Assembly: GCF_023055435.1 (NCBI RefSeq) | Contig: NW_025964223.1 | Span: 51,088,001 to 51,152,000, forward strand | DNA length: 64,000 nt | Source: Haliotis rufescens | Lineage: Eukaryota | Reading direction: 5' to 3' | Shown: piece by piece, positions 1 through 64,000 of the stretch | Layout: the number at the start of each line of letters is the position of its first letter | Numbering within the stretch: the first letter of the stretch is position 1 | Program-made: the position numbers and the translations under genes | The notes under the pieces: model-generated | The model's input: the letters and a program-made list of their open reading frames with translations, nothing else | Databases searched by the model: none | What the model was told of the DNA's origin: nothing

Positions 1-257
1 AGATCCGGAGTAGAATAGGTCTTCAGCAACCCTTGCTTGTAGTAAAAGGCGACTATGCTTGTCGTAAGAGGCGACTAACGGGATCGGGTGGTCAGACTCG
101 CTGACTTGGTTGATGCATGTCATCGTATCCCAATTGCGCGGATCGATGCTCATGATATTAATCACTGGATTGTCTGGTCCAGACTCGATTATTTACAGAC
201 CGCCGTCATCGAGGTGAAAGATCGCTGAGTACGTCGTTAAACAACAAACAAACAAAC
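1..257 (+). mobile_element. SINE-like family A copy (cut by window edge)
   Basis: Matches other family A copies (GTCGTAAGAGGCGACTAACGGGATCGGGTGGTCAG...) and ends in (CAAA)n. Confidence 0.85.
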
Positions 258-332
258 ATCATATTGATACTACAGCTTTCATAATGCCACTTACCGACAC
301 AAATATATCTCTGCAACTGTTCATGTTCACAG

Positions 333-3300
333 AACCCAGATGAAAGTACAGTCACCCCTCCACCAGATGGAGGCAAAGGTTGGTTTATCTTATTGGCGGC
401 CTGTCTTCTACTCTCCGCAAGATCCATATATATTATACTTCAGCCAAACTCATTATCAGTTGCGCAAAGTCCCGAAACAACCACACCAGCAGAAAAGACA
501 TCGAGTGTCAACGGGATCTCAGGTCTGCAGTCTACAACGGCCTTTCCCCATGGATCTCCAGCTCGGGGGGCAGGAGGTAAATATAAGCGACGAATCAGTT
601 ATCACAAGAAATCCCTCGTTGTGCGATGTGGATTATTTCATAAGCACGGAACGCTCCCAAATAGTGATGATAACAGGTGTTCGAGAAAGTCTATCCTGCC
701 CTAACGGTGACACCCGTCCCAAACACAAGCAAGCGCAAGTCAGTTGTTCACCGGAAACAACACACGTGAACATATGGTAAAAGTCAAAATAGGGAATTGC
801 ATAATTTTTGTCACAGATGCGTCAAATTTGGAAATGTCCTCTATATGTCTACCATAAAACAGTTCTTTAATACTAGTATCAGATGTATTCTCATGAATAA
901 TATCATTAATGTAACATATCTTAACTTTTGAATAACACTTTCGTAGTGAAGTACAACTTCGAGTATTTGTTGGGGTGGAATCCCATTTGGACACTCTCAG
1001 CCTAAGGCACCTAATCGCCAGCACACAGTCAGCGGTCAAACCCACTCAGCCACAAAAATGGAAGTCCAAAAACTGATAAATGTAAATTGTCACGGCTCGC
1101 ATAGCCGAATGCTATGAACAGTCTAGTATAGAAAGTGGTCAAATGTAACATATTATATATTTTGGATTACACTTTCTTAGCTAATATCGTTAATTATGGC
1201 TGCTTGGATGTAAGAATTAATTTCTTGTTGACCTATTTATCTATAAATCCGAATATGAATATTTCAAAGTAGTTTTCTGCTTAGTTTTTATCCTGAGGCA
1301 GTCCTATGTGATTTAATTTTATAAGATGGTAAGCAGAGAAATAAAATAACATCATCTACCTTGAAACGACACCTCTCTGCGTTAAGATACAGATCGTGTG
1401 AATATATACGGAAATATAACCCATTATTAATTAGTTGCCGTGAATGTATATGTGCAATGTCAACAAGTTATGTGTCCAATTAATGTGAAATGCCAAGGTC
1501 AATATCAAGGCCATTCATGGTACAGTAAACTACGGTTATAACGAACTCAAAGGGACCACTAACTTTAGTTTGTTATAACCGTAGTTCGTTTTAAGCATAT
1601 ATTCAGCATAACTAAAACAAAAGTCGGGACAAAAAAATCAGTTCGTTATATCCGTCAGTTCGTTATAAGCGTGTTCGTTATAAACGTACTTTACTCTAAG
1701 TGGAAAACGTTATAAGAGTGTATGAAGAACGCGTGACTTTGTTATTTAAGTTAGCTTGACACACTGTTTTGGTTGAAGTCATTCGTGCATTGCATCTGGA
1801 ATGTGACACGAACAATCATTTGATTACATACTAATATATTTAAAAGTGACTTTGGTATCAGTGAAGAAAGGATTCCTGTATGATTCTGAGTGAGTGAGTG
1901 AGTTGGGTGTAACGCCGCTTTGAACAGTTTTCCAGTAAACAGTTATATCGCGGCGTGTCAGCTTCATGTGGAAGGAAAGCCCAAAGTGATTCAGCTCTCA
2001 GACGTTTAACAATTTGGTGAAACCCACGAGCACGGGTATGGTGCTGACAAACCCAGTAACATTCGGGGCGAATCGGGATTCGAACTGTATGATTCTGAAT
2101 TTCTTTCATTCTTACAATGCCTATTTCACTCGATTTTGTAGTTATCTTTATCAAGCCAATGGTCATTTTATTGGCAGGCACATGTTTGATAAAGTAAATA
2201 TTAACCAAAAGTAGACGACTGAAAGTTGTCAGTAAGATATATTGTGCCTGATCTTGAAGCGAGGTGAGGTGAAATCGGGTTTAACGTCGCGTCCAAGATT
2301 ATTGCACTTATATAGCGACGTGCATGTACGTGTGTGTGTTTGTGTGGCTGCTTGTACTTGTCCGGACTGATGCCGATTTATAGTGCTAGCACACTGAGAT
2401 ACCATGCCGCAGTTTAACATGAATACCCCACTCAGACACAGTAAACTGACTCCGAGCCGACCAGTCCTTGTTTTAGCCCCTTAATGCCGAGCGCCATACA
2501 GGGTAACAACAAGTACCATCTTTTAACGTCCTTTGGTATGACGCGGCCGGGGATCTGATTTGGAAGTATCCAAATGTCTCCTCTTTCAGTGCCACCATCT
2601 GCAGGACAGCCACAAGGCGTGGGACTACTAGACAATGTCGAGAAGGTACTGATGGTGACAGAACTGATTCAGTTAATGGACAAGTTCAACGCTGGAGATC
2701 ACACTGTTGTTCCTAACATTACCTCGATCCTGTTTGCACTGAACAAAACCAGCGAGGCAGAACAGTTTCTCGAGGCATTCAGGAAACTCCAGGTCCAGAC
2801 CAGCCCTGTTGTAACCACTGTCATTGCCACGAACAACGTCTTCTCATCAGTATTTGGTAACTATGGAAGAAACACGTATTACTGTAACTTACTACTATGA
2901 ACTTTAGTACTCAATAAGCAGGTGCTTGGTCTCGGAAACCGGTATTCCGAACCTCTCTGTACTGGATCTCTCTGTACTTTCCAGTTTTCACGGTTTTAAA
3001 TTCGCATGAGTACATATGCTATTGAAATTCAACACACCCAAATCTGTAGCAATATCCCGATGGAGGGAGCTAACGAATTAGCGTCAAAAAGTGTTCAAAA
3101 ATATAATATTTGTGACCAACCTGAGATAAAGGATCTTATGGGTGAAAAATCACTTTTTGTCTTATTATTTCATTTTAAAAATACAGCGTCTTCGGAACGC
3201 AAAAATACATTTCAATTTTCAATTTATATTTATTACATAGATACATGGCATCAAACATTTGGACTATTTTCCTGCAAAAACCCATTAATAACTTAAATGT

Positions 3301-6300
3301 TTATGTAATAATTGCAGTTTTTAGATTTAATGTCTGATTAACTATGTATGCTGAAATGTTTTTGAATTATGGTTTTATAACATTTAATTTACGAACTAAC
3401 GAGAGAAAAATAAGATGGTTTTTAACAGTACGCCCTCATGCCAATTTAGTTGACGTCCCTCTTTATGACGTCAGAGCGCAGTCGTTTCCCTTTTCTCCTG
3501 GTGGGTCACATATATAAAGAGTGAGTGAGTGAGTTGGGTTTAACGCCGCTTTTAACATTATTCCAGTTATATCGCGGCGTGTCAGCTTAATGTGGGAGGA
3601 AAGCCCGAAGTGATGCAGGTCTTAGACGTTTACCACTTCGATGAAACCCACGAGCACGGGTATGGTGCTGACAAACCTAGAAACATAATCGGGGTGAACC
3701 GGGATTCGAACCCACAATCATAGGTTTATGGCGTGTCAAGGGGACGCAACTCTGCACAGCGAATCGCGGCGCCTTAGACGACTGGGCCACCCGTGCCCCC
3801 ACATATATATATAAAGAAGATATTGATGACAATTTCCTTACATATGCGTCACACTAGGATTTGTAAGATTTATTGCAAATTAAACATCTTAACGAATACA
3901 CGGGGAACTGTTAACGTTACGGCTCTCAAACAATGCATCGGATATGTCACGCCTGCTTTTAATTAAGATGGTCGCAGTAATTGGAATGCTGAAAATGAAC
4001 GGCAAATATGTCACTGTAAAGAATAAAGATACTTCCCTCTTCCGAAAGATTTATGTGGTGTAAGAAGTTTTTTTTGTCATTTACTCGATCCGATCAACGG
4101 TGTTTCGGAAAAATAATCAGGCAGTATTATAGGAGCCAAAGAGAAAGCAATGGCCCATGTGATAAATATACTACTCAAAACAAGTTAAGGATCACACGAT
4201 TCTTTCATATTGGTAATGTTAATCTGTCATGGCACGAGAGATTAACTATTGTAATATGAAATAATCAGGTGATCCTTAACTTCTTTTGAGTAGTATATAA
4301 GGTTTTACCTGATGAAAGCACGACCATCACACTTCTTAATAGACATTTTCTCCTATAGGTGTGTTCAGCAGTACACTGGTAATGCTATTTGGTTATCGTT
4401 GCACGGCGGTGGCGGGAAGTCTAGTCATTGGATGTGGGATATTGGGTACATACTTCTGTGATCACTCGAACATCGCTCTAGTTGCGTTCCTGTATGGTGT
4501 TCTGACAGGTATGTTTCCTTACACTATCTGCTGAAAACAGTAGTCTTGTCTATGGACATATTTAATACTTCACGGATTTGTATATATATTACCTCAAGCA
4601 ACCCGGAAAACCACAAGTGTCACAGACACTTTGTTTCAAATATAAGGCAACAGTAGGGTTCGCACAAAATGCATAGATGGAATAGGGTTAAGTTGACTTT
4701 GGTCAGTTATATGCGGTCGCATTTCACTGCATGACATAAGACCCGTGAAGATACGGGGTTGAATAGATCTTCAGCAACCCATGCTTGCCGTAAAAGGCGA
4801 CTATGCTTGTCATAAGAGGCGACTAACGGGGTCGGGTGACTTGGTTGATGCATGTCATCGTATCCCAATTGCGTGGATCGATGCTCAAGATATTATTCAC
4901 TGGATTGTCTGGTCCACACTCGATTATTTACAGACCGCCGTCATATAGCTGGAATATTGCCGAGTGCGGCTTTAAACAACAAACCAACCAACCAACTTGA
5001 CAAACTTTTGATTCGCGCCACTATTACAACACATATGTAGTGTAGTCACGGGTGTTGGAAGCCGTCAGTATTGCTGAATGCGGCGTTTAACAACACACAA
5101 TGAGGGACGCAGGGCATACAACCCCGTGAAGTATTGACAATGATATTTAATGAACCAGTCGTGTATTTAGCACTGGACCTTTTTAAAAAAATTTAGTCAT
5201 TTTCCCTATTTGTAACCAGTGGATACACCAGAATGAACATCAAGTACAGTCCCCTCCATTATAACCATAATGTTGTCATACGATTGACTCTCTAACTCTT
5301 CGTAAAATCGCAAAAATACATATTTCTGACCTTGATAAGTTGTAATACCAATTGAGGCGTCTGATTTGTTTGTGTGTTGTTTAACGCCGCACTCAGCAAT
5401 ATTCCAGCTATAAAAGAGTCTGGACCAGACAATCCACTGATTGACATCATGAGCATCGGCCCACGCAATTGGGATACGATGACATGTATTAACAAAGTCA
5501 GCGAGCCTGATCACCCACTCCCGTTAGTCTCCTCTTACGACAAGCATAGTCGCCTCTTATTGCAAGAATGGGCTGCTGAAGACCTTTTCAAACCTGGATC
5601 TGTGGCGTCTGAGACAATATGGATACGATTGCAATCTTTCAGCTAGAGGCATTTGGAGCGGCTCGATTGGGTTAAAGATGTTTTCTTTTCTTTCGTGGAA
5701 TGCTGCATTGATGACCATATGCATCATTACAGCAAAGTCGGCATTGCTGAATATCCACTTCTGGTGGTCGCTTCAGTGTATTAATGGCATACATCCAGGT
5801 GATATTGAGGCAGTTCCTTCATAGAATAAGCGTCACGCGAATAATATGTTCAACTTAAATAAAAGCGACAAAACACTTTCCATGTTCACGAGAAATCTCT
5901 GCCAAGAGCAGAGTCGATTGTACGGTTCCTACCCCATCATGAGCATGTGTCTATGAATCAGTATTTAATAGTTTTGGAACGTTCCGAATGTTTTGTCTAT
6001 TAAAGGGACTGTTTTCACGTAGCGTCGTGCGCCGACTCGTGCCTTCCCACGCGGTGACTCGTAGAGGAACAAAGATGGCGTCGGAGACAGAAGCAACGCT
6101 GTTTACGTGAAGCCAATGCCACATTTTGTTTGATAGCATGCAACCCATCAAGATATATCTACACAAACTATTGATTGAAATGTGGAATATTTTCTTCATA
6201 TTGGGATGTATTTTGACGTGTGTGTGAATTCATAGTTCTACTAATGGTGCTGTATGTGGTAGTGTATAAAGCATTGTATTTTGGAAAAGGTTTGCCACAA

Positions 6301-9300
6301 TCGTCATTTAAATGTTGAAAGGAACGTAGTCACACAATGGAGAAACAACACCCCTTCCCACAAGTATACACGTCGGGCATCATGTGTGTCGGGGTACAGG
6401 TGGGTTGGGGTGCGGTGAATTCGTAGACACCTTCAATCCTCCATTTTATGTGAAACGTTTGCGTAAAATAAGGCGCTTATATGGCGAAACGTTATTCAAT
6501 AACGTTACAGCAAAACAGGACGTTCATTAAGCGAATCAAACGCTTTTCAGAAACGGTACAAAAAGTTTTACTCTATTTGAAGCAAAATGTTAGAGTATCC
6601 TACCTCACCAATGGCGCCCGTCACAAACAAGATAATTGGGCAAGATAATTGTTCACTTGAATCGGGAACATTTGTTACAAGTCGAAATAGAGAATTGTAT
6701 CGAAAACCATTTTTGTTCCTGATGTGTAACTTGTGAACTGGATATCATTATCTTTTTTATGACAGGCATTGGACAGAGCATGATCAACGTCTCTGGTCTT
6801 TCGGCCGTTCTGGAGTATTTCAAACGAAAACGGGTTATTGCTCTGATACTGTTGAGTATTGGAAATTTGCTAATGACTCTCTTGGCTGTGCTCCTAATGG
6901 TACTTGTCTTCCCATCTGTGGGTATGGACAACAGCAGATCGTATTTCATCATGCAGTTTGTAATCACTGGCCTCCTCGTCCCAATCAGCTTGATGCTGAA
7001 GCCACTGAACCTAAGGATGAAAGGCTCTGCCGGTAGAAGTCTCATCTCAAGACAGATGGGAATTAAATGTTTTGTGGTCTACAAGAATCCAGCTCTTTAT
7101 ACAGTCACTCTAGCATTTTTCTTCTGGGAAGCAGGTAACATATAACCTGTGTAGATGCATGAGGAGAAAATATGTAGAATTTGATACGGGAAATAGAGAA
7201 TGAGCTTTGACTGTTCATGGGATGAAACATGACTCCTCTAGAGAACAAGAGGACCCTTACACATGCTACACCAAGCCCTATTAAAAATCACATATTCATA
7301 TTCTTATTAGCATCAGAAATATGCAGTCGCTGGTAAGCGTGAATGTAGGTTGGGGTTATCCCCGCTTTGCACAGTATTCCAATAATATCTTGCTGTAGGT
7401 GAAGATATGAGATCAATACAAACCATAATAATGTCATTATGATACTGACAGATTTAGACACTGAGGCAACCAGCAAATGCAAATTAAACCACTGGGCTAT
7501 CCGACCCGTGAAGATCCGGGATAGAATAGGTCTTCAGTAACCCATGCTTGCCGTAAAAGGCGACTATGCTTGTCGTAAAAGGCGACTAACGGGATCGGGT
7601 GGTCACACTCGCTGACTTGGTTGATACATGTCATCGATCTCAATTGCGTGAATCGATGCTCATGATGTCAGTCTCTGGATATTGTGGTTTTAGACTCGTT
7701 TATTTTGCAGACCGCCGTCATAAAGCTGGAACATTGCTTAGTGCGGCGTTAAACAACAAACAAACAAACTCTGGGCTATCCTCGTCCTACGTAATAAAAG
7801 ACGAATAGCATATATTATTTGAGTTCATAAATTTGAAAACGTCATTTGATTACATACATGTGTATGTTTTATAATTTCTTGTCGAATGTTTTTATATATG
7901 GTTTCAAGGTTTCGCCATCATCAACAAGAAGCTGCCTGGCTTTAAAGGGTTGATATCCATCCCTAATATGCCCGATGGAATGCTGCTGACCCTAATTCTA
8001 AGCGTCGCATTGATGTTGGGCATTGGGATCGCATGCTTCTTCATCAAGACCACCCGGCTCAGGACGACCATCATCATATTCTGTGTAAACTGCGTCATCA
8101 TCTGTTTCTTCAGTGTCCTGGCTAGTCAGTTGTACAAGGAGATCTACGCTACTGTGTATTCCGCAGTGGTCGGTCTGTTCAAGGGTGAGAATATATGCAA
8201 GTATATACATGTATCTACCCACGCGTAGTGTTCAGTGGTAGGAGTGGGGTGGTATCTTGTGATATTGTAGAGGTCTAGGAACTTAGTTGTACAAGGAGAT
8301 CTACGCTACTGTGTATTCCGCAGTGGTCGGTCTGTTCAAGGGTGAGAATATATACAAGTATATACATGTATCTACCCACGCGTAGTGTTCAATGGTAGGA
8401 GTGGGGTGGTATCTTGTGATATTGTAGAGGTCTTAGAACTTAGTTGTACAAGGAGATCTACGCTACTGTGTATTCCGCAGTGGTCGGTCTGTTCAAGGGT
8501 GAGAATATATACAAGTATATACATGTATCTACCCACGCGTAGTGTTCAATGGTAGGAGTGGGGTGGTATCTTGTGATATTGTAGAGGTCTTGGAACTTAG
8601 TTGTACAAGGAGATCTACGCTACTGTGTATTCCGCAGTGGTCGGTCTGTTCAAGGGTGAGAATATATGCAAGTATATACATGTATCTACCCACGCGTATT
8701 GGTCAGTGGTAGGAGTGGGGTGGTATCTTGTGATATTGTAGAGGTCTTGGAACTTAAGGTGAGGTGAGGTGAAATGGGGTTTAACGTCGCGTCCAAGATT
8801 ATTGCACTTATATAGCGACGTGCATGCATGTGTATGTGTGTGTGTGTGGCTGCTTGTACTAGTCCGTGCTGATGCCGATTTATAGTGCTAGCACACTAAG
8901 ATACCATGCCGCAGTTTAACATAATATACTGTCTCCGAGCCGAGCAGTCCTTGTTTTAGCTCCTTAATCCCTTAATGCCGAGCGCGAGACAGGGTAACAA
9001 CAAGTACCATCTTTTAACTTCTTTTGGTATGACGCGGCTGGGGATCGAACCCCGGACCTTCCGCTCTCCGGGCGGACGCTCTACCATTAGACCACGGTGG
9101 CGGTCGTCTTGGAACTAAGTCGAGCGTAACTAATCTTCAATCCATGAGAATATGACATGCCATTCATGCTGCCATTCTGTAACGACGCTGGAAAAAGATT
9201 GAAATATTGTTAAACTGCCCAAATAATAATACTTATATGCATAATTAAAAAACAATAAACATTTATTCCACGTCCCTCCTCATTGCACGAGTCATGGGTT

Positions 9301-11343
9301 AATGACCCTCGACTCCCATAGCAGTGATATACTCAGATCATATATCCAAGTTGCATTTTACAGTCGAGAACTGCAAAATCTCTTCTCTTTTCAAGGGTTT
9401 ACAGATCCGGTGATGCTGTTCACCGTCCCCGTGTTTGTTGGGGAAACCAACGTGGCCATCGGCATTGGCATGGTAACAGTGGGACAGGGCCTTGGATCAT
9501 TCATCCTGCCTTACCTTGCAGGTTGGTGTAAGCAAAAAAGGCCACTGAACATTTGTGTTTACTGTAAAATACGCTTAAATATTTACCTTTATTTAACGTC
9601 ATCCAGTGCAAATAGAACCACGTCCCTCCATGTACAGAGGGTTAGCCTTGTGATTAAAGCGTTGGCTCGTCACGCCGAGGACCCGGGTTTGATTCTCGAC
9701 ATGTGTTCAATGAGGCCTATTTTTTGTTCTTGGTATCATTTGAGAATTGCTTGAAGCTGATTTCACACCTGACTCACTTTGTTTTCAGATAATAAACCGC
9801 CTAGGACGTTGACAATATAACATGATCTCGTTCAGTAGTCAGGAATTTGTTATCACTACCCTCTTCCCACTTCATATTGGTTTGTTAGATCAGTATGAAT
9901 TATAAAACCCTGAGGTAACCTCGCATACATACTACCAGTACATGTATGTCATCGACGTCTTTGGTGTGATTATTGTGATATCTCTGCCTTGGTGAAATAC
10001 CTTCTATTACGAATTCTGACCCCCTCACATCATGTGCAAAACAAACGGATTTCAAATTAATATATTGACATTCATCAATCAATGGCGTGTCAGTTTAATG
10101 TAGGAGGAAAGCACAAAGGGATGCAGATCTTAGACGTTTACCACTTCGGTGAAACCCACGAGCACGTGTATGGTACTGGCAAACCTAGAAACATAATCGG
10201 GGCGAACGGGTATTCGAACCCACGATCATAGGTTTCTGGCGTGCCCAAGGGACGCAACTATGCACAGCGAATTGCGGTGCCTGAGACGACTGGGCCACCT
10301 GTGCTCCTCTTTATATTTATGTGGCATTTATGAATCTTTGGTAACAAGAAGTCAGAAATACTTGACATCAATTTATGGTATTCTTTGAAAGCGGCGTTTC
10401 GGAACAGCGGCGTTTCGGAACAGATGCTGGTGCTTTTACCAAACAAATAATCAATATCTGAGTTGGACATGGTTATGTAGCTAAAAATCAAATACACGGA
10501 AATTAGAAAAAAACACAAACTAAAAAGGGTGACAAAATGGTGATAGAGGAGGCTTGTAACAGCAAGGAGGCTGATGTACTCTCTAGTATAACCCCATGAG
10601 GATTCTGTGACAGAACATGGCCATGAACATACTGCTTGTCGTAAGAGGCGAGTCAAGATGATGGGGGCGTCGTTTTCGTGTCATTATGCCCTGAGGAGAC
10701 AATTGCTCATGCTGTCAGACACTCGTTGATTTGACACATACATGATTATATGCAGGCCCTCGTCAGAACTCTGGTATAATCCAAACTGAATTGATAACAA
10801 GAATCACTTACTCATTCATTACTCCGACACGGGCGATCCGCTCCCCTCCCACGTCTCCACCCTTCCTCCCAAATACTGTAAGCCTGATGTTCAAAAACAA
10901 AGCAGCCCTTGCCCTGAAATCGTTTATTGCAGTAAGGTCCAACTTACAAAATGCCATTATGACAGTCGTCCACTTCTGTATATGCTTACATCTCACGGTA
11001 AATTGTATACCATTATTTTTTATCAGATGAGATCGACAGAAGAACAAAGAAACTCGACCTGTGTTTCTATCTGGTGGGCGGTTTGTATCTGTTGGCTTCT
11101 GCAGCTATGCTTCTGACCTACGTCTTACACAAACGGGCAAAGGTTGAAGATTCAACTGCAAGGAAATCTGATGAAAAGGTCGAGGACCATCAACAACCAA
11201 CCAGCTCTCCAACCGAAATCAAAGATGGAGACACATCCTCTCATGAAAAGGGTAATGAACCGTCCCCTTCAAATAATCATGCAGAGGACGCGAATTTACA
11301 AATATTTACCGTATACAATTCGGACATTGAACAAGAGAGATAA
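333..11343 (+). CDS. SLC16/monocarboxylate-transporter-like MFS protein, copy A (5'-partial, 7 exons in window, 582 aa visible)
   Basis: Exons 333-576, 2590-2856, 4359-4508, 6766-7134, 7909-8184, 9396-9521, 11027-11343. All introns are GT-AG and phase 1; total 1749 nt in frame to TAA. Shows the SLC16 N-terminal motif PPPDGGKGW, the TM2-3 loop LFGYRCTAVAGS, the TM4-5 motif YFKRKRVIAL and about 12 hydrophobic segments. In-frame stop at 282-284 and no ATG before 333, so the start exon is upstream of the window. Confidence 0.88.
690..875 (-). mobile_element. Penelope-like element 3' fragment
   Basis: Minus-strand FYGRHIEDISKFDASVTKIMQFP matches FSGRHVEVIFKCKAPVTKMMQFP of the element at 35620-36500; the flanking GCACCCGTC-type motif is also shared. 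Confidence 0.55.
1523..1696. mobile_element. MITE, Tc1/mariner-pogo type
   Basis: TA-flanked, imperfect TIRs CAGTAAACTACGGTTATAACGAAC / GTTCGTTATAAACGTACTTTACTC, with internal GTTCGTTATA subrepeats. Confidence 0.65.
1888..2095 (-). mobile_element. SINE family D copy (5'-truncated)
   Basis: (GAGT)n tail on + and body matching 3518-3800. Confidence 0.75.
2261..2556 (-). mobile_element. SINE family C copy (5'-truncated)
   Basis: (GAGGT)n tail on + and body matching 8757-9105; ends about 33 bp before exon 2590. Confidence 0.85.
3518..3800 (-). mobile_element. SINE family D, full length (tRNA-like head, V-domain-like core)
   Basis: Minus strand: A box TGGCCCAGTCG, B box GGTTCGAATCC, core CTTTCCTCCCAC, (ACTC)n tail; flanked by a CACATATA..TAAAGA target-site duplication. 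Confidence 0.88.
4171..4293. mobile_element. Fold-back MITE (about 123 bp), TA-flanked
   Basis: TIR CTACTCAAAACAAGTTAAGGATCAC / GTGATCCTTAACTTCTTTTGAGTAG; second copy at 59736-59857. Confidence 0.8.
4740..4996 (+). mobile_element. SINE-like family A copy
   Basis: Starts GACCCGTGAAG and ends (CAAC)n; small internal deletion. Confidence 0.85.
5364..5602 (-). mobile_element. SINE-like family A copy (diverged)
   Basis: Reverse complement of the family A body and tail. Confidence 0.75.
7503..7770 (+). mobile_element. SINE-like family A, full length
   Basis: GACCCGTGAAG start; TSD CTGGGCTATCC at 7492-7502 and 7771-7781. Confidence 0.9.
8128..8755 (+). repeat. 4 x 157-bp tandem repeat spanning the exon 5 / intron 5 junction of copy A
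   Basis: Units start at 8128, 8285, 8442 and 8599; each holds the last 57 nt of the exon and the GTGAG donor. Confidence 0.95.
8757..9105 (-). mobile_element. SINE family C, full length (tRNA-derived head, Meta/RUDI-like core)
   Basis: Minus strand: TGGTCTAATGG A box, GGTTCGATCCCC B box, core GTCATACCAAAAGAAGTTAAAAGATGGTACTTG; TSD GTCTTGGAACT(T)AAG. The core assignment is from recalled similarity and is unverified. Confidence 0.85.
10085..10305 (-). mobile_element. SINE family D copy (tail missing)
   Basis: Matches the head and core of 3518-3800. Confidence 0.8.
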
Positions 11344-11611
11344 AGAGGTCATATGCCACGGAAAAGAACCAACGTTTGCTTGAGCTAAAGCATGTTTGCT
11401 TCACTAGTGTTTAACATAATTTTTGTGTGTCAAATTGTGTTACTGTGGTTTGACTAGGGAATGTCACAAAACAATACCAATTCCATCAGACTGTGAAAAA
11501 AACATGTTTCCCAGGTGAGTCACAAGTACAGTCAAGTCTAACGGATCATTACACAGAGGAGTTAAATGCACTGTGTAAACATGATCACGAGCTTGTGTGG
11601 AACTTATACCG

Positions 11612-11718
11612 GGCCCGCTTGCACAAAGCGATCTTAGTGCTACGACTATTGTAAGCCTATGTAAAAATATTGGAGTTACGATCATCTTAGCGCTAAGATC
11701 GCCTTGTGCAAGTGGGTC
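11612..11718. mobile_element. Palindromic MITE, PIF/Harbinger-like
   Basis: TIR GGCCCGCTTGCACAAAGCGATCTTAG; another copy at 20270-20376, partial copies near 37640-37690 and 48575-48640. Confidence 0.7.
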
Positions 11719-12747
11719 CTGGAGTCATGTTGAATCTTTATGTAATGATAATGATCATACACCATAGGTATATAAAAATTAAAACACAAATACAATGACG
11801 TGTTTCCTTGCATGGTTGGAGCTTCCTTGTAATTGTATAGCTTATAGTTGTTGTATCAGTTATACTGGTAACATTTGACCTTGATATTGAATTAGTTTGG
11901 GCTGTTTTTTGTGTGTTGATATATGTTGTGAGTACTAACCTTTCGTGTATACCCATAGGTATCATAATAAGTCGCGTTTCATTTCACCAATTCTAATGTT
12001 GACATGTCAGCAACATTTCATTATAGAATATGTCTAGATATTCTAGTTCCAATCTTTGTTACTTATGTATCACTTCACATTTATCAAAGGATCCGCTGAT
12101 ATTAAATTTGGACTGTTTAGGTAACTTCATTGAATATAACTATAAAATTAAATAGAAGATTATCAGTTACAGTATATAGTAAGGCCATTCAAAATGAATG
12201 TTAAGATTTTCATCCCAACCCGTCTCACAACCGACAGCTACAGACGAACAAAACATATATACGTGTACCCTTCTTACTGAACTGGATGAAACAGACTATA
12301 CTGCAGTCCGTTCAAACATTCATAATTCGTATGAATGGCACCCGTCGATAGAATTTTTCACAGATGCCTTCAAATAAATCATATAAAATGGCTCAAACAT
12401 ACAGGACAAATTTGGTTGAAAATCTAATAATTTATTATGGTCTAATCATTTGGATTTGTCTACCAAATAATGAGTTCAAGACAGAACTTGTCTTAGTGGG
12501 AGCATGAATCACAAACGAACAATGGATTGAATCAAACACACCTCATTCTGATTGTTGACATATTTATTGTAAACATTGACTAGATACAATGCTTAAACAT
12601 TCAGGTATTATTACAGATATCAATAATCCATTGATTAACTTAGGTAAACATATAATACAATACCAGTGTGTATAAGTGAGTTAAAACATTGTTAAAACCC
12701 CACAGACCATCCCATGTAATGTCGAGATTTAGGTACTTTTACACAAG

Positions 12748-12990
12748 CTGAGTGAGTTGGGTTTAACGCCGCTTTTAACAGTATTCCAGTTATATTGCGG
12801 CGTGTCAGCTTAATGTGGGAGGAAAGCCCGAAGTGATGAAACCCATGGGTATTGTGCTGACAAACCTAGAAACATAATTTGGGCGAACCGGGATTCGAAC
12901 CCACAATCATAGGTTTCTGGCGTGCACAAGGGACGCAACTCTGCACAGCGAATCGCGGCGCCTTCGACGACTGGGCCACCCGTGCCCCCC
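12748..12990 (-). mobile_element. SINE family D copy
   Basis: TSD TACACAAG(C/T)TGA; internal deletion of about 35 nt. Confidence 0.85.
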
Positions 12991-13366
12991 TACACAAGTT
13001 GAATCCCAGTAAGGTCACACCGCCTTACCTGTGATTTCGAGATAAAGGAAATTGGGGTCACGAGGTTGCACTGTAAACGCAATCGTTTGACCTCGTTTAG
13101 TCGAACGGGTCTACATATCGAATTATGTATTTCCTTGTTTAATGTGTGGCAGGACTGATATTTCTGATAATACGTTTATATGTATATGTATCGGCATCTG
13201 TCAAACCAATATGACTTGGAATTCTTTTCTGTATTGCTTATAGTACATGTGATATGTTATTAAAGACTTTTTATCCAAATACTTTCTTCTATTCAGTCTA
13301 ATTTCGACACCCGCATGTTTGGGAACTCTGATAAGTCGATATTTTTTAATTTTAACTTTCATACGC

Positions 13367-13400
13367 CCATCCATCCATCCATCCATCCATCCATCCATCC
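13367..13400. repeat. (CCAT)n microsatellite
   Basis: About 8 tandem CCAT units. Confidence 0.9.
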
Positions 13401-14245
13401 CTTCGTCTACAGAAAATAATGTTTCAGTCATCCAAATGTCACTTGTTAAAGATGTGTAAAATATATTTTTTAAACGTGCCATTATAAAGATTATCTATTA
13501 GAATCCCCGTGCAAACTGTTTATTCGTGTGGAAATAATGTTTAAAACCGGCCAACTAGAATAAGAATAATAATCGCATCAGTAAAACTTTGTTTGGTTCC
13601 CCCTGGTCATCAGGCACATACGCAAATTTAAACGTTTAACTAGAAAGTACTTGTATGTGAGTTTATGTGTTGTTACAATGATTCTTGTATGCTTTTTGAG
13701 GAATAAATTATTGAACTTGTTTTGAAACAAGTTCTATGCACATCACCGGGCTGTGTTGTAATTTTAATTCGAGTCTGTGTATTATTATGAATCGGAGCAC
13801 CGGAATTGAAAACATCATCCATTCTCTTATAATTATAAGTAGATGAATAGATATTTTTGCATCCTGCCCTTGGGTTGCAATCAACTTGAGTCGACATTTC
13901 TGTCTTCCACAATAATGTAATCATGATAATCACCCTAGCTTCGCTTCTTACTGACCCTATATAAGTAACTTAGGGCTTAGACGATTCACCAGTTCAGTAA
14001 TAACACATTCAGCCATACACACATAACACTCTTTGGTATGTGTCGACACGCATCTTTCACAAGTTTTTGATCTGATCTTCATAGCATCACATCAGATTGA
14101 TATGTATAGGTGTGATACCTACCTACATTTGGTGTAATCATCTCATCTAGATGTGTTGAAAAGAATAAACATACTCAGTTGACATAAAAAGTTTTTTATG
14201 AAGACTAATCAGGTTTATTTTTCTAGTTATGCCCAAATCAGAATA

Positions 14246-15500
14246 CACTCTTCAAAAAAAGAAACGCACAGTTAGTATGTTGTTCATTGAACCTGACTAC
14301 ACAAAAAATCCGGTATATAAATTGGATATATGTTATTGGAAAATGTTGGTGGCCTGATAATCGACGAATGGTGCGTCAAAACGCAGCCATTGACGATTTG
14401 CAATATCTTTAACGGCATTGTTTTCACACTTGTTCAAAAATGTCATGGCGGAAAACAGTAAAGCAAAATGCATGTACAGGTTAAGGCATTTGTGACTTGT
14501 GGTGGTGGCTATAAAAAGGCAAGCATAAGACAATACTTTGTCATTCAACTGTCAACATTTTTCAAGTTCGAAAATGCCGTGACTCAGCGCTTCCGATCGG
14601 AACATCGCCAAAGGAAGCATCCAAAGGGGGGAATCGCAGTCTTCTGTTGCTTGCCACTTCAGCGTCCACCACAGCACCATGTGCCGCCTTTGTTACCGAT
14701 ACACACAGTTCAATTCTACTACAGACCGTCCGAGAACGGGCCGACCAAGAGTTATCATCCCTGCACAGGATCACTACATTCGACTGATCCACCTACATGT
14801 GTACGTCATCGCAATGCCACAGCTACGGAGACTGCAGGATGCATCCCTGGTTTGAGGAGGATATCGGACCAGACTGTAAGGAACCATCTTAGCGAGGCTG
14901 GAATCGTACCCAGAAGACTAGTTATAGTCCCTGTTTTGCAACAGATCCATCGACAGCGACGCTTGCGTTGGTGCCATACCTTACAGCCTTGGAATTTGAG
15001 AAACTGGAGACGATTGTGGCTTAGCGATGAATCACGATTTCTTCTTCACCGGCGAGATGGAAGACAACGTGTTTATCGTCGTCGAAATGAGCGTTTTGTC
15101 CAACATTGTGTTCGTGAATTTGACAAATTCGGTGGCAGTAGTGTCGTGGTGTGGTGTGTACACCACGAGATCTGACTTGGTTGTTGTTCAGGGAAAGTTG
15201 ACAGCAAATCACCACTTGAATCAAATTCTTCAACCTCACCTTCTTCCAATCATTGACCGCTAGAGGAAGCTGTTTCACAGGACAACGCTCCACCGCACAC
15301 AGCTGGTGTCACGGTAGACTACCTTCATAATACCAACATCAACGACTTGCCCTGGCCGTCGAGATCTCCAGATCTCAACACGTCTGGGATGAACTCGATC
15401 GACGTGTACGTCAACGTCAGAACACGCCGCAGACACTTCCACAACTGGCCAACGCGTTACAAGCAGAATGGCGCGGAATTCCGCAGGACAGAATTTTCGT
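14246..15500 (+). mobile_element. Tc1/mariner DNA transposon, decayed transposase
   Basis: TA then left TIR-like CACTCTTCAAAAAAAGAAACGC. Broken ORF from ATG 14574: DRPRTGRPR, ISDQTVRNHL, WLSDESRF, GGSSVVVW, QDNAPPH, WPSRSPDLN. Stops and frameshifts present; right TIR not found. Confidence 0.9.
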
Positions 15501-15642
15501 AGGTTTTGGGGATGCATTTTTACCTTATAACAGTACGCACACAGGGAATTGGGCAATGTTTTCCTTGTCGGGAAATGGATCCATGATATTGCTTGGTGAA
15601 ATGCCCACGTGATGGCGATCGATACCGCTTAACTTACGAATG

Positions 15643-15896
15643 GACCCGCGAAGATCCGGGGTAGAATAGGTCTTCAGCAACCAAGCTTGCCGTGAAAGGC
15701 GACTAACGGTATCGGGTGGTCAGACTCGCTGACTTGGTTGATGCATGTCATCGTATCCCAATTGCGTAGATCGATGCCCATTATGTTAATCACTGGATTG
15801 TTTTGTCCAGACTCGATTATTTACAGACCGCCGTCATATAGCTGGAATACTGCTGAGTGCGGCGTTAAACGAGAAATAAACAAACAAACAATAACC
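15643..15896 (+). mobile_element. SINE-like family A, full length (single 22-nt module variant)
   Basis: GACCCGCGAAG start; TSD TACGAATG. Confidence 0.88.
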
Positions 15897-15974
15897 TACG
15901 AATGTCGCAATATAGAATCCAAGGTGGGGTTGGGGTTGGTTGGGATGTTTTTGAAACAATTATCAATCCCTTGT

Positions 15975-16142
15975 GGGGCGGTCGGGTAGCCAAGTGGTTT
16001 AAGCGTTCGCTCGTCACGCCGAAGACCCGGGTTCGATGCCCGACATGAGTACAATGTATGAAGCCCATTTCTGGTGTCCCCCGCCTTGATTTTGCTGGAA
16101 TATTGCTAAAAGCGGCGTAAAACCATACTCACTCACTCACTC
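15975..16142 (+). mobile_element. SINE family B (tRNA-Asp-like head, about 165 bp)
   Basis: TAGCCAAGTGG A box; CGCTCGTCACGCCGAAGACCCGGGTTCGA resembles the tRNA-Asp(GTC) anticodon and T arms; (ACTC)n tail. Confidence 0.88.
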
Positions 16143-19100
16143 AATTCCCTGTTATATTGAGAAAAATACATATGTCTCGAGTTGTGGGGAAAATATAATG
16201 TTCCCTTTTCTTGCTGACGGTGCGTGTTTAAATATTGAAAATTTAATTCACATAGTCTTGGATTAAACTGTAATCTGAACAAGGCTGGCATCTTAAAACT
16301 AGATGTTTCAGACAAAGGGGTCTCGTCAGTCTTAGCTGGTGGCTCTTCTTGGGGAAGGAAAACACTCATTCCAGACCACCGAAATCTGTTGCATGGACAA
16401 GAGCTGGCCCTCCCCTTCAAGCTGCCCAAGCCTGTGTCCAGGAGACACATCGCATCACATCGTTCTTTTAATGAAAGTGCTTTACACTACCTATACTTGC
16501 CCAAATTATGCTGAGATTAAATCTGAAAGCTATTGTCATGTTAATGGATATGACCTCGAACCGTCCTGTTTGGTACCGTCAGCCTAGACAATGAAATGCT
16601 GCTGAATATCGTTGACTCTGTACATCATTTCTTCTCTATGAGCAAAACATTTGTCTAAACATGTACTCTTTTATAAATCTCACTAACTGTTTATCTACGA
16701 AAGCTCAGGACAATGCTTGTACATACATAACAAGATTCGTAATCAATGGATTCACTGATCTGCATTGATGGCTGAAAGGTTGGTTTAACTTTTCATTTCG
16801 GAACCGCGTCAATTAGCGAGTTATCCCATGATGTGCGGTAATGTCAGTGCTTGCTATTTATCATCAATTACTGTTGTGATAAATGTAATTGAGAGGACCC
16901 ACCGTCGAGAGTGGGCGCCGGTGTATACGCTGTGACATATTTCTCTGATGGGGTATTAAATGATACTTTATCTGCTCTCACTAATGCTGTTATTGATTAG
17001 CAGGTGTTCACATTAGGCCACCAATTGTGATTCCGGCGAAGATTAGATCCTTCCCCCAAATTAAGCCAGAGTCGACGAAAGTGGATTGGTGGGCCAGGCT
17101 CTGTGACTTGCTTGATGGCATGCCAATGTGTCTCGATGAAGTGGATCGTTCCCTATTTCTGTAATCTCGTGTGACTAGCCGAGACCCGGTTATGTACAGG
17201 CCGCGCTGTGGCGTAAAACAGCATTCATTCACACGTCCGTAAACTCGAAGTTTGTTGAATCGTATACACTGTAATGAGTGATGTCGGTGTCGGCAGGCAA
17301 CAAACATTACTTTTTTAATGCAAATTGTGTGAGTAATGTGAACAGTGGCGGGTGCTACGAGCAGGGCAGGATAGTCATAATGCTTAGTACCTTTTCGCGA
17401 ACAACTGCTGTCATCACTGATTTTCAATGATCCATTCAAATCTTCACAACTATTTTGACTTTTACGCCCGATGTATATTTTTTATTCCTGCGTTGACGAT
17501 CTCCTGATGGTAAAAGGAAACGGGACTCCGGACGAATTATCTAGAACGTAACGACGTTTTTAAGAACGAATTAACTGGCTTAACATATTAGACACTGTTT
17601 ATACGGTGATCATTGTCCAATAATACTATATATGGTTCATCCTGAGGTGATTACATGACTTAGTACGTGGAAGACGTGAGTGAGCTCTTCTGAAGAATCC
17701 TATGAATTCTCAAGAAAAGAATCGATCATCATAAGGATTATGAGCAGACCTCTTTTACAGAACACTGGTTTAACCAACTTAGTGTCCAGGGAAAAGCTTA
17801 AGTACACAACGGAAGTATATCTGGTTGTGATGTTCATATGCGTAAACTATTTTTTCATTTAACCTCATCTTATCATATAGAGATTAATTAATCACCTTGC
17901 AAGCGATGATATATTTTGCAAGACTGCTTGGTTGTTTATAAGGCATTGGTAGGAATTAATAGAAAAAATCATACAGAGATCACAAAGCCGAGATTTCTTC
18001 TAACACGGAATTTACTTTTCCAGGCTTCTGAAAATTCCATTGAATGATACAATGTAATTGAATGTATCCATCATTCACTGACATAACAAGACATGTAATT
18101 AAACATGCTGAAGTACTCTTTTACAATAAACTTGCGAAACAGCAATAGGATGATACCTTACACTGTAATACAATGACTGCTCCCTTGCTACGTGCGACTT
18201 TGAAAATGTTGTTTACACAAAAATATGTAATAAAGCATTACCACTGACCATGTGGGCAGTATGTAGTTTCTAACACAATAACAGCGGTTTTATGACATAA
18301 AACTTGCTATATATGAAGATTTTCCTGCGATAGCGTGCACCTCTACAACGAAAATAGGATACACTATCGCACGTGGCTAAATAATTCAACTTTCCAATAA
18401 ATGTAAGTAATTTACAGACAACAGCTTACAAAATGCCCATAAATCTTAATATCATCTCATATTCATGTTTTCTGTACCTGAAGAGTGGATCTTGGCCATG
18501 TAACACTTCTCAACAGTTGAATTTCCACACTTCTCCAACTCTTTGACCATCGCGGGTCACTCGCTCGCAGTAAAACAAATACTCAAGGGAGCATCTGTTG
18601 TATCACAATGGTGCAAAACAGTCAGTGTAAAGCCATTTAATTGGCATAATTATGTTTTCAAGTCTCAGTCTACATCAATGATATATGCATTATGAGATTT
18701 ACAGTATTTGTGTAACTATACAAGGAGTAATCACATTTCAGTCTGGTATCATAACATAATGCTACACGATAAATGAAATACAGGTCTCTCCATAGATGGA
18801 TCTATTAGCTCGATCATATAGCCGATAATAAATCAGGTGCAACCTAGCTCTTAGTTAACATGGTATAATATTCCAAACAGGCATGTTCTGGTAAATCAGG
18901 ATCTGTGGGTGAATTTTGTTTTAACATTGCTGGGCAGAGAGGCAGGTTTGATCTCATGGACCAGATCTCATGACCAGAGGATCCTGGAATGCCTAAGGGA
19001 CCAAACACAGAGCAGCAAATTATGACGCCTTACACCAAAATTGAGGGATACCTGGTCAACTTGACGTGTTTGTACTCATTATTGCTGGAGGAATGTATTT

Positions 19101-19339
19101 CTCAGTTGCTATGATGGACATACATAGCATAACTGACGAAAAAGGAAAACGTTACAAAACTAAAAGCTGGACATGTTGGGTCCAACCTCCGAATAGTGTT
19201 ACAAAATGGTTGAGAATCAATCGCCCAAACACAACCAAAACAGTTTGCTGAGTAATGCACGTGCTACAAAATCCAGATCAGTGGATCTTGAGTTTGAAGT
19301 GGAACTTTTACCGCACTTGTAGCATGTCAACCGACAAAG

Positions 19340-20240
19340 ATATGGGCCTGCAAGGAACGATGTACTGTTGATTCACACCCAAATAACATGCTAAGATAAA
19401 GGCCACAACAGAGAGAACAAGCCGCTGGTGTGATACATCAAGGACAAGAGCGTGAACACGTTGCAAGGGGTTTGGCTTGTTGCAGGCAGACTGGACCGAC
19501 GAGAGACTGAAGTAGATGTGGAAGACCTCCTGAACACCCAGAAACACGTTAGAGACGTATCCCCCGTCATCAGCTGCAGCAGTCATCCTGTCAGTCACTT
19601 GACAGTATCCAGAAAACTGTGTCAGCACAATATCATAGTTTACAGATCACTACGAAGTGTAACGCTGACACCCGAACACCGACATTCATTGGCTAAAACA
19701 CTGCAACGCTGGTAGAACAGAACCCAGCAAAGAGTCATGTTCACAGGAGATAGGAGATTCCACCGTTTCAGATAAGATGAGAGAGTTTGTGACCACTGCG
19801 GCCGATGAGAACAGACTTATGTTGCTTTCAAGATGTCGAAACATTAGCGTTACATCGACCAATCTCTAAACCCTGTTTTACTACCGTGCTTCCAACAGAA
19901 CCCCAAGGCCCCATACAACGTATATCTATATACTTGTAATACCTATAGAACACGTGTTGGATCACCTTTACCGTCAGTAAGGATAAGTTAGAATAGGCCC
20001 GTCGAGAAGAATGGTGTTGAATCCCACTTCTTGTGATGTGACGTCGAACATCTTCTGTGCATCGTCGAGTTAGGTCGCGAATTGATGCCCGTGGTGAGCA
20101 TACACCATATTGACTGACAAGTGTTACATTCTAAGGATTAAAAAGAGTTTCATGTGCTGATTTCTGTCTAATGGTTGATCGATTACTGAACGACTGTCCC
20201 CATCCTCCAAACTGCGAACACAGTATCTTAATATGTGTTC
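19340..20240 (+). mobile_element. Highly decayed Tc1-like transposase relic
   Basis: Fragments QREQAAG, SRCGRPP, TVSRKL, LTPEHR, RVMFTGDRRF and PIEHVLDHL occur in Tc1 order across frames. Confidence 0.55.
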
Positions 20241-20269
20241 TCATTCACGGCATAACTTGTAATGACCTG

Positions 20270-20376
20270 GGCCCACTTGCACAAAGCGATCTTAGCGCTA
20301 AGATGATCGTAACTCCCATACTTTAACATAGGCTTACAATAGTCTTAGCGCTAAGATCTCTTTGTGCAAGTGGGCC
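20270..20376. mobile_element. Palindromic MITE, PIF/Harbinger-like
   Basis: GGCCCACTTGCACAAAG ... CTTTGTGCAAGTGGGCC flanked by CTG on both sides. Confidence 0.75.
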
Positions 20377-20777
20377 CTGGTCCTGTTCTGCGTTTAGAAA
20401 CGAACAATGCTGGTGGTTAAAGTTTTTTTTGCTTGTCAGTTTACATTATTACAATATATTATTTTTATTTATATATATGATTATGTTGTATGTCCAAGTA
20501 AGGATAAAGTATGCCTAATGGGCATTTCACATCACAGTCAACAACTGTTTCAGTTATATCACAGCAGGCCAGGTGGAGTCAATAACCTTTTCTAAGAACA
20601 CAAAACAAACTCTTGAAATGGAAGATTTTAATTGATTAGCATAATTGTGAGATTTTTACCGACCATATGATTTTGGGAAAATAAAACCGAAAAGCAAATA
20701 AAATGCTTTAGTTATTTTTTCTATGTGTTTGATAGAACATATGATCAATAAGGCATATTTCATCAATCGCGTTTCAG

Positions 20778-21919
20778 GAATATTAAGCGGCATTCTGACG
20801 GTCTTGACTGGTTGCCGGTTGATGGAGCTGATCAGAAGTGTCCTGACGGCCGTGGGGTATCTCGGAGCCGCGTTTTGTGATATTTCCGATGCCCATCTCA
20901 TCTCCATCCTATACGCATGCTTGCCGTAAAGGGTGACTATGCTTGTCGTAAAAGGCGACTAACGGGATCGGGTGGTCAGGCTCGCTGACTTGGTTGATGC
21001 ATGTCATCGATCCCAATTGCGTGGATCGATGCTCATGATATTAATCACTGGATTGTCTCGTCCAGACTCGATTATTTACAGACCGCCGTCATATAGCTGG
21101 AATATTGCTGAGTGCGGCGTTAAACAACAAACCAACCAAAAAAATCCTTCCTCTACGGGGCACTGCCAGGTTAGCTCTGTCCAATATTATTTTGAGTGAA
21201 GCTACAGCCTGATATTTTGACATTTGCGTTCACATATGAGCTGAAAACATGAAACTAATATTACTTCTGAGCACCCCCCGAAAGGCAGGGGGTCGAATGG
21301 AAAATAAACATGCAACCCATATAGAAATGTATGTAGATTTGAATTTAATACATATGTCACTTTTGTTTATTTGCCCAGGTTATGTTTCACAATTTGTCAC
21401 CTCCATACTCTTGCTTGTTTCACCAAAGTTGTGAACGTCTGAGACATACATAATTTGTTCTTGAACATTATCATTGATTGGGTGATCAGGTTTAAATTAA
21501 CATATTCTGTAAAATTCAAATTCTTAAGATCATCCATAGCCCTGTTGTCATATTTCAGGTATTGCTCACAACCTGATCGTAGTGGCTTACCTCACGGTAA
21601 TACTGCAGCGATTTAGAAAGCGCCGTCTGGAAGCTCTACTCATCCCTCATGCTGGTGCGACTCTGGGGGCTACGGCTTCTTCCACACTTGTTCCATTCGT
21701 TTTTTATCTCCTTGGCATGAACAACTGGAAGCTTTATCTGCTCTTGCAAGCGGGTGTTGCCAGTTTTATGATTCCGGCTAGCCTCTTTCTGAAACCACCG
21801 GATGAAACGCAAAGCCAATCAAAGCCTACAATCTTATATGATGGGTATGGATGAGCTGAAGGTCTTCCGATCAACTCTGCTCTACGCCTTTGCGGCGGTC
21901 TGTTGCTTGTGGGGCGGAG
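20778..21919 (+). pseudogene. SLC16-like copy B, pseudogene (two residual exons)
   Basis: Exon 20778-21169 (GILSGILTVLTGCR...) is interrupted by a SINE at 20916-21144. Exon 21559-21919 is 361 nt versus 369 nt in copy D; an 8-nt deletion after LFLKP causes a frameshift and a stop at 21852-21854. No homologues of the other exons were seen. Confidence 0.85.
20916..21144 (+). mobile_element. SINE-like family A (5'-truncated) inserted in a copy B exon
   Basis: TSD TCCATCCTATACG (20903-20915) / TCCTTCCTCTACG (21145-21157). Confidence 0.9.
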
Positions 21920-22246
21920 GTAGGAAATAACACTCACAAAAAGGAATTCTGATAAGGAGAGCGAACCGTACTGAAATAATATAGAACAAGTGCATGGAAG
22001 ATTTACTTAGTGTTTAATCTTAAATAGCAGTTTGTGTAGTCTTGTGTTTTCAACAATGAATGTGAAATGTCTACTTTGAAATGAGCATTTTATTTTACAA
22101 CACACACGAAAGCTAAACGTCAAATTCTTCTTCCCAAATGACGCGAAATTGCTCAAATGTCCTTGATTAGCAATATCTTTACAATACAATAAGGGGCTTC
22201 TCCTTGCATTCGTCACCTTCTACCCTGCATACTTTTGTTTCCCCAA

Positions 22247-22525
22247 TGAGTGAGTTAGTTGGTTTTAACGTCGCTTTTAACATTATTCCAGTTATATCGC
22301 GGCGTGTCAGCTTAATGTGGGTGGAAAGCCCGAAGTGATGCAGGTCTCAGACGTTTACCACTTCGGTGAAACCAACGAGCACGGGTATGGTGCTGACAAA
22401 CCTAGAAACATAATCGGGGCGAACCGGGAATCGAACCCACAATCATAGGTTTCTGGCGTGCCCAAGGGACGCAACTCTGCACAGCGAATCGCGGCGCCTT
22501 AGACGACTGGGCCACCCGTGCCCCC
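22247..22525 (-). mobile_element. SINE family D, full length
   Basis: Near-identical to 3518-3800. Confidence 0.88.
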
Positions 22526-22949
22526 GTTAAGTTATGGTATTCTGTGCGTTGTAACCAGGACAGATTAACTGTAGTCAAATGAGAGAATCTTGTACTCTTT
22601 AACTTCTTTTAAATTGTATATATTTATATTTTAACTTGATTTACTTAGAGAGTATTGCCATGACTGATGTCCTGGTGGTCCATAAAACCGCCAACTTGAC
22701 CCATAACACAATCAATTTATTTCCCGCAATAATCCGTGGATTGTTTTAAATTAACCTACATCTGTAGGTATTATGTTTCAGTGAACAGAGAGAACATTTC
22801 AAAATTCCTTCTACAGGTAGTATTTGAAATGTGACTGGAAAGGTCTCAGCTCGCTTTTATGAAGAAAACAACATGACTCCCGCCATCAATAAATGGTCAT
22901 TACTGTTGTTTTACGTGTATACCTTTATTCGTAAAGAAACACATGACAC

Positions 22950-23110
22950 ATCCCCCCTATCGTGACCGAGGGGGGATATTGCTTTTACACTAGATGAGAC
23001 AGCGATATACAATATCACTTTCTCGTCTCGAGTTATCGCTATATCGCTTTATCGCGGCCGTAATTGCAGTCAGCGAAACTATGTCCCCTCTCGGTCACCA
23101 TATAGAGTGG
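22950..23110. repeat. Inverted-repeat element (MITE-like)
   Basis: GTGACCGAGGGGGGATA ... TGTCCCCTCTCGGTCAC imperfect terminal inverted repeats. Confidence 0.5.
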
Positions 23111-24271
23111 ATGTATTCCAATTCTGTTTCCTCTTTTTCAGTTTGTGCATTCTGTCAATGACAACATCACGCACTGACTTAACCCACTCTTAAAGGTTCT
23201 TTTGGCCCATTTTTTGTCATCACTTATTATCATTGAATAAGATCTCGTGATGTATGAGTTGGTGTAAGTATTTATGCCAGGTCATGGATTAACACACACT
23301 ATATCTATGTTACTGTACAAGAACTTTGAGTTCGACCATAGCTCATACCATACCACCGTTAATAAACGTAAAGTATGCATCATCTGTGCCGGTGTAACGA
23401 TCCACTGGAGTGAGTCAGTGAGTATTTGTTTGTTGCTTAACACCGAATAACAGTAATCTTCCAGCTGAGTGAGTGAGTGAGTGAGTGCGTGAGTGCGTGG
23501 ATACATATGTATGCGTCTCTGGGTCCATTTTCCCTAAGGTATATTGTAATTGCTATGGAGATTTCCATCCCTCACTTATCAGGATTAGGTTTTCGTGGCT
23601 TCGAATCCCATATTCACACTTCTGTAATAGATGTAAGAGTGTGTGGTTCCTATCGCTGCTGTGTTCCTACACAGAGAGATGACCGGGCGGAAGTTGCTGA
23701 CAATTATCAGTAGTACTAATTTCTGTCGACCACAACGGCAAACGACACGCCATTAAACTCAAGGATTTAAGATACCGTCAGTGACAAATATAGTTAAACG
23801 TGTCCACAGTTTCGCTGTTAAATAAACACGAACCCATATTGATTATCCAGCATCGTTTGTTCTAGGCATTACTGGAATCGGTATTTCTAGTGAAATGACA
23901 ATAATTGTACGCGAAAACACAATAGTTAAATTGATGATATGGGCTAGTATACCAATAAAGAGTGAGGCAATCTTTGCAAACGAATTATCAGTTCACACGT
24001 TCAACTGATATGACGAAACCAATCTGGCGCCCCCAGAACCTGTACCGTTATCATAACAGAAAAGGTATTGTTGAGAGTTTGGATACGTTCTGACCCCATT
24101 ACTATATAACGGTAAGCTTTTATTCTTGGAATCTGGTGGCTTCTGCAACCGCCTTGTAATGTATTAATTTACAGAACTGATCCAGCCGAAATATGGTTAA
24201 AAGGACACTTGAACAGTGATAAAATTGTATAAAAGATTCGAAAAACTAATGGATTATGAAACAAACTTTTT

Positions 24272-24514
24272 GAGGTGAGGTTTATCGTCGCGTCCAAGAT
24301 TATTGCACTTATATAGCGACGTGCATGCACGTGTGTGTGTGGTTGTTTGTACTAGTCCGGACTAATGCCGATTTATAGTGCTAGCTCACTGAGATACCAT
24401 GCCGCAGTTTAACATGAATACCTCACTCTGACACAGTATACTGACTCAGAGCCGACCAGTCCTTGCTTTAGCCCCGGACTTTCCGCTCTCCTTGCGGACG
24501 CTATACCTCTAGCC
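24272..24514 (-). mobile_element. SINE family C copy (internal deletion)
   Basis: TSD CAAACTTTTTGA. Confidence 0.8.
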
Positions 24515-24596
24515 CAAACTTTTTGAAGCGTGAATAGCTCCAGGGAGCATTCCGCACTAAAAATGTTATTTGCTTCACGCTAAACTTTGATAGCAG

Positions 24597-24853
24597 CTTG
24601 TTTTGTTTGGTTGTTGTTTAGGCCGCACTCAACAATATTCCAGCTATATGACGGCGGTCTGTAAATAATCTAGTCTGGATCGGACAATCCAGTGATTGAC
24701 ATCATGAGCATCGTCCCACGCAATTGGGATACGATGACATGCATAAACCAATGCAGCCAGACTGACCACCCGATCCCGTTACGACAAGCATAGTCCCCTT
24801 TTACGGCAAGCATGGGTTGCTGAATACCTCTTCTTCCCCGGATCTTCACGGGT
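24597..24853 (-). mobile_element. SINE-like family A copy
   Basis: Ends on + with CTTCACGGGT, the reverse complement of the family 5' end. Confidence 0.85.
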
Positions 24854-25085
24854 AGTATTGATGGAAGACATTGGATTGTGACTCAGCTTTTTACAGCATT
24901 CATATGTAGAACTTTAACCAGCAGATCGACATACTGATCTTATATCACACTATGAACATAATGTCTTCCGCGTTGTCCAACGTGATAAGAACACTGATAA
25001 GATTGTTACACTTATTTTAATATTTCCCTTTAGATAATACTAACATGACGTACAAGCAGCGATACTGATGAAAGGTCCTACTGCC

Positions 25086-28000
25086 ATGAGTGGACACGAG
25101 GACAAAGACCATGATCCCCCGGGGACATCAAAGGAAGCAGAGGTAGGGACACCCGTTGTAAACTAAAACTGTCAAGACGTTAGGAGTAGTTTTAGTCATA
25201 TAGTAAAATGTTGGTGTAACGATTTCCAAGGGACCATTAAAGGTATGGATAACAACGATTCATGGCCATAATATTCCTTTTCAGTACTACAACGAACTTC
25301 TAAATGCCTGTCATCCGACATATCCGAAATTCATTACTCCCGAAACTAGAGAATATATTCGCAATCTCGGATTGAAATGGAAACTGAAAACGTGAACCAA
25401 ATTATCACAAAAGCGAAATCAATATTAAGTAATAATATATTAAGTATGTTCAGTATAATTTCTCAAAATAAATGTTTTTCAAAGTCTGTAATGTTTGGCT
25501 TGACCAAAGGTGGGAGGGTCTATATCCGCATTTCCGTAGATTTAACAAGGATAGAGTCTTAAAAGGGAGCGACAAATAAAGGAATATTCTTAGAAGTGAC
25601 ATTCGTAGATATAGAACGTCAGCACTAGAGAATATACAATCTCGATTATCAACCGAAACAGATTCCATTGGGCGTAAAAGGAAAAATAGAGGGTGAAACA
25701 TATGAATGGATCACTGGAAACCACTGAGGACACCAGGTGTTCCCGAAAAGGGTGAGCATGTGTCCCTATGGGTAGCACCCGCCACACACAAAATTTGCAA
25801 AAGAAAGTAAGTGTTTAGTGTAAGTGTAAGTGTTAATTCGTTTGTTAGTTACACACATAAAGGACTCACTATTCTATTCACTAGGCCGGTGTTACCGCGT
25901 AACTTGTAATAAGGCGGTAAATTGTAACAAACTGTGGTGAATTGTAATAACACTACGGTATTATGTAATACTATAGTGAACTGACATACAAACTGCAGTA
26001 AACTGTAATAACTACACTACGGTGAATTGTAATTATAACTGAAACTGAATTGTGGTAATCCCTGACGCAAATTGTAATAAAATAGTATTCATGTGGTAGT
26101 ATACAATGAAATTAGATAGACTTCGATTTACAGTATTTGTTCGACTTACAAATAGCCCATTTCAGACTGAGAGTGAGTGAGTGAGTATGGTTTTACGCAG
26201 TTTCTAGCAATATTCCAGCAATATCCCGGCGTAGGGACACCAGAATGGACTTCTCACATTGTACCCATGAGGAAAATGGAAGCCAGGCCTTCTGCGTGAC
26301 GAGCAAAAGCTTTAACCACCAGGCCACCCAACCGCCCCTTACACTGAGAAGCAGGTGCGGTACATTGTAACCTTTGACGTAAATTGTAATCAACTGCGGT
26401 GAATTCTAATACTATCTCTCATTCTTTGAGATACAAAAGAAATTTGACTTCCAATTTTAACCACCACCATGTAAAAAACCCAACACTTTTGAGTAATTTC
26501 CTCCATTGCTCTCATTCAAACTGGTATGGTATTATTCATTGTCACCCAATGTCTGCCCTACATGAAACGTCTGTAGTTGTTCCAGATGACAAGGGCTCAA
26601 ATAAGATAACCTTTATATGTTAGCAATCCTGCACGAATTGTTTGATCTTAGAGCTTGGTATAAGTGACAAATCAAATAATGTCACAGGTAAGGCCAGTAT
26701 GCTAAAGTGCAAGTATCATGAAAAATAGTTGTTGATTTTTTCTTACATCATGATGTAGCCGGTATTATGAACAATACGACGACAGAGAAAAACAGTCCGA
26801 AAATGTAAAATTAGAGCTGTTGTGCTTAATTAAAGGTACCTATTTTGAAATCTGTATTTGTAACAAGCCAAACGAATCTTAAAAACGCAAACGAAGAGGC
26901 ATGGCTAATTAGCAGCACCGGCTATGCCTGCAAGCTGTTTGGGTATTACCACCGGTCGGGTACTGAATATACGCACGCCGTGATATAACTGGAATACTGT
27001 TAAAAGCGGCGTTAAACCCAACTCACTCACTCACTCACTCACTCACTCACCCAGAATATACGCGATCGTTTAATTAGTTGTCGGGAGAACTGTGTTGTAT
27101 CTACAATACATGTATGGATTCCATGTATGTCAAATGTATGGCTCGCGAGCGCTTGTCAAGTAACCTTGATTTAACATTAAATATATAATTATAATTGTAA
27201 GCTATTTTCATTTTCAATTTGATGACCTCATTAATTGTAAATGGCCTTGGTCACATTTCCGTTGTTGAAAGAAAAAGGAGTACATTTTAATCCTTTAATT
27301 AAACTCACGCGAAGGAAAGTGCAGTGTACAAATGGTCATTGTTTAATTGTGGACAGGAGAATGTCTAAGGGGTAAAAAATGGTGAATAATAGGTTTGCTT
27401 TCCCGAGAACATGTGCAGTCGACCATGACAGTGAACAGAGGCTTGCCTGCTGGAGGGTGAACGGTGGGGCGGGCTTGTGCGTTCAAGCGTGTAACCATGG
27501 AGGACATTTCCTCCAACAAGACCATATTTGGAGCCTCTATATACAAAGACTCCGCCTCCGCTGTATTTTCGTTTCACCCTTTGAAATAAATAGACAGGAC
27601 TAAAATGCAAAGATACCATATTATGTGCCGCTTTCGAATGTTTCGAATTCGATATTTGCATTAACGATGTTACGATCTATTCAACTCTGAAAAATTGTAA
27701 ATACCCTTGAGACTTGCATTACAAATGAAGAAGAAATCTTCCAAAAGCACACATTAGTACTTGGCTTGACTCTAAAACTTGAACAGATGTCCATTACTCC
27801 TTTTCGCTGGCTACAAAAGCTCCATAAAAAACAGTTTCATGTAATCAATCCATGTCTTCAGTCAATTTTCAACAATTCTGAAGAAACCTAGATTCGCTCA
27901 TTGCAACGTTTGTCAAAATACCATTTTCAGCGACACACGAGTGAGTGAGTCAGTATTGTTTTCCGCCGCTTTTCGCAATATTCCAGCAAAATCACGGCGG

Positions 28001-31000
28001 GGGACACCAGAAATGGGCTTCACGCATTGTACCCATGTGGGGAATCGAACCCGGGTATTCGACGTGTGAAGAGCGAACACTTTAACCACTAGGCTACCCC
28101 ACCGCCGAGTAAAACATGAACACTGCTTCAACAAATTTTGTGCCGTGGAAAAAGTTTAAAGTCATAAGGGATGTGTCTGATTGTAATGTCTTGGTGCGTC
28201 AACTATTCTTTCACTGACATCAACTTTACTTTAATACTTGTAGTGGATGGTTTATCTTGAATATAGGAGTAGGTCGTTTGACCAGGATCCTGGCCGGCTA
28301 AGGGACACAACTTAGGGACAGAACAGCGAATTGTGCCACCGAAGACCACTCGATCACCTGATTTTTTGTCTCCTTGTGAAGGATGTGTTTTCATATTTCA
28401 GGAATTTACAATGGACCATGGCACTGGCCAAACACTGACCATCCCGACAGCCGATGCGGTTGTGGATCCGCGTGATGGGGGAAAGGCATGGTGCTCAGTA
28501 TTTGTTGTTGTGATTTTAACATCTTTGATGGAAGCGCTCATCGTTCTTCAGCAACCAACTCTATTCTATATGAAAAATACAAATATCTCATCTGGAGGCG
28601 ACTGGAGACAGTTGTTATTATCATCTAACCCGCCAGCCGATGTTCTGACAGTAGTGGACACGTACAAGGCTCTGTTTTCCATATCAGGTATGCCATGGAT
28701 ATAAATAATTTTATCATAAAATGGGTAGGTGTCTCGGCAGGATAAAGCCAACTGATAAAAACGGTATATGTGAAGGTCATATACGGATAACGATGCAAAT
28801 ATCAAAGGTCAGGAAGGTACTTCTTTCAATGTTTACAAAGAAACATGTCGTCGCCCATGTCAATCGGCGATCGAGTCAGAATTAACCATCGGGAATTTGG
28901 AGATATTACAAGGATAATTTCCATCACTATCAAAACATTAGTCAAAGATACTGACAATCAGTGTCCAAGTGGGAAGTAGCCAAGGCATTTTAAAAAATTT
29001 GGCAACTTTGAAGATATAAATTGCGAAACAAGTTAGCGATGCCGAGGATACTATCCTTGCGGGATCAGTTTCTATACCTCCGCGGCTTGGGGAGTTTTCC
29101 CCAATTTAAAACAGTTGCATTTGGCCTAAATGTGTCCGATTATTTGCCTTGTTTCATTTTATCGCTGTGTGTACATCAGCCTCAGCACCTCGTAACGTTG
29201 TGGCAGGGTAGGCAGACTCTAAACAAACGTGACGTCTCATGCACTGAGGTTAGGGTAACTTCCCTTTGATAAAGGGCAGTTACTTTAGCGGGTGAACCGA
29301 TGAAACACTGTGTAGGCAATTCTTATTTTGCCTATATGTTATTACGCCACTGTCTAAGAAACAGGTTTCAGTTGGAACTATTTTGACTGTTGTCACTGCC
29401 CGATTGACAAATCATTGAATTTTTCTGACGTAATATATATTATACGCGCATTCCGGGGAAACCTGCAATATTTACTTAATGTGTATGAGAGATGAGAACA
29501 GGTTTGGCGACGACTGAATTTAAGAATGACATTATGTGAAGGTGAGGTTATCACGCGTGTGTGTTTTTGGGTAGAATGGGTGATAACATCCATATGCCAT
29601 GCACACCAGATATTGCTCAAGTGTGGAATATTACACTGGCGGCTTTCTGTAGTGAGTGAGTGAGTGAGTGAGGGTGGGTTTCCGCCGCTTTTACCAATAT
29701 TCCAGCACTATCAACGGCGAGGGAAACCAGAAATGGGCTTCACGCATTGTACTAATGTCGGGAATCGAACCCGGGTCTTCGGCGTGACGAGCGAACGCTT
29801 TAACCACTAGGCTACCCGACCATCCCCGGCTTTCTGTAGATATAGTTACGTAGCAATTTGTAGCACGTGAATTGAATAGAACATCGCTGGTCATGACGTG
29901 TATGGTTAATTAAGAATTGACAATAAGTTTTGCGTTTATGGAGGCACCCCATTTGTCAGACACCTTAAAATCACAAATGTCACGGTTGACTTCTCCGAAT
30001 GTCCAATACATGTTACCCAAGTGGTAAAATAGATTAGTCCCGATCATACCCCGTTTGTTACACACCTCACGAACATGTAAGACATAATAAACAAATAGGC
30101 GTTAATAGTCACACAAATAATTCAAATAATTTAAGAGTCAACCCAATTTCACAAGACTGCTCACATGATCCAAATACTGCATTGTGGTCTTGGCCCCATG
30201 AGTCAACTGGTCTTTGAGCATGCCGAGGCGGTTGTCTATCTTTCGGGAAAGTCGTCTCCGAGGTGGAGGAACAGCACTAAAGTCGTACTGAACGATTTTC
30301 ACTTTTGACTGCTTTTTCGATTTTCGTCATTATCTTGATGAGACGGAAAAGGTTTAGGTGTCGGCAGGAGAGACTGGCATTCAAACGACTGTTGAAACCT
30401 CAAGGCTGTTATTGGTCCTAGGACCGAATGTCTCATGGTGGTTCCACATTGGAATAGTGAAGAGTGATTCTTCGCCAACCCAGGTGCTGACAATATAGTC
30501 ATTGAAGAGCTCAGCAGACAGCACATCTGGGCAGGTTTCTTAAGGGATGGGAAGACGGGGCAAGACCGAGGCACGACGAATCCACTTCTCAACCTCTGGA
30601 TCATCCCGGTAGTCCTCCGCTAGTCCATGGGTCTGGACTTTCTCCAAACAGCTTGCGCACAAATGATAAAGCATCCTCACATCTGCATCAGGTAACTCGA
30701 TCTGTACCTGCTCGGATGCCAGCGATCTCAGAATATGTCTGGATTTTAGCTGGAGAGAAAGGTTGACCTGCAATACGCTCAACATCTTGAGGTGACTCGG
30801 GAGACGACGATAGGCAGTAATGGTACGACTGGGCTTCAGGGCATGTCCGGTAACAGGCCAAGGGATAATCCTCATCGTGTTTGTTTAAACAATATATATT
30901 CGTACATTCGGCATTTGTTTACTATAAAATATAGAATAAACAATTGATAAAAAGAATGAACACTGTATAAAATATGGTCGTATTTGTCCAATTCCACATT

Positions 31001-34000
31001 TAACATTTCCATTTACACAATTCACAGTCTGACTAGATGTGAAACAGCATTGTCAAAATGATAATAGTTCTGTGGTTTCTGGTGTGCAAGAAGTCGTCAC
31101 TTCTCCCTCTCAAGGTCATGGTCTAGGTGTCGATACTTCTTCTTCTCGGGTTGCATCAAACAAACTGGACTGTGATCACAGTATTATTCTGCTCAACCTG
31201 CAGTATCTCAATGAATTTGTACAAATTTGGAAGCCACCCCTAGAGGTGACTTGAGGCGTCGTCCCACTGCTCAGAGACATGTACTCTTGGTTCGTGACAA
31301 AGTCAACTCTTAGGGGAGGGAATAAACTTTCAATCAAACTGACCATTTGTCCTCAGTGGAAAACTGTTTCTTGGCTGTCTGTGACTCCTTTTAGAGCCCA
31401 AATCGTACTAAATAATTAATATGTTCACCCACTCACTGCTATACATTTTAAAAGTTTTCACCTAGTACAGTGTATGTGAAAAGAGATATTCACCAACTGT
31501 CTTTATGTGTGAGGCGCCCCTTAATCTCTTATATATTTTTTTTATTAAATCGAGTTAATCAAATAAAAGGCCTTAGTTAATTGTTGCATATGTTTGATAG
31601 AACATATGATCAATGTTGCTTAATTCATTAATCGCGTTACAGGACTACTAAGCGGCATTCTGACGGTCCTGACTGGTTGCCGGTGGATGGCGCTGATCGG
31701 AAGTGTTCTGACGGCCGTGGGGTATCTCGGAGCAGCGTTTAGTGATCTTTCCAATGTCCCTCTCATCTCCTTCCTCTACGGGGCTCTGCCAGGTTAGCTC
31801 TGTCCAATAGTATGGAATAAAAACATACAACCCTCATACATACGCATTTGAATTCAATACAGAGGTCACTTTTGTTTATTTTCCCTGATTGTGTTTCTAA
31901 ATTTGTCACCTCCATACTCCTGCTATGTTCACAAAAGTTGTAAACCTATGAGACTTGCATCATTTAATCTGGAACATAATTATAGATTTGATGTAAGAAT
32001 TTAACATATTCTGTTAAGATCGTCCATAGTCCTATTGTCATATTCTCAGGTATCGGCCATAACCTAATTGTAGTGGCAAACATCACGGCAATACTGCAGC
32101 GTTTAAGAAGGCGCCGACTGGTGGCTCTACTCATCCCTCATGCTGGTGCGACCCTTGGATCCACGGCTGTTAACTTGATGTTACAATCTGGATCCCTTGG
32201 CATCAACAGCTGGAAGGGTTATCTGCTCTTGCAAGCGGGTGCTGCCAGTTTTATGATTCCGGCTAGCCTCTTTCTGAAACCACGGAATGCCAGAAAAACA
32301 GGCCAAGCCAATCAAAGCCTTTTATCTTATGTGATGGGTATGGATGAGCTGAAGGTTTTCCGATCGATTCTGCTCTACGTCTTCGCTGCGGTCTGTTGCC
32401 TGTGGGACGGAGGTAGGAGCCACACGGACATACAATAAAATATGTGTATTACACGTATTCTGTGTTACGTCTTCTTGTGTTTCATCAATAACCTTGAAAT
32501 GTCTACTTTGATATGAACATTTTTCTTTGCGACGCCCTGTAGAGCTAACCACCTAGCTCTTTCTCCAAAGGGACGCAAAATTGCCAAAATGTCATGGATA
32601 TCACACCGAAATATTTCTGTCGCTACGTAACAATGAGGACCTTCTCCTTGCATTGGTCATCTTTCATCCTTGATACTTTGTGTTATTTCCATCCACCTGC
32701 TTAAATGAACAGTGTCCTCAGGAAGAATTTCTTTTATTTGAAGGTATCAGTGTCATTGAGGCCAAACTTCCGAGCTTCAAGGATCAACTCTGGTTCCTGC
32801 CCGCTGGTAGACTGGTAAACATCATATTGCTGGCCAGTCTCTTGGGCACGTGCTTCTCATGTTGTATCTCCAGTAATATCAGTCTGAGGAGTGTGGTCAT
32901 TGCGATGGTCGTCGTCAGTGGCATCCTGTTCCTTCTCAGCATGACGGCCAGTCTGTTGTATGACTTCATCTATGCCATCTGCTATTCCATACTAGTCGGA
33001 GTGATAAAAGGTAAAGAACTCATGTCTGGTCAAAAGAGGCCTGTGTAAATTATAAAGGTTGTCTAGAGGCACATATGGCTCATTTGTCTAAAGCGTTGGA
33101 GTTTCAAGCCACTTAATCAAAGCCAGAATTGTAATCGCACTGTTTATGACCATAGAAAAGATCAATTGAAACCAACTGAAAAGAAAACTAACCCGTGGTT
33201 GTTATTACCACGTCACAGGTCTAGGAAAACCTTTGCTGGAGTATTTGATTCCGCTGCTTCTCGGGGAGAACAACGCTGCCGTCGGCGCAGCCATCATGAC
33301 TTTTGGTCAGGGCATTGGAAGCCTGTCGATGCCAGCCATTGCCAGTAAGCACAAGATTACTACTCTCATTTTGATAGAGCTGTTTGGTTAATCATTGCAT
33401 AATAACGATATTCCTACAAACAGATCAGCAGTCTGTTATCGCGTTCCATACAAAGCAAGCAAACAGAACGATGATGTTTCAGATCGAAAAGTGAACGTAC
33501 AGTTGCATTGTGGTAATACTGTGTATCCTGTTAATGTGTTTACAGTGCAATTTGTCAAAGGTTTTGGTTCATAATTCACTTCGTTAATTTATTAAACACT
33601 GGGGTTTACACTGATGAATCTTGTGTCCACTGCCTGAATTATGAGACAATGGACGTAATTCCTATGATCACCTTAATGATCCGGACCTGTCGAGATTTTC
33701 GGTACTAGAATCCTTTCAATATCAAACCTTTTATAAGGCACCAACCATTTGATAGAGGTTGGGGTGAGTCTTTGGGGAGATTGTTCCAGAAAATACTGGA
33801 AAATAATATTTTTCTAAAAATTTAAGAAACGCCCCCCAGTGGCCGGTTCATTTTCTCTATCGAAAAGATATCTTTACCTCCAGATCTCTGCAGGTTCAGC
33901 ATCAACAATGTGATCTAATGTCCCAAACTACAGATAATCCCATTGACTTCGAGTTAACCATGTTTAACTGTTGGTTTAAGCAAGACTGTTCAACCCTGTA

Positions 34001-34335
34001 TCCACTGCTGTGTAGTAGAATGTCATCACCTGACGATAAAGAGTGAATCGTGTTGACTAATGCTCGTCAGTTGTAATGCAATATCTACCACCGTTGGTTT
34101 CCCACAATGAAGTATCTTCCTGCCTTATGTTGCAGATGAAATCGAAAACTCGATGAAAAAAGTTGACGGATGTTTCTACTTCGCTGGGGTTATCTTCTTC
34201 CTCTCAGCTTCCTTCATCATCTTCTCCTACCGCCTACACCTGCGTGTGACGACATTGGTGGTAACCATGGACCACCCAGATGAAAAGTCCACTCAGGAAC
34301 CACAGTGCAGTGGGGTTGACATGGAAAAATTCTGA
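25086..34335 (+). CDS. SLC16/monocarboxylate-transporter-like MFS protein, copy C (7 coding exons, 482 aa)
   Basis: Exons 25086-25142 (MSGHEDKDHDPPGTSKEAE), 28402-28687 (DPRDGGKAW), 31643-31792, 32050-32412 (LRRRRLVAL), 32744-33010, 33219-33344, 34136-34335. GT-AG sites, 1449 nt, open to TGA. An extra in-frame ATG at 25068 is not conserved in copy D. Confidence 0.88.
25880..26085. repeat. Degenerate ~21-bp minisatellite (AATTGTAATAA core)
   Basis: Repeated (G/A)AATTGTAA(T/C)AA motifs at about 20-25 bp spacing; continues after the SINE at 26360-26410. Confidence 0.55.
26170..26337 (-). mobile_element. SINE family B copy
   Basis: (GAGT)n on + and reverse complement of the family B body. Confidence 0.8.
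27938..28105 (-). mobile_element. SINE family B copy
   Basis: Contains GGGAATCGAACCCGGG (B box on minus strand). Confidence 0.85.
29652..29827 (-). mobile_element. SINE family B copy
   Basis: TSD GGCTTTCTGTAG on both sides. Confidence 0.85.
30130..30875 (-). mobile_element. MULE/Mutator-like transposase relic in intron 2 of copy C
   Basis: Minus-strand KVQTHGLAEDYRDDPEVEKWIRRASVLP and WNHHETFGPRTNNSLE; RTNNxxE is typical of MULE transposases. Frameshifted. Confidence 0.65.
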
Positions 34336-34977
34336 TGACACAAAGTTGAAGCAACTCAGTTCGGAAAATATGGATAAGTATTTAAAGTGATATTTCACGT
34401 AAATCCGGACATTCGTTGATGTGGACGGAAAAGAAAAGATATCGTTGGTGTGAAAGTCTCGGGCCCATACATAGACAAAAAACATCTACAGAGGTCGTAC
34501 AGATGTCACAAAATGTTAAGACACATTGAGGTAGTATATATTGTTGTACTTCATTATTGGTTTCACGACTATTACATATATGTTCTTCCTACGCGAAAAG
34601 GGATTACCTACTTCGTCACAGCAAACTGTACTTTAACCATCTTTACTTATCATTGAGAGTGTATGAAAGTTATTGTTGTCTGTTTCGTCATTGTAAAGTG
34701 AATGCCCATTTCTGGTGTCCCCCGCCGTGATATTGCTGGAATATTGCTAAAGGCGGCGTAAAATCAAACTCACCCAGTCACTTCTTTTTGCTTTTAGTAA
34801 TTTTTTCAAATATCTTTCGCCTGTTAATCTTTCACATGAGTGTTATGACATCGCTGTAGTTCACCTCAGCTTAAGTGATATCATGTGCATCCACGTAGTT
34901 GTCTTCACATGGAAACGATGGTCGAGGTAACATCAATGTTTGGTTGATGCAATTACAAAATGAGTCACAATATGAAT

Positions 34978-35240
34978 AGTGAGTGAGTGAGTGAGCTGGG
35001 TTTAACGCCGCTTTTAACATTATTCCAGTCATATCACGGCGTGTCAGCTTAATGTGGGAGGATAGCCCGAACTGATGCAAGTCTCAGACGTTTACCACTT
35101 CGGGGGGAAACCCTGACAAACCTAGAAACTATTCGGGGCGAACCGGGATTCGAACCCACAATCATAGGTTTCTGGCGTGGCCAAGGGACGCAACTCTGCA
35201 CAGCGAATCGCGCCGCGTTAGACGGCTGGGCCACCCGTGT
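34978..35240 (-). mobile_element. SINE family D copy
   Basis: Matches the family D head and tail. Confidence 0.85.
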
Positions 35241-35619
35241 CCATGTCATATATATTAACAGACACAACATTGAGGCACTTGGTACCAATAACCAGATAAT
35301 AAGTGATTATCATTGATTTGTATCGAGTATCATATCTGTGCTGAGTAGGCACCATTGAATTAAATGTTTGTCATAGTTGCCTCAATCTGCAATATTTTCA
35401 AAGAGGCTAAATGTTTTCAGAGAGCAAACTAGTTTTTTTTCGGCGAAATATAGAATATCAGTTTTATGTTCTTCAACGAATGGACAGAAATATCACAGGA
35501 ATACGGTCAGTGTTACAAATCACAATATAATGGCAGTGCTTTGAATTAACATGACTTTCCAAAGAGAAAAGGTTACTCGCGTTTTTTAATACTTGTGAGC
35601 ATCACGATCAAACAGTGAT

Positions 35620-36500
35620 GATACCAGGTTTTTGCAGGTGAGCATAACCTACCCCCACCTATGGCACCCGTCACAAACACATGCAAAGGGAAGTCAACTG
35701 TTCCCCTGCAAAAAAAACAACACGGGAACGTATGCGTCAAATATGGACCTCCACATATTTACCATAAAACCTTTTAAAAGCTTCACTGATGCCATGAATA
35801 ATGTAACCCTCATCAAGCAACATTTGATGTCAAAAAGGGAATTGCATCATTTTTGTCACTGGTGCCTTACATTTGAAAATGACCTCCACATGTCTACCAG
35901 AAAACGTTTTGAAAGCTTTACTGAGGCCTTGAGTTTCATCACCTTGATCAAACACCGTTTCAGCAAGAGCCGTATGGCGCTCTTTGGAATCTTGGTAGAA
36001 AGGGCATACTTGATTGTACCGCAAAAGTTATGTAGAAATGTAGACACCAAAGGCTGGAGCTGCTGGAATATTGCGCGACATGAAGGGAAGGTTCACGATT
36101 AGTGTTTTGTCACTCTGAATCTTCATGCATAGATCTAAACATTTTGTTTCTGGTTCAGATGGGTAAATCAGTGGAAGGGAGTTTGCTATTTGATCTTTGT
36201 TGAACGGTAGCAGATCATCGATGTACCAGACGCTTACGTAAAACTTCTTCACTAAATTGCCTTGTTTTGACTTTGGCAATCAAAGCAGAAATTCAGATTC
36301 ATATGCATAAAGAAACAAATATCTAGAAGGGGTGCACAAGTGGTGCCGATGGGAAAGCCTGCTTCCCAACGTTTACAATGATAGTATCAATAAGGAAATC
36401 TAGAATTCCACATATTGTTTTCTCAGTAAACTTCATAAGTCGTTTTTTCGGATAGTTGTTTATCCAGACGAATTAACTTTAAAAAGGAACGTTTGAATCC
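35620..36500 (-). mobile_element. Penelope-like retroelement RT relic
   Basis: Minus-strand GFPIGTTCAP, LFLYAYESEF, WYIDDLL, IYPSE, VNLPFMSRNIPAAPAFGVYIS and FSGRH form the order and motifs of a PLE RT C-terminal half; broken. Confidence 0.8.
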
Positions 36501-38736
36501 ATCGGGTTTGCTTTATATAGTTAACAAATTGTTTTCTGATGTTATCACGATAAGTACACAATTAAAATACAAAATTACATTAGGGCAAGATATTATTGAT
36601 ATTAAACGTTGGCACGGGTGACCGCGCCGTAATTTGTTGAGCAAATTCCAAACCCTAAGATCGTCGGGTCGAATCCCAGAAGACATGCCTGACTTAGGTC
36701 TCATCATGACAGCAAGCTGATCACACGCCGTGATATAACGGAAATATCTTTAAAAGTCGAGGAAAAACAAACTTACTCTTTTTCTCTGAATTTATATCAA
36801 AATGTCTTGTATACATATGTGTATACCGTACGTTTCTTGATTTTTTTTTATCTATGATGGTTTGGTTTAAATTTGGAGCGTTTATACCAACTTCTGATTC
36901 GTTTAAAAAGATTAGTTTACTAGAATGTTAATGAGAGATGAAGTAAATTCAACAATAGCTTAGATACATGTGTCTTTGCTCTTTTTTAAAAAAGTGGTTA
37001 AAGCGTTCACTCGTCACGACGAAGGCCCTAGTTTGATTCCACTGAAAATGTTCAATTTCCTTTTATCCTGAATCATGTATCTTAGACACGCTGGGCTACA
37101 TCTAACAGTTTACAGCAGTGACAAGCCTACATTCAGTATTTGTAAGCAGCCCACACTATGATGGAAAATATATTCCTTGATAGCACATTAAGCTTTGAAA
37201 CTAAAATAGTGTGTGATAAGGCAATCCCTTGTTTCAATCCGCTCATGACGAATGTACAGTGTAATTCCTTTATCCTTGGTTGTTGTCTCGTGGTATTTGT
37301 ATTTTGTAATATCTAATTGTTGCAAGAAGGAATAATTTGCAAGCACCTATCACCAATAAGTTCATAAATATGATGATAATCATCATATAGTTGATTGTCA
37401 GTTTTTTTTTAAAATAACTATTTTCATTTGTTTAAGTCAACCTATACAACCTCGATCTGTGTATTGGTAATTATTCACCAGAAGGAGATAAGTCTGTACA
37501 ATGTAATTATAATACATGTACCTCAACTGTACTGTATTCATATGAGACTCCATGAAAACATTGCCTGCATGCAATGTCACTGTACTGTTGGCCTCACATT
37601 CAAAATAAATGTGTCTCTCTATATTGACAAGTGTAACTCCCATACTGACTTAGTCGTAGCTCTAAGATTACATTGTGAAACTGGGCCTTGGTTAAACACC
37701 GTATGCCCTATTAGGACCAGGAGCTTGCCAATGCAAAATAAAATCTGCTTGTGAATTAGCGAATGAATGCTGATTTACGCCACAAAATTGGGCCAGGCAG
37801 AATAATACTTGACTGTATGAACAATGGCCCAGGTCGTCGGGACACGGTGACAATCGTCCAGATGATATCGTGTAACCTAACCGCCTGATCGTCACCAGGA
37901 GACTCATAGGGCAAGCATGGGGCGCTGGGGACGTATTCTGTCTCGGAATAAACATGAGATGAATAATCGAGAGCTGCGAATCACATAAATATTTGGTAAG
38001 AAGTCACCGTCAGATTAAATTTAGCAAACAAAATAGCAGTTTCCATCTTAAAGTCTCTGTCCTTAGTTCACAAGTACTCTCATAATCATCCTCGTCTGCT
38101 TCTAAAGAACACAGAGCCCCTGGTTGGATTCCTATCAACTCTTTTTTCACCATTTTGGATTGGAAGGGAAAAGTCGTTATCCTTGACGTTTTCCACACAT
38201 GCACACAAGTACCAGTATAGTAACCTTCCTATAAACCTCTGCTCAATCGTCACCTTATTATCACAATGTCATCAAGGGCTTCTGTCACGGTCGTAGCCAC
38301 AGCCTTACGCCGACAACAATGAACGTAACAATGTCAAGCCCCCTGGAGACGAAGTACGGATCAACTGTATATACATATATTCGTCATTTCAGTATTCTGG
38401 AGGTTTTGGTGAACAAGACTAGGAATCCGGTATCCCAAGTCGGTTCAATCATACAGGTCATTTCAATCATACAGGTTTATTCAGTAAATCCTTCAATATT
38501 GAATTGTTCACGTTAGTAGGACCTGCATGATATGAGCAGATAAAGCAATGAGGTCCTCGTGTCTGAGGGAGTTAATAGAAAAACAATAAGTAGCTAGTGT
38601 CCAGAAAGTAAAGAGGTAATCAATGACAAGGCATTGAACAATTAAAATAATATGGTTTCACGATACAACTCTCAGAACAATTTGTTTTAGGTACGCGTGC
38701 AGTGGATAAGGCAGTGTTCTCCTTACAGTGAAGTGG

Positions 38737-39007
38737 GACACGTGAAGATTCCGGGGTAGACTAGGTCTTCAGCAACCCGTGCTTGCCGTAAAAGGTGACT
38801 ATGCTTGTCGTAAAAGGCGACTAACGGGATCGGGTGGTCAGGCTCGCTGACTTGGTTGATGCATGTCATCGATCCCAATTGCGTGGATCGATGCTCATGA
38901 TGTCAATCACTGGATTGTCTGGTCCAAACTCGATTATTTAAAGACCGCCGTCATATAGCTGGAGTATTGCTGAGTGCGGCGTTAAACAACAAACCAACCA
39001 AACCAAC
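38737..39007 (+). mobile_element. SINE-like family A, full length
   Basis: TSD TACAGTGAA(G/A)TGG; the empty site is visible in the paralogous region at about 63485. Confidence 0.9.
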
Positions 39008-39418
39008 TACAGTGAAATGGATCCATGAAATTGTTAAGCGAACTTACGAATGCTGTAATGCAGAATCAAAGTTTAGCATTGAAATTTTGCAAATGAAGCG
39101 ACAAAACCCTTTCAATATCAAAAAGAAAACTCTGCATAAAGCATATTCGATTGTACGATTCCGACAATATCCTGAGCATGTGTTTATGAATCACTATCAA
39201 ATGGTGATGATACCAGCAAATCATGTCACACTCGTAGCCTGGAAAGGCAAAGGATCAGCTTTGAAAATATCTTTGCACTGAACAATTGAAAAATCCACCC
39301 TAAGTTGTTAAATTGAAAAGGTCATGATACTGTCTTAATGAACACGCTTATATGACTGACAAATAGAATATGTCCTTCTGTCACTTGGAATGTATGCAAA
39401 TAGGATGAGGAACACGGA

Positions 39419-39484
39419 TGAGGTGAGGTGAAATGGGGTTTAACGTCGCGTCCAAGATTATTGCACTTATATAGTGACGTGCTT

Positions 39485-39562
<78 letters not shown>

Positions 39563-39768
39563 CTGCTTGTACTAGTCCGGACTGTTGCCGATTTATAGTG
39601 CTAGCCCACTGAGATACCATGCGCAGTTAAACATGAATACCCCACTCAGACACAGTATACTGACTCCGAGCCGACCAGTCCTTGTTTTAGCCCCGTAATG
39701 TCGCGCGCCAGACAGGGTAACAACAAGTACCATCTTTTAACGTCTTTTGGTATGACGCGGCCGGGGAT
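39419..39768 (-). mobile_element. SINE family C with expanded internal (TG)n at about 39489-39561
   Basis: TSD GAACACGGATGA; the short internal CA tract of the family is expanded to about 36 units. Confidence 0.88.
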
Positions 39769-40545
39769 CGAACACGGATGAACTTTGAGTAAGTCCGTTA
39801 CGCCACATATCTTAACTGTTTTGATCTAGTTTATGAAGAAAGTCACTTTGGGTTAAAAATTGCTAAGTTAAAACATAAGAAAAACATTTCTTCTCCACAT
39901 GGTGGTGTTAGATATCCGAAACCCTCAAGTATTTAAAAAATAGGCAATGTTGAAAACGTGTTCGGTAATTGCCAGTTTTAGTGTTAAAAAGACCTATGTC
40001 ATACCTCGTCCTTTATTACATGGATTGACAGTCTATTTCCCTACCAAAGCCCTGATGCTACAATTACCCCATTGTCATTGTCTAAAAAGGGTAATTAAAT
40101 CAGGGGTTTAGTATGTAATCTCATGTGTGATTTCATTACGGAATAAGGCCTCCTCACGAAGCATTACTATTTGGTGAAACTTTTGCCAGGTCATGGAACA
40201 ACACAAAACTATCCAGGTCAAGAATAAGAACGTTGTCACGTCACATTACGTCGCCTATAACCGTATATAACCACCTATACATGTCGGTGTAACTACTATG
40301 CGGAGCTAGTGAGTGAGTGGATGCATTTGAGTGAGTTTCAGTAAGTGGGTGAGTGTGCGAGACGTGTGCTTTAAACAATATTCAGTTATGTGACTGCTTT
40401 CAGCTTGATGTTGAAAAGGCCGAAGTGTTACAGGTCTTAGACGTTTCTCACGTTGGCGAAACCAACGAACCGACACATTGCTGACAAACGTGGAAAGATA
40501 GGCAGGGCGAATCTGGGATTCGTACCACACACTGTACAATCACGA

Positions 40546-41068
40546 GGGTTTAACGCCGCTTTGAACAGTATTCCACTTATATCACAGAGGACCCGTGAAG
40601 ATTCCGGGGTAGAATAGGTCTTCAGCAACCCATGCTTGCCGTAAGAGGTGACTATGCTTGTCGTAAAAGGCGACTAACGGGATCGGGTGGTCAGGCTCGC
40701 TGACTTGGTTGATGCATGTCATCGATCCCAATTGCGTGGATCGATGCTCATGATAATAATCACTAGATTGTCTGGTCCAGACTCGATTATTTACAGACCG
40801 CCGTCATATAGTGGTAATATTGCTAGGTCCGGCGTTAAACAACCAACCAACCAACCAATATATCACAGAGTTTCAGCTTGATGTGGGAAGAAAGCCCGAG
40901 GTGATGCAGGTCTCAGACGTTTACCACTTTGGTGAAACCAACGAACACAGGTTTGTCCTGACAAACCTAGAAATATAATCAGGTTGAACCGGGATTCAAA
41001 CCCACCTGCCCAAGGGACGCAACTCCGCACAGCGAAATAGCAGCGTCTTAGACGACTGGGCCACCCGT
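40546..41068 (-). mobile_element. SINE family D interrupted by a nested family A copy
   Basis: Tail at 40546-40589, remainder at 40859-41068. Confidence 0.8.
40590..40858 (+). mobile_element. SINE-like family A, full length, nested
   Basis: Perfect 12-bp TSD TATATCACAGAG at 40578-40589 and 40859-40870. Confidence 0.92.
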
Positions 41069-41109
41069 GACGCTAATAATCCAATTTGTGAAAGCCAGTA
41101 TGAAACAAA

Positions 41110-44100
41110 TTTGTTCAAGTGGGAGGTGAGGCACCCTACCACAGTTCAGTGGATTTGCCTCCCTTCTACCAGTGTGTGTGGGGGTAATCGCAATCCGATC
41201 ACGTGACGCACGTGACTGCATCAAACCTCTTTCCGCAAACCCCAGCAAGCAGTCAAACGCATATCTCATAGGAAACATATTATTTATGATCTTAGTGTCA
41301 TTTCTTGTCCGTGCGTTTGGTAAGAAGAACGATGTCAGGTCGGAGATCGAGGAAGCGGAAGATCCAAGCACCTAGTGACCGGAGATCATCGTGGAAATCG
41401 TCTCGAGTCAACAAATCAACGAATCGAAGTTCTCAGCCCGGCGATGCAGACAACATGGCGTCAACTACCGTCCCCCGGTCGTCGTAGCCCGTCGACACGA
41501 AGAATGGATCAGGTGATGTATTACCTCATGTTTTCGATAATGGTGCACGATCTCATGTAGTGAAAGGATTAGATACGGTAGACACATCTTTATGGATAAC
41601 ATTTTTTTGATACTGTAAAAAGCGACGTTTCGGTATAGATCCTTATACCGTTGTCAAGCAAAGTTGCTTATACCTTTGCTTGACAAATCCATGTCAAATC
41701 CAAAGCAACCAAACAGAAAGTATCATTGGTTTACTAAATGACATTGGTAGGGTCCATTCCCATCGGCAGGGCCTTCCTACGTTTCGATCTGTGGTATTAA
41801 GAAACCTCATCATAAAGTTAGGGTTACTAGGAATATGACCTGGAACGTTTTATTGTTCCTGGATCAATGCTGGATTACCAATGAAGCATTACACCTCTAC
41901 ACAGACAGTGCATCAGGAGAGTCATGTGGGTTCGGGGCGTACTTTCATGGACGCTGGACCAACGGTTCATGGCCAGAACATTGGAGGACTTTAGGCCTAA
42001 CACGAAACATCACACTGCTGGAATTCTTCCCACTTTTTGTTGCGGTTAACATTTGGGCTGATGCCCTCGGGAGCAAAAAGTTGATAATAAACAGTAATAA
42101 CCAAGCAGTTGTTTCCATTCTGAACAAGCAGTCAACTAAATGTTAGAATACTATGCAGATTGTGAGACAGTTTGTCCTTCATTGTCTCAACATAAATGTA
42201 TTAGTCATAGGTCAGTATTTACCTTGTTTTAAAAACAGCATTGCAGATTCCTTATCTCGTTTTGATCCTCAGATCGCAGCTGAAACCAGAAGACAGAACC
42301 AAACCGACACCAGTACCCAAAAATCTGTGGCTTATCTAAAATCCAAGGCTTTTGTTTTAATAAAAGTATCAGTGTCGAGCAATACTCAACACAACTATGC
42401 AGCTGCATTAAGGTCATTTGACAAATGGGGCGGTCGGGTAGCCTGGTGGTTAAAGCGTTCGCTCGCCACGCCGAAGATCCGGGTTCGATTCCCGACATTG
42501 GTACAATGTGTGAAGCCCATTTCTGGTGTCCCCCGCCGTGATATTGCTGGAATATTGCTAAAAGCGGCGTAAAACAATACTCACTCACTCGACAAATTTC
42601 CTCACGACCATAAAGTACCTCTGATATGGCCTGCGCCGGTAGATTTCCAGTATGTCCAGGGAGGCCTTTGCAAGCTCAAATATAGTTAAGCATCTCTCAG
42701 CTCTTGGAAGACATGACAAAATAAATAGCCTGTCCGATCCTTATGAAAACCTTTTAGTTCACAAATGCATGCAGGGATACAGAAATACAGCAGCTCTGGT
42801 GTCGACGCCTGACACAAGACACTCAATCACAATTGACATGTTGAAGAGGCTTCCCAGGCCCTTCAGGCTATTTGTACATCAGGTTGTGAAGCTTGTTTAT
42901 TTGCTGCCATGTTTAACTTGGCAATTTTTGCATTCCTACGGATTGGTGAGAAAGCGCTAGTGTCTAAGGTGAATGAGAACAGAACACTGAAACTGACAGA
43001 TGTTGGTATCGGTGCACGGGCAGATGTTGTAACAACTCATTTTTGACAGAAATATGGCTTGTCGGCTCCAGCCTTATCAAATGGGCTCACCGAAGAGCAG
43101 TTGCAAGGCCAGTGGAATTGAACCGAGGTCTACAGAAGTATGGACTCAGCTTAACATGGTACGGGAGAAGAGGAATGAAGTGGAAATCATTGTTGCCATT
43201 TCTACAGCAAAAACGAGGCATTCTCCTCCACCAGCATGGCTCCTCCTTCATTTGGGAGGTAACGACCTCGGGGACTTGCCAACCACAGTACTATTACAAA
43301 CGGTGAGTCGGGATCTTACAAACATTCATCACATGATGTCCTAAACACAAGTCATATGGTCAGATGTTCTACAGAGTCACATGGCGGGGTAAACCAGACG
43401 GCAGAGTGATGGAGCAGAAGAGGAAGAGATTTAATATATTTGGTAGGAAAGGTGTACTAGACCTTGGAGGTCGCGTTCTCGGACACAATGAAATTAACAT
43501 AGCAGACAGGGGTTTGTTCAAACAGGATGGTGTCCACCTGTCGTACATTGGCAATTACATTTTCATGAACTCATTGCTGGGGTGTCTTGAGTTATTTGCT
43601 GGTTTGTTCGCGTCCGGGCGCTCATGTCAAATCTAGTGTCGCTTGTAGTCAGGTCTTATGCTTAATCCTCAGGGGAATGAGCTTGCTATAAACCATGCTC
43701 AGTGGCGGAGGTCGGGGCAGGCAACTCAGTTTTCTCATAAACACTGACTAACGGTAAGGAAGTTGAGCCTCAAGGTACTAACTGCACCTCATGTAGTGTA
43801 CAAAAACCACAGAGGATGGCAGTGTATGTAATGACACAAGATGGATGGACTCACGCCTCACGTTGTGTATAGCCACGGAGGATGAACTGAACTGTCATCT
43901 CTATTCTGGCCCATTTGGTCATGGTGTGTATATTCCGGCCCATTTGGTCATGATTTTGTAGTTACTCCATTGCGTCACGACGTGTACCCAGCTAAGCCTC
44001 GGACGCAAACAATCTAACCGCATTAGTTACACTGCTTGTCGCGACTTCCGCCTGTATTGTTATGTAATAAAGTTGCGCCCGCACCATGTTAAATTTTGTA
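41110..44100 (+). mobile_element. Ngaro/DIRS-type tyrosine-recombinase retrotransposon (internally deleted) with SGNH hydrolase ORF
   Basis: RT tail (IPIGRAFLR, KPHHKVRVT), RNase H (LYTDSASG..GFGAYF, LLEFFP, NNQAVV, NSIADSLSRF), YR N-terminal half (SSNTQHNY, DTRHSITIDML, FAFLRIGE), then SGNH blocks IWLVGSS, HLGGNDL, DGVHLS; AATAAA at about 44066. Boundaries approximate. Confidence 0.85.
42427..42590 (+). mobile_element. SINE family B inserted in the Ngaro recombinase ORF
   Basis: TSD GACAAAT at 42420-42426 and 42591-42597. Confidence 0.9.
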
Positions 44101-44974
44101 TTTCATTCACACTTAAACTACTAGTAATTAGTGGTAATATAATTAATGATTTTTGAATATATATCCTCCAGATGACAGCATTGCAGAAATCATCAACGAC
44201 TACTACTACATCTTCAGTAGAGCTCCTCCCACCATCACCAACGTTTGCTTCATGCGCGTCCTAGATCAACGACTACAACTACCTGCTGTCTGTTATGTAT
44301 AGGTGCGAGTATTGACATATCCAACTGCTCGTCGACTACAACATCAAATGACAAGCCATTATCTTGATTGCATTTACAATCCCATCAGTGGCAGATACGA
44401 TTAAATGTGTTTATAGTTTGTCTGCGGTGCATCGTCTGTTCTAGGTGTGACTGGAATCAGTATTTCTGTTGGCATTGATCGCACACAGCACGTAACACAT
44501 CAACAACTAATGTGCCAAATGCTGCGCAATTTGAAATATGTACACCACAGCATATGCCATTAAACACGCGGGGGGGGGGGAGTCACACTTTGCATCTAAT
44601 AGCCGTTCTCACGTTCGATTGGTTGGCTTGACTTAAATAATCTGGTCCTGACATATTTCATATTATTAAGTGTGGACACGTCCTGGTAGTATTACAGTGT
44701 CTGTATTACGGTAAGTTTGTTTATTTAATGGAAACTGGTCTTGTATTCATATGCAGAACTGATACTCGCCGACATAAGGATAACAGGAAATTTTAACGTT
44801 TAGTAATCTCTGGATCATTTTATCAAAATTTCTAAAAACTGTTGGATTGTGAAACAAACTTCCAAATCGTTAGGGGCGCCAACGTGATGACCGCACAGTT
44901 GTATTTCGAATATTCCGCTCCAGATACTGCTAACATTACGTCCAAACTGCACTACCGGTGAAAGGTCCCCTGCC

Positions 44975-46685
44975 ATGAGTGGACACGAAGACAAGGACCA
45001 ATGTCCCCCGGGGACATCAGAGGAAGCAGGAGCGGAGGTAGGGGTGTCTACTGGAGGCTGAAACTGTCAATACTAAAGGAGGACTTGTAGTCGTGTTCGC
45101 GTTTCTGTTGCTATAAATAAGAATCTATAAATCAAGAAAAATTGACCTTAGTCTTGGAAGTGTGGTGTTTGTTTGTGGGTTAAATCACTTTAAGGCGGCG
45201 ATCTGTATATTCGGATTTGGACCAGACAATCCATTGATTGAAAACATGAGCATCGATCCACGCAATTGGGATACGATGACATGCATCAACCAAGTCAGCG
45301 AGCCTGTCCACCCGATCCATTTAGTCGCCTCTTACGTTAAAACATAGTTTGTAGGGACTTATATTCGTACCTGGATCCAAACGGGTTAGGCCTAGAAGGT
45401 TTTTTCTATTCTATCAGTAGACTGGTCATTCGATTCGTGGTAAAACATGATTGATTCTTATTAACTTGATATACTGGTATGCTATACCATGAGGTATAGC
45501 AAATGGAATTCAGTCAGTAACGTGTTGTATAATGATCCGCGCCTCTATGACCACATTTTCCAATAATATATCAGGCAATGTTGTTTTTTGTCTACATAAG
45601 TTCGGGCTTTCCTCCCACATCAAGCTGACAACTGAAAGTACCGTTCATCGAAGCGTTAACCCCCGCGTTAAACTCATACATTCATCCGTATGCTAATTGT
45701 GCAATTTTACAACGGAGATTTGCTAAGTATTATATAAATAAGACCCCCGCAAACATGTACACATTAGCCCTGTTGGGGTTAATTTCGGTTTCGGAAATGG
45801 GTCTTAAATGGGTAACCCTTCTGGGCCCCGTTCGTGTTCCAACAGGGTCCATATGGGCATTTATTTTACAGCCTACATGCGACCATAGATGGCGTGTGTC
45901 TGTGATGGTGTTTATATGGTTTGTTCTCTGCATGCATATCATATGTAACCCTTTTGTGGCATCACTACATCATACATTAACACGGATGTAAAATAATATA
46001 TCTTATATATATTATGTATTTCATAAATATATGCGTTACAAAGGTAGAATTTAACCCATTCAAAAATTACTGCGCGGGTCACTTTTGTAAATTATTGTAA
46101 ACTCTTTATTTTAGCAAATGTTATGATTCAAATTCAACATAAAAATACTGAGTAAAATTTATCTCGGCCTAATTTATATTATCTTCAAGATGAACAATAT
46201 AGTTGAGCACAAGAACAAATGACAACATTGTACCGTATTTTAATAATGAGACAGACAACGTTCTTAACTCCAATAACGCAATCGGGTAGCCTCGGGTTAC
46301 AGCGTTCGCTCGTCACGCCGAAGACCCGGGTTCGATTCCCGACATGAGTACAATGTGTGAAGCCCATTTCTGGTGTCCTCCGCCGTGGTATTGCTGGAAT
46401 ATTGCTAAAAGCGGCGTACAACCACACTCACTCACTCCAATAACTAACGCAAACAGTCATGACAATAGTTGTCATTCAACACAAAGGACAACTGTTTTGG
46501 TTGTATTTTGTATTTTGTTTATTTACTTCCTTTATGAACAGCATTCATGCATAGTTCGACCTTTTTGTTGTGAAATGTTAACCTGATCCATGAAACCAAG
46601 GAAATAATGGGTTGTCCCTACTGTAAGTAAACGTTCCTGCTTTGATTACTAAAGAAATTACTTTGCCTGATGTGATTATATATAC

Positions 46686-46717
<32 letters not shown>

Positions 46718-46747
46718 ACATGAGTCTTTATCTCAGATAATTGTCAT

Positions 46748-46815
<68 letters not shown>

Positions 46816-49800
46816 ATGAGTCTTTCTCTCAGATAATTGTCATCATTGTAAAAGAAATAGTCTAAGTTACCAGAAGTCGTGGGCGTAGCTTTCACCTTTT
46901 GCAATTGTACAAGCAATTTGGAAACATGGATTGCGAAGACATTTTACGATGACGATCTGGGTATCAGTTCCCATAACTGTGCTTGTAGACCTCTGCCACT
47001 TGGTCGGCATTTTCCCGAATATGAGATAGTTTACTTTATTTAGTGGGCGGTTGGTTTGTTGTTTAACGCCGCACTCAGCAATATTCCAGCTATATGACGG
47101 TGGTCTGTAAATAATTTAGTCCGAACCTGACAATCCAGTGATTAATATCATGAGTATCGATCCACACAATTGAAATCGATGACATGCATCAACCAAGTCA
47201 GCGAGCCTGACCACCCGATCCCGTTATTCGACTCTTACGACAAGCATAGTCGCCTTTTGCGGCAAGCATGGATTGCTGAAGACCTATTCTACCCCGGATC
47301 TTCACGGGTCCCAACATGACGGAAAGTGTCCATACCTTGCTGTGTATCACTGTGACTACATTTCTTAACGAAATAACAGGCAGACTCTAAAGAAACGTGA
47401 TGCCTCATTCACTGGGTTCTGGCACTAGCCTGATTAGACACAGCGACGATTGACCGCGGGAACCAGCTAAGATGCCCAACAGACGGGAGTAGCCTCCCTT
47501 TGATAAAGGGAAATAACTCAAACCGGAGGTCCGATTGATTACCGCGAAAGGTGATCATTGACATTGTGTGTAGGCAATTGTGTTTTTGCCTACAAGGTTG
47601 TTAGGCTACTGCCTAAAAACCAGTTTCAGTTGAAACTACATTGTCTGTTGTCACTGTCCAATTGACTAAGCGCTGACCTTTTGACGCAATATATTAATCG
47701 CACATTCCAGGAAAACTTGCAATTGTGAGGAACCGTTTGTAATGATAGAATTTAAGCATAACATTATGTGATAAAGAGGTTGTAGATTTGTGAGTTTTGG
47801 GATGATAAATATCCTCTATGAGGAGTGAGTGAGTATTGCTTTACGTCGCTTTAAGCAATATTCCAGCAACATCACAACGGGGGACACCAGAAATGAGCTT
47901 CACACATTGTACCCATGTCGGGAATCGAACCCGGGTCGTCGGCGTGACAAGCGAACGCTATAACCACTAGGCTCACAAAACGTTCTCCCATTACACTGTT
48001 TATTCATAATACATTACGCAAGTAAACAACATCAAACAAACATGCATGATACATGACACTAGCCATCCAAATTCACACTCAAGTGATAACCGCTGTGCAT
48101 TAATATGAGTAATATTGGTTGGGACCTATGTTGAACCCAGTCGGCAAAACCCTTGACTAGTTTCTTCTCCTGGCCCACACTTAACGCAGGTGGGGCCATG
48201 TGTACATGCTGGCGCGGACGGTGGAGCAATTACTAACATCAAAAGATGAAGATATGTACACTGACGACGTTTTATTTCATTCACTGGCTTGATAACAATT
48301 TAAGAACTTCCAAAGAAACGTTGCTGACAATAGAACAAGGGGTTGATATCACTATACTCACAACTTACGTGTTTGTTCGCCGTTCATTTGGAACCATGTT
48401 GAACATTTATGAAATATGGTTTGTGAATATTTGTTACAATCACCAATTGTGATTAGGACAGATAAGTTTAACTCATTTTATGTAAGTGAGATATGTAGAT
48501 ATTTGTTACGTTTTTTCACTGTTTTAATTGCTTACATTGCCCAATATTTTTCGGCGCATCAAGTTTCCTGCCTTGGACCTACTTGCACAAAGTGATCTTA
48601 TCACTAAGACGATCGCAACTCCCTTTAATTTAACACTGATTTACGGCCGCCGTAGCTCCAAGGTCGCTTTTCAATACGGCGATAAACACAACTCACTCAC
48701 CCACTATCACAGTTCAGAACAACAGTAAATAACGACAAAACCTTTCCAACTAAATATGTCGCTGAAGTAGATTTTTAATGTTTCATCACAAATGCGTGTG
48801 ATTGCTTAATGCTTGTGCATACACAACAAGATTAACTATCAGTAGCAACGCATTAGTGATTCCATTTGATAGCTGTGATGCAGATTTAATTTTGTAACGA
48901 GCTTTACATTATACTAGTTCCACAGACAAACGCATCTAACCGTTATGGGTAGATTCAACCTTTCATGTCCTAACCGCGTGTATTAGCGGGTTCTTCTATG
49001 ATGTTCTGTAATGTCAGCAATTACTGGGGTGATAAACGTCATTGAGAGGACCCCACCCTTCACTCCCAGAACCGAGTGGACGGCCTGTGACTACTCTGTG
49101 ATATGGGGTATTGTTGTGTGTAGTCATTTCCATCCATTGTGACCCTGGGGAAGAATTAGATCGCCAATTGACCCCGAGCAGACAAAAGGGGATTGTTCGA
49201 TGGAGTTGATCGTCCCTCATTTCTGTAATCGACCGCCTACGTGGTCTAGTGGTAGATCGTCCGCCCGGAGAGCGGAAGGTCCGGGGTTCTATCCCCGGCC
49301 GCGTCTTACCAAAATACGTTGAAAGATGGTACATGTTGTTACCCTGTCTGGCGCTCGGCATAAAGGGGCTAAAACAAGGACTGGTCAGTATACTGTGTCT
49401 GAGCGGGGTATCCATGTTAAACTGCGGCATGGTATCTCAGTGAGCTAGCTATAAATCGGCATTAGTCGGACTAGTACAAGCGGCCACACACACACACACA
49501 CGTGCATCCACGTCGCAATATAGGTGCAATAATCTTGGACGCGACGTTAAGCACAATTTCACCTCAATTCACCATTTCTGTAATCTCTCGTGTGCCATTA
49601 TGTGCAGGCCGCGCTTACACAACTGGAAGACTCATTGTTGAAGCGTTGACAATGTACTGATCGGGTGGTCACCATTTCTGTAATCTCTCGTGTGCCATTA
49701 TGTGCAGGCCGCGCTTACACAGCTGGAAGACTCATTGTTGAAGCATTGACTATGTACTGATCGGGTGGTCAGGCTCGCTGACTTGGTTGATGCATGTCAT

Positions 49801-52800
49801 CGTATTTCAATTGCGTGGATCGATGCTCAAGATGGCAATCACTGGATTGTCTGGTCCAGACTCGATTATTTACAGACCGTCGTCGTTTTGCCTGACTCTT
49901 ACTGAGTGCGGTGTTAAACAACAAACAAACTCAAACTGTATCTCCTTGTGAAAGTTTCTTCCATATTTCAGGAATTTACCATGGACTACGGAACTGGGCA
50001 AGAACTGACCATCCCGACAGCCGATGCGATTGTAGATCCCCCTGATGGGGGAAAGGCATGGTGCTTAGTATTCTTTTCGCTGATTTTAGCATCTTTGACG
50101 GAAGCATTCATCGTTCTTCAGCAGCCGACTCTATTTTTGATGAAAAGTGCAAATATCTCATCTGGACAGAGCCAGGGGTTATTTTTACCTACCTTAGATT
50201 CTCTGTCAGCCGAAGCAAGAACAGTACTGGACACTTACAAGGCTCTGTTTTCCATATCAGGTATGCCATGAAAATAAATAATTAAATCAAAGTATATGCA
50301 TGGTCATTTTCAATCATCATTTATTCCGTTCAGACCAGCTATTGTTCTAGGAGAGGTATTATAATAGGGTGTGTTACATTACTCAAGCGACTTGCGACCC
50401 CAAGCTGAGTGCGGCGTAAAAAAACAGACAAACAACATTTAAATCCTGCAGTTTTTGAACAATAATTCAAACGCCTGTTGGTGTAAGAACGTTTATGCTT
50501 GACAGTGATCTGAATCTTCTTGTTAAGTCTATGTGAGTCAACGCAACGTTGCCGAAAGTCGAAGAACAACTTTAGTTTCTCTGTCACAATTATTGAATCT
50601 CATAAAATTAATTTAGCATTTAATTCTTTGGCTATGCCAATCACGTCTCCAACAATGTTTCCATACAATGTAACGTAAAAGGACAATAGAGCGTAGTATG
50701 TATGAGAATTGTTACCGTTTCTTGCAGTATAGGGAAGGTTTTGCTTTAATAGTTTTAAACCTGGTCATGTATTTTATGTTTTCGTTACCCCACCAACTAT
50801 TTAGCGAGCACTTAAAACAATAATGTTAAGCAATTATATTTGTATGAAAGGCCTTAGTTAATTGTTGCATGTGTTTGATCAATTTTCTTTTTTATCAATC
50901 CCGTTAAAGGAATACTTAGCGGCACTCTGACAGTCTTGATTGGTTACCGGTGGGTGGCGCTGATAGGAAGTGTTCTGACGGCCGTGGGATATCTCGGAGC
51001 CGCGTTTAGTGATCTTTCCAATGTCCATCTCATCTCCTTCCTATACGGGGCACTGCCAGGTTAGCTCTGTCCAATGGTATGTCAGTAGAGACTGCAACCT
51101 GAGCTTTACTTAATCATAATCGTTTTTTTGATTTTGACAATTGCAAAACATCTTTTTTGATCAGCTGATAACATGAAACTGACATGCCGAATTAAGTTTT
51201 AGCACGGTTGTGGAATTAAAATACAGGCCACACATATGCACATTTGAAGTGAATATAGATGTCACTTTTTTATTTTCCTTCAAAGTCAAGCTGGTAGGTC
51301 GTGAAATAACTGAAATGTCGTTCACAGTGGCGTGAAACCAAACTAACTAACTCACTCACAATGTTCTCAAACGTAATCAAAGATCAGCTGATCGGGTCAT
51401 TAATTAATATATTCTGTTGAGCTGAAAATGCTAAGATCGACTATAAGAAAGTTAAGACAGTCCTCTTATCATATTTCAGGTATGGGTCATAACCTGGTCG
51501 TAGTAGCATACATCACGGCAATACTGCAGTATTTTAGAAGGCGCCGACTGGTGGCTCTACTCATCCCTCATGTTGGTGTCATCCTGGGATCTATGGCTTT
51601 TTCCATTATGTCATTTCTCCTTTTTGGATCCCTTGGCATCAACAGCTGGAAAAGTTATCTGATATTTCAAGCGGGTGCTGCTGCTGTTATGATCCCGACT
51701 AGCCTTTTTCTGAAACCCCTCAATGCACGGATGAAAGGCCAAGCCAATCAAAGCCTAATATCTTATATGATGGGTATGGATGAACTGAAGGTCTTCCGAT
51801 CAACTCTGCTCTACGTCTTCGCTGCGGTCTGTTGCCTGTGGGGCGGAGGTAGGAAATAACGAACACCGAAAATATTCTGATAAAGAGAGAGAACCATACC
51901 GACAAAGAATTAGTAATATATACGTGGTGTTTATTTGTAGTTTTGAAATTTTGTGTTTTCAACAATAAACTTGTCTACTTTGAAATGAGTATTTGTCTTT
52001 GCGACAGCCTTTAATACTATCCCCCAAATTCTTGTTTCTGTAATGCCCAACCAAAAGACATCCCACCAAATTATAAATATCTCCACCCTACATTAAGGCA
52101 TTTCTCTTGGAACGTCTAATGTTTTCCCCTTGACACTTTGCATTGTCAGCCCATCACGTCCACCGACCTGCTTACTGAACTGTGTCTCCAGGAAAAATCA
52201 CGACAATTGGATAGATTTTAAAACACAGAATTACAATTGATCAACCAAGTTGTTTTCTATTTGAAGGTATCAGTGTCATTGAGGCCAAACTACCGAGTTT
52301 CAAGGGTCTACTCTGGTTCCTGCCCGCTGGACAGTTGTTGGTATACATCATATTGCTGGCCAGTCTCGTGGGCACGTGCTGCTCGTGCTGTATCTCCAGT
52401 AATATCCGTCTGAGGAGTGTGGTCATTGCGATGGTCGTCTTCAGTGGCATCCTGTTCCTCCTCAACATGATGGCCAGTCTGTTGTATGACTTCATCTATG
52501 CCATCTGCTATTCCATACTAGTCGGAGTGATAAAAGGTATAGAATCCATGTGAGGTCAATAGAGGTCTGTGTAATTATATAGGTTGTCGGGGGCACATAT
52601 GGCTCATTTGTCTAAAGCGTCGGAATTCCAGTAGAGTTTCAAGTCAATTAATCAAGCCAGAATCCTGATAATGGTAAACGCCCTGATTATGAACATATGT
52701 GTGACAGTACCATACTTGGGCTGGGTATACCCAAATGGCATTACTTAAAATTAAGACGTGCGTCACTTTGAGTGTCCGCCCGGGCATACTGTTCAAACCC

Positions 52801-55800
52801 AACACAATCACTCTCTCGCAGAACTTTGAGGCTAGCATTTGAGTGTTGTATCTTTGTTAAGCGAATATCAATCAATCAATGGAATCTTGAATTTTGCATC
52901 TGTTGTAAGTTTAACCAGTATTTAATAACCACCACATGAGCGTCTATGTACAATTGACATCTATCAACATTCACCATATACCATAACATTTGGTTTAACA
53001 CCGAGATGGTTCCTACAAGCATATCTGTGAATCTTCTCAGTAGCATCTGTATTTTTGAATCCCCACATTTCGGCTGCATACATCGAACTTGGGCTAATTG
53101 TAGTGTCAAAAAATGTGAAAAATATACTATAAGTTACATTCCCAAGTTGCTTAAGGTTTTGAAAAATGTCAATGAAAATATTCATAGCTTGTAAAGAAGC
53201 CTTATGAATATGCATAGACCATGACAATCTGTAAGTAAAATAGACACCAAGGTATTTATTCAGAGTAATGACTTGTAGAGGTTATCCTCTGTAAAACTAT
53301 TTTTCTCTTCGCGATAATCTGTCACTACGTTTAAACACAACTACTTCTGTCTTTTTTTAAAGTCACAGACGGTTTCCATTTATCGCAGTAGGATTCAAGT
53401 TCAAATATGTGTTTTTTTGTAATCCGGGCGTTGTACTTGAAAACATTACTGTGTTTCAGGGTGTACCTGTATACCACCTGCACAATTCGCCTTGATTTGC
53501 TCTGCTCATTCATTTATAAAGAAAGAAAAGAGAAAAGGACTTATGATACATCCTTAGCGAACACCAATATTACAAGCAGACGTATCTGTCACAGACCTTA
53601 TTACATTATGGTAGATACAGCACAATAATAACCCGTTTTTGATACCAGGTCCATACGTTTTAAATAGCTTCAGAGTTTATCTCTATGACGAGAGTAAAAT
53701 CTTTTCGCAAAATCTACAAATAAGGCATATAATTTGCCACCCTTTCTTGTTAGATATCTGTGTATTATTGTCTGTAAAATTAACGTTATCAGTTGTGCTA
53801 TATGTTTGTCTAAATCCAGATTGTGTCATGTTGAATTTTTCAAATGTGTCAGCTCAAAGCATAAAAACGTGAATATGATATCTGTAAACAGTTTGAGATA
53901 TGGAATCAGTATGTCTGATGACGTTTTGAACTTTATCCGCACCTGATGTCTTATAATTCTTTAAGTGATTAATACTGTCACAAATTTCTTTCATGGTAAT
54001 TGGAGATTCGAGAATGTCTGTTGTCACTTCATTAGAATTATTATCATCGAAATTGATCGTGCCCAAATCATCTTCGTTTCTTTAATACAAATTAGAGAAA
54101 AATCTTTTCTGTGGTTGTCTATTTGAACTGAGAATTTTTACAGTAGGCCAAAACTGTTTAGAATTGATAATTCTCTACTCCAGAACTTATTGTATATGTT
54201 TGTAATATTCATCTTTCTTTTTCCTACACATATCATTGTAGGTTTGTAGCTATTCATTGATTCAATATAATTCAATGTCTTTATACCTGCTAAACTTATT
54301 TAAACAATTGGCATTCACTATCAAACCATAACTGATGTGGTCTCTTTTTGCAATTACTCGCATAAGGCATCTGTGATGTATCTAATGCCTTCATCGATGT
54401 TATCAAATGCTGTGTCAACTCTCTTCTCCGGTAAATCTTGGACCATGTAAGAAAATAAGTTATCTCTAAACTAATCAGCCTTACTGTCTACCCAAACAAA
54501 TTTGAATGAAGTGTTTTTGCAATGTCTGATTAATCATTCATTAAGTTCGTGAAGCGTACGTAATCCAATGGTGACTGGAAGATGTGACGACTCGGTGCGA
54601 GAAGGTATTTTAAAACTTTCACATTTAACCAAACAAATCAGTTGAACTGATTACGAAGTCAACCACACTGGCGCCCTGGTATCCTTTAAAGGTGAAATCG
54701 CCAATACCGGTGTCTGTACCACATCTTTCAGCGAATATCATAAAATAACAACATTGCACAGATGTGTGTCGCCTCCTAGCCGTGCCAGAATCAGTTAATT
54801 AGGGTTCGAATCCAATCAAAAGCACGAAGATGACCTTAATCCTGTTATCACATATCCTGTCACTCTGTTACGCTGGCTCGCCGTGGGTGAGGCAGCCGTT
54901 GGCTTATCGCGCCGTGATACAACTGAAGTACTGTTCGCCGTGGGTGAGACAGCCGTTGGCTTATCGCGCCGTGATACAACTGAAGTACTATTCGCCATGG
55001 GTGAGACAGCCGTTGGCTTATCGCGCCGTGATACAACTGAATTACTGTTCGCCGTGGTCGAGACAGCCGTTGGCTTATCGCGCCGTGATACAACTGAAGT
55101 ACTGTTCGCCGTGGGTGAGACAGCCGTTGGCTTATCGCGCCGTGATACAACTGAAGTACTGTTCGTAGAGGGTGGGGAAACCATTGGCTCGCCGTGGGTG
55201 AGACTGCCGTTGGCTTATCGCGCCGTGATACAACTGAAGTACTGTTCGTAGTGGGTGGGGAAACCATTGGCTCGCCGTGGGTGAGGCAGCCGTTGGCTTA
55301 TCGCGCCGTGATACAACTGAAGTACTGTTCGCCGTGGGTGAGACAGGCGTTGGCTTATCGCGCCGTGATACAACTGAAGTACTGTTCGCCATGGGTGAGA
55401 CAGCCGTTGGCTTATCGCGCCGTGATACAACTGAAGTACTGTTCGCCGTGGGTGAGACAGCCGTTGGCTTATCGCGCCGTGATACAACTGAAGTACTGTT
55501 CGTAGAGGGTGGGGAAACCATTGGCTCGCCGTGGGTGAGACTGCCGTTGGCTTATCGCGCCGTGATACAACTGAAGTACTGTTCGTAGTGGGTGGGGAAA
55601 CCATTGGCTCGCCGTGGGTGAGGCAGCCGTTGGCTTATCGCGCCGTGATACAACTGAAGTACTGTTCGCCGTGGGTGAGACAGGCGTTGGCTTATCGCGC
55701 CGTGATACAACTGACGTACTGTTCGCCATGGGTGAGACAGCCGTTGGCTTATCGCGCCGTGATACAACTGAATTACTGTTCGCCGTGGTCGAGACAGCCG

Positions 55801-57754
55801 TTGGCTTATCGCGCCGTGATACAACTGAAGTACTGTTCGTAGAGGGTTGGGAAACCATTGGCTCGCCGTGGATGAGGCAGCCGTTGGTTTATCGCGCCGT
55901 GATACAACTGAAGTACTGTTCGCCGTGGGTGAGACAGCCGTTGGCTTATCGCGCCGTGATACAACTGAAGTACTGTTCGCCATGGGTGAGACAGCCGTTG
56001 GCTTATCGCGCCGTGATACAACTGAAGTACTGTTCGCCGTGGGTGAGACAGCCGTTGGCTTATCGCGCCGTGATACAACTGAAGTACTGTTCGTAGAGGG
56101 TGGGGAAACCATTGGCTCGCCGTGGGTGAGACTGCCGTTGGCTTATCGCGCCGTGATACAACTGAAGTACTGTTCGTAGTGGGTGGGGAAACCATTGGCT
56201 CGCCGTGGGTGAGGCAGCCGTTGGCTTATCGCGCCGTGATACAACTGAAGTACTGTTCGCCGTGGGTGAGACAGGCGTTGGCTTATCGCGCCGTGATACA
56301 ACTGAAGTACTGTTCGCCATGGGTGAGACAGCCGTTGGCTTATCGCGCCGTGATACAACTGAATTACTGTTCGCCGTGGTCGAGACAGCCGTTGGCTTAT
56401 CGCGCCGTGATACAACTGAAGTACTGTTCGCCATGGGTGAGACAGCCGTTGGCTTATCGCGCAGTGATACAACTGAATTACTGTTCGCCGTGGTCGAGAC
56501 AGCCGTTGGCTTATCGCGCCGTGATACAACTGAAGTACTGTTCGCCATGGGTGAGACAGCCGTTGGCTCGTTAGCTGGGTTGGACTCCCCACAAGGGTAC
56601 AATATGGAAATCCCATAGTTTCATTCCCATTATATGTCAGGAATAGTGATAGAACGGACTTAAGTCCCGCTCACTTACTCACTGCCATGTACGGTTTTAA
56701 ACCAAACTCTAGCATTACATTCCTCATCATGGCGAACATCATCATCATGAAATAGGACAGGAAGAAATCCCCCCTTTATTACTAATGCTAGCGTGTTTCG
56801 TCATCAATTGAATGGTTGAAAACAAAACTAACCCCTGCTTGTTGTTGCTACGTTGAAGGCCTAGGGGAACCCATGCTGGAGTATCTGATTCCGCTGCTTC
56901 TCGGGGAGAACAACGCTGCCATCGGTGCAGGCATCTTGACCTTTGGCCAGGGCATTGGAAGCCTGTCGATGCCAGCCATTGCCAGTAAGCACATCATTAC
57001 GACTCACATTTGGAGAGTTGCTTTATGGTATTACTGTGTAACCTATAAATGTGTTTACGATTGAACTAAGTGTTCGGTCAATAATTTACTACGTTAATTT
57101 TGTATCAATTATTGATTCATTGATTACTCGTCAATCTGGAGTTCACTGTCGAAATTGCCTGACAAACGACGTAATGCCTGTGATAACCTCAATAATCCGG
57201 ATCCTGTCTACACCGAATTGGGTTGTTCATGGGAACTGGAGTTTGATGGGTTGGAATTGTTTTGAAATAAACTTGTTCCGGAAAATGCTGGAAAATAAGA
57301 AAAGACACACACGATATTAAATGGCCGGGCCGTTTCCTCGATCGATCGTTTAAGATTTCATAACCTCAATGCCTATATCGCAATTTATGTGTCAAACTTC
57401 AGATTGATTAAGCGTTAACCAGATTTCACTGTTGGTTAAAGTAGAACAGTTAACCTATGTCAACAGCCGTAAAGTAGAATGTCATCACACAGTAAATAAA
57501 TATCTAAGCACCGTTGGTGTTTCCAGAATGATGTATTTTCCTTTTATGTTGCAGATGAAATCGAAAAATCGATAAAAAAAGTTGACGGATGTTTCTACTT
57601 CGCTGGGGTGATCTTCTTCCTCTCAGCTTCTTTCATAATCTGGACCTACCGCTTACACTTGCGTGTGACCAAACGGACAGTAAGCCCATGTGACCCAGAC
57701 GAAAAGCCCACGCAGGAAACAGAGTGCAGTGGGATGGACATGGAAAGATTCTGA
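44975..57754 (+). CDS. SLC16/monocarboxylate-transporter-like MFS protein, copy D (7 coding exons, 488 aa)
   Basis: Exons 44975-45037 (MSGHEDKDQCPPGTSEEAGAE), 49972-50260 (DPPDGGKAW), 50910-51059, 51480-51848 (YFRRRRLVAL), 52267-52536, 56859-56984, 57555-57754. GT-AG sites, 1467 nt, open to TGA, exon-for-exon paralogue of copy C. Confidence 0.88.
45163..45388 (-). mobile_element. SINE-like family A (diverged)
   Basis: Reverse complement of the family A body. Confidence 0.7.
46282..46437 (+). mobile_element. SINE family B copy
   Basis: Flanked by a CTCCAATAAC duplication. Confidence 0.85.
46690..46846. repeat. Two (TG)n tracts, each followed by the same ~33-bp sequence
   Basis: (TG)n-TACATGAGTCTTT(A/C)TCTCAGATAATTGTCATCA occurs twice in tandem. 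Confidence 0.9.
47047..47310 (-). mobile_element. SINE-like family A, full length
   Basis: Ends on + with CTTCACGGGTC. Confidence 0.88.
47822..47973 (-). mobile_element. SINE family B copy
   Basis: B box and (ACTC)n tail on the minus strand. Confidence 0.85.
49231..49572 (+). mobile_element. SINE family C, full length
   Basis: TSD CATTTCTGTAATC. Confidence 0.88.
49571..49770 (+). repeat. 100-bp tandem duplication
   Basis: Units start at 49571 and 49671. Confidence 0.9.
49759..49930 (+). mobile_element. SINE-like family A (5'-truncated)
   Basis: Runs from GATCGGGTGGTCAGG to the (CAAA)n tail, about 40 bp before exon 49972. Confidence 0.85.
52665..54750 (-). mobile_element. Decayed non-LTR retrotransposon (LINE ORF2 pieces, RTEX-like) in intron 5 of copy D
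   Basis: Minus-strand APE end (GDFTF..GASVVDFVI, SSHLPV), pre-RT LESPITMKEICDSINHLKNYKTSGAD, post-RT MYAAEMWGF..EKIH..LGVKPNVMVYGEC. RT core largely deleted; absent from the 208-bp paralogous intron of copy C. Confidence 0.8.
54874..56568. repeat. 57-bp minisatellite (about 26.5 units) with seven 26-bp inserts and higher-order structure
   Basis: Unit CGCCGTGGGTGAGACAGCCGTTGGCTTATCGCGCCGTGATACAACTGAAGTACTGTT; inserts CGTAG(A/T)GGGTGGGGAAACCATTGGCT start at 55164, 55247, 55501, 55584, 55838, 56092 and 56175. Confidence 0.95.
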
Positions 57755-58779
57755 TGCCAGCAAGTTGAAGCATCCTAACTTGAGAAACATACACCATTCG
57801 TGACTGGTAAAAAGTCACATGCTGGCTATTCATTTAAACAAGTCGGGGAAACAGCTCAACGGCTTTCATTGTCATTCAAGATGGTTTGTGCCCGCACTAA
57901 TACGTTCTTGAAGCAAAAGAAATACTTCATATTTTTCTTATGAAATTCACAGCTTAATGCATAAGTATGCTCTTGTGTTTGCATTACTCATGGAAGGGAA
58001 GCGGGTGATTGAGCGAACCATGTTGTACGAGATGGTGTAGATGTTGTTGTGTGTGACTTTGTATGGTTATATGAAGGTTTCTTTGCTTAGTTTAATCAAG
58101 GTAATCTTCATCTCAAGTCTCTATATTCAAACACCAGGCTGGCGACATCTATATGTATTTTAAGTTACACTTCACGTTAATCTGTACATTTATTAATGTG
58201 AACGAAGAAAATATTTTTAGCGTTATGTTCACAGCCCCATACACAAAAACAAAAACAAAGATACATTATATTGTCAAATATCAAATATGTCTTTGCATTA
58301 CAACTATTTTCTTTGTTCATAATCATAATAAAGGTAATGTCATACATCTTTCAAGAAATGTTCGCTGTCATAAATAATCGAATCTCGATCAGTCAAACCA
58401 GTGGTTGATAGCATGAGCAACGACCCATGCCGTCGGTGTAGGATGATACACAATCCGACAGTCCACATATTGTAATAAACCGATCGTCATGTTAGTCGTT
58501 TCCTCCTTGCACCGGGTACTGTGATCCTCTCGTTGGAATACGGACACGCTGATTTCTTCATGAAATCATACAAGAAGGAACGTGACAATCCTATATTTGT
58601 GTCATGTCTTAGCTGTGTAAGTATTGGCATGAGCAACATCAAGTATTGTCTCAGCGTCTATTATTCACTGATAAGTCAGGTGTTTAAGTTGCCATGGTTA
58701 ATAAACAAATGTCACAAAATGTTATTAATATTGTTGTATCCCCAAAATATTGTTCATTATTGGTTTTACGACAATTATG

Positions 58780-59400
58780 AAGCTCTTTGAAGTGTTGGTA
58801 GAAAGAGCATGCTCGATTGTACCTCAAAATCTGTAATATGTAGACACCATGGGCTGGAGCTTCTAGATAGTACTGATGAATGGTTTTGGAAGATTTCTTC
58901 TGGAATATTGCTCGACATGAAGGGAATGTTTACTATTGGAAATTTGAAGTCACTCCTCTTGACATATAGTCCTGTGGAGAGTGTTTTGTCACTCTGGATA
59001 TGTCTACATGGATCTAAATGTGAAACAGATGAAGCTGTCTCACTGGTCGTCTATATTTCTAGTTCAGGTGGGTAAAACGGTGGAAGGGACTGGCTATTTG
59101 ATGGTCATTGAACGATATCAGATCATTGAAAATCTTGGCCAAATTACCTTGAATATATAGAAAGTCCTCCCTTGATTGTATTTAGGATTATGGGTAATCG
59201 CCGAGACAAGGATTTTGTGGTACATTTGCCTGACCCAGCAATGTATCTCTCTTTGTACGGATTTTTATGGAACTTTGGAATCCAGTTCAAAAGAGGAATG
59301 GACATATCTTCAGGTTTTAGTGCCAGGTCAAAAGTTGATAGTACTGATGCATGGTTGTGGAAGATTTCTTACCAGTTAATATTCTGGCCTTATACGTGGT
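58780..59400 (-). mobile_element. Penelope-like RT relic (paralogue of 35620-36500)
   Basis: Minus-strand FYPPELEI, LYVKRSDFKFPIVNIPFMSSNIP, APAHGVYI, LRYNRACS. Confidence 0.75.
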
Positions 59401-59735
59401 ATTATTTGATATGTCACTTATACCAAGTTCTTTGATCAAACAATTAAGGTAGTAATGCCTTCATATAATTATTATGCTATTTGAGACCTTGTCAGTGGGG
59501 ACAACTACAAACCTTTCATGTCGGGCAGCCAGGTTTTTTTCCGTTTCTGTTTCCTCTTTTTCAGTGCATTCTACCAATTACAACATTATGTACTGACTTG
59601 ACCCACTCTGAAAGACATTGAACATTAACCCCCTTTAGCGATAATGAAGAAGAACATGATAATTTTAAAGTTAATTTACAAGAAATACAACAATTTATTT
59701 ACTTGCATGGTTCAAGTTACCCTGTTGTAATTATA

Positions 59736-59857
59736 CTACTCAAAAGAAGTTAAGGATCACCGATTCTTTCATAATGGTAAAGTCAATCTGTCATGACATG
59801 AGAGATTAACTATAGTAATATGAAAGAATCAGGTGATCATTAACTTCTTTTGAGTAG
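59736..59857. mobile_element. Fold-back MITE, second copy
   Basis: Same TIRs as 4171-4293, TA-flanked. Confidence 0.8.
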
Positions 59858-61702
59858 TATATATACATGTAGATTAGAGTCGTTTATTTTAGTTGTACAT
59901 GTAATAGTTGTTGCTGTTCTTAAATGAATTCTGATTGATGTTTGTTGTCTTTGTGGGTTGATATATGTTTAGGGAACTAACTTTTTTTTGTATGTATCTC
60001 ATATGTACAACAGTATATCTCGTGTCCATTCACCATGTCCATGGTTTTACATGCATGCAACATTTGATTAAAGTGAATGTTTAACTCGACCGATATCCCG
60101 GTTCCAATATTTGCGACTGTTGTGACACTTCATATTGACATATATCAAAGGATCAGCTAATATGTTTCTGTACTGTTTGGATTTCTTAATTGCATATAGA
60201 CTTTAATATGAAATATAAGATGACCACAGTTACAGAATAAAAATTTGTCCATAGAATTCTACGCGGACGCCTTTTTCTGAAACATATAAAATGCCTATAG
60301 CCTCACGTATTCGGCAAATTGGGTTGAAAATGTAATATGTATATATTGTCACCACCCGGCAGATCGGGAGCATTTATCACAGATGAACAATAGATTAAAT
60401 CAAATACACCTGATTGTGATTGTTGACATATTTATTGTAACATTGACTAGATACAGTGATAGCAGAAACAGGTATTATTACATATAGCAATACCCCATTG
60501 TAAACTGTAGCTAAACGTATACAATTCCAATGTATAAAAGTCAGTTGACTTTCGTCATACATCCTTGATTTCTACGGCTTTGTTTCGCACTATTCATTCT
60601 ACTGTGTCGCAGATTTGATTAACCTACATTGTCACAATGGGCTTATAGTATATGTATGGGCATCCGAAAAACCAATTTGCTTTGGATGCCTGTTCTGTCA
60701 TGCTAATAGTACACTGCCTATGGTATTAACATTTTCATTTTCACAAGTATTATATTACTTTCTTCCTTTCAGCCTAGTACTGACAACCCGCTTGTCTAGG
60801 ATCACTGATAAACCGATACACATGCAATAGTCTCCATCATTTCGAGTTTCAAAGTTCAATGTTTTTTTCTTAGTACGTTTGTAACAAATTTGTTTACCTA
60901 TCAAACACCCATCCATTCACCTTCCCAACACATGTATCTATCATTTTTTCCTAAGCAAATAATGCTTTTTACATCCAAATAGCTCTCGCAAACGAGTTGT
61001 TGTTTTTTGTTTGTAAAGAACGTGCCATTACACGGATTTTCACAAACGAAATGTAATTTGTTTTCTTTAATTTCAGTGCTAAAATATTTGTTCGTGTGGA
61101 AAGAATGTTTGAGACCGGATAACTAGGATCGTGAAAGTCGAAAGCATCGCGTATTAACCATACAGAGGTTACTAAAGGCTTAGATGATTCAACAGTGCAG
61201 CAATATCCAACTCAGCCATAGATACATGAAACACTCTAGTATGTATTGACACGTATGTTTCAGAAGCTGCTTGACTGTTCCATATGTGATCACATTAGAA
61301 TGGAATGGATGTTATACTTATCTACATTTCACGCCTGAAGTCCATTTTCCGATGATGTAATAGTGTTGACAAGAATATACATACAAAGTTGACATAAAAT
61401 GTGATCTTTGAAGACAAATCAGTTTTCGTTTTTCTCGTTAAGTCAAAATAGAAATACAATCACCTTATTGTACCACTAAAGAGTATCCACGCTCTGTATA
61501 TTGAGACTGTGTATTGTTTTTAGAAAATATAATTGCGTACTTAATATTACCTTTGTGTCAACTGGTTTTACCAACGGGGAAAGGTTGGTAGGTAACAAGA
61601 TGTGTCCCACGAACATTAAATGCATGCATAAACCCGACGATTACATAATATCCAGACTAGAAGCGACTCAGTTATGTAATTCACTGATATAAGCGGACTA
61701 CT

Positions 61703-62368
61703 TCAACTGAGTCTTTGAGGGAGGCGAGTTCGGGAAGTCCAGATCCTTGGATACCGAGAAGAAGTATTGGAACTTCCGGTTATGTGTCGATACCCGGATG
61801 TTCTGAAAGCTCTAACGGTATGTTGACGTCTGTTCAGCAATGGCGGGTGAAGTGAGAAGGTATCGTGGTCGTACACAAGACCTTTCAAGTCACGTTTTCT
61901 AGACACAGGGAACACATTCTTTCCATTTCCATCCTTTATACCTTTGATCTTTCTCTCATCCTTTTGCGGGGTGAAGTTGGACATGTATACACGAACAGGG
62001 CCCAGGAGTCTACCATACACACAGTAGCAGCATCCATGTGGGCACGGCAGTGACAACCTACACATCAGATCATCACCCATAGCACCTTTCTTCACCACAG
62101 GGCCACTATTAGGGGTGCATCCGCGACTTAGCATAGCACTTCTCCTCCCAGTCAGTTTGGTGCCTTGAGTCTTTAGGGCTGTGAAACTGGATGACACGAC
62201 AGAGTTTGTGGTAAGGTTCGGTCTGAGTGTGGGACTTGGTGTAGGGAGCTTGGATAAGCTGGCCCGTGGAATTAAAGATCTACTGGACATTCTCCGGAAC
62301 AGGCTCTGTTCTGCTTCTTTTGAACACAGAGTCCCTGGTTGGATTCCCATCAACTCTATTTTCACCAT
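61703..62368 (-). CDS. Uncharacterised 221-aa ORF (candidate orphan gene or TE-derived ORF)
   Basis: Longest ORF in the window not assigned to a known element; AAAATGG start context; the first ~20 codons are conserved at about 38095-38153; no recognisable domain. Confidence 0.25.
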   Translation of the reverse strand: MVKIELMGIQPGTLCSKEAEQSLFRRMSSRSLIPRASLSKLPTPSPTLRPNLTTNSVVSSSFTALKTQGTKLTGRRSAMLSRGCTPNSGPVVKKGAMGDDLMCRLSLPCPHGCCYCVYGRLLGPVRVYMSNFTPQKDERKIKGIKDGNGKNVFPVSRKRDLKGLVYDHDTFSLHPPLLNRRQHTVRAFRTSGYRHITGSSNTSSRYPRIWTSRTRLPQRLS

Positions 62369-64000
62369 TTTGGATTGGAAGGGAAAAGAATTTCACAAAA
62401 ACCGATTAATAGCACATTTTGTACGTACATGTGTCACTAACTGATGTAGAGATATGATTTAAATAGTTTTTTTGCAGTGAGAATAGTATCTCTCCCATTA
62501 GTGCGACTCCGTCGTAATCGAAACTATATTTGGAATATCACTATCGTCCCGTCGTCCACACAACACTGACATCACATGGTTCGCATCAGTATCCTCATCT
62601 AAGGTTCTCCTTGGATGAGAATGTACAGCATCGCTGTTTGGCCATGGTTGCTAGCGTAATGTAATAAAAGGGTTAAGAATTACACAAACCTCAATGGTTC
62701 CTTGATTCAAGTTAATCCAACACACAACAACAATTCCTTGGTGTTTTCCAGTTCACACACAACCATATAATGTCCCAAAGTCCACGCTCACGCCATAGGT
62801 ACACACACATTGTTCCACTAATAAAGGTCTACTCCAAACAAACCACTTGTATTCTGACATGTCATAATTCTCAACTGCCTGGCGTTTTGCTATTAGCCAT
62901 TCGTTAAGTAAACTTTGTGAGAGGAGCCTGGCTCCGGCTAAAGTATCCCATAACGATTGGCTGAGGCCACTCCTCGCTAAGTTAATAACATTCCTATAAA
63001 TCTCCGCTCAATCGTCGTCTCATTATCACATCAAGGGCTTCTGTCACGGTCGTAGCCACGGCCTAACGCTGACTACAATAAAAGCACATTCTCAATGTCG
63101 GGCCACCCAAAGAAAGAAGTATGGATCAACTGTATTAATATTCATCATTTCAATATTCTGGAGTTTTTGGTAAACAAGATGGAATACGGTACCTCACGTC
63201 CGTTCAATCATACAAGCCTATTTCAAACCAATATTCAGCAAATCCTTCAATATTGAGACCTGTATACTTTATTAGTATCAGCACGATTTGAGCAGATAAA
63301 TCAATGAGGATATCGTGCCAAAGGGAGTTAATAGCTGTTGGATTAGGGAACAGTATGTGTGGTTTCAATAAAGTAACGATGTAATCAATGACAAAGCCTC
63401 GAAGAACTGGAGTCATATGGTTTACGATTCTACTCACAGAACAGCTTTTAAGTATGCATGCAGGAAATTGGGCAATTTTCTCCTTACAGTGAAATGGATC
63501 CATAAGTGAGATGCTCTTGTGGTGGAGATCGATACTGGTTAACCTATGAATGTCATAATGTCGAGTCAAAGTTAAGTGTTGAAATGTTACAAATTATGTC
63601 ACATCGCAGCTGTAGAAGACACAGGATCAGATTTGCATAGGGCTTTGACCCACTGAAAAATTACCAATGTCATCCAAAGTTTAAAATGTTATTAAAATTG
63701 TTATGAAACATGTTGGACATACTCAGACGACTGACAAATAGGATCTGTCCTTCTGTAACTTGCAAATTCTTCAGAAGCATAGCTAAGATTCGTCAAAAGG
63801 GATGAGTATTTTAAGTTTGAACCAGCCCATAGCACTAAATATCTGCACTGTTTTGATCGAATTTGTGGAGAAAATCAATTTAGGTTAAAGATTGTTCATG
63901 TTTAAACATAAGAAACACAGTCTTCTGCATATGGTGGTCTTAGAAGTATATGAACACGTCTGTATGTAATCGTGAAAGAGTGTTCATCCATATGAAAAAC

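What the first reader, a model, noticed from the sequence alone, without database searches (positions are those of the whole stretch)
333..57754. Tandem family of SLC16-like transporters lacking the canonical proton-coupling residues and differing in intramembrane charges
Seen: three intact paralogues keep the SLC16 scaffold motifs (PDGGxxW, YFxxxR), but predicted TM8 has no Asp/Arg pair (A: MLLTLILSVALMLGIGIACF; C: LVNIILLASLLGTCFSC; D: LVYIILLASLVGTCCSC). Charged residues in other helices differ at aligned positions: TM1 R (A, RSIYIILQP) vs E (C/D, EA[L/F]IVLQQP); TM7 E/D/G (WEAG, WDGG, WGGG); TM10 D/K/E (FTDP, LGKP, LGEP). The TM6-TM7 loop is only about 25 aa. Established: human MCT1 uses TM1 Lys38 and TM8 Asp309/Arg313 for H+-coupled monocarboxylate transport. 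Inference: this may be a lineage-specific SLC16 offshoot with new, paralogue-specific substrates or a sensor (transceptor) role.
Basis: partly seen in the sequence, partly recalled or inferred. Interest (0 to 1): 0.7.

Follow-up and report, generated by a model that had tools for sequence, protein, structure and literature searches.

The report
Abalone transporters with relocated binding charge
Three neighbouring abalone genes encode relatives of the lactate and thyroid-hormone carriers that have lost the arginine most of the family keeps for gripping cargo and carry a lysine at the predicted neighbouring position, so they likely move a different small molecule, probably without a proton.

Summary
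The window holds three open SLC16-like genes (A, C, D) and one pseudogene (B). Lacking the K38/D309/R313 triad is ordinary: none of the SLC16-like relatives scored outside this clade has it. Loss of the TM8 Arg is unusual: 66 of 71 other SLC16-like exons of this genome keep it, while 0 of 27 members of a mollusc-wide clade that contains these genes do. Best reading: facilitated carriers of a small zwitterion or anion whose positive anchor moved from TM8 to TM10, with acids in TM1, TM7 and TM10 tuning the pocket. Corrections: the TM1 R and E are one residue out of register, C lacks both quoted motifs, the short loop resembles MCT8, A has an overlooked extra 100-residue extracellular insert, and the clade is not abalone-specific. 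Substrate, expression and contacts are untested; a splice-donor bias may help keep the Lys.

The parts
333..11343 (+). Gene A, coding exons 2-8: 333-576, 2590-2856, 4359-4508, 6766-7134, 7909-8184, 9396-9521, 11027-11343. First coding exon (38 codons) lies outside the window at G000:C445:51085346-51085459. Product 620 aa (P0001).
2590..2856 (+). A-only exon; with the 3' part of the previous exon it makes an extracellular TM1-TM2 insert about 100 aa longer than in C/D: a low-confidence Ser/Thr/Pro/Gly stretch, then three predicted helices with two N-glycosylation sequons
7974..8060 (+). TM8 of A, no Asp or Arg in the helix core (Leu at the MCT1 D309 column, Ile at R313)
8181..8183 (+). A TM10 Lys473 (AAG), MCT1 F367 / MCT8 D424 position; Asp477 follows one turn later at the S371 position
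8128..8756 (+). 157-bp tandem repeat, 4 copies, each holding the 3' end of A's TM8-TM10 exon and its splice donor; the extra copies examined begin behind an in-frame stop
20778..21919 (+). Pseudogene B: TM2-TM4 exon 20778-21169 interrupted by a common dispersed repeat (about 20916-21144); next exon 21559-21919 with a frameshift near 21795; no match found for the TM1 exon or the last three exons
25086..34335 (+). RDGG and RLRRRR in place of the family motifs, 2-aa deletion after TM5
33007..33009 (+). C TM10 Lys352 (AAA); Glu269 at the MCT8 Y339 position in TM7, Asp262 in TM7, Lys356 at the S371 position (numbered from the ATG at 28411)
44975..57754 (+). Gene D, coding exons 44975-45037, 49972-50260, 50910-51059, 51480-51848, 52267-52536, 56859-56984, 57555-57754 (488 aa by hand count; 464 from the ATG at 49981)
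52533..52535 (+). D TM10 Lys356 (AAA); Glu272 at the MCT8 Y339 position, Glu360 at the S371 position, Glu41 at the MCT1 Y34 position (numbered from the ATG at 49981)

Best explanation
A, C and D are tandem abalone members of a mollusc-wide, divergent SLC16-like clade without the TM8 arginine, and they likely work as facilitated (not proton-driven) carriers of a small zwitterion or organic anion, with the TM10 lysine predicted to take over the lost arginine's role as the positive anchor. Shown: open frames, 12-helix predicted fold closest to MCT8, uncharged TM8, Lys at the F367/D424 column, clade membership. Inferred: that the Lys amine fills the space of the lost guanidinium (in MCT8 the residue at this position forms a salt bridge with that Arg); that in C/D it pairs with the TM7 Glu at the Y339 position and in A with the Asp one turn later; that the surplus acids (TM1, TM7, TM10) hold an amino or ammonium group, as expected for an osmolyte or amino-acid derivative such as taurine, betaine or glycine (substrate list is my inference from recalled molluscan physiology). 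A and the C/D type probably differ in substrate range; B is dead and C looks relaxed.
For: Fold: model pLDDT 79.8, 12 membrane helices; best matches MCT8 Z 45.1, rmsd 2.7 over 380 residues, best non-SLC16 row Z 39.1. Register: the Lys lies between two glycines that match MCT1 G364/G368 and MCT8's D424 motif. [quoted passage not shown] Counts: Arg at 313 in 66 of 71 other exons of this genome and 64 of 80 outside relatives, 0 of 27 in the clade (one Lys); base at 367 in 0 of 71, 1 of 80 (P0055, which itself lacks the Arg) and 14 of 27 (10 of 10 abalone). 21 of 27 clade members have a base at 367, 370, 371 or 374 against 10 of 80 outside. The Lys survives between A and C/D at 33-37% identity with a synonymous change (AAG/AAA). 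C versus D dN/dS 0.44 (bootstrap 0.33-0.60), 0.35 in the C-half. Precedents: MCT12 has Asn at 313 and carries zwitterionic creatine (PMC9982067); MCT7 lacks D309 and carries taurine independent of pH (PMC8980330).
Against: Only 4 of 17 non-abalone clade members (all scallops) have the Lys; the nearest relative (Gigantopelta, P0015) has Thr there and a Lys in TM7 instead, and some members have no base at any scored TM10 site (6 of 27). The Lys is the last whole codon before a phase-1 intron, where the recalled donor consensus favours A-rich codons. The 27 sequences are related, not independent. No RNA contig joined any exon pair in the rows shown, RefSeq models split D at the TM4 intron in this species and others, and no protein record for this species' C was returned. 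No substrate evidence exists.
Confidence: 0.5

Rival explanations
1. Relaxed duplicates: A is the working gene, and the charge differences in C and D are drift in copies on their way to loss; the Lys is kept partly by the splice donor.
For: B is already broken; C lost two family motifs and two residues; dN/dS 0.44 is high for a transporter; TM1 charges shift between orthologues; RefSeq splits D; no spliced RNA seen; molluscs hold 54-75 SLC16 genes with tandem arrays (PMC9679248; PMC11939762).
Against: dN/dS interval excludes 1; full-length C/D-type proteins exist in H. rubra and N-terminal parts in H. asinina; the likely D orthologue in H. rubra keeps D's TM7 Gly plus TM10 Glu, and A keeps its TM7 acid and TM10 Asp in 4 of 4 species; the Lys codon differs at the donor -2 base in A.
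Confidence: 0.22
2. Rewired proton coupling: the Asp/Arg switch of TM8 has been rebuilt as a Lys(TM10)-Glu(TM7) or Lys-Asp(i+4) pair, so these are still H+/anion symporters.
For: C/D-type proteins put Glu and Lys at the two positions that are H-bonded in MCT8; A has Lys and Asp one turn apart, like D309/R313; a TM7 acid at 273/274 occurs in 16 of 27 clade members against 2 of 80 outside.
Against: No K38 equivalent in A, C or D, which MCT1 needs at neutral pH (PMC9982067); the acidic partner differs between paralogues; MCT8's pair at these positions is structural, and MCT8 is recalled as not proton-coupled.
Confidence: 0.18
3. Sensor (transceptor) or non-transporting scaffold, A's extracellular insert acting as a binding domain.
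For: A has a helical, glycosylated insert, a long Cys-containing insert at the same place in P0015, and loss of the family's main substrate Arg.
Against: The insert matches nothing and is not alignable between A and P0015; C/D lack it; cytoplasmic tails are short or low-complexity; the 12-helix core and pocket charges are kept; I know no SLC16 precedent (recalled).
Confidence: 0.1

Closest known systems
Human MCT8 / MCT10 (SLC16A2 / SLC16A10)
   Same: Best structural and sequence match among solved structures; no Asp at the 309 column; short TM6-TM7 loop; charged residue at the TM10 367 column.
   Different: MCT8 keeps the TM8 Arg (R371) and has Asp at TM10 and Tyr at TM7; here the Arg is gone, TM10 has Lys and TM7 has Glu (C/D) or Asn/Ser (A types). 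About 18% identity.
Human MCT12 (SLC16A12) and MCT7 (SLC16A6)
   Same: Working analogues: MCT12 lacks the 313 Arg and carries creatine; MCT7 lacks D309 and carries taurine without pH dependence (passages).
   Different: No sequences of these were compared here; a TM10 Lys is not reported for them in the passages read.
Human MCT1-4 proton/monocarboxylate symporters
   Same: Fold, PDGG and YF..R motifs in A and D, intron positions (human ones recalled; abalone ones tested).
   Different: None of K38, D309, R313; F367 is Lys; S371 is Asp, Lys or Glu.
Expanded molluscan SLC16/MCT families (oyster, razor clam, abalone)
   Same: Tandem expansion and orphan status are already described; this genome gave 106 matches to the MCT model.
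   Different: Those exons mostly keep the Arg (66 of 71) and have no intron in TM7 or TM10; the passages read do not describe an Arg-less clade or pocket residues.

Membership tests
Major facilitator superfamily | 12 membrane helices in two six-helix bundles; MFS_1 profile match | tested here: met
   MFS_1 above cut-off for P0001 (55.4 bits vs 33.4); 12 helices in the model
SLC16 (MCT) family | Nearest characterised relatives by sequence and structure are SLC16 proteins | tested here: met
   All 11 solved-structure hits of the 8-sequence profile are MCTs; top 14 VIA rows are MCT8, MCT2, MCT1 or the bacterial MCT homologue
SLC16 (MCT) family | Motifs before TM1 (PDGG.W) and before TM5 (YF..R) | tested here: inconclusive
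   Present in A and D, degenerate in C
SLC16 (MCT) family | Shared intron positions | tested here: met
   The TM4 acceptor falls at the same phase-1 site in 47 of 49 aligned other loci (23 of 72 not aligned) and the post-TM11 donor in 63 of 64 (8 not aligned)
SLC16 (MCT) family | Score above the curated MCT model cut-off (TIGR00892) | tested here: inconclusive
   48.5 bits vs 586, but no match in this genome passes the cut-off either
SLC16 (MCT) family | Nesting among named SLC16 members in a rooted tree | not tested
   Trees held no named human SLC16 and no non-SLC16 root
Proton-coupled MCT1-4 subgroup | TM1 Lys38 | tested here: not met
   Ile in A, Val in C and D
Proton-coupled MCT1-4 subgroup | TM8 Asp309/Arg313 salt bridge | tested here: not met
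   Leu/Ile in A, Ser/Thr in C and D; helix core uncharged
Proton-coupled MCT1-4 subgroup | H+/monocarboxylate symport | not testable with these tools
   needs a transport assay
MCT8/MCT10 subgroup | Y339-D424-R371 network | tested here: not met
   Glu or Asn, Lys, and Thr or Ile at these columns
Transceptors | Signalling on ligand binding, independent of flux | not testable with these tools
   no sequence feature tested here bears on it directly

The most novel reading that the evidence does not exclude
A mollusc-wide SLC16 clade discarded the family's TM8 Asp/Arg switch and rebuilt the pocket repeatedly by placing a base on other pocket helices; in abalone a TM10 Lys with a TM7 Glu or TM10 Asp forms a new protonatable salt bridge, a natural relocation of the proton-coupling switch onto the helices that carry MCT8's structural network.
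Probability: 0.18. Interest if true: 0.7.

Novelty: new variant of a known kind. Interest (0 to 1): 0.45.

Why it matters
The TM8 Arg is the most constant pocket residue of the family. A natural clade without it, with a base at the neighbouring TM10 site, is a ready-made test of whether an SLC16 anion anchor can be moved between helices, and gives a mutant design for MCT1 (R313 neutral plus F367K). It also warns that automatic names such as 'monocarboxylate transporter 1/4/12/13-like', given to these orthologues, say nothing about substrate. The effect is limited to transporter specialists until a substrate is found.

Tried and rejected
Pfam scans of single exons gave almost nothing (1 weak MFS_1 hit among 16). 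The first fold with 8 sequences failed (pLDDT 35) and was not used. RNA: no RNA holder listed; laying 4 runs on D and 4 on A was swamped by repeats, showed only short unspliced pieces (one 183-base piece in a D exon, one 151-base piece across an A exon end), no exon-exon joint among the rows shown, most rows not shown; this is no evidence either way on expression. The dN/dS rows for B used a wrong frame and are discarded. The GT counts at the TM7 and TM10 columns are confounded by Gly codons and were not used. The automatic first-exon join printed nothing (offset error); C and D full lengths are hand counts from the printed sequence. A search of the own genome by alignment was not possible, so further clade members elsewhere in the genome were sought only with one D exon (5 matches, all in this cluster, 41 candidates scored). 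A's insert found no relative. Literature: searches and earlier-finding look-ups returned nothing that describes an Arg-less molluscan clade; subscription papers and all supplements were not seen. Rejected: 'missing proton triad is remarkable' (0 outside relatives have it; D309 in 6 of 80, K38 in 4 of 100); 'TM1 R versus E charge swap' (out of register); 'abalone-specific'. No complex prediction was run.
Full report
Gene anatomy. The quoted motifs were found on the + strand. C and D are 80% identical, A is 33-37% identical to them. A's model equals the last 582 residues of P0001, labelled Haliotis rufescens, and D's ends with P0008. The first coding exons lie further upstream: about 2.65 kb before the window for A, at 25086 for C and 44975 for D. 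Between A and C lies pseudogene B, with a repeat inserted in one exon, a frameshift in the next and no match for the other exons. A has an extra exon (2590-2856) that lengthens the extracellular TM1-TM2 loop by about 100 residues; the model predicts a disordered stretch and three helices there, with two glycosylation sequons.

Family. The proteins pass the MFS_1 cut-off. All 11 solved-structure hits of the 8-sequence abalone profile are MCTs. A model of A built on 115 sequences (pLDDT 79.8) matches MCT8 best (Z 45.1, rmsd 2.7 over 380 residues; best non-SLC16 row 39.1); the alignment was mostly ordinary SLC16 proteins, so this is not independent. Two intron positions are shared with other SLC16-like loci of this genome (47 of 49 and 63 of 64 aligned). 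In trees the genes fall in a long-branch clade (FastTree 1.0 on 111 of 132 sequences; ultrafast bootstrap 100 on a 45-sequence subset). The clade members whose labels I looked up are all gastropods or bivalves, apart from one unlabelled record. The trees have no named human sequence and no root.

Using the profile alignments to MCT1 and MCT8: TM8 has Leu/Ile (A) or Ser/Thr (C, D) at 309/313 and no charge in its core. The TM10 D/K/E site is S371, the TM7 E/D/G site is F274. The TM1 Arg of A is at 33 and the Glu of C/D at 34; position 34 is Asp or Glu in 45 of 100 outside relatives, so that Glu is ordinary. The TM1 Arg is replaced by Thr in A of H. rubra and H. asinina, which have an Arg four residues later. 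C lacks both quoted motifs. The loop is short but close to MCT8's.

What is and is not unusual. Among 80 outside relatives with TM8 and TM10 aligned (of 121), Asp at 309 occurs in 6, Arg at 313 in 64 and Lys in 6; Lys at 38 occurs in 4 of 100; none has the triad. Among 71 of 72 other SLC16-like exons fetched from this genome, Asp is in 22 and Arg in 66; these were picked by likeness to the MCT model and so lean to ordinary members. In the clade 0 of 27 have the Arg and one has Lys. So loss of proton-coupling residues is common, and loss of the Arg is the clade's mark.

The overlooked Lys. All 10 abalone sequences have Lys at the F367 column, between two conserved glycines; so do 4 scallop proteins, against 0 of 71 other abalone exons and a single Arg among 80 outside relatives, in a hemichordate protein that also lacks the TM8 Arg. 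In MCT8 this position is D424, which bridges Y339 of TM7 and R371 of TM8 (PMC12078798, passages); in MCT1 F367 and S371 lie next to the substrate and F367 sets affinity (PMC13265630, passages). C/D-type proteins have Glu at the Y339 position (6 of 6), A has Asp one turn after the Lys (4 of 4). Other clade members place a base at 370 or 374 of TM10, or in TM7 (P0015); 21 of 27 have one at 367, 370, 371 or 374, against 10 of 80 outside. Against this: related sequences are not independent, 13 of 17 non-abalone members lack the Lys, and its codon abuts a splice donor whose recalled consensus favours such codons, although A differs from C/D at the synonymous base.

Selection and expression. C versus D gives dN/dS 0.44 (0.33-0.60), lower in the C-half: purifying but relaxed. 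The likely D orthologue of H. rubra (P0007) shares D's TM7 Gly and TM10 Glu. RefSeq splits D at the TM4 intron and no record for this species' C was returned; RNA contigs gave no usable evidence.

Mechanism. Most likely (0.5) these are facilitated carriers of a small zwitterion or anion, the TM10 Lys serving as the positive anchor and the acids holding an amino group; MCT12 (Asn at 313, creatine) and MCT7 (no D309, taurine) are the working precedents (PMC9982067, passages; PMC8980330, passage). Rivals: relaxed duplicates (0.22), rebuilt proton coupling (0.18), sensor (0.1). Fold, residues and clade are shown; contacts, coupling and substrate are inferred.

Prior knowledge. Tandem expansion of SLC16 genes in molluscs, including abalone, is published (PMC12627906, PMC9679248, PMC11939762; passages only). 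PMC4067591 (passages) supports the MCT8 salt bridge; PMC11727788 (passages) was not relevant. My searches found no description of an Arg-less clade; supplements were not read and could hold trees that include these genes. Verdict: a real, new variant of a known family, of moderate interest (0.45).

Noticed in passing
window 8128-8756: Four 157-bp tandem copies of the end of A's TM8-TM10 exon with its donor; use of a later donor would bring in a stop. It resembles the splice-site minisatellites noted in earlier finding e1-9896261.
   Followed up: partly
L002 and L004, about 15.6 kb and 31.8 kb upstream of the window: Two long single-exon ORFs (760 and 851 aa, opposite strands) that start with leucine-rich-repeat-like sequence; they look like Toll-like receptors (by eye; not scanned).
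   Followed up: no
window 54874-56570: 57-bp minisatellite with higher-order 337-bp period, inside D's intron between the two TM10 exons.
   Followed up: no
window 14462-15628: Broken Tc1/Tc3-type transposase (HTH_Tnp_Tc3_2, E 2.4e-7).
   Followed up: partly
window 41130-43636: Run of broken ORFs between C and D that look by eye like a tyrosine-recombinase retroelement remnant; no Pfam match.
   Followed up: partly
G000 contig C605 (loci L012-L080): Most of the 106 matches to the MCT model lie on one contig in arrays; 22 of 71 scored exons have Asp at 309 together with a mostly kept Arg, so possible proton-coupled members exist there.
   Followed up: partly
P0055 (Ptychodera flava): Outside the clade, lacks the TM8 Arg and has Arg at the F367 column: a possible independent case of the same shift.
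   Followed up: no

Follow-up and report, generated by a model that had tools for sequence, protein, structure and literature searches.

A conserved pseudoknotted head on an LP-type SINE of Haliotis rufescens: a putative xrRNA-like block fixing a retroposon 5' end

LP ('LINE promoter') SINEs, among them Hdi_LP, Hmi_LP, Oco/Oed_LP, Sgl_LP and Lsa_2, are exceptions to the textbook view that a SINE head derives from a small Pol III RNA, carrying in that position a sequence related to the 5' ~70 bp of Nimb-17_LMi, I-3_DR and RTE-9_CPB (Matetovici et al., 2016; PMC4758252). This head was described solely as a presumed promoter, with no fold, viral homologues or partner LINE given, and the mode of LP-SINE transcription has been an open question since 2016 (PMC4758252). 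A ~70-nt 5' module that is likewise found on unrelated LINEs and fixes their 5' end forms the HDV-like ribozyme heads of R2, RTE, Ingi/L1Tc (Pr77) and of their short derivatives SIDEs, RIME and NARTc, according to the portions of the two sources consulted (PMC6765202, PMC5786205). On the viral side, a review of xrRNAs sees their discovery in cellular RNAs as the step to be taken next (PMC8374639), and the 70-nt RNA considered here joins both questions.

The locus analysed here belongs to a SINE family of the already published LP-SINE type, matching Hdi_LP/Hmi_LP by description, not by sequence. From sequence comparison, we propose with a probability of about one half that its first ~70 bases are a conserved pseudoknotted RNA acting as a putative xrRNA-like block to 5'-to-3' exonucleases, which would fix the start of the element without a promoter or a self-cut. 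More tentatively, and at somewhat under even odds, the motif may represent a new xrRNA class, comprising two stacked pseudoknots and an invariant hairpin; it would then have been passed among RNA viruses, a DNA virus and the LINEs and SINEs of animals, and would leave a promoter-less, ribozyme-less SINE to be carved from host transcripts by decay enzymes. In either form the head probably frees the SINE RNA from host transcripts, in agreement with an earlier note on this DNA. Neither the fold nor its viral homologues are described in the freely accessible papers that we searched.

The window, that is, the whole 64,000-nt stretch of DNA analysed, contains 12 family copies of at least 116 nt, as against the "about 12" counted previously, together with seven matches covering the tail only; extrapolation to the genome gives roughly 250,000-390,000 SINE copies. 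The family is ~265 bp long (255 bp for the published Haliotis families), has a fixed start at G1 and target duplications (TSDs) of 11-16 bp, and resembles LP-SINEs in lacking a tRNA head and in possessing a ~70-bp LINE-derived head, TSDs and terminal repeats. The 'Nimb-17 homology' block of scallop SINEs shows the same AGAAU linker and hairpin core as the head studied here, and the AATATA hexamer cited for LP-SINEs is absent from the tail of this family (PMC4758252).

Similarity to the family identifies, on the plus strand, copies at 1..257 (cut by the window edge), 4740..4992 (5'-intact, with the shared start sequence), 7503..7768 (full length, double-module form), 15643..15885 (single module), 20913..21139 and 49759..49937 (both 5'-truncated), and 38737..39001 and 40590..40855, which belong to one young subfamily having one extra T in P2. 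The minus-strand copies are 5365..5601 (5'-truncated, with a 12-bp TSD), 24602..24853 (beginning at position 2, with the second module partly deleted), 45221..45389 (diverged and older) and 47050..47310 (5'-intact). The common start GAC(C/A)CG(T/C)GAAG was verified at all six positions for which it had been reported (4740, 7503, 15643, 38737, 40590 and, on the minus strand, 47310), and the TSDs said to fix it in four of them are indeed present, each 13 bp long with one mismatch and ending exactly before G1 (7503, 15643, 38737 and 40590); at 4740 and 47310(-) a TSD was sought and none was found. The element has no tRNA match, in line with the stated absence of a tRNA head, and a search of its middle body for a hidden tRNA head found none. 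The accompanying claim that it has no B box is right for the strict GTTCGA, which is absent, and overlooks a B-box-like nonamer, GATCGATGC, at about +150, whose pattern is satisfied in 15 of 30 genome copies and mutated in copy 7503. This isolated nonamer is all that the element has of the head with A and B boxes that defines tRNA-derived SINEs (SINE2).

Copy 7503 lies on the plus strand between a left TSD at 7490..7502 and a right TSD at 7769..7781, which differ at one of 13 positions. The first pseudoknot of its head (7503..7535), delineated by covariation over 18-20 homologues, comprises the leader G1-A2, P1 (7505-7508 with 7517-7520), a one-base loop U7 (7509), P2 (7510-7516 with 7529-7535) and an A-rich linker, 7521-7528, ending in AGAAUA. 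Stacked on P2 is the 3-bp helix P3 (7536..7548, pairing 7536-7538 with 7546-7548), whose loop contains the 5' strand of P4 (7541-7545). A tandem duplication of 22 nt (7544..7587, units 7544-7565 and 7566-7587) provides two copies of the P3 3' strand and of the conserved hairpin P5, the first hairpin (7550-7564) being weakened by a C.A pair and the second (7572-7586) intact; as previously noted, this module is duplicated in most window copies and single at 15643, and a tolerant regular expression found it double in 18, single in 11 and triple in one of 30 position-first genome copies. The head ends with a UAA linker and the P4 3' strand (7589-7593), together spanning 7587..7593. Aligned with the tRNA-headed SINE and with the LINE 5' UTR, the middle body (7594..7715) shows no similarity to either (score 22, shuffled maximum 30); it is followed by a LINE-type tail with an (AAAC)n repeat (7716..7768). 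That the tail is a shared LINE-type one is corroborated by its homology to the 3' ends of both the motif-bearing LINE (score 41, shuffled maximum 29.5) and the tRNA-headed SINE (38, shuffled maximum 28), with copy 47050-47310 as the aligned sequence.

Across homologues, the covarying fold leads from an H-type pseudoknot (P1, P2 and the AGAAUA linker) through the 3-bp helix and a weaker second knot to a near-invariant hairpin, and a 19-nt core is near-invariant. Pairing was counted in 20 hand-picked family representatives against a null in which strands are dealt among elements: P2 is paired in 133 of 160 cells (dealt strands, mean 95 and maximum 117; slid strands, 50-78), P1 in 75 of 80 (null 66) and P4, the second pseudoknot, in 68 of 100 (null 50). 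On a structure-blind MAFFT alignment of 18 homologues, the entire structure is 82.8% paired versus 69.1% when shuffled, with 67 double-change cells versus 27, P3 being 90% paired with 15 double-change cells and P4 57% paired; these shuffle nulls take no account of relatedness, and the core was picked by the search pattern. RNAalifold found P3 unprompted. The second pseudoknot is supported across families and is weak in the Haliotis SINE family, where it has an A.C mismatch and a shifted register.

The proposal that the head is pseudoknotted is therefore borne out by covariation, though in a register other than the one first suggested. The GAAGAUC/GGUCUUC helix of the earlier note is strongly supported among homologues, and its GUCG/CGAC hairpin is present in all 18, with the reservation that this hairpin is almost constant and that the search pattern itself selected for it. 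The two remaining elements did not hold up. For the GGGT/ACCC pseudoknot, whose register is wrong, 48 of 80 cells are paired (null mean 46); for the closing helix CCCGT/ACGGG the count is 46 of 100 (null 44.5), and the two together are 53% paired versus 50% shuffled. The closing helix belongs to the nested minimum-energy fold of this single SINE family (7503-7598, z -2.05), and a nested fold differing from the pseudoknot has the lower energy in this family. The changes in copy 4740 that had been taken as preserving the pairing are single-copy decay and carry no weight; this copy also loses C14 and a hairpin G.

The 5' end of the element is exact. Of 49 TSD-bearing copies, 29 begin precisely at G1 and a further 13 overlap that base by 1-3 nt; in a position-first sample, 9 of 13 start exactly there. 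Three other SINE families likewise start 6 nt before U7, with start-to-core distances varying from 47 to 60 nt; because the distance to U7 is constant while that to the core varies, the start tracks P1. In class 3 xrRNAs the stop site is the 5' base of P1, according to the part of the source consulted (PMC11702639). In four SINE families the first base is a purine, which counts against an exonuclease roadblock, since a transcription start or an HDV-type cut would be expected to leave a purine there. An apparent excess of G at -1 in a small sample (21/61) was gone genome-wide (1,598 of 6,881 SINE heads, 23%; LINE control, 11 of 51), and by these counts there would be no cap-type extra G at the SINE start. 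Three small-RNA runs of one study yielded 64 SINE reads and 53 reads of the LINE 5' UTR; their pile-ups are confined to the antisense strand, with none at G1, in libraries of a type that cannot display the start of a 260-nt RNA. A second cluster of SINE starts lies at +131 to +139 (11/90), for which nested insertion was rejected as the source (one sense case in 92).

Intact LINEs of the same genome carry the motif directly 3' of a minimal HDV-like ribozyme fold, an arrangement that is a new observation and that agrees with the earlier suggestion of a structured module from LINE 5' UTRs. All 29 sampled LINE motifs are preceded by a complete HDV-like fold starting at G1; every one of these LINEs begins at that fold, and none begins at the motif or is trimmed back to it. 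A descriptor of the HDV-like fold, with a 7-bp P1 bearing G1.U, P2, P3/L3, GG and the C in J4/2, matches this module at 22 sites. The LINE motif pattern has 762 genome matches and a pattern including the junction 734, the two patterns not being strictly nested. In two copies (L279 and L294), TSDs end at G1 of the HDV-like module, which scores 26 bits (E 0.0096) with Rfam RF02682, under the gathering score of 44. Nine LINE copies are 94% identical in the motif, 80% in the RT and 77% in the 3' UTR. In all but one of the sampled LINE motifs the base preceding the hairpin is G instead of U, and roughly half of them carry CCAA/CCGA in place of CUAA; judging by these substitutions, LINE motifs could be disabled for some activity. 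With an HDV-like ribozyme fused at the motif's exact edge, these LINEs show stacking of 5' modules and offer a natural control separating the explanations weighed below.

The SINE matches the LINE at ~70-75% identity in both head and tail, lacks the HDV module, and has another terminal repeat and an unrelated middle; because the middle is unrelated, the SINE is not a plain internal deletion of the LINE. In the bipartite non-autonomous LINEs of Kojima (2018), a single parent LINE is said to be represented by its 5' and 3' ends alone. Like SIDEs, RIME and NARTc as presented in the portions consulted of PMC6765202 and PMC5786205, the SINE joins a LINE-type head to a LINE-type tail. A search for the LINE that would be the SINE's direct partner, one ending in (AAC/AAAC)n, returned only SINE copies.

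A covariance model built from 15 cellular elements only gives scores of 42-74 bits to seven viral contigs, six from RNA viruses and one from a DNA virus; the remaining loci having the search core reach at most 26 bits with the same model. The six RNA-virus contigs, from viruses that include tombus-like and toti-like ones, carry the motif on the sense strand in their 3' UTRs, in tandem in two cases and starting 4-99 nt downstream of the last stop codon in five, and this sense-strand location after the last stop codon indicates that the motif works as RNA. The motif of the DNA virus is placed ~150 nt upstream of a long ORF. Loosened viral patterns added one new virus; their first set (46 loci) consisted mostly of chance matches, and 80 of at least 120 loci examined in the second reached a best score of 24, versus 29-37 for true motifs. 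Eight GTDB matches were discarded as evidence of prokaryotic occurrence, one (L207) being a chance match inside a gene and the others looking like eukaryotic SINE/LINE contamination, and the phage collection searched gave only a 20-bp chance match.

Cleavage just before G1 by a new self-cleaving ribozyme class, silenced in the LINE that gained the HDV fold, was the idea of the earlier note, and the comparison makes it improbable. Such a class would suit a start that is exact to the nucleotide with free upstream sequence, the +1 purine of four families, the compact double-knotted fold with its conserved core, a second domain with HDV-like strand order and a CUAA linker, and the differences of LINE motifs at the flanks of the core; several LINE clades are headed by ribozymes, as the consulted parts of PMC5786205 and PMC6765202 relate. 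The LINEs speak against it, having kept an HDV-like ribozyme before the motif in 29 of 29 cases and never beginning at the motif despite intact, conserved helices, and the LINE-type core-flank variants are also found in a virus. Viruses have no conserved base where the cut would fall (T, C, A, C, A), and a cut at a motif inside the 3' UTR of a linear viral genome would presumably detach the 3' end. The SINE head itself lacks P3/L3 and P1.1 and so falls outside the HDV-like fold, a nested double pseudoknot with a 7-bp P1 and a catalytic C in J4/2, which here is a separate module in front of the motif in the LINE and is absent from the SINE. All 22 HDV descriptor matches among 335 motif sites are the upstream LINE ribozyme, no Rfam family, ribozyme or other, matches the head or its homologues, and hammerhead, twister, twister-sister, pistol, hatchet and hairpin ribozymes gave no Rfam match at the gathering score or at E up to 5-10, consistent with the earlier failure to fit the SINE head to HDV, hammerhead or pistol folds. 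We regard as more remote still an internal promoter (Matetovici et al., 2016) or a Pol III unit working through the nonamer at +150: the head does occupy the 5' end of LINEs and SINEs in place of tRNA heads, begins with a purine and is followed by the nonamer in 15 of 30 copies, and Pr77 of L1Tc is promoter and ribozyme at once, but compensatory changes across P1-P3, occurrence in RNA viruses without a DNA stage, freely varying start-to-core spacing and the lack of a cap-type extra G all argue otherwise. The nonamer has no preceding A box or tRNA homology, and no cluster of copies starts where a promoter based on it would start. Self-cutting and transcription initiation at the motif's own 5' edge share one further difficulty, since either would delete the LINE's upstream ribozyme.

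Less easily dismissed, though in our judgement unlikely, is that the motif serves mainly to bind a host factor or the ribosome, in the manner of a cap-independent translation enhancer, acting for uncapped viral RNAs from within their 3' UTR and for the LINE RNA, uncapped after the ribozyme cut, from within its 5' UTR. It would then park SINE RNA near translating LINE messages, with the bound RNP blocking decay and the fixed start as a by-product. The 3' cap-independent translation enhancers (BTE, PTE) of Tombusviridae, which like IRESs stimulate cap-independent translation and bind eIF4F or the ribosome, lie in the 3' UTR and have a short, highly conserved hairpin core, and the motif is similar in both respects, differing in its fold, in having no Rfam match and in its presence in non-coding SINEs. 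Tombus-like and toti-like viruses are uncapped, as the LINE RNA would be behind its HDV-like fold, where the motif is so well conserved; the near-invariant core resembles a binding site more than a mechanical block, the SINE duplicated exactly that hairpin, and the DNA-virus motif precedes a long ORF. Against a role in translation, no ORF is present in the SINE, none of the Rfam translation-enhancer or IRES families matches the motif, and the exact start would still require an exonuclease stop. Were it nonetheless true, this would be a translation element common to viruses and retrotransposons and undescribed in the literature searched.

The exonuclease block that we favour would operate on SINE copies transcribed passively within host introns and UTRs, the host portion of which Xrn1/Xrn2 would degrade after splicing or decapping, halting at the base of P1. 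The RT/endonuclease of a LINE that bears an RNase H and recognises the tail would copy the remaining RNA in trans, and the same block in viruses would leave a 3' subgenomic RNA. In the LINE, an HDV-like ribozyme would later have been fused exactly at the 5' edge of the motif and would now make the 5' end, the motif being retained to guard the RNA and/or to bind a factor. A second role, docking a host factor, may fall to the near-invariant hairpin domain, the part that is duplicated in the SINE. In the parts consulted of the respective sources, the HDV fold is itself thought protective (PMC11331408), and strong conservation of the motif behind it is hard to explain if the motif were a 5' guard only. 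A pseudoknot alone is insufficient for a block: Xrn1 is not stalled by known frameshift pseudoknots (PMC10321173, as consulted).

The likeness of the motif to xrRNAs would lie in its presumed working only, not in any class consensus. As a functional class, xrRNAs stop Xrn1 at a discrete site with no protein involved, contain a pseudoknot and form a 15-16-nt ring about their 5' end. The motif has a pseudoknot and a place at the start of viral 3' UTRs, in some cases in tandem, and the covarying fold, which has no three-way junction and no match among Rfam xrRNA families, fits none of classes 1a, 1b, 2, 3 or coremin, of which classes 1 and 2 are marked by a three-way junction and class 3 and coremin by a consensus of their own. 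As far as the consulted parts of the sources describe them, viral xrRNAs share the position at the start of the 3' UTR and the tandem copies (PMC11702639, PMC8374639), flaviviral ones occurring in tandem (PMC8374639, PMC11702639), and class 3 xrRNAs (Tombusviridae/Luteoviridae/ST9a) share a hairpin whose loop makes a long pseudoknot and a 5' end at the P1 base (PMC11702639). The motif departs from class 3, so described, in a P1 of only 4-5 bp, a one-base L1 and an A-rich L3, in an extra 3-bp helix, a second knot and an invariant hairpin, and in residing in cellular retroelements. If a new class is correct, hundreds of thousands of xrRNAs would exist in one cellular genome, and retroposons would have a fourth route to a 5' end beside Pol III, Pol II and ribozymes. 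Within the window, the covariance model alone also picks out a decayed motif-like head on the plus strand at 10589..10667, scoring 26 bits.

The SINE family represented by the reference copy (7503-7768, plus strand) has 12 copies of at least 116 nt in the window, in agreement with the earlier note's count of about 12, together with seven tail-only matches. The reference copy is bounded by a 13-bp target-site duplication (TSD) with one mismatch (7490-7502 and 7769-7781), and TSDs of the same description place the start at 15643, 38737 and 40590, in line with the four TSD-fixed starts of the earlier note; no TSD was found in the flanks of copies 4740 and 47310. In the source genome (1.33 Gb), loci picked by similarity to two window copies yielded 110 copies with both head and tail. 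A TSD was scored in 49 of these, ending directly before the first base (G1) in 29, overlapping the first 1-3 bases in 13 and lying elsewhere in seven. Of 30 loci sampled in genome order, 13 carry a TSD of 11-16 bp, which is exact in nine, at +1 in two, at -1 in one and at +3 in one. Starts fall at positions 1-3 in 30 of 90 non-targeted copies reaching the tail, and at +131 to +139 in 11. Exact matches to a 28-nt head number 6,881 genome-wide; at 188-294 per Mb, the extrapolated total is ~250,000-390,000 copies. As claimed, no tRNA head was found, and no Rfam family matches; the reported absence of a B box did not hold throughout, as a B-box-like nonamer lies at ~+150 in 15 of 30 copies, preceded by sequence without tRNA homology.

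LP ("LINE promoter") SINEs, the type to which this family belongs, are known from abalone, oysters and periwinkle, and their head does not derive from a small RNA (Matetovici et al., 2016; PMC4758252). The available portion of that paper reports a length of 255-256 bp and a ~70-bp head that recurs 5'-terminally in Nimb-17_LMi, I-3_DR and RTE-9_CPB; it names no partner LINE, presumes the head to be a promoter and assigns it no structure. The AGAAU linker and hairpin core of its scallop SINE "Nimb-17 homology" block are the same as in the abalone head. The SINE type and shared head were known in 2016, as were ribozyme-headed LINEs and bipartite elements (available text of PMC5786205 and PMC6765202). 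No description of the fold, its viral homologues or a LINE combining an HDV-like ribozyme with the motif was found in the open literature or Rfam. The observation is real, and the family is a known SINE type carrying an undescribed RNA element, to which we add helix P3, a second knot, a constant start register, a cap test, a partner-type LINE and a ribozyme-in-front control.

Exact-pattern scans with an 18-19-nt core identified 10 viral and at least 122 metagenome loci, the latter spanning many SINE-like families, and a core-plus-linker pattern identified eight GTDB loci (L207-L214), seven of which look like eukaryotic SINE or LINE DNA within bacterial assemblies. Pairing was assessed on 20 representatives selected from these matches, one or two per family and anchored by sequence only, against nulls that ignore the relatedness of elements. 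Counting the mostly unpaired U7 column (7509), P2 (7510-7516 with 7529-7535) is paired in 133 of 160 cells, compared with a mean of 95 and a maximum of 117 in 3,000 deals of strands among elements, and with 50-78 when slid by 1-2; taken by themselves, the viral rows pair in 45 of 48 (null 32). P1 (7505-7508 with 7517-7520) is paired in 75 of 80 cells (null 66), and P4 in 68 of 100 (null 50). From 18 sequences aligned with MAFFT, RNAalifold recovers P2, the hairpin P5 and a previously unnoticed 3-bp helix, P3. The resulting five-helix structure has 82.8% of cells paired (69.1% shuffled, 39-48% slid) and 67 double changes against 27 shuffled; P5, near-invariant and selected by the search pattern, contributes pairs that are no evidence.

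This covariation upholds pairing in the head, with P1 and P2 supported across homologues. Two other proposed contacts fared worse: the GGGT/ACCC pseudoknot (48 of 80 cells, null 46) is not conserved, nor across homologues is the CCCGT/ACGGG closing helix (46 of 100, null 44.5), which belongs to the nested minimum-energy fold of the abalone family. The first knot is predicted to be an H-type pseudoknot comprising the 4-bp P1, a one-base loop, the 7-bp P2 and an A-rich linker. P3 would stack on P2, with its loop pairing with the strand beyond the hairpin in a putative second knot, 57% paired on the raw alignment and weak in this SINE family. In four loci (L130, L142, L211, L214) the linker tolerates insertions of 12 to ~60 nt exactly before AGAAUA, some forming hairpins, making this site a natural place to engineer the RNA for structure work. 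One metagenome family (L122, L056 and relatives) has the motif fused ahead of a tRNA-like head, comparable to scallop MESC SINEs, and L073 carries two whole motifs in tandem. An older abalone subfamily (L256, L260, L263, L269) survives in the genome, with a different P2 sequence and better pairing in P4.

Six distinct RNA-virus-like contigs carry the motif: L187 and L480 encode RdRP_3 and a capsid, L192 RdRP_3, L180 RdRP_4, L171/L191 a peptidase A21 capsid, and L166 an S-domain capsid and a long ORF without Pfam match. The motif lies on the coding strand, 4, 9, 22, 72 and 99 nt past the last stop codon in five contigs and ~120 nt past it in L480, and is present as a tandem pair in L166 and L480. 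A seventh viral contig, the AT-rich DNA virus L178 (212,482 bp), has it at 8001-8045 between two same-strand ORFs, ~150 nt upstream of the ATG of a ~1,050-aa ORF; a contig of this size would suit an insect iridovirus, which also has an HDV-like ribozyme elsewhere. A covariance model built from 15 cellular elements scores the viral motifs at 42-74 bits and other core-sharing loci at no more than 26, a contrast that counts more than the E-values, inflated by pre-selection of the loci on the core. Descriptor scores lie at 29-37 in the viral motifs and do not exceed 24 at 82 chance sites. The motif acts as RNA.

Three other SINE families start 6 nt before U7 (A in 23/35, G in 13/16 and G in 10/11) with U7-to-core spacings of 47, 49 and 60 nt, and in a fourth, a fusion with a tRNA head, the sequence is constant only from 4 nt before U7. 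The SINE 5' end tracks P1 and not the core. The start-equivalent base in viral motifs is T, C, A, C and A, and scallop SINE copies begin with 2-5 C residues (Fig. S2 of PMC4758252, as available). The -1 base counts and TSD junctions of SINE copies revealed no sign of a copied cap: G precedes the start in 21 of 61 copies of a small sample and in 1,598 of 6,881 (23%) genome-wide, similar to the 11 of 51 seen in a ribozyme-headed LINE, and one extra base is present at 0 of 49 and 1 of 13 TSD junctions in two samples. Caps are not always copied, and the absence of a trace is weak evidence on the start.

This LINE was reached through L213, a GTDB match in a symbiont assembly consisting of a LINE 5' end with the motif, a 521-aa ORF1 and an endonuclease. 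With this endonuclease as query, 150 relatives were scored in the abalone genome, and 20 with a long ORF2 were fetched. The motif is present in all 20, 300-450 nt upstream of ORF1 and with compensatory P2 changes relative to the SINE, bearing out one half of the earlier suggestion of a "ribozyme or other structured LINE-5'UTR module". The family (L275-L324, e.g. C582:1688972-1697272) is young and intact, with ~760 heads genome-wide, a zinc knuckle in ORF1, and endonuclease, RT and RNase H in an ORF2 of ~1,231 aa; its 3' end and the SINE tail are homologous (score 41 against a shuffled maximum of 29.5). The LINE starts ~58 nt upstream of the motif, at G1 of a predicted minimal HDV-like ribozyme of 58 nt, almost without P4, whose features we compared with the available part of PMC10879173. 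The HDV descriptor fits 22 of 335 motif sites, every one in these LINEs; Rfam RF02682 matches the module at E 0.0096, below gathering. TSDs end at the ribozyme G1 in L279 and L294, and the SINE-start register opens at the end of the ribozyme's P2. The whole ribozyme precedes the motif in 29 of 29 distinct copies (30 loci, genome order), and genome-wide there are 762 LINE-motif and 734 junction matches, by patterns not strictly nested. Identity among nine copies reaches 98% for the ribozyme and 94% for the motif, against 87% over the remaining UTR, 80% for RT, 77% for the 3' UTR and 53% for a fixed window of ORF1, a pattern that exchange of 5' ends among LINE copies could also yield.

A self-cut or a transcription start at the motif's 5' edge would therefore be expected to strip this ribozyme in one round. 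On these grounds a promoter is very improbable, all the more because sense-strand motifs with high model scores in RNA-virus contigs cannot be explained by a DNA promoter. The other half of the earlier suggestion, a new ribozyme, is disfavoured by the same retention and seems unlikely. The LINE motif could be disabled: its hairpin is preceded by G in place of U, and CUAA often reads CCAA. These substitutions, however, lengthen P5 by a G.U or G-C pair, and virus L480 has both variants as well.

With cutting and initiation at the motif edge disfavoured, trimming to a block therefore remains as the source of the exact start, and we give roughly even odds (about 0.5) to the motif being a roadblock analogous to exonuclease-resistant RNAs (xrRNAs). 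Exonucleases would degrade host read-through RNA as far as P1, and what survives would be copied by the LINE machinery through the tail. As far as the available texts go, xrRNAs lie where viral 3' UTRs begin, often as tandem copies, and require a pseudoknot (PMC8374639), and a class 3 xrRNA stops Xrn1 at the 5' base of P1 (PMC11702639). The motif is alike in its pseudoknot, viral 3'-UTR position and tandem copies, but an xrRNA-type ring in it is hypothetical. Against a roadblock, Xrn1 passes through ordinary frameshift pseudoknots without stalling (available text of PMC10321173), and a motif acting purely as a guard would seem superfluous downstream of an HDV fold itself thought protective (PMC11331408, in part). 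This redundancy, the invariant core and the SINE's duplication of that core speak for a role in factor binding or translation, which we hold possible but doubtful, and which may coexist with the roadblock.

Several LINEs (L275, L276, L279, L285, L293, L294) cluster, inserting into or beside each other, at C445 31-32 Mb, C46 5-6 Mb and C101 8.5-9.1 Mb; their first 130 nt vary far less than ORF1 and the 3' UTR, as if several subfamilies shared one 5' end. The window also contains tRNA-headed SINE families at 29600-29830 and 9030-9101 (both minus strand). The element at 29,700 has the LINE-type tail in common and a (CTCA)n end like that of the motif-bearing LINE, of which it may be a direct client. 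In one of three small-RNA runs, all with few reads on these elements, antisense reads pile up on the tail of the SINE as well as on the motif of the LINE (5' regions of L012 and L277), probably reflecting piRNA-type silencing.
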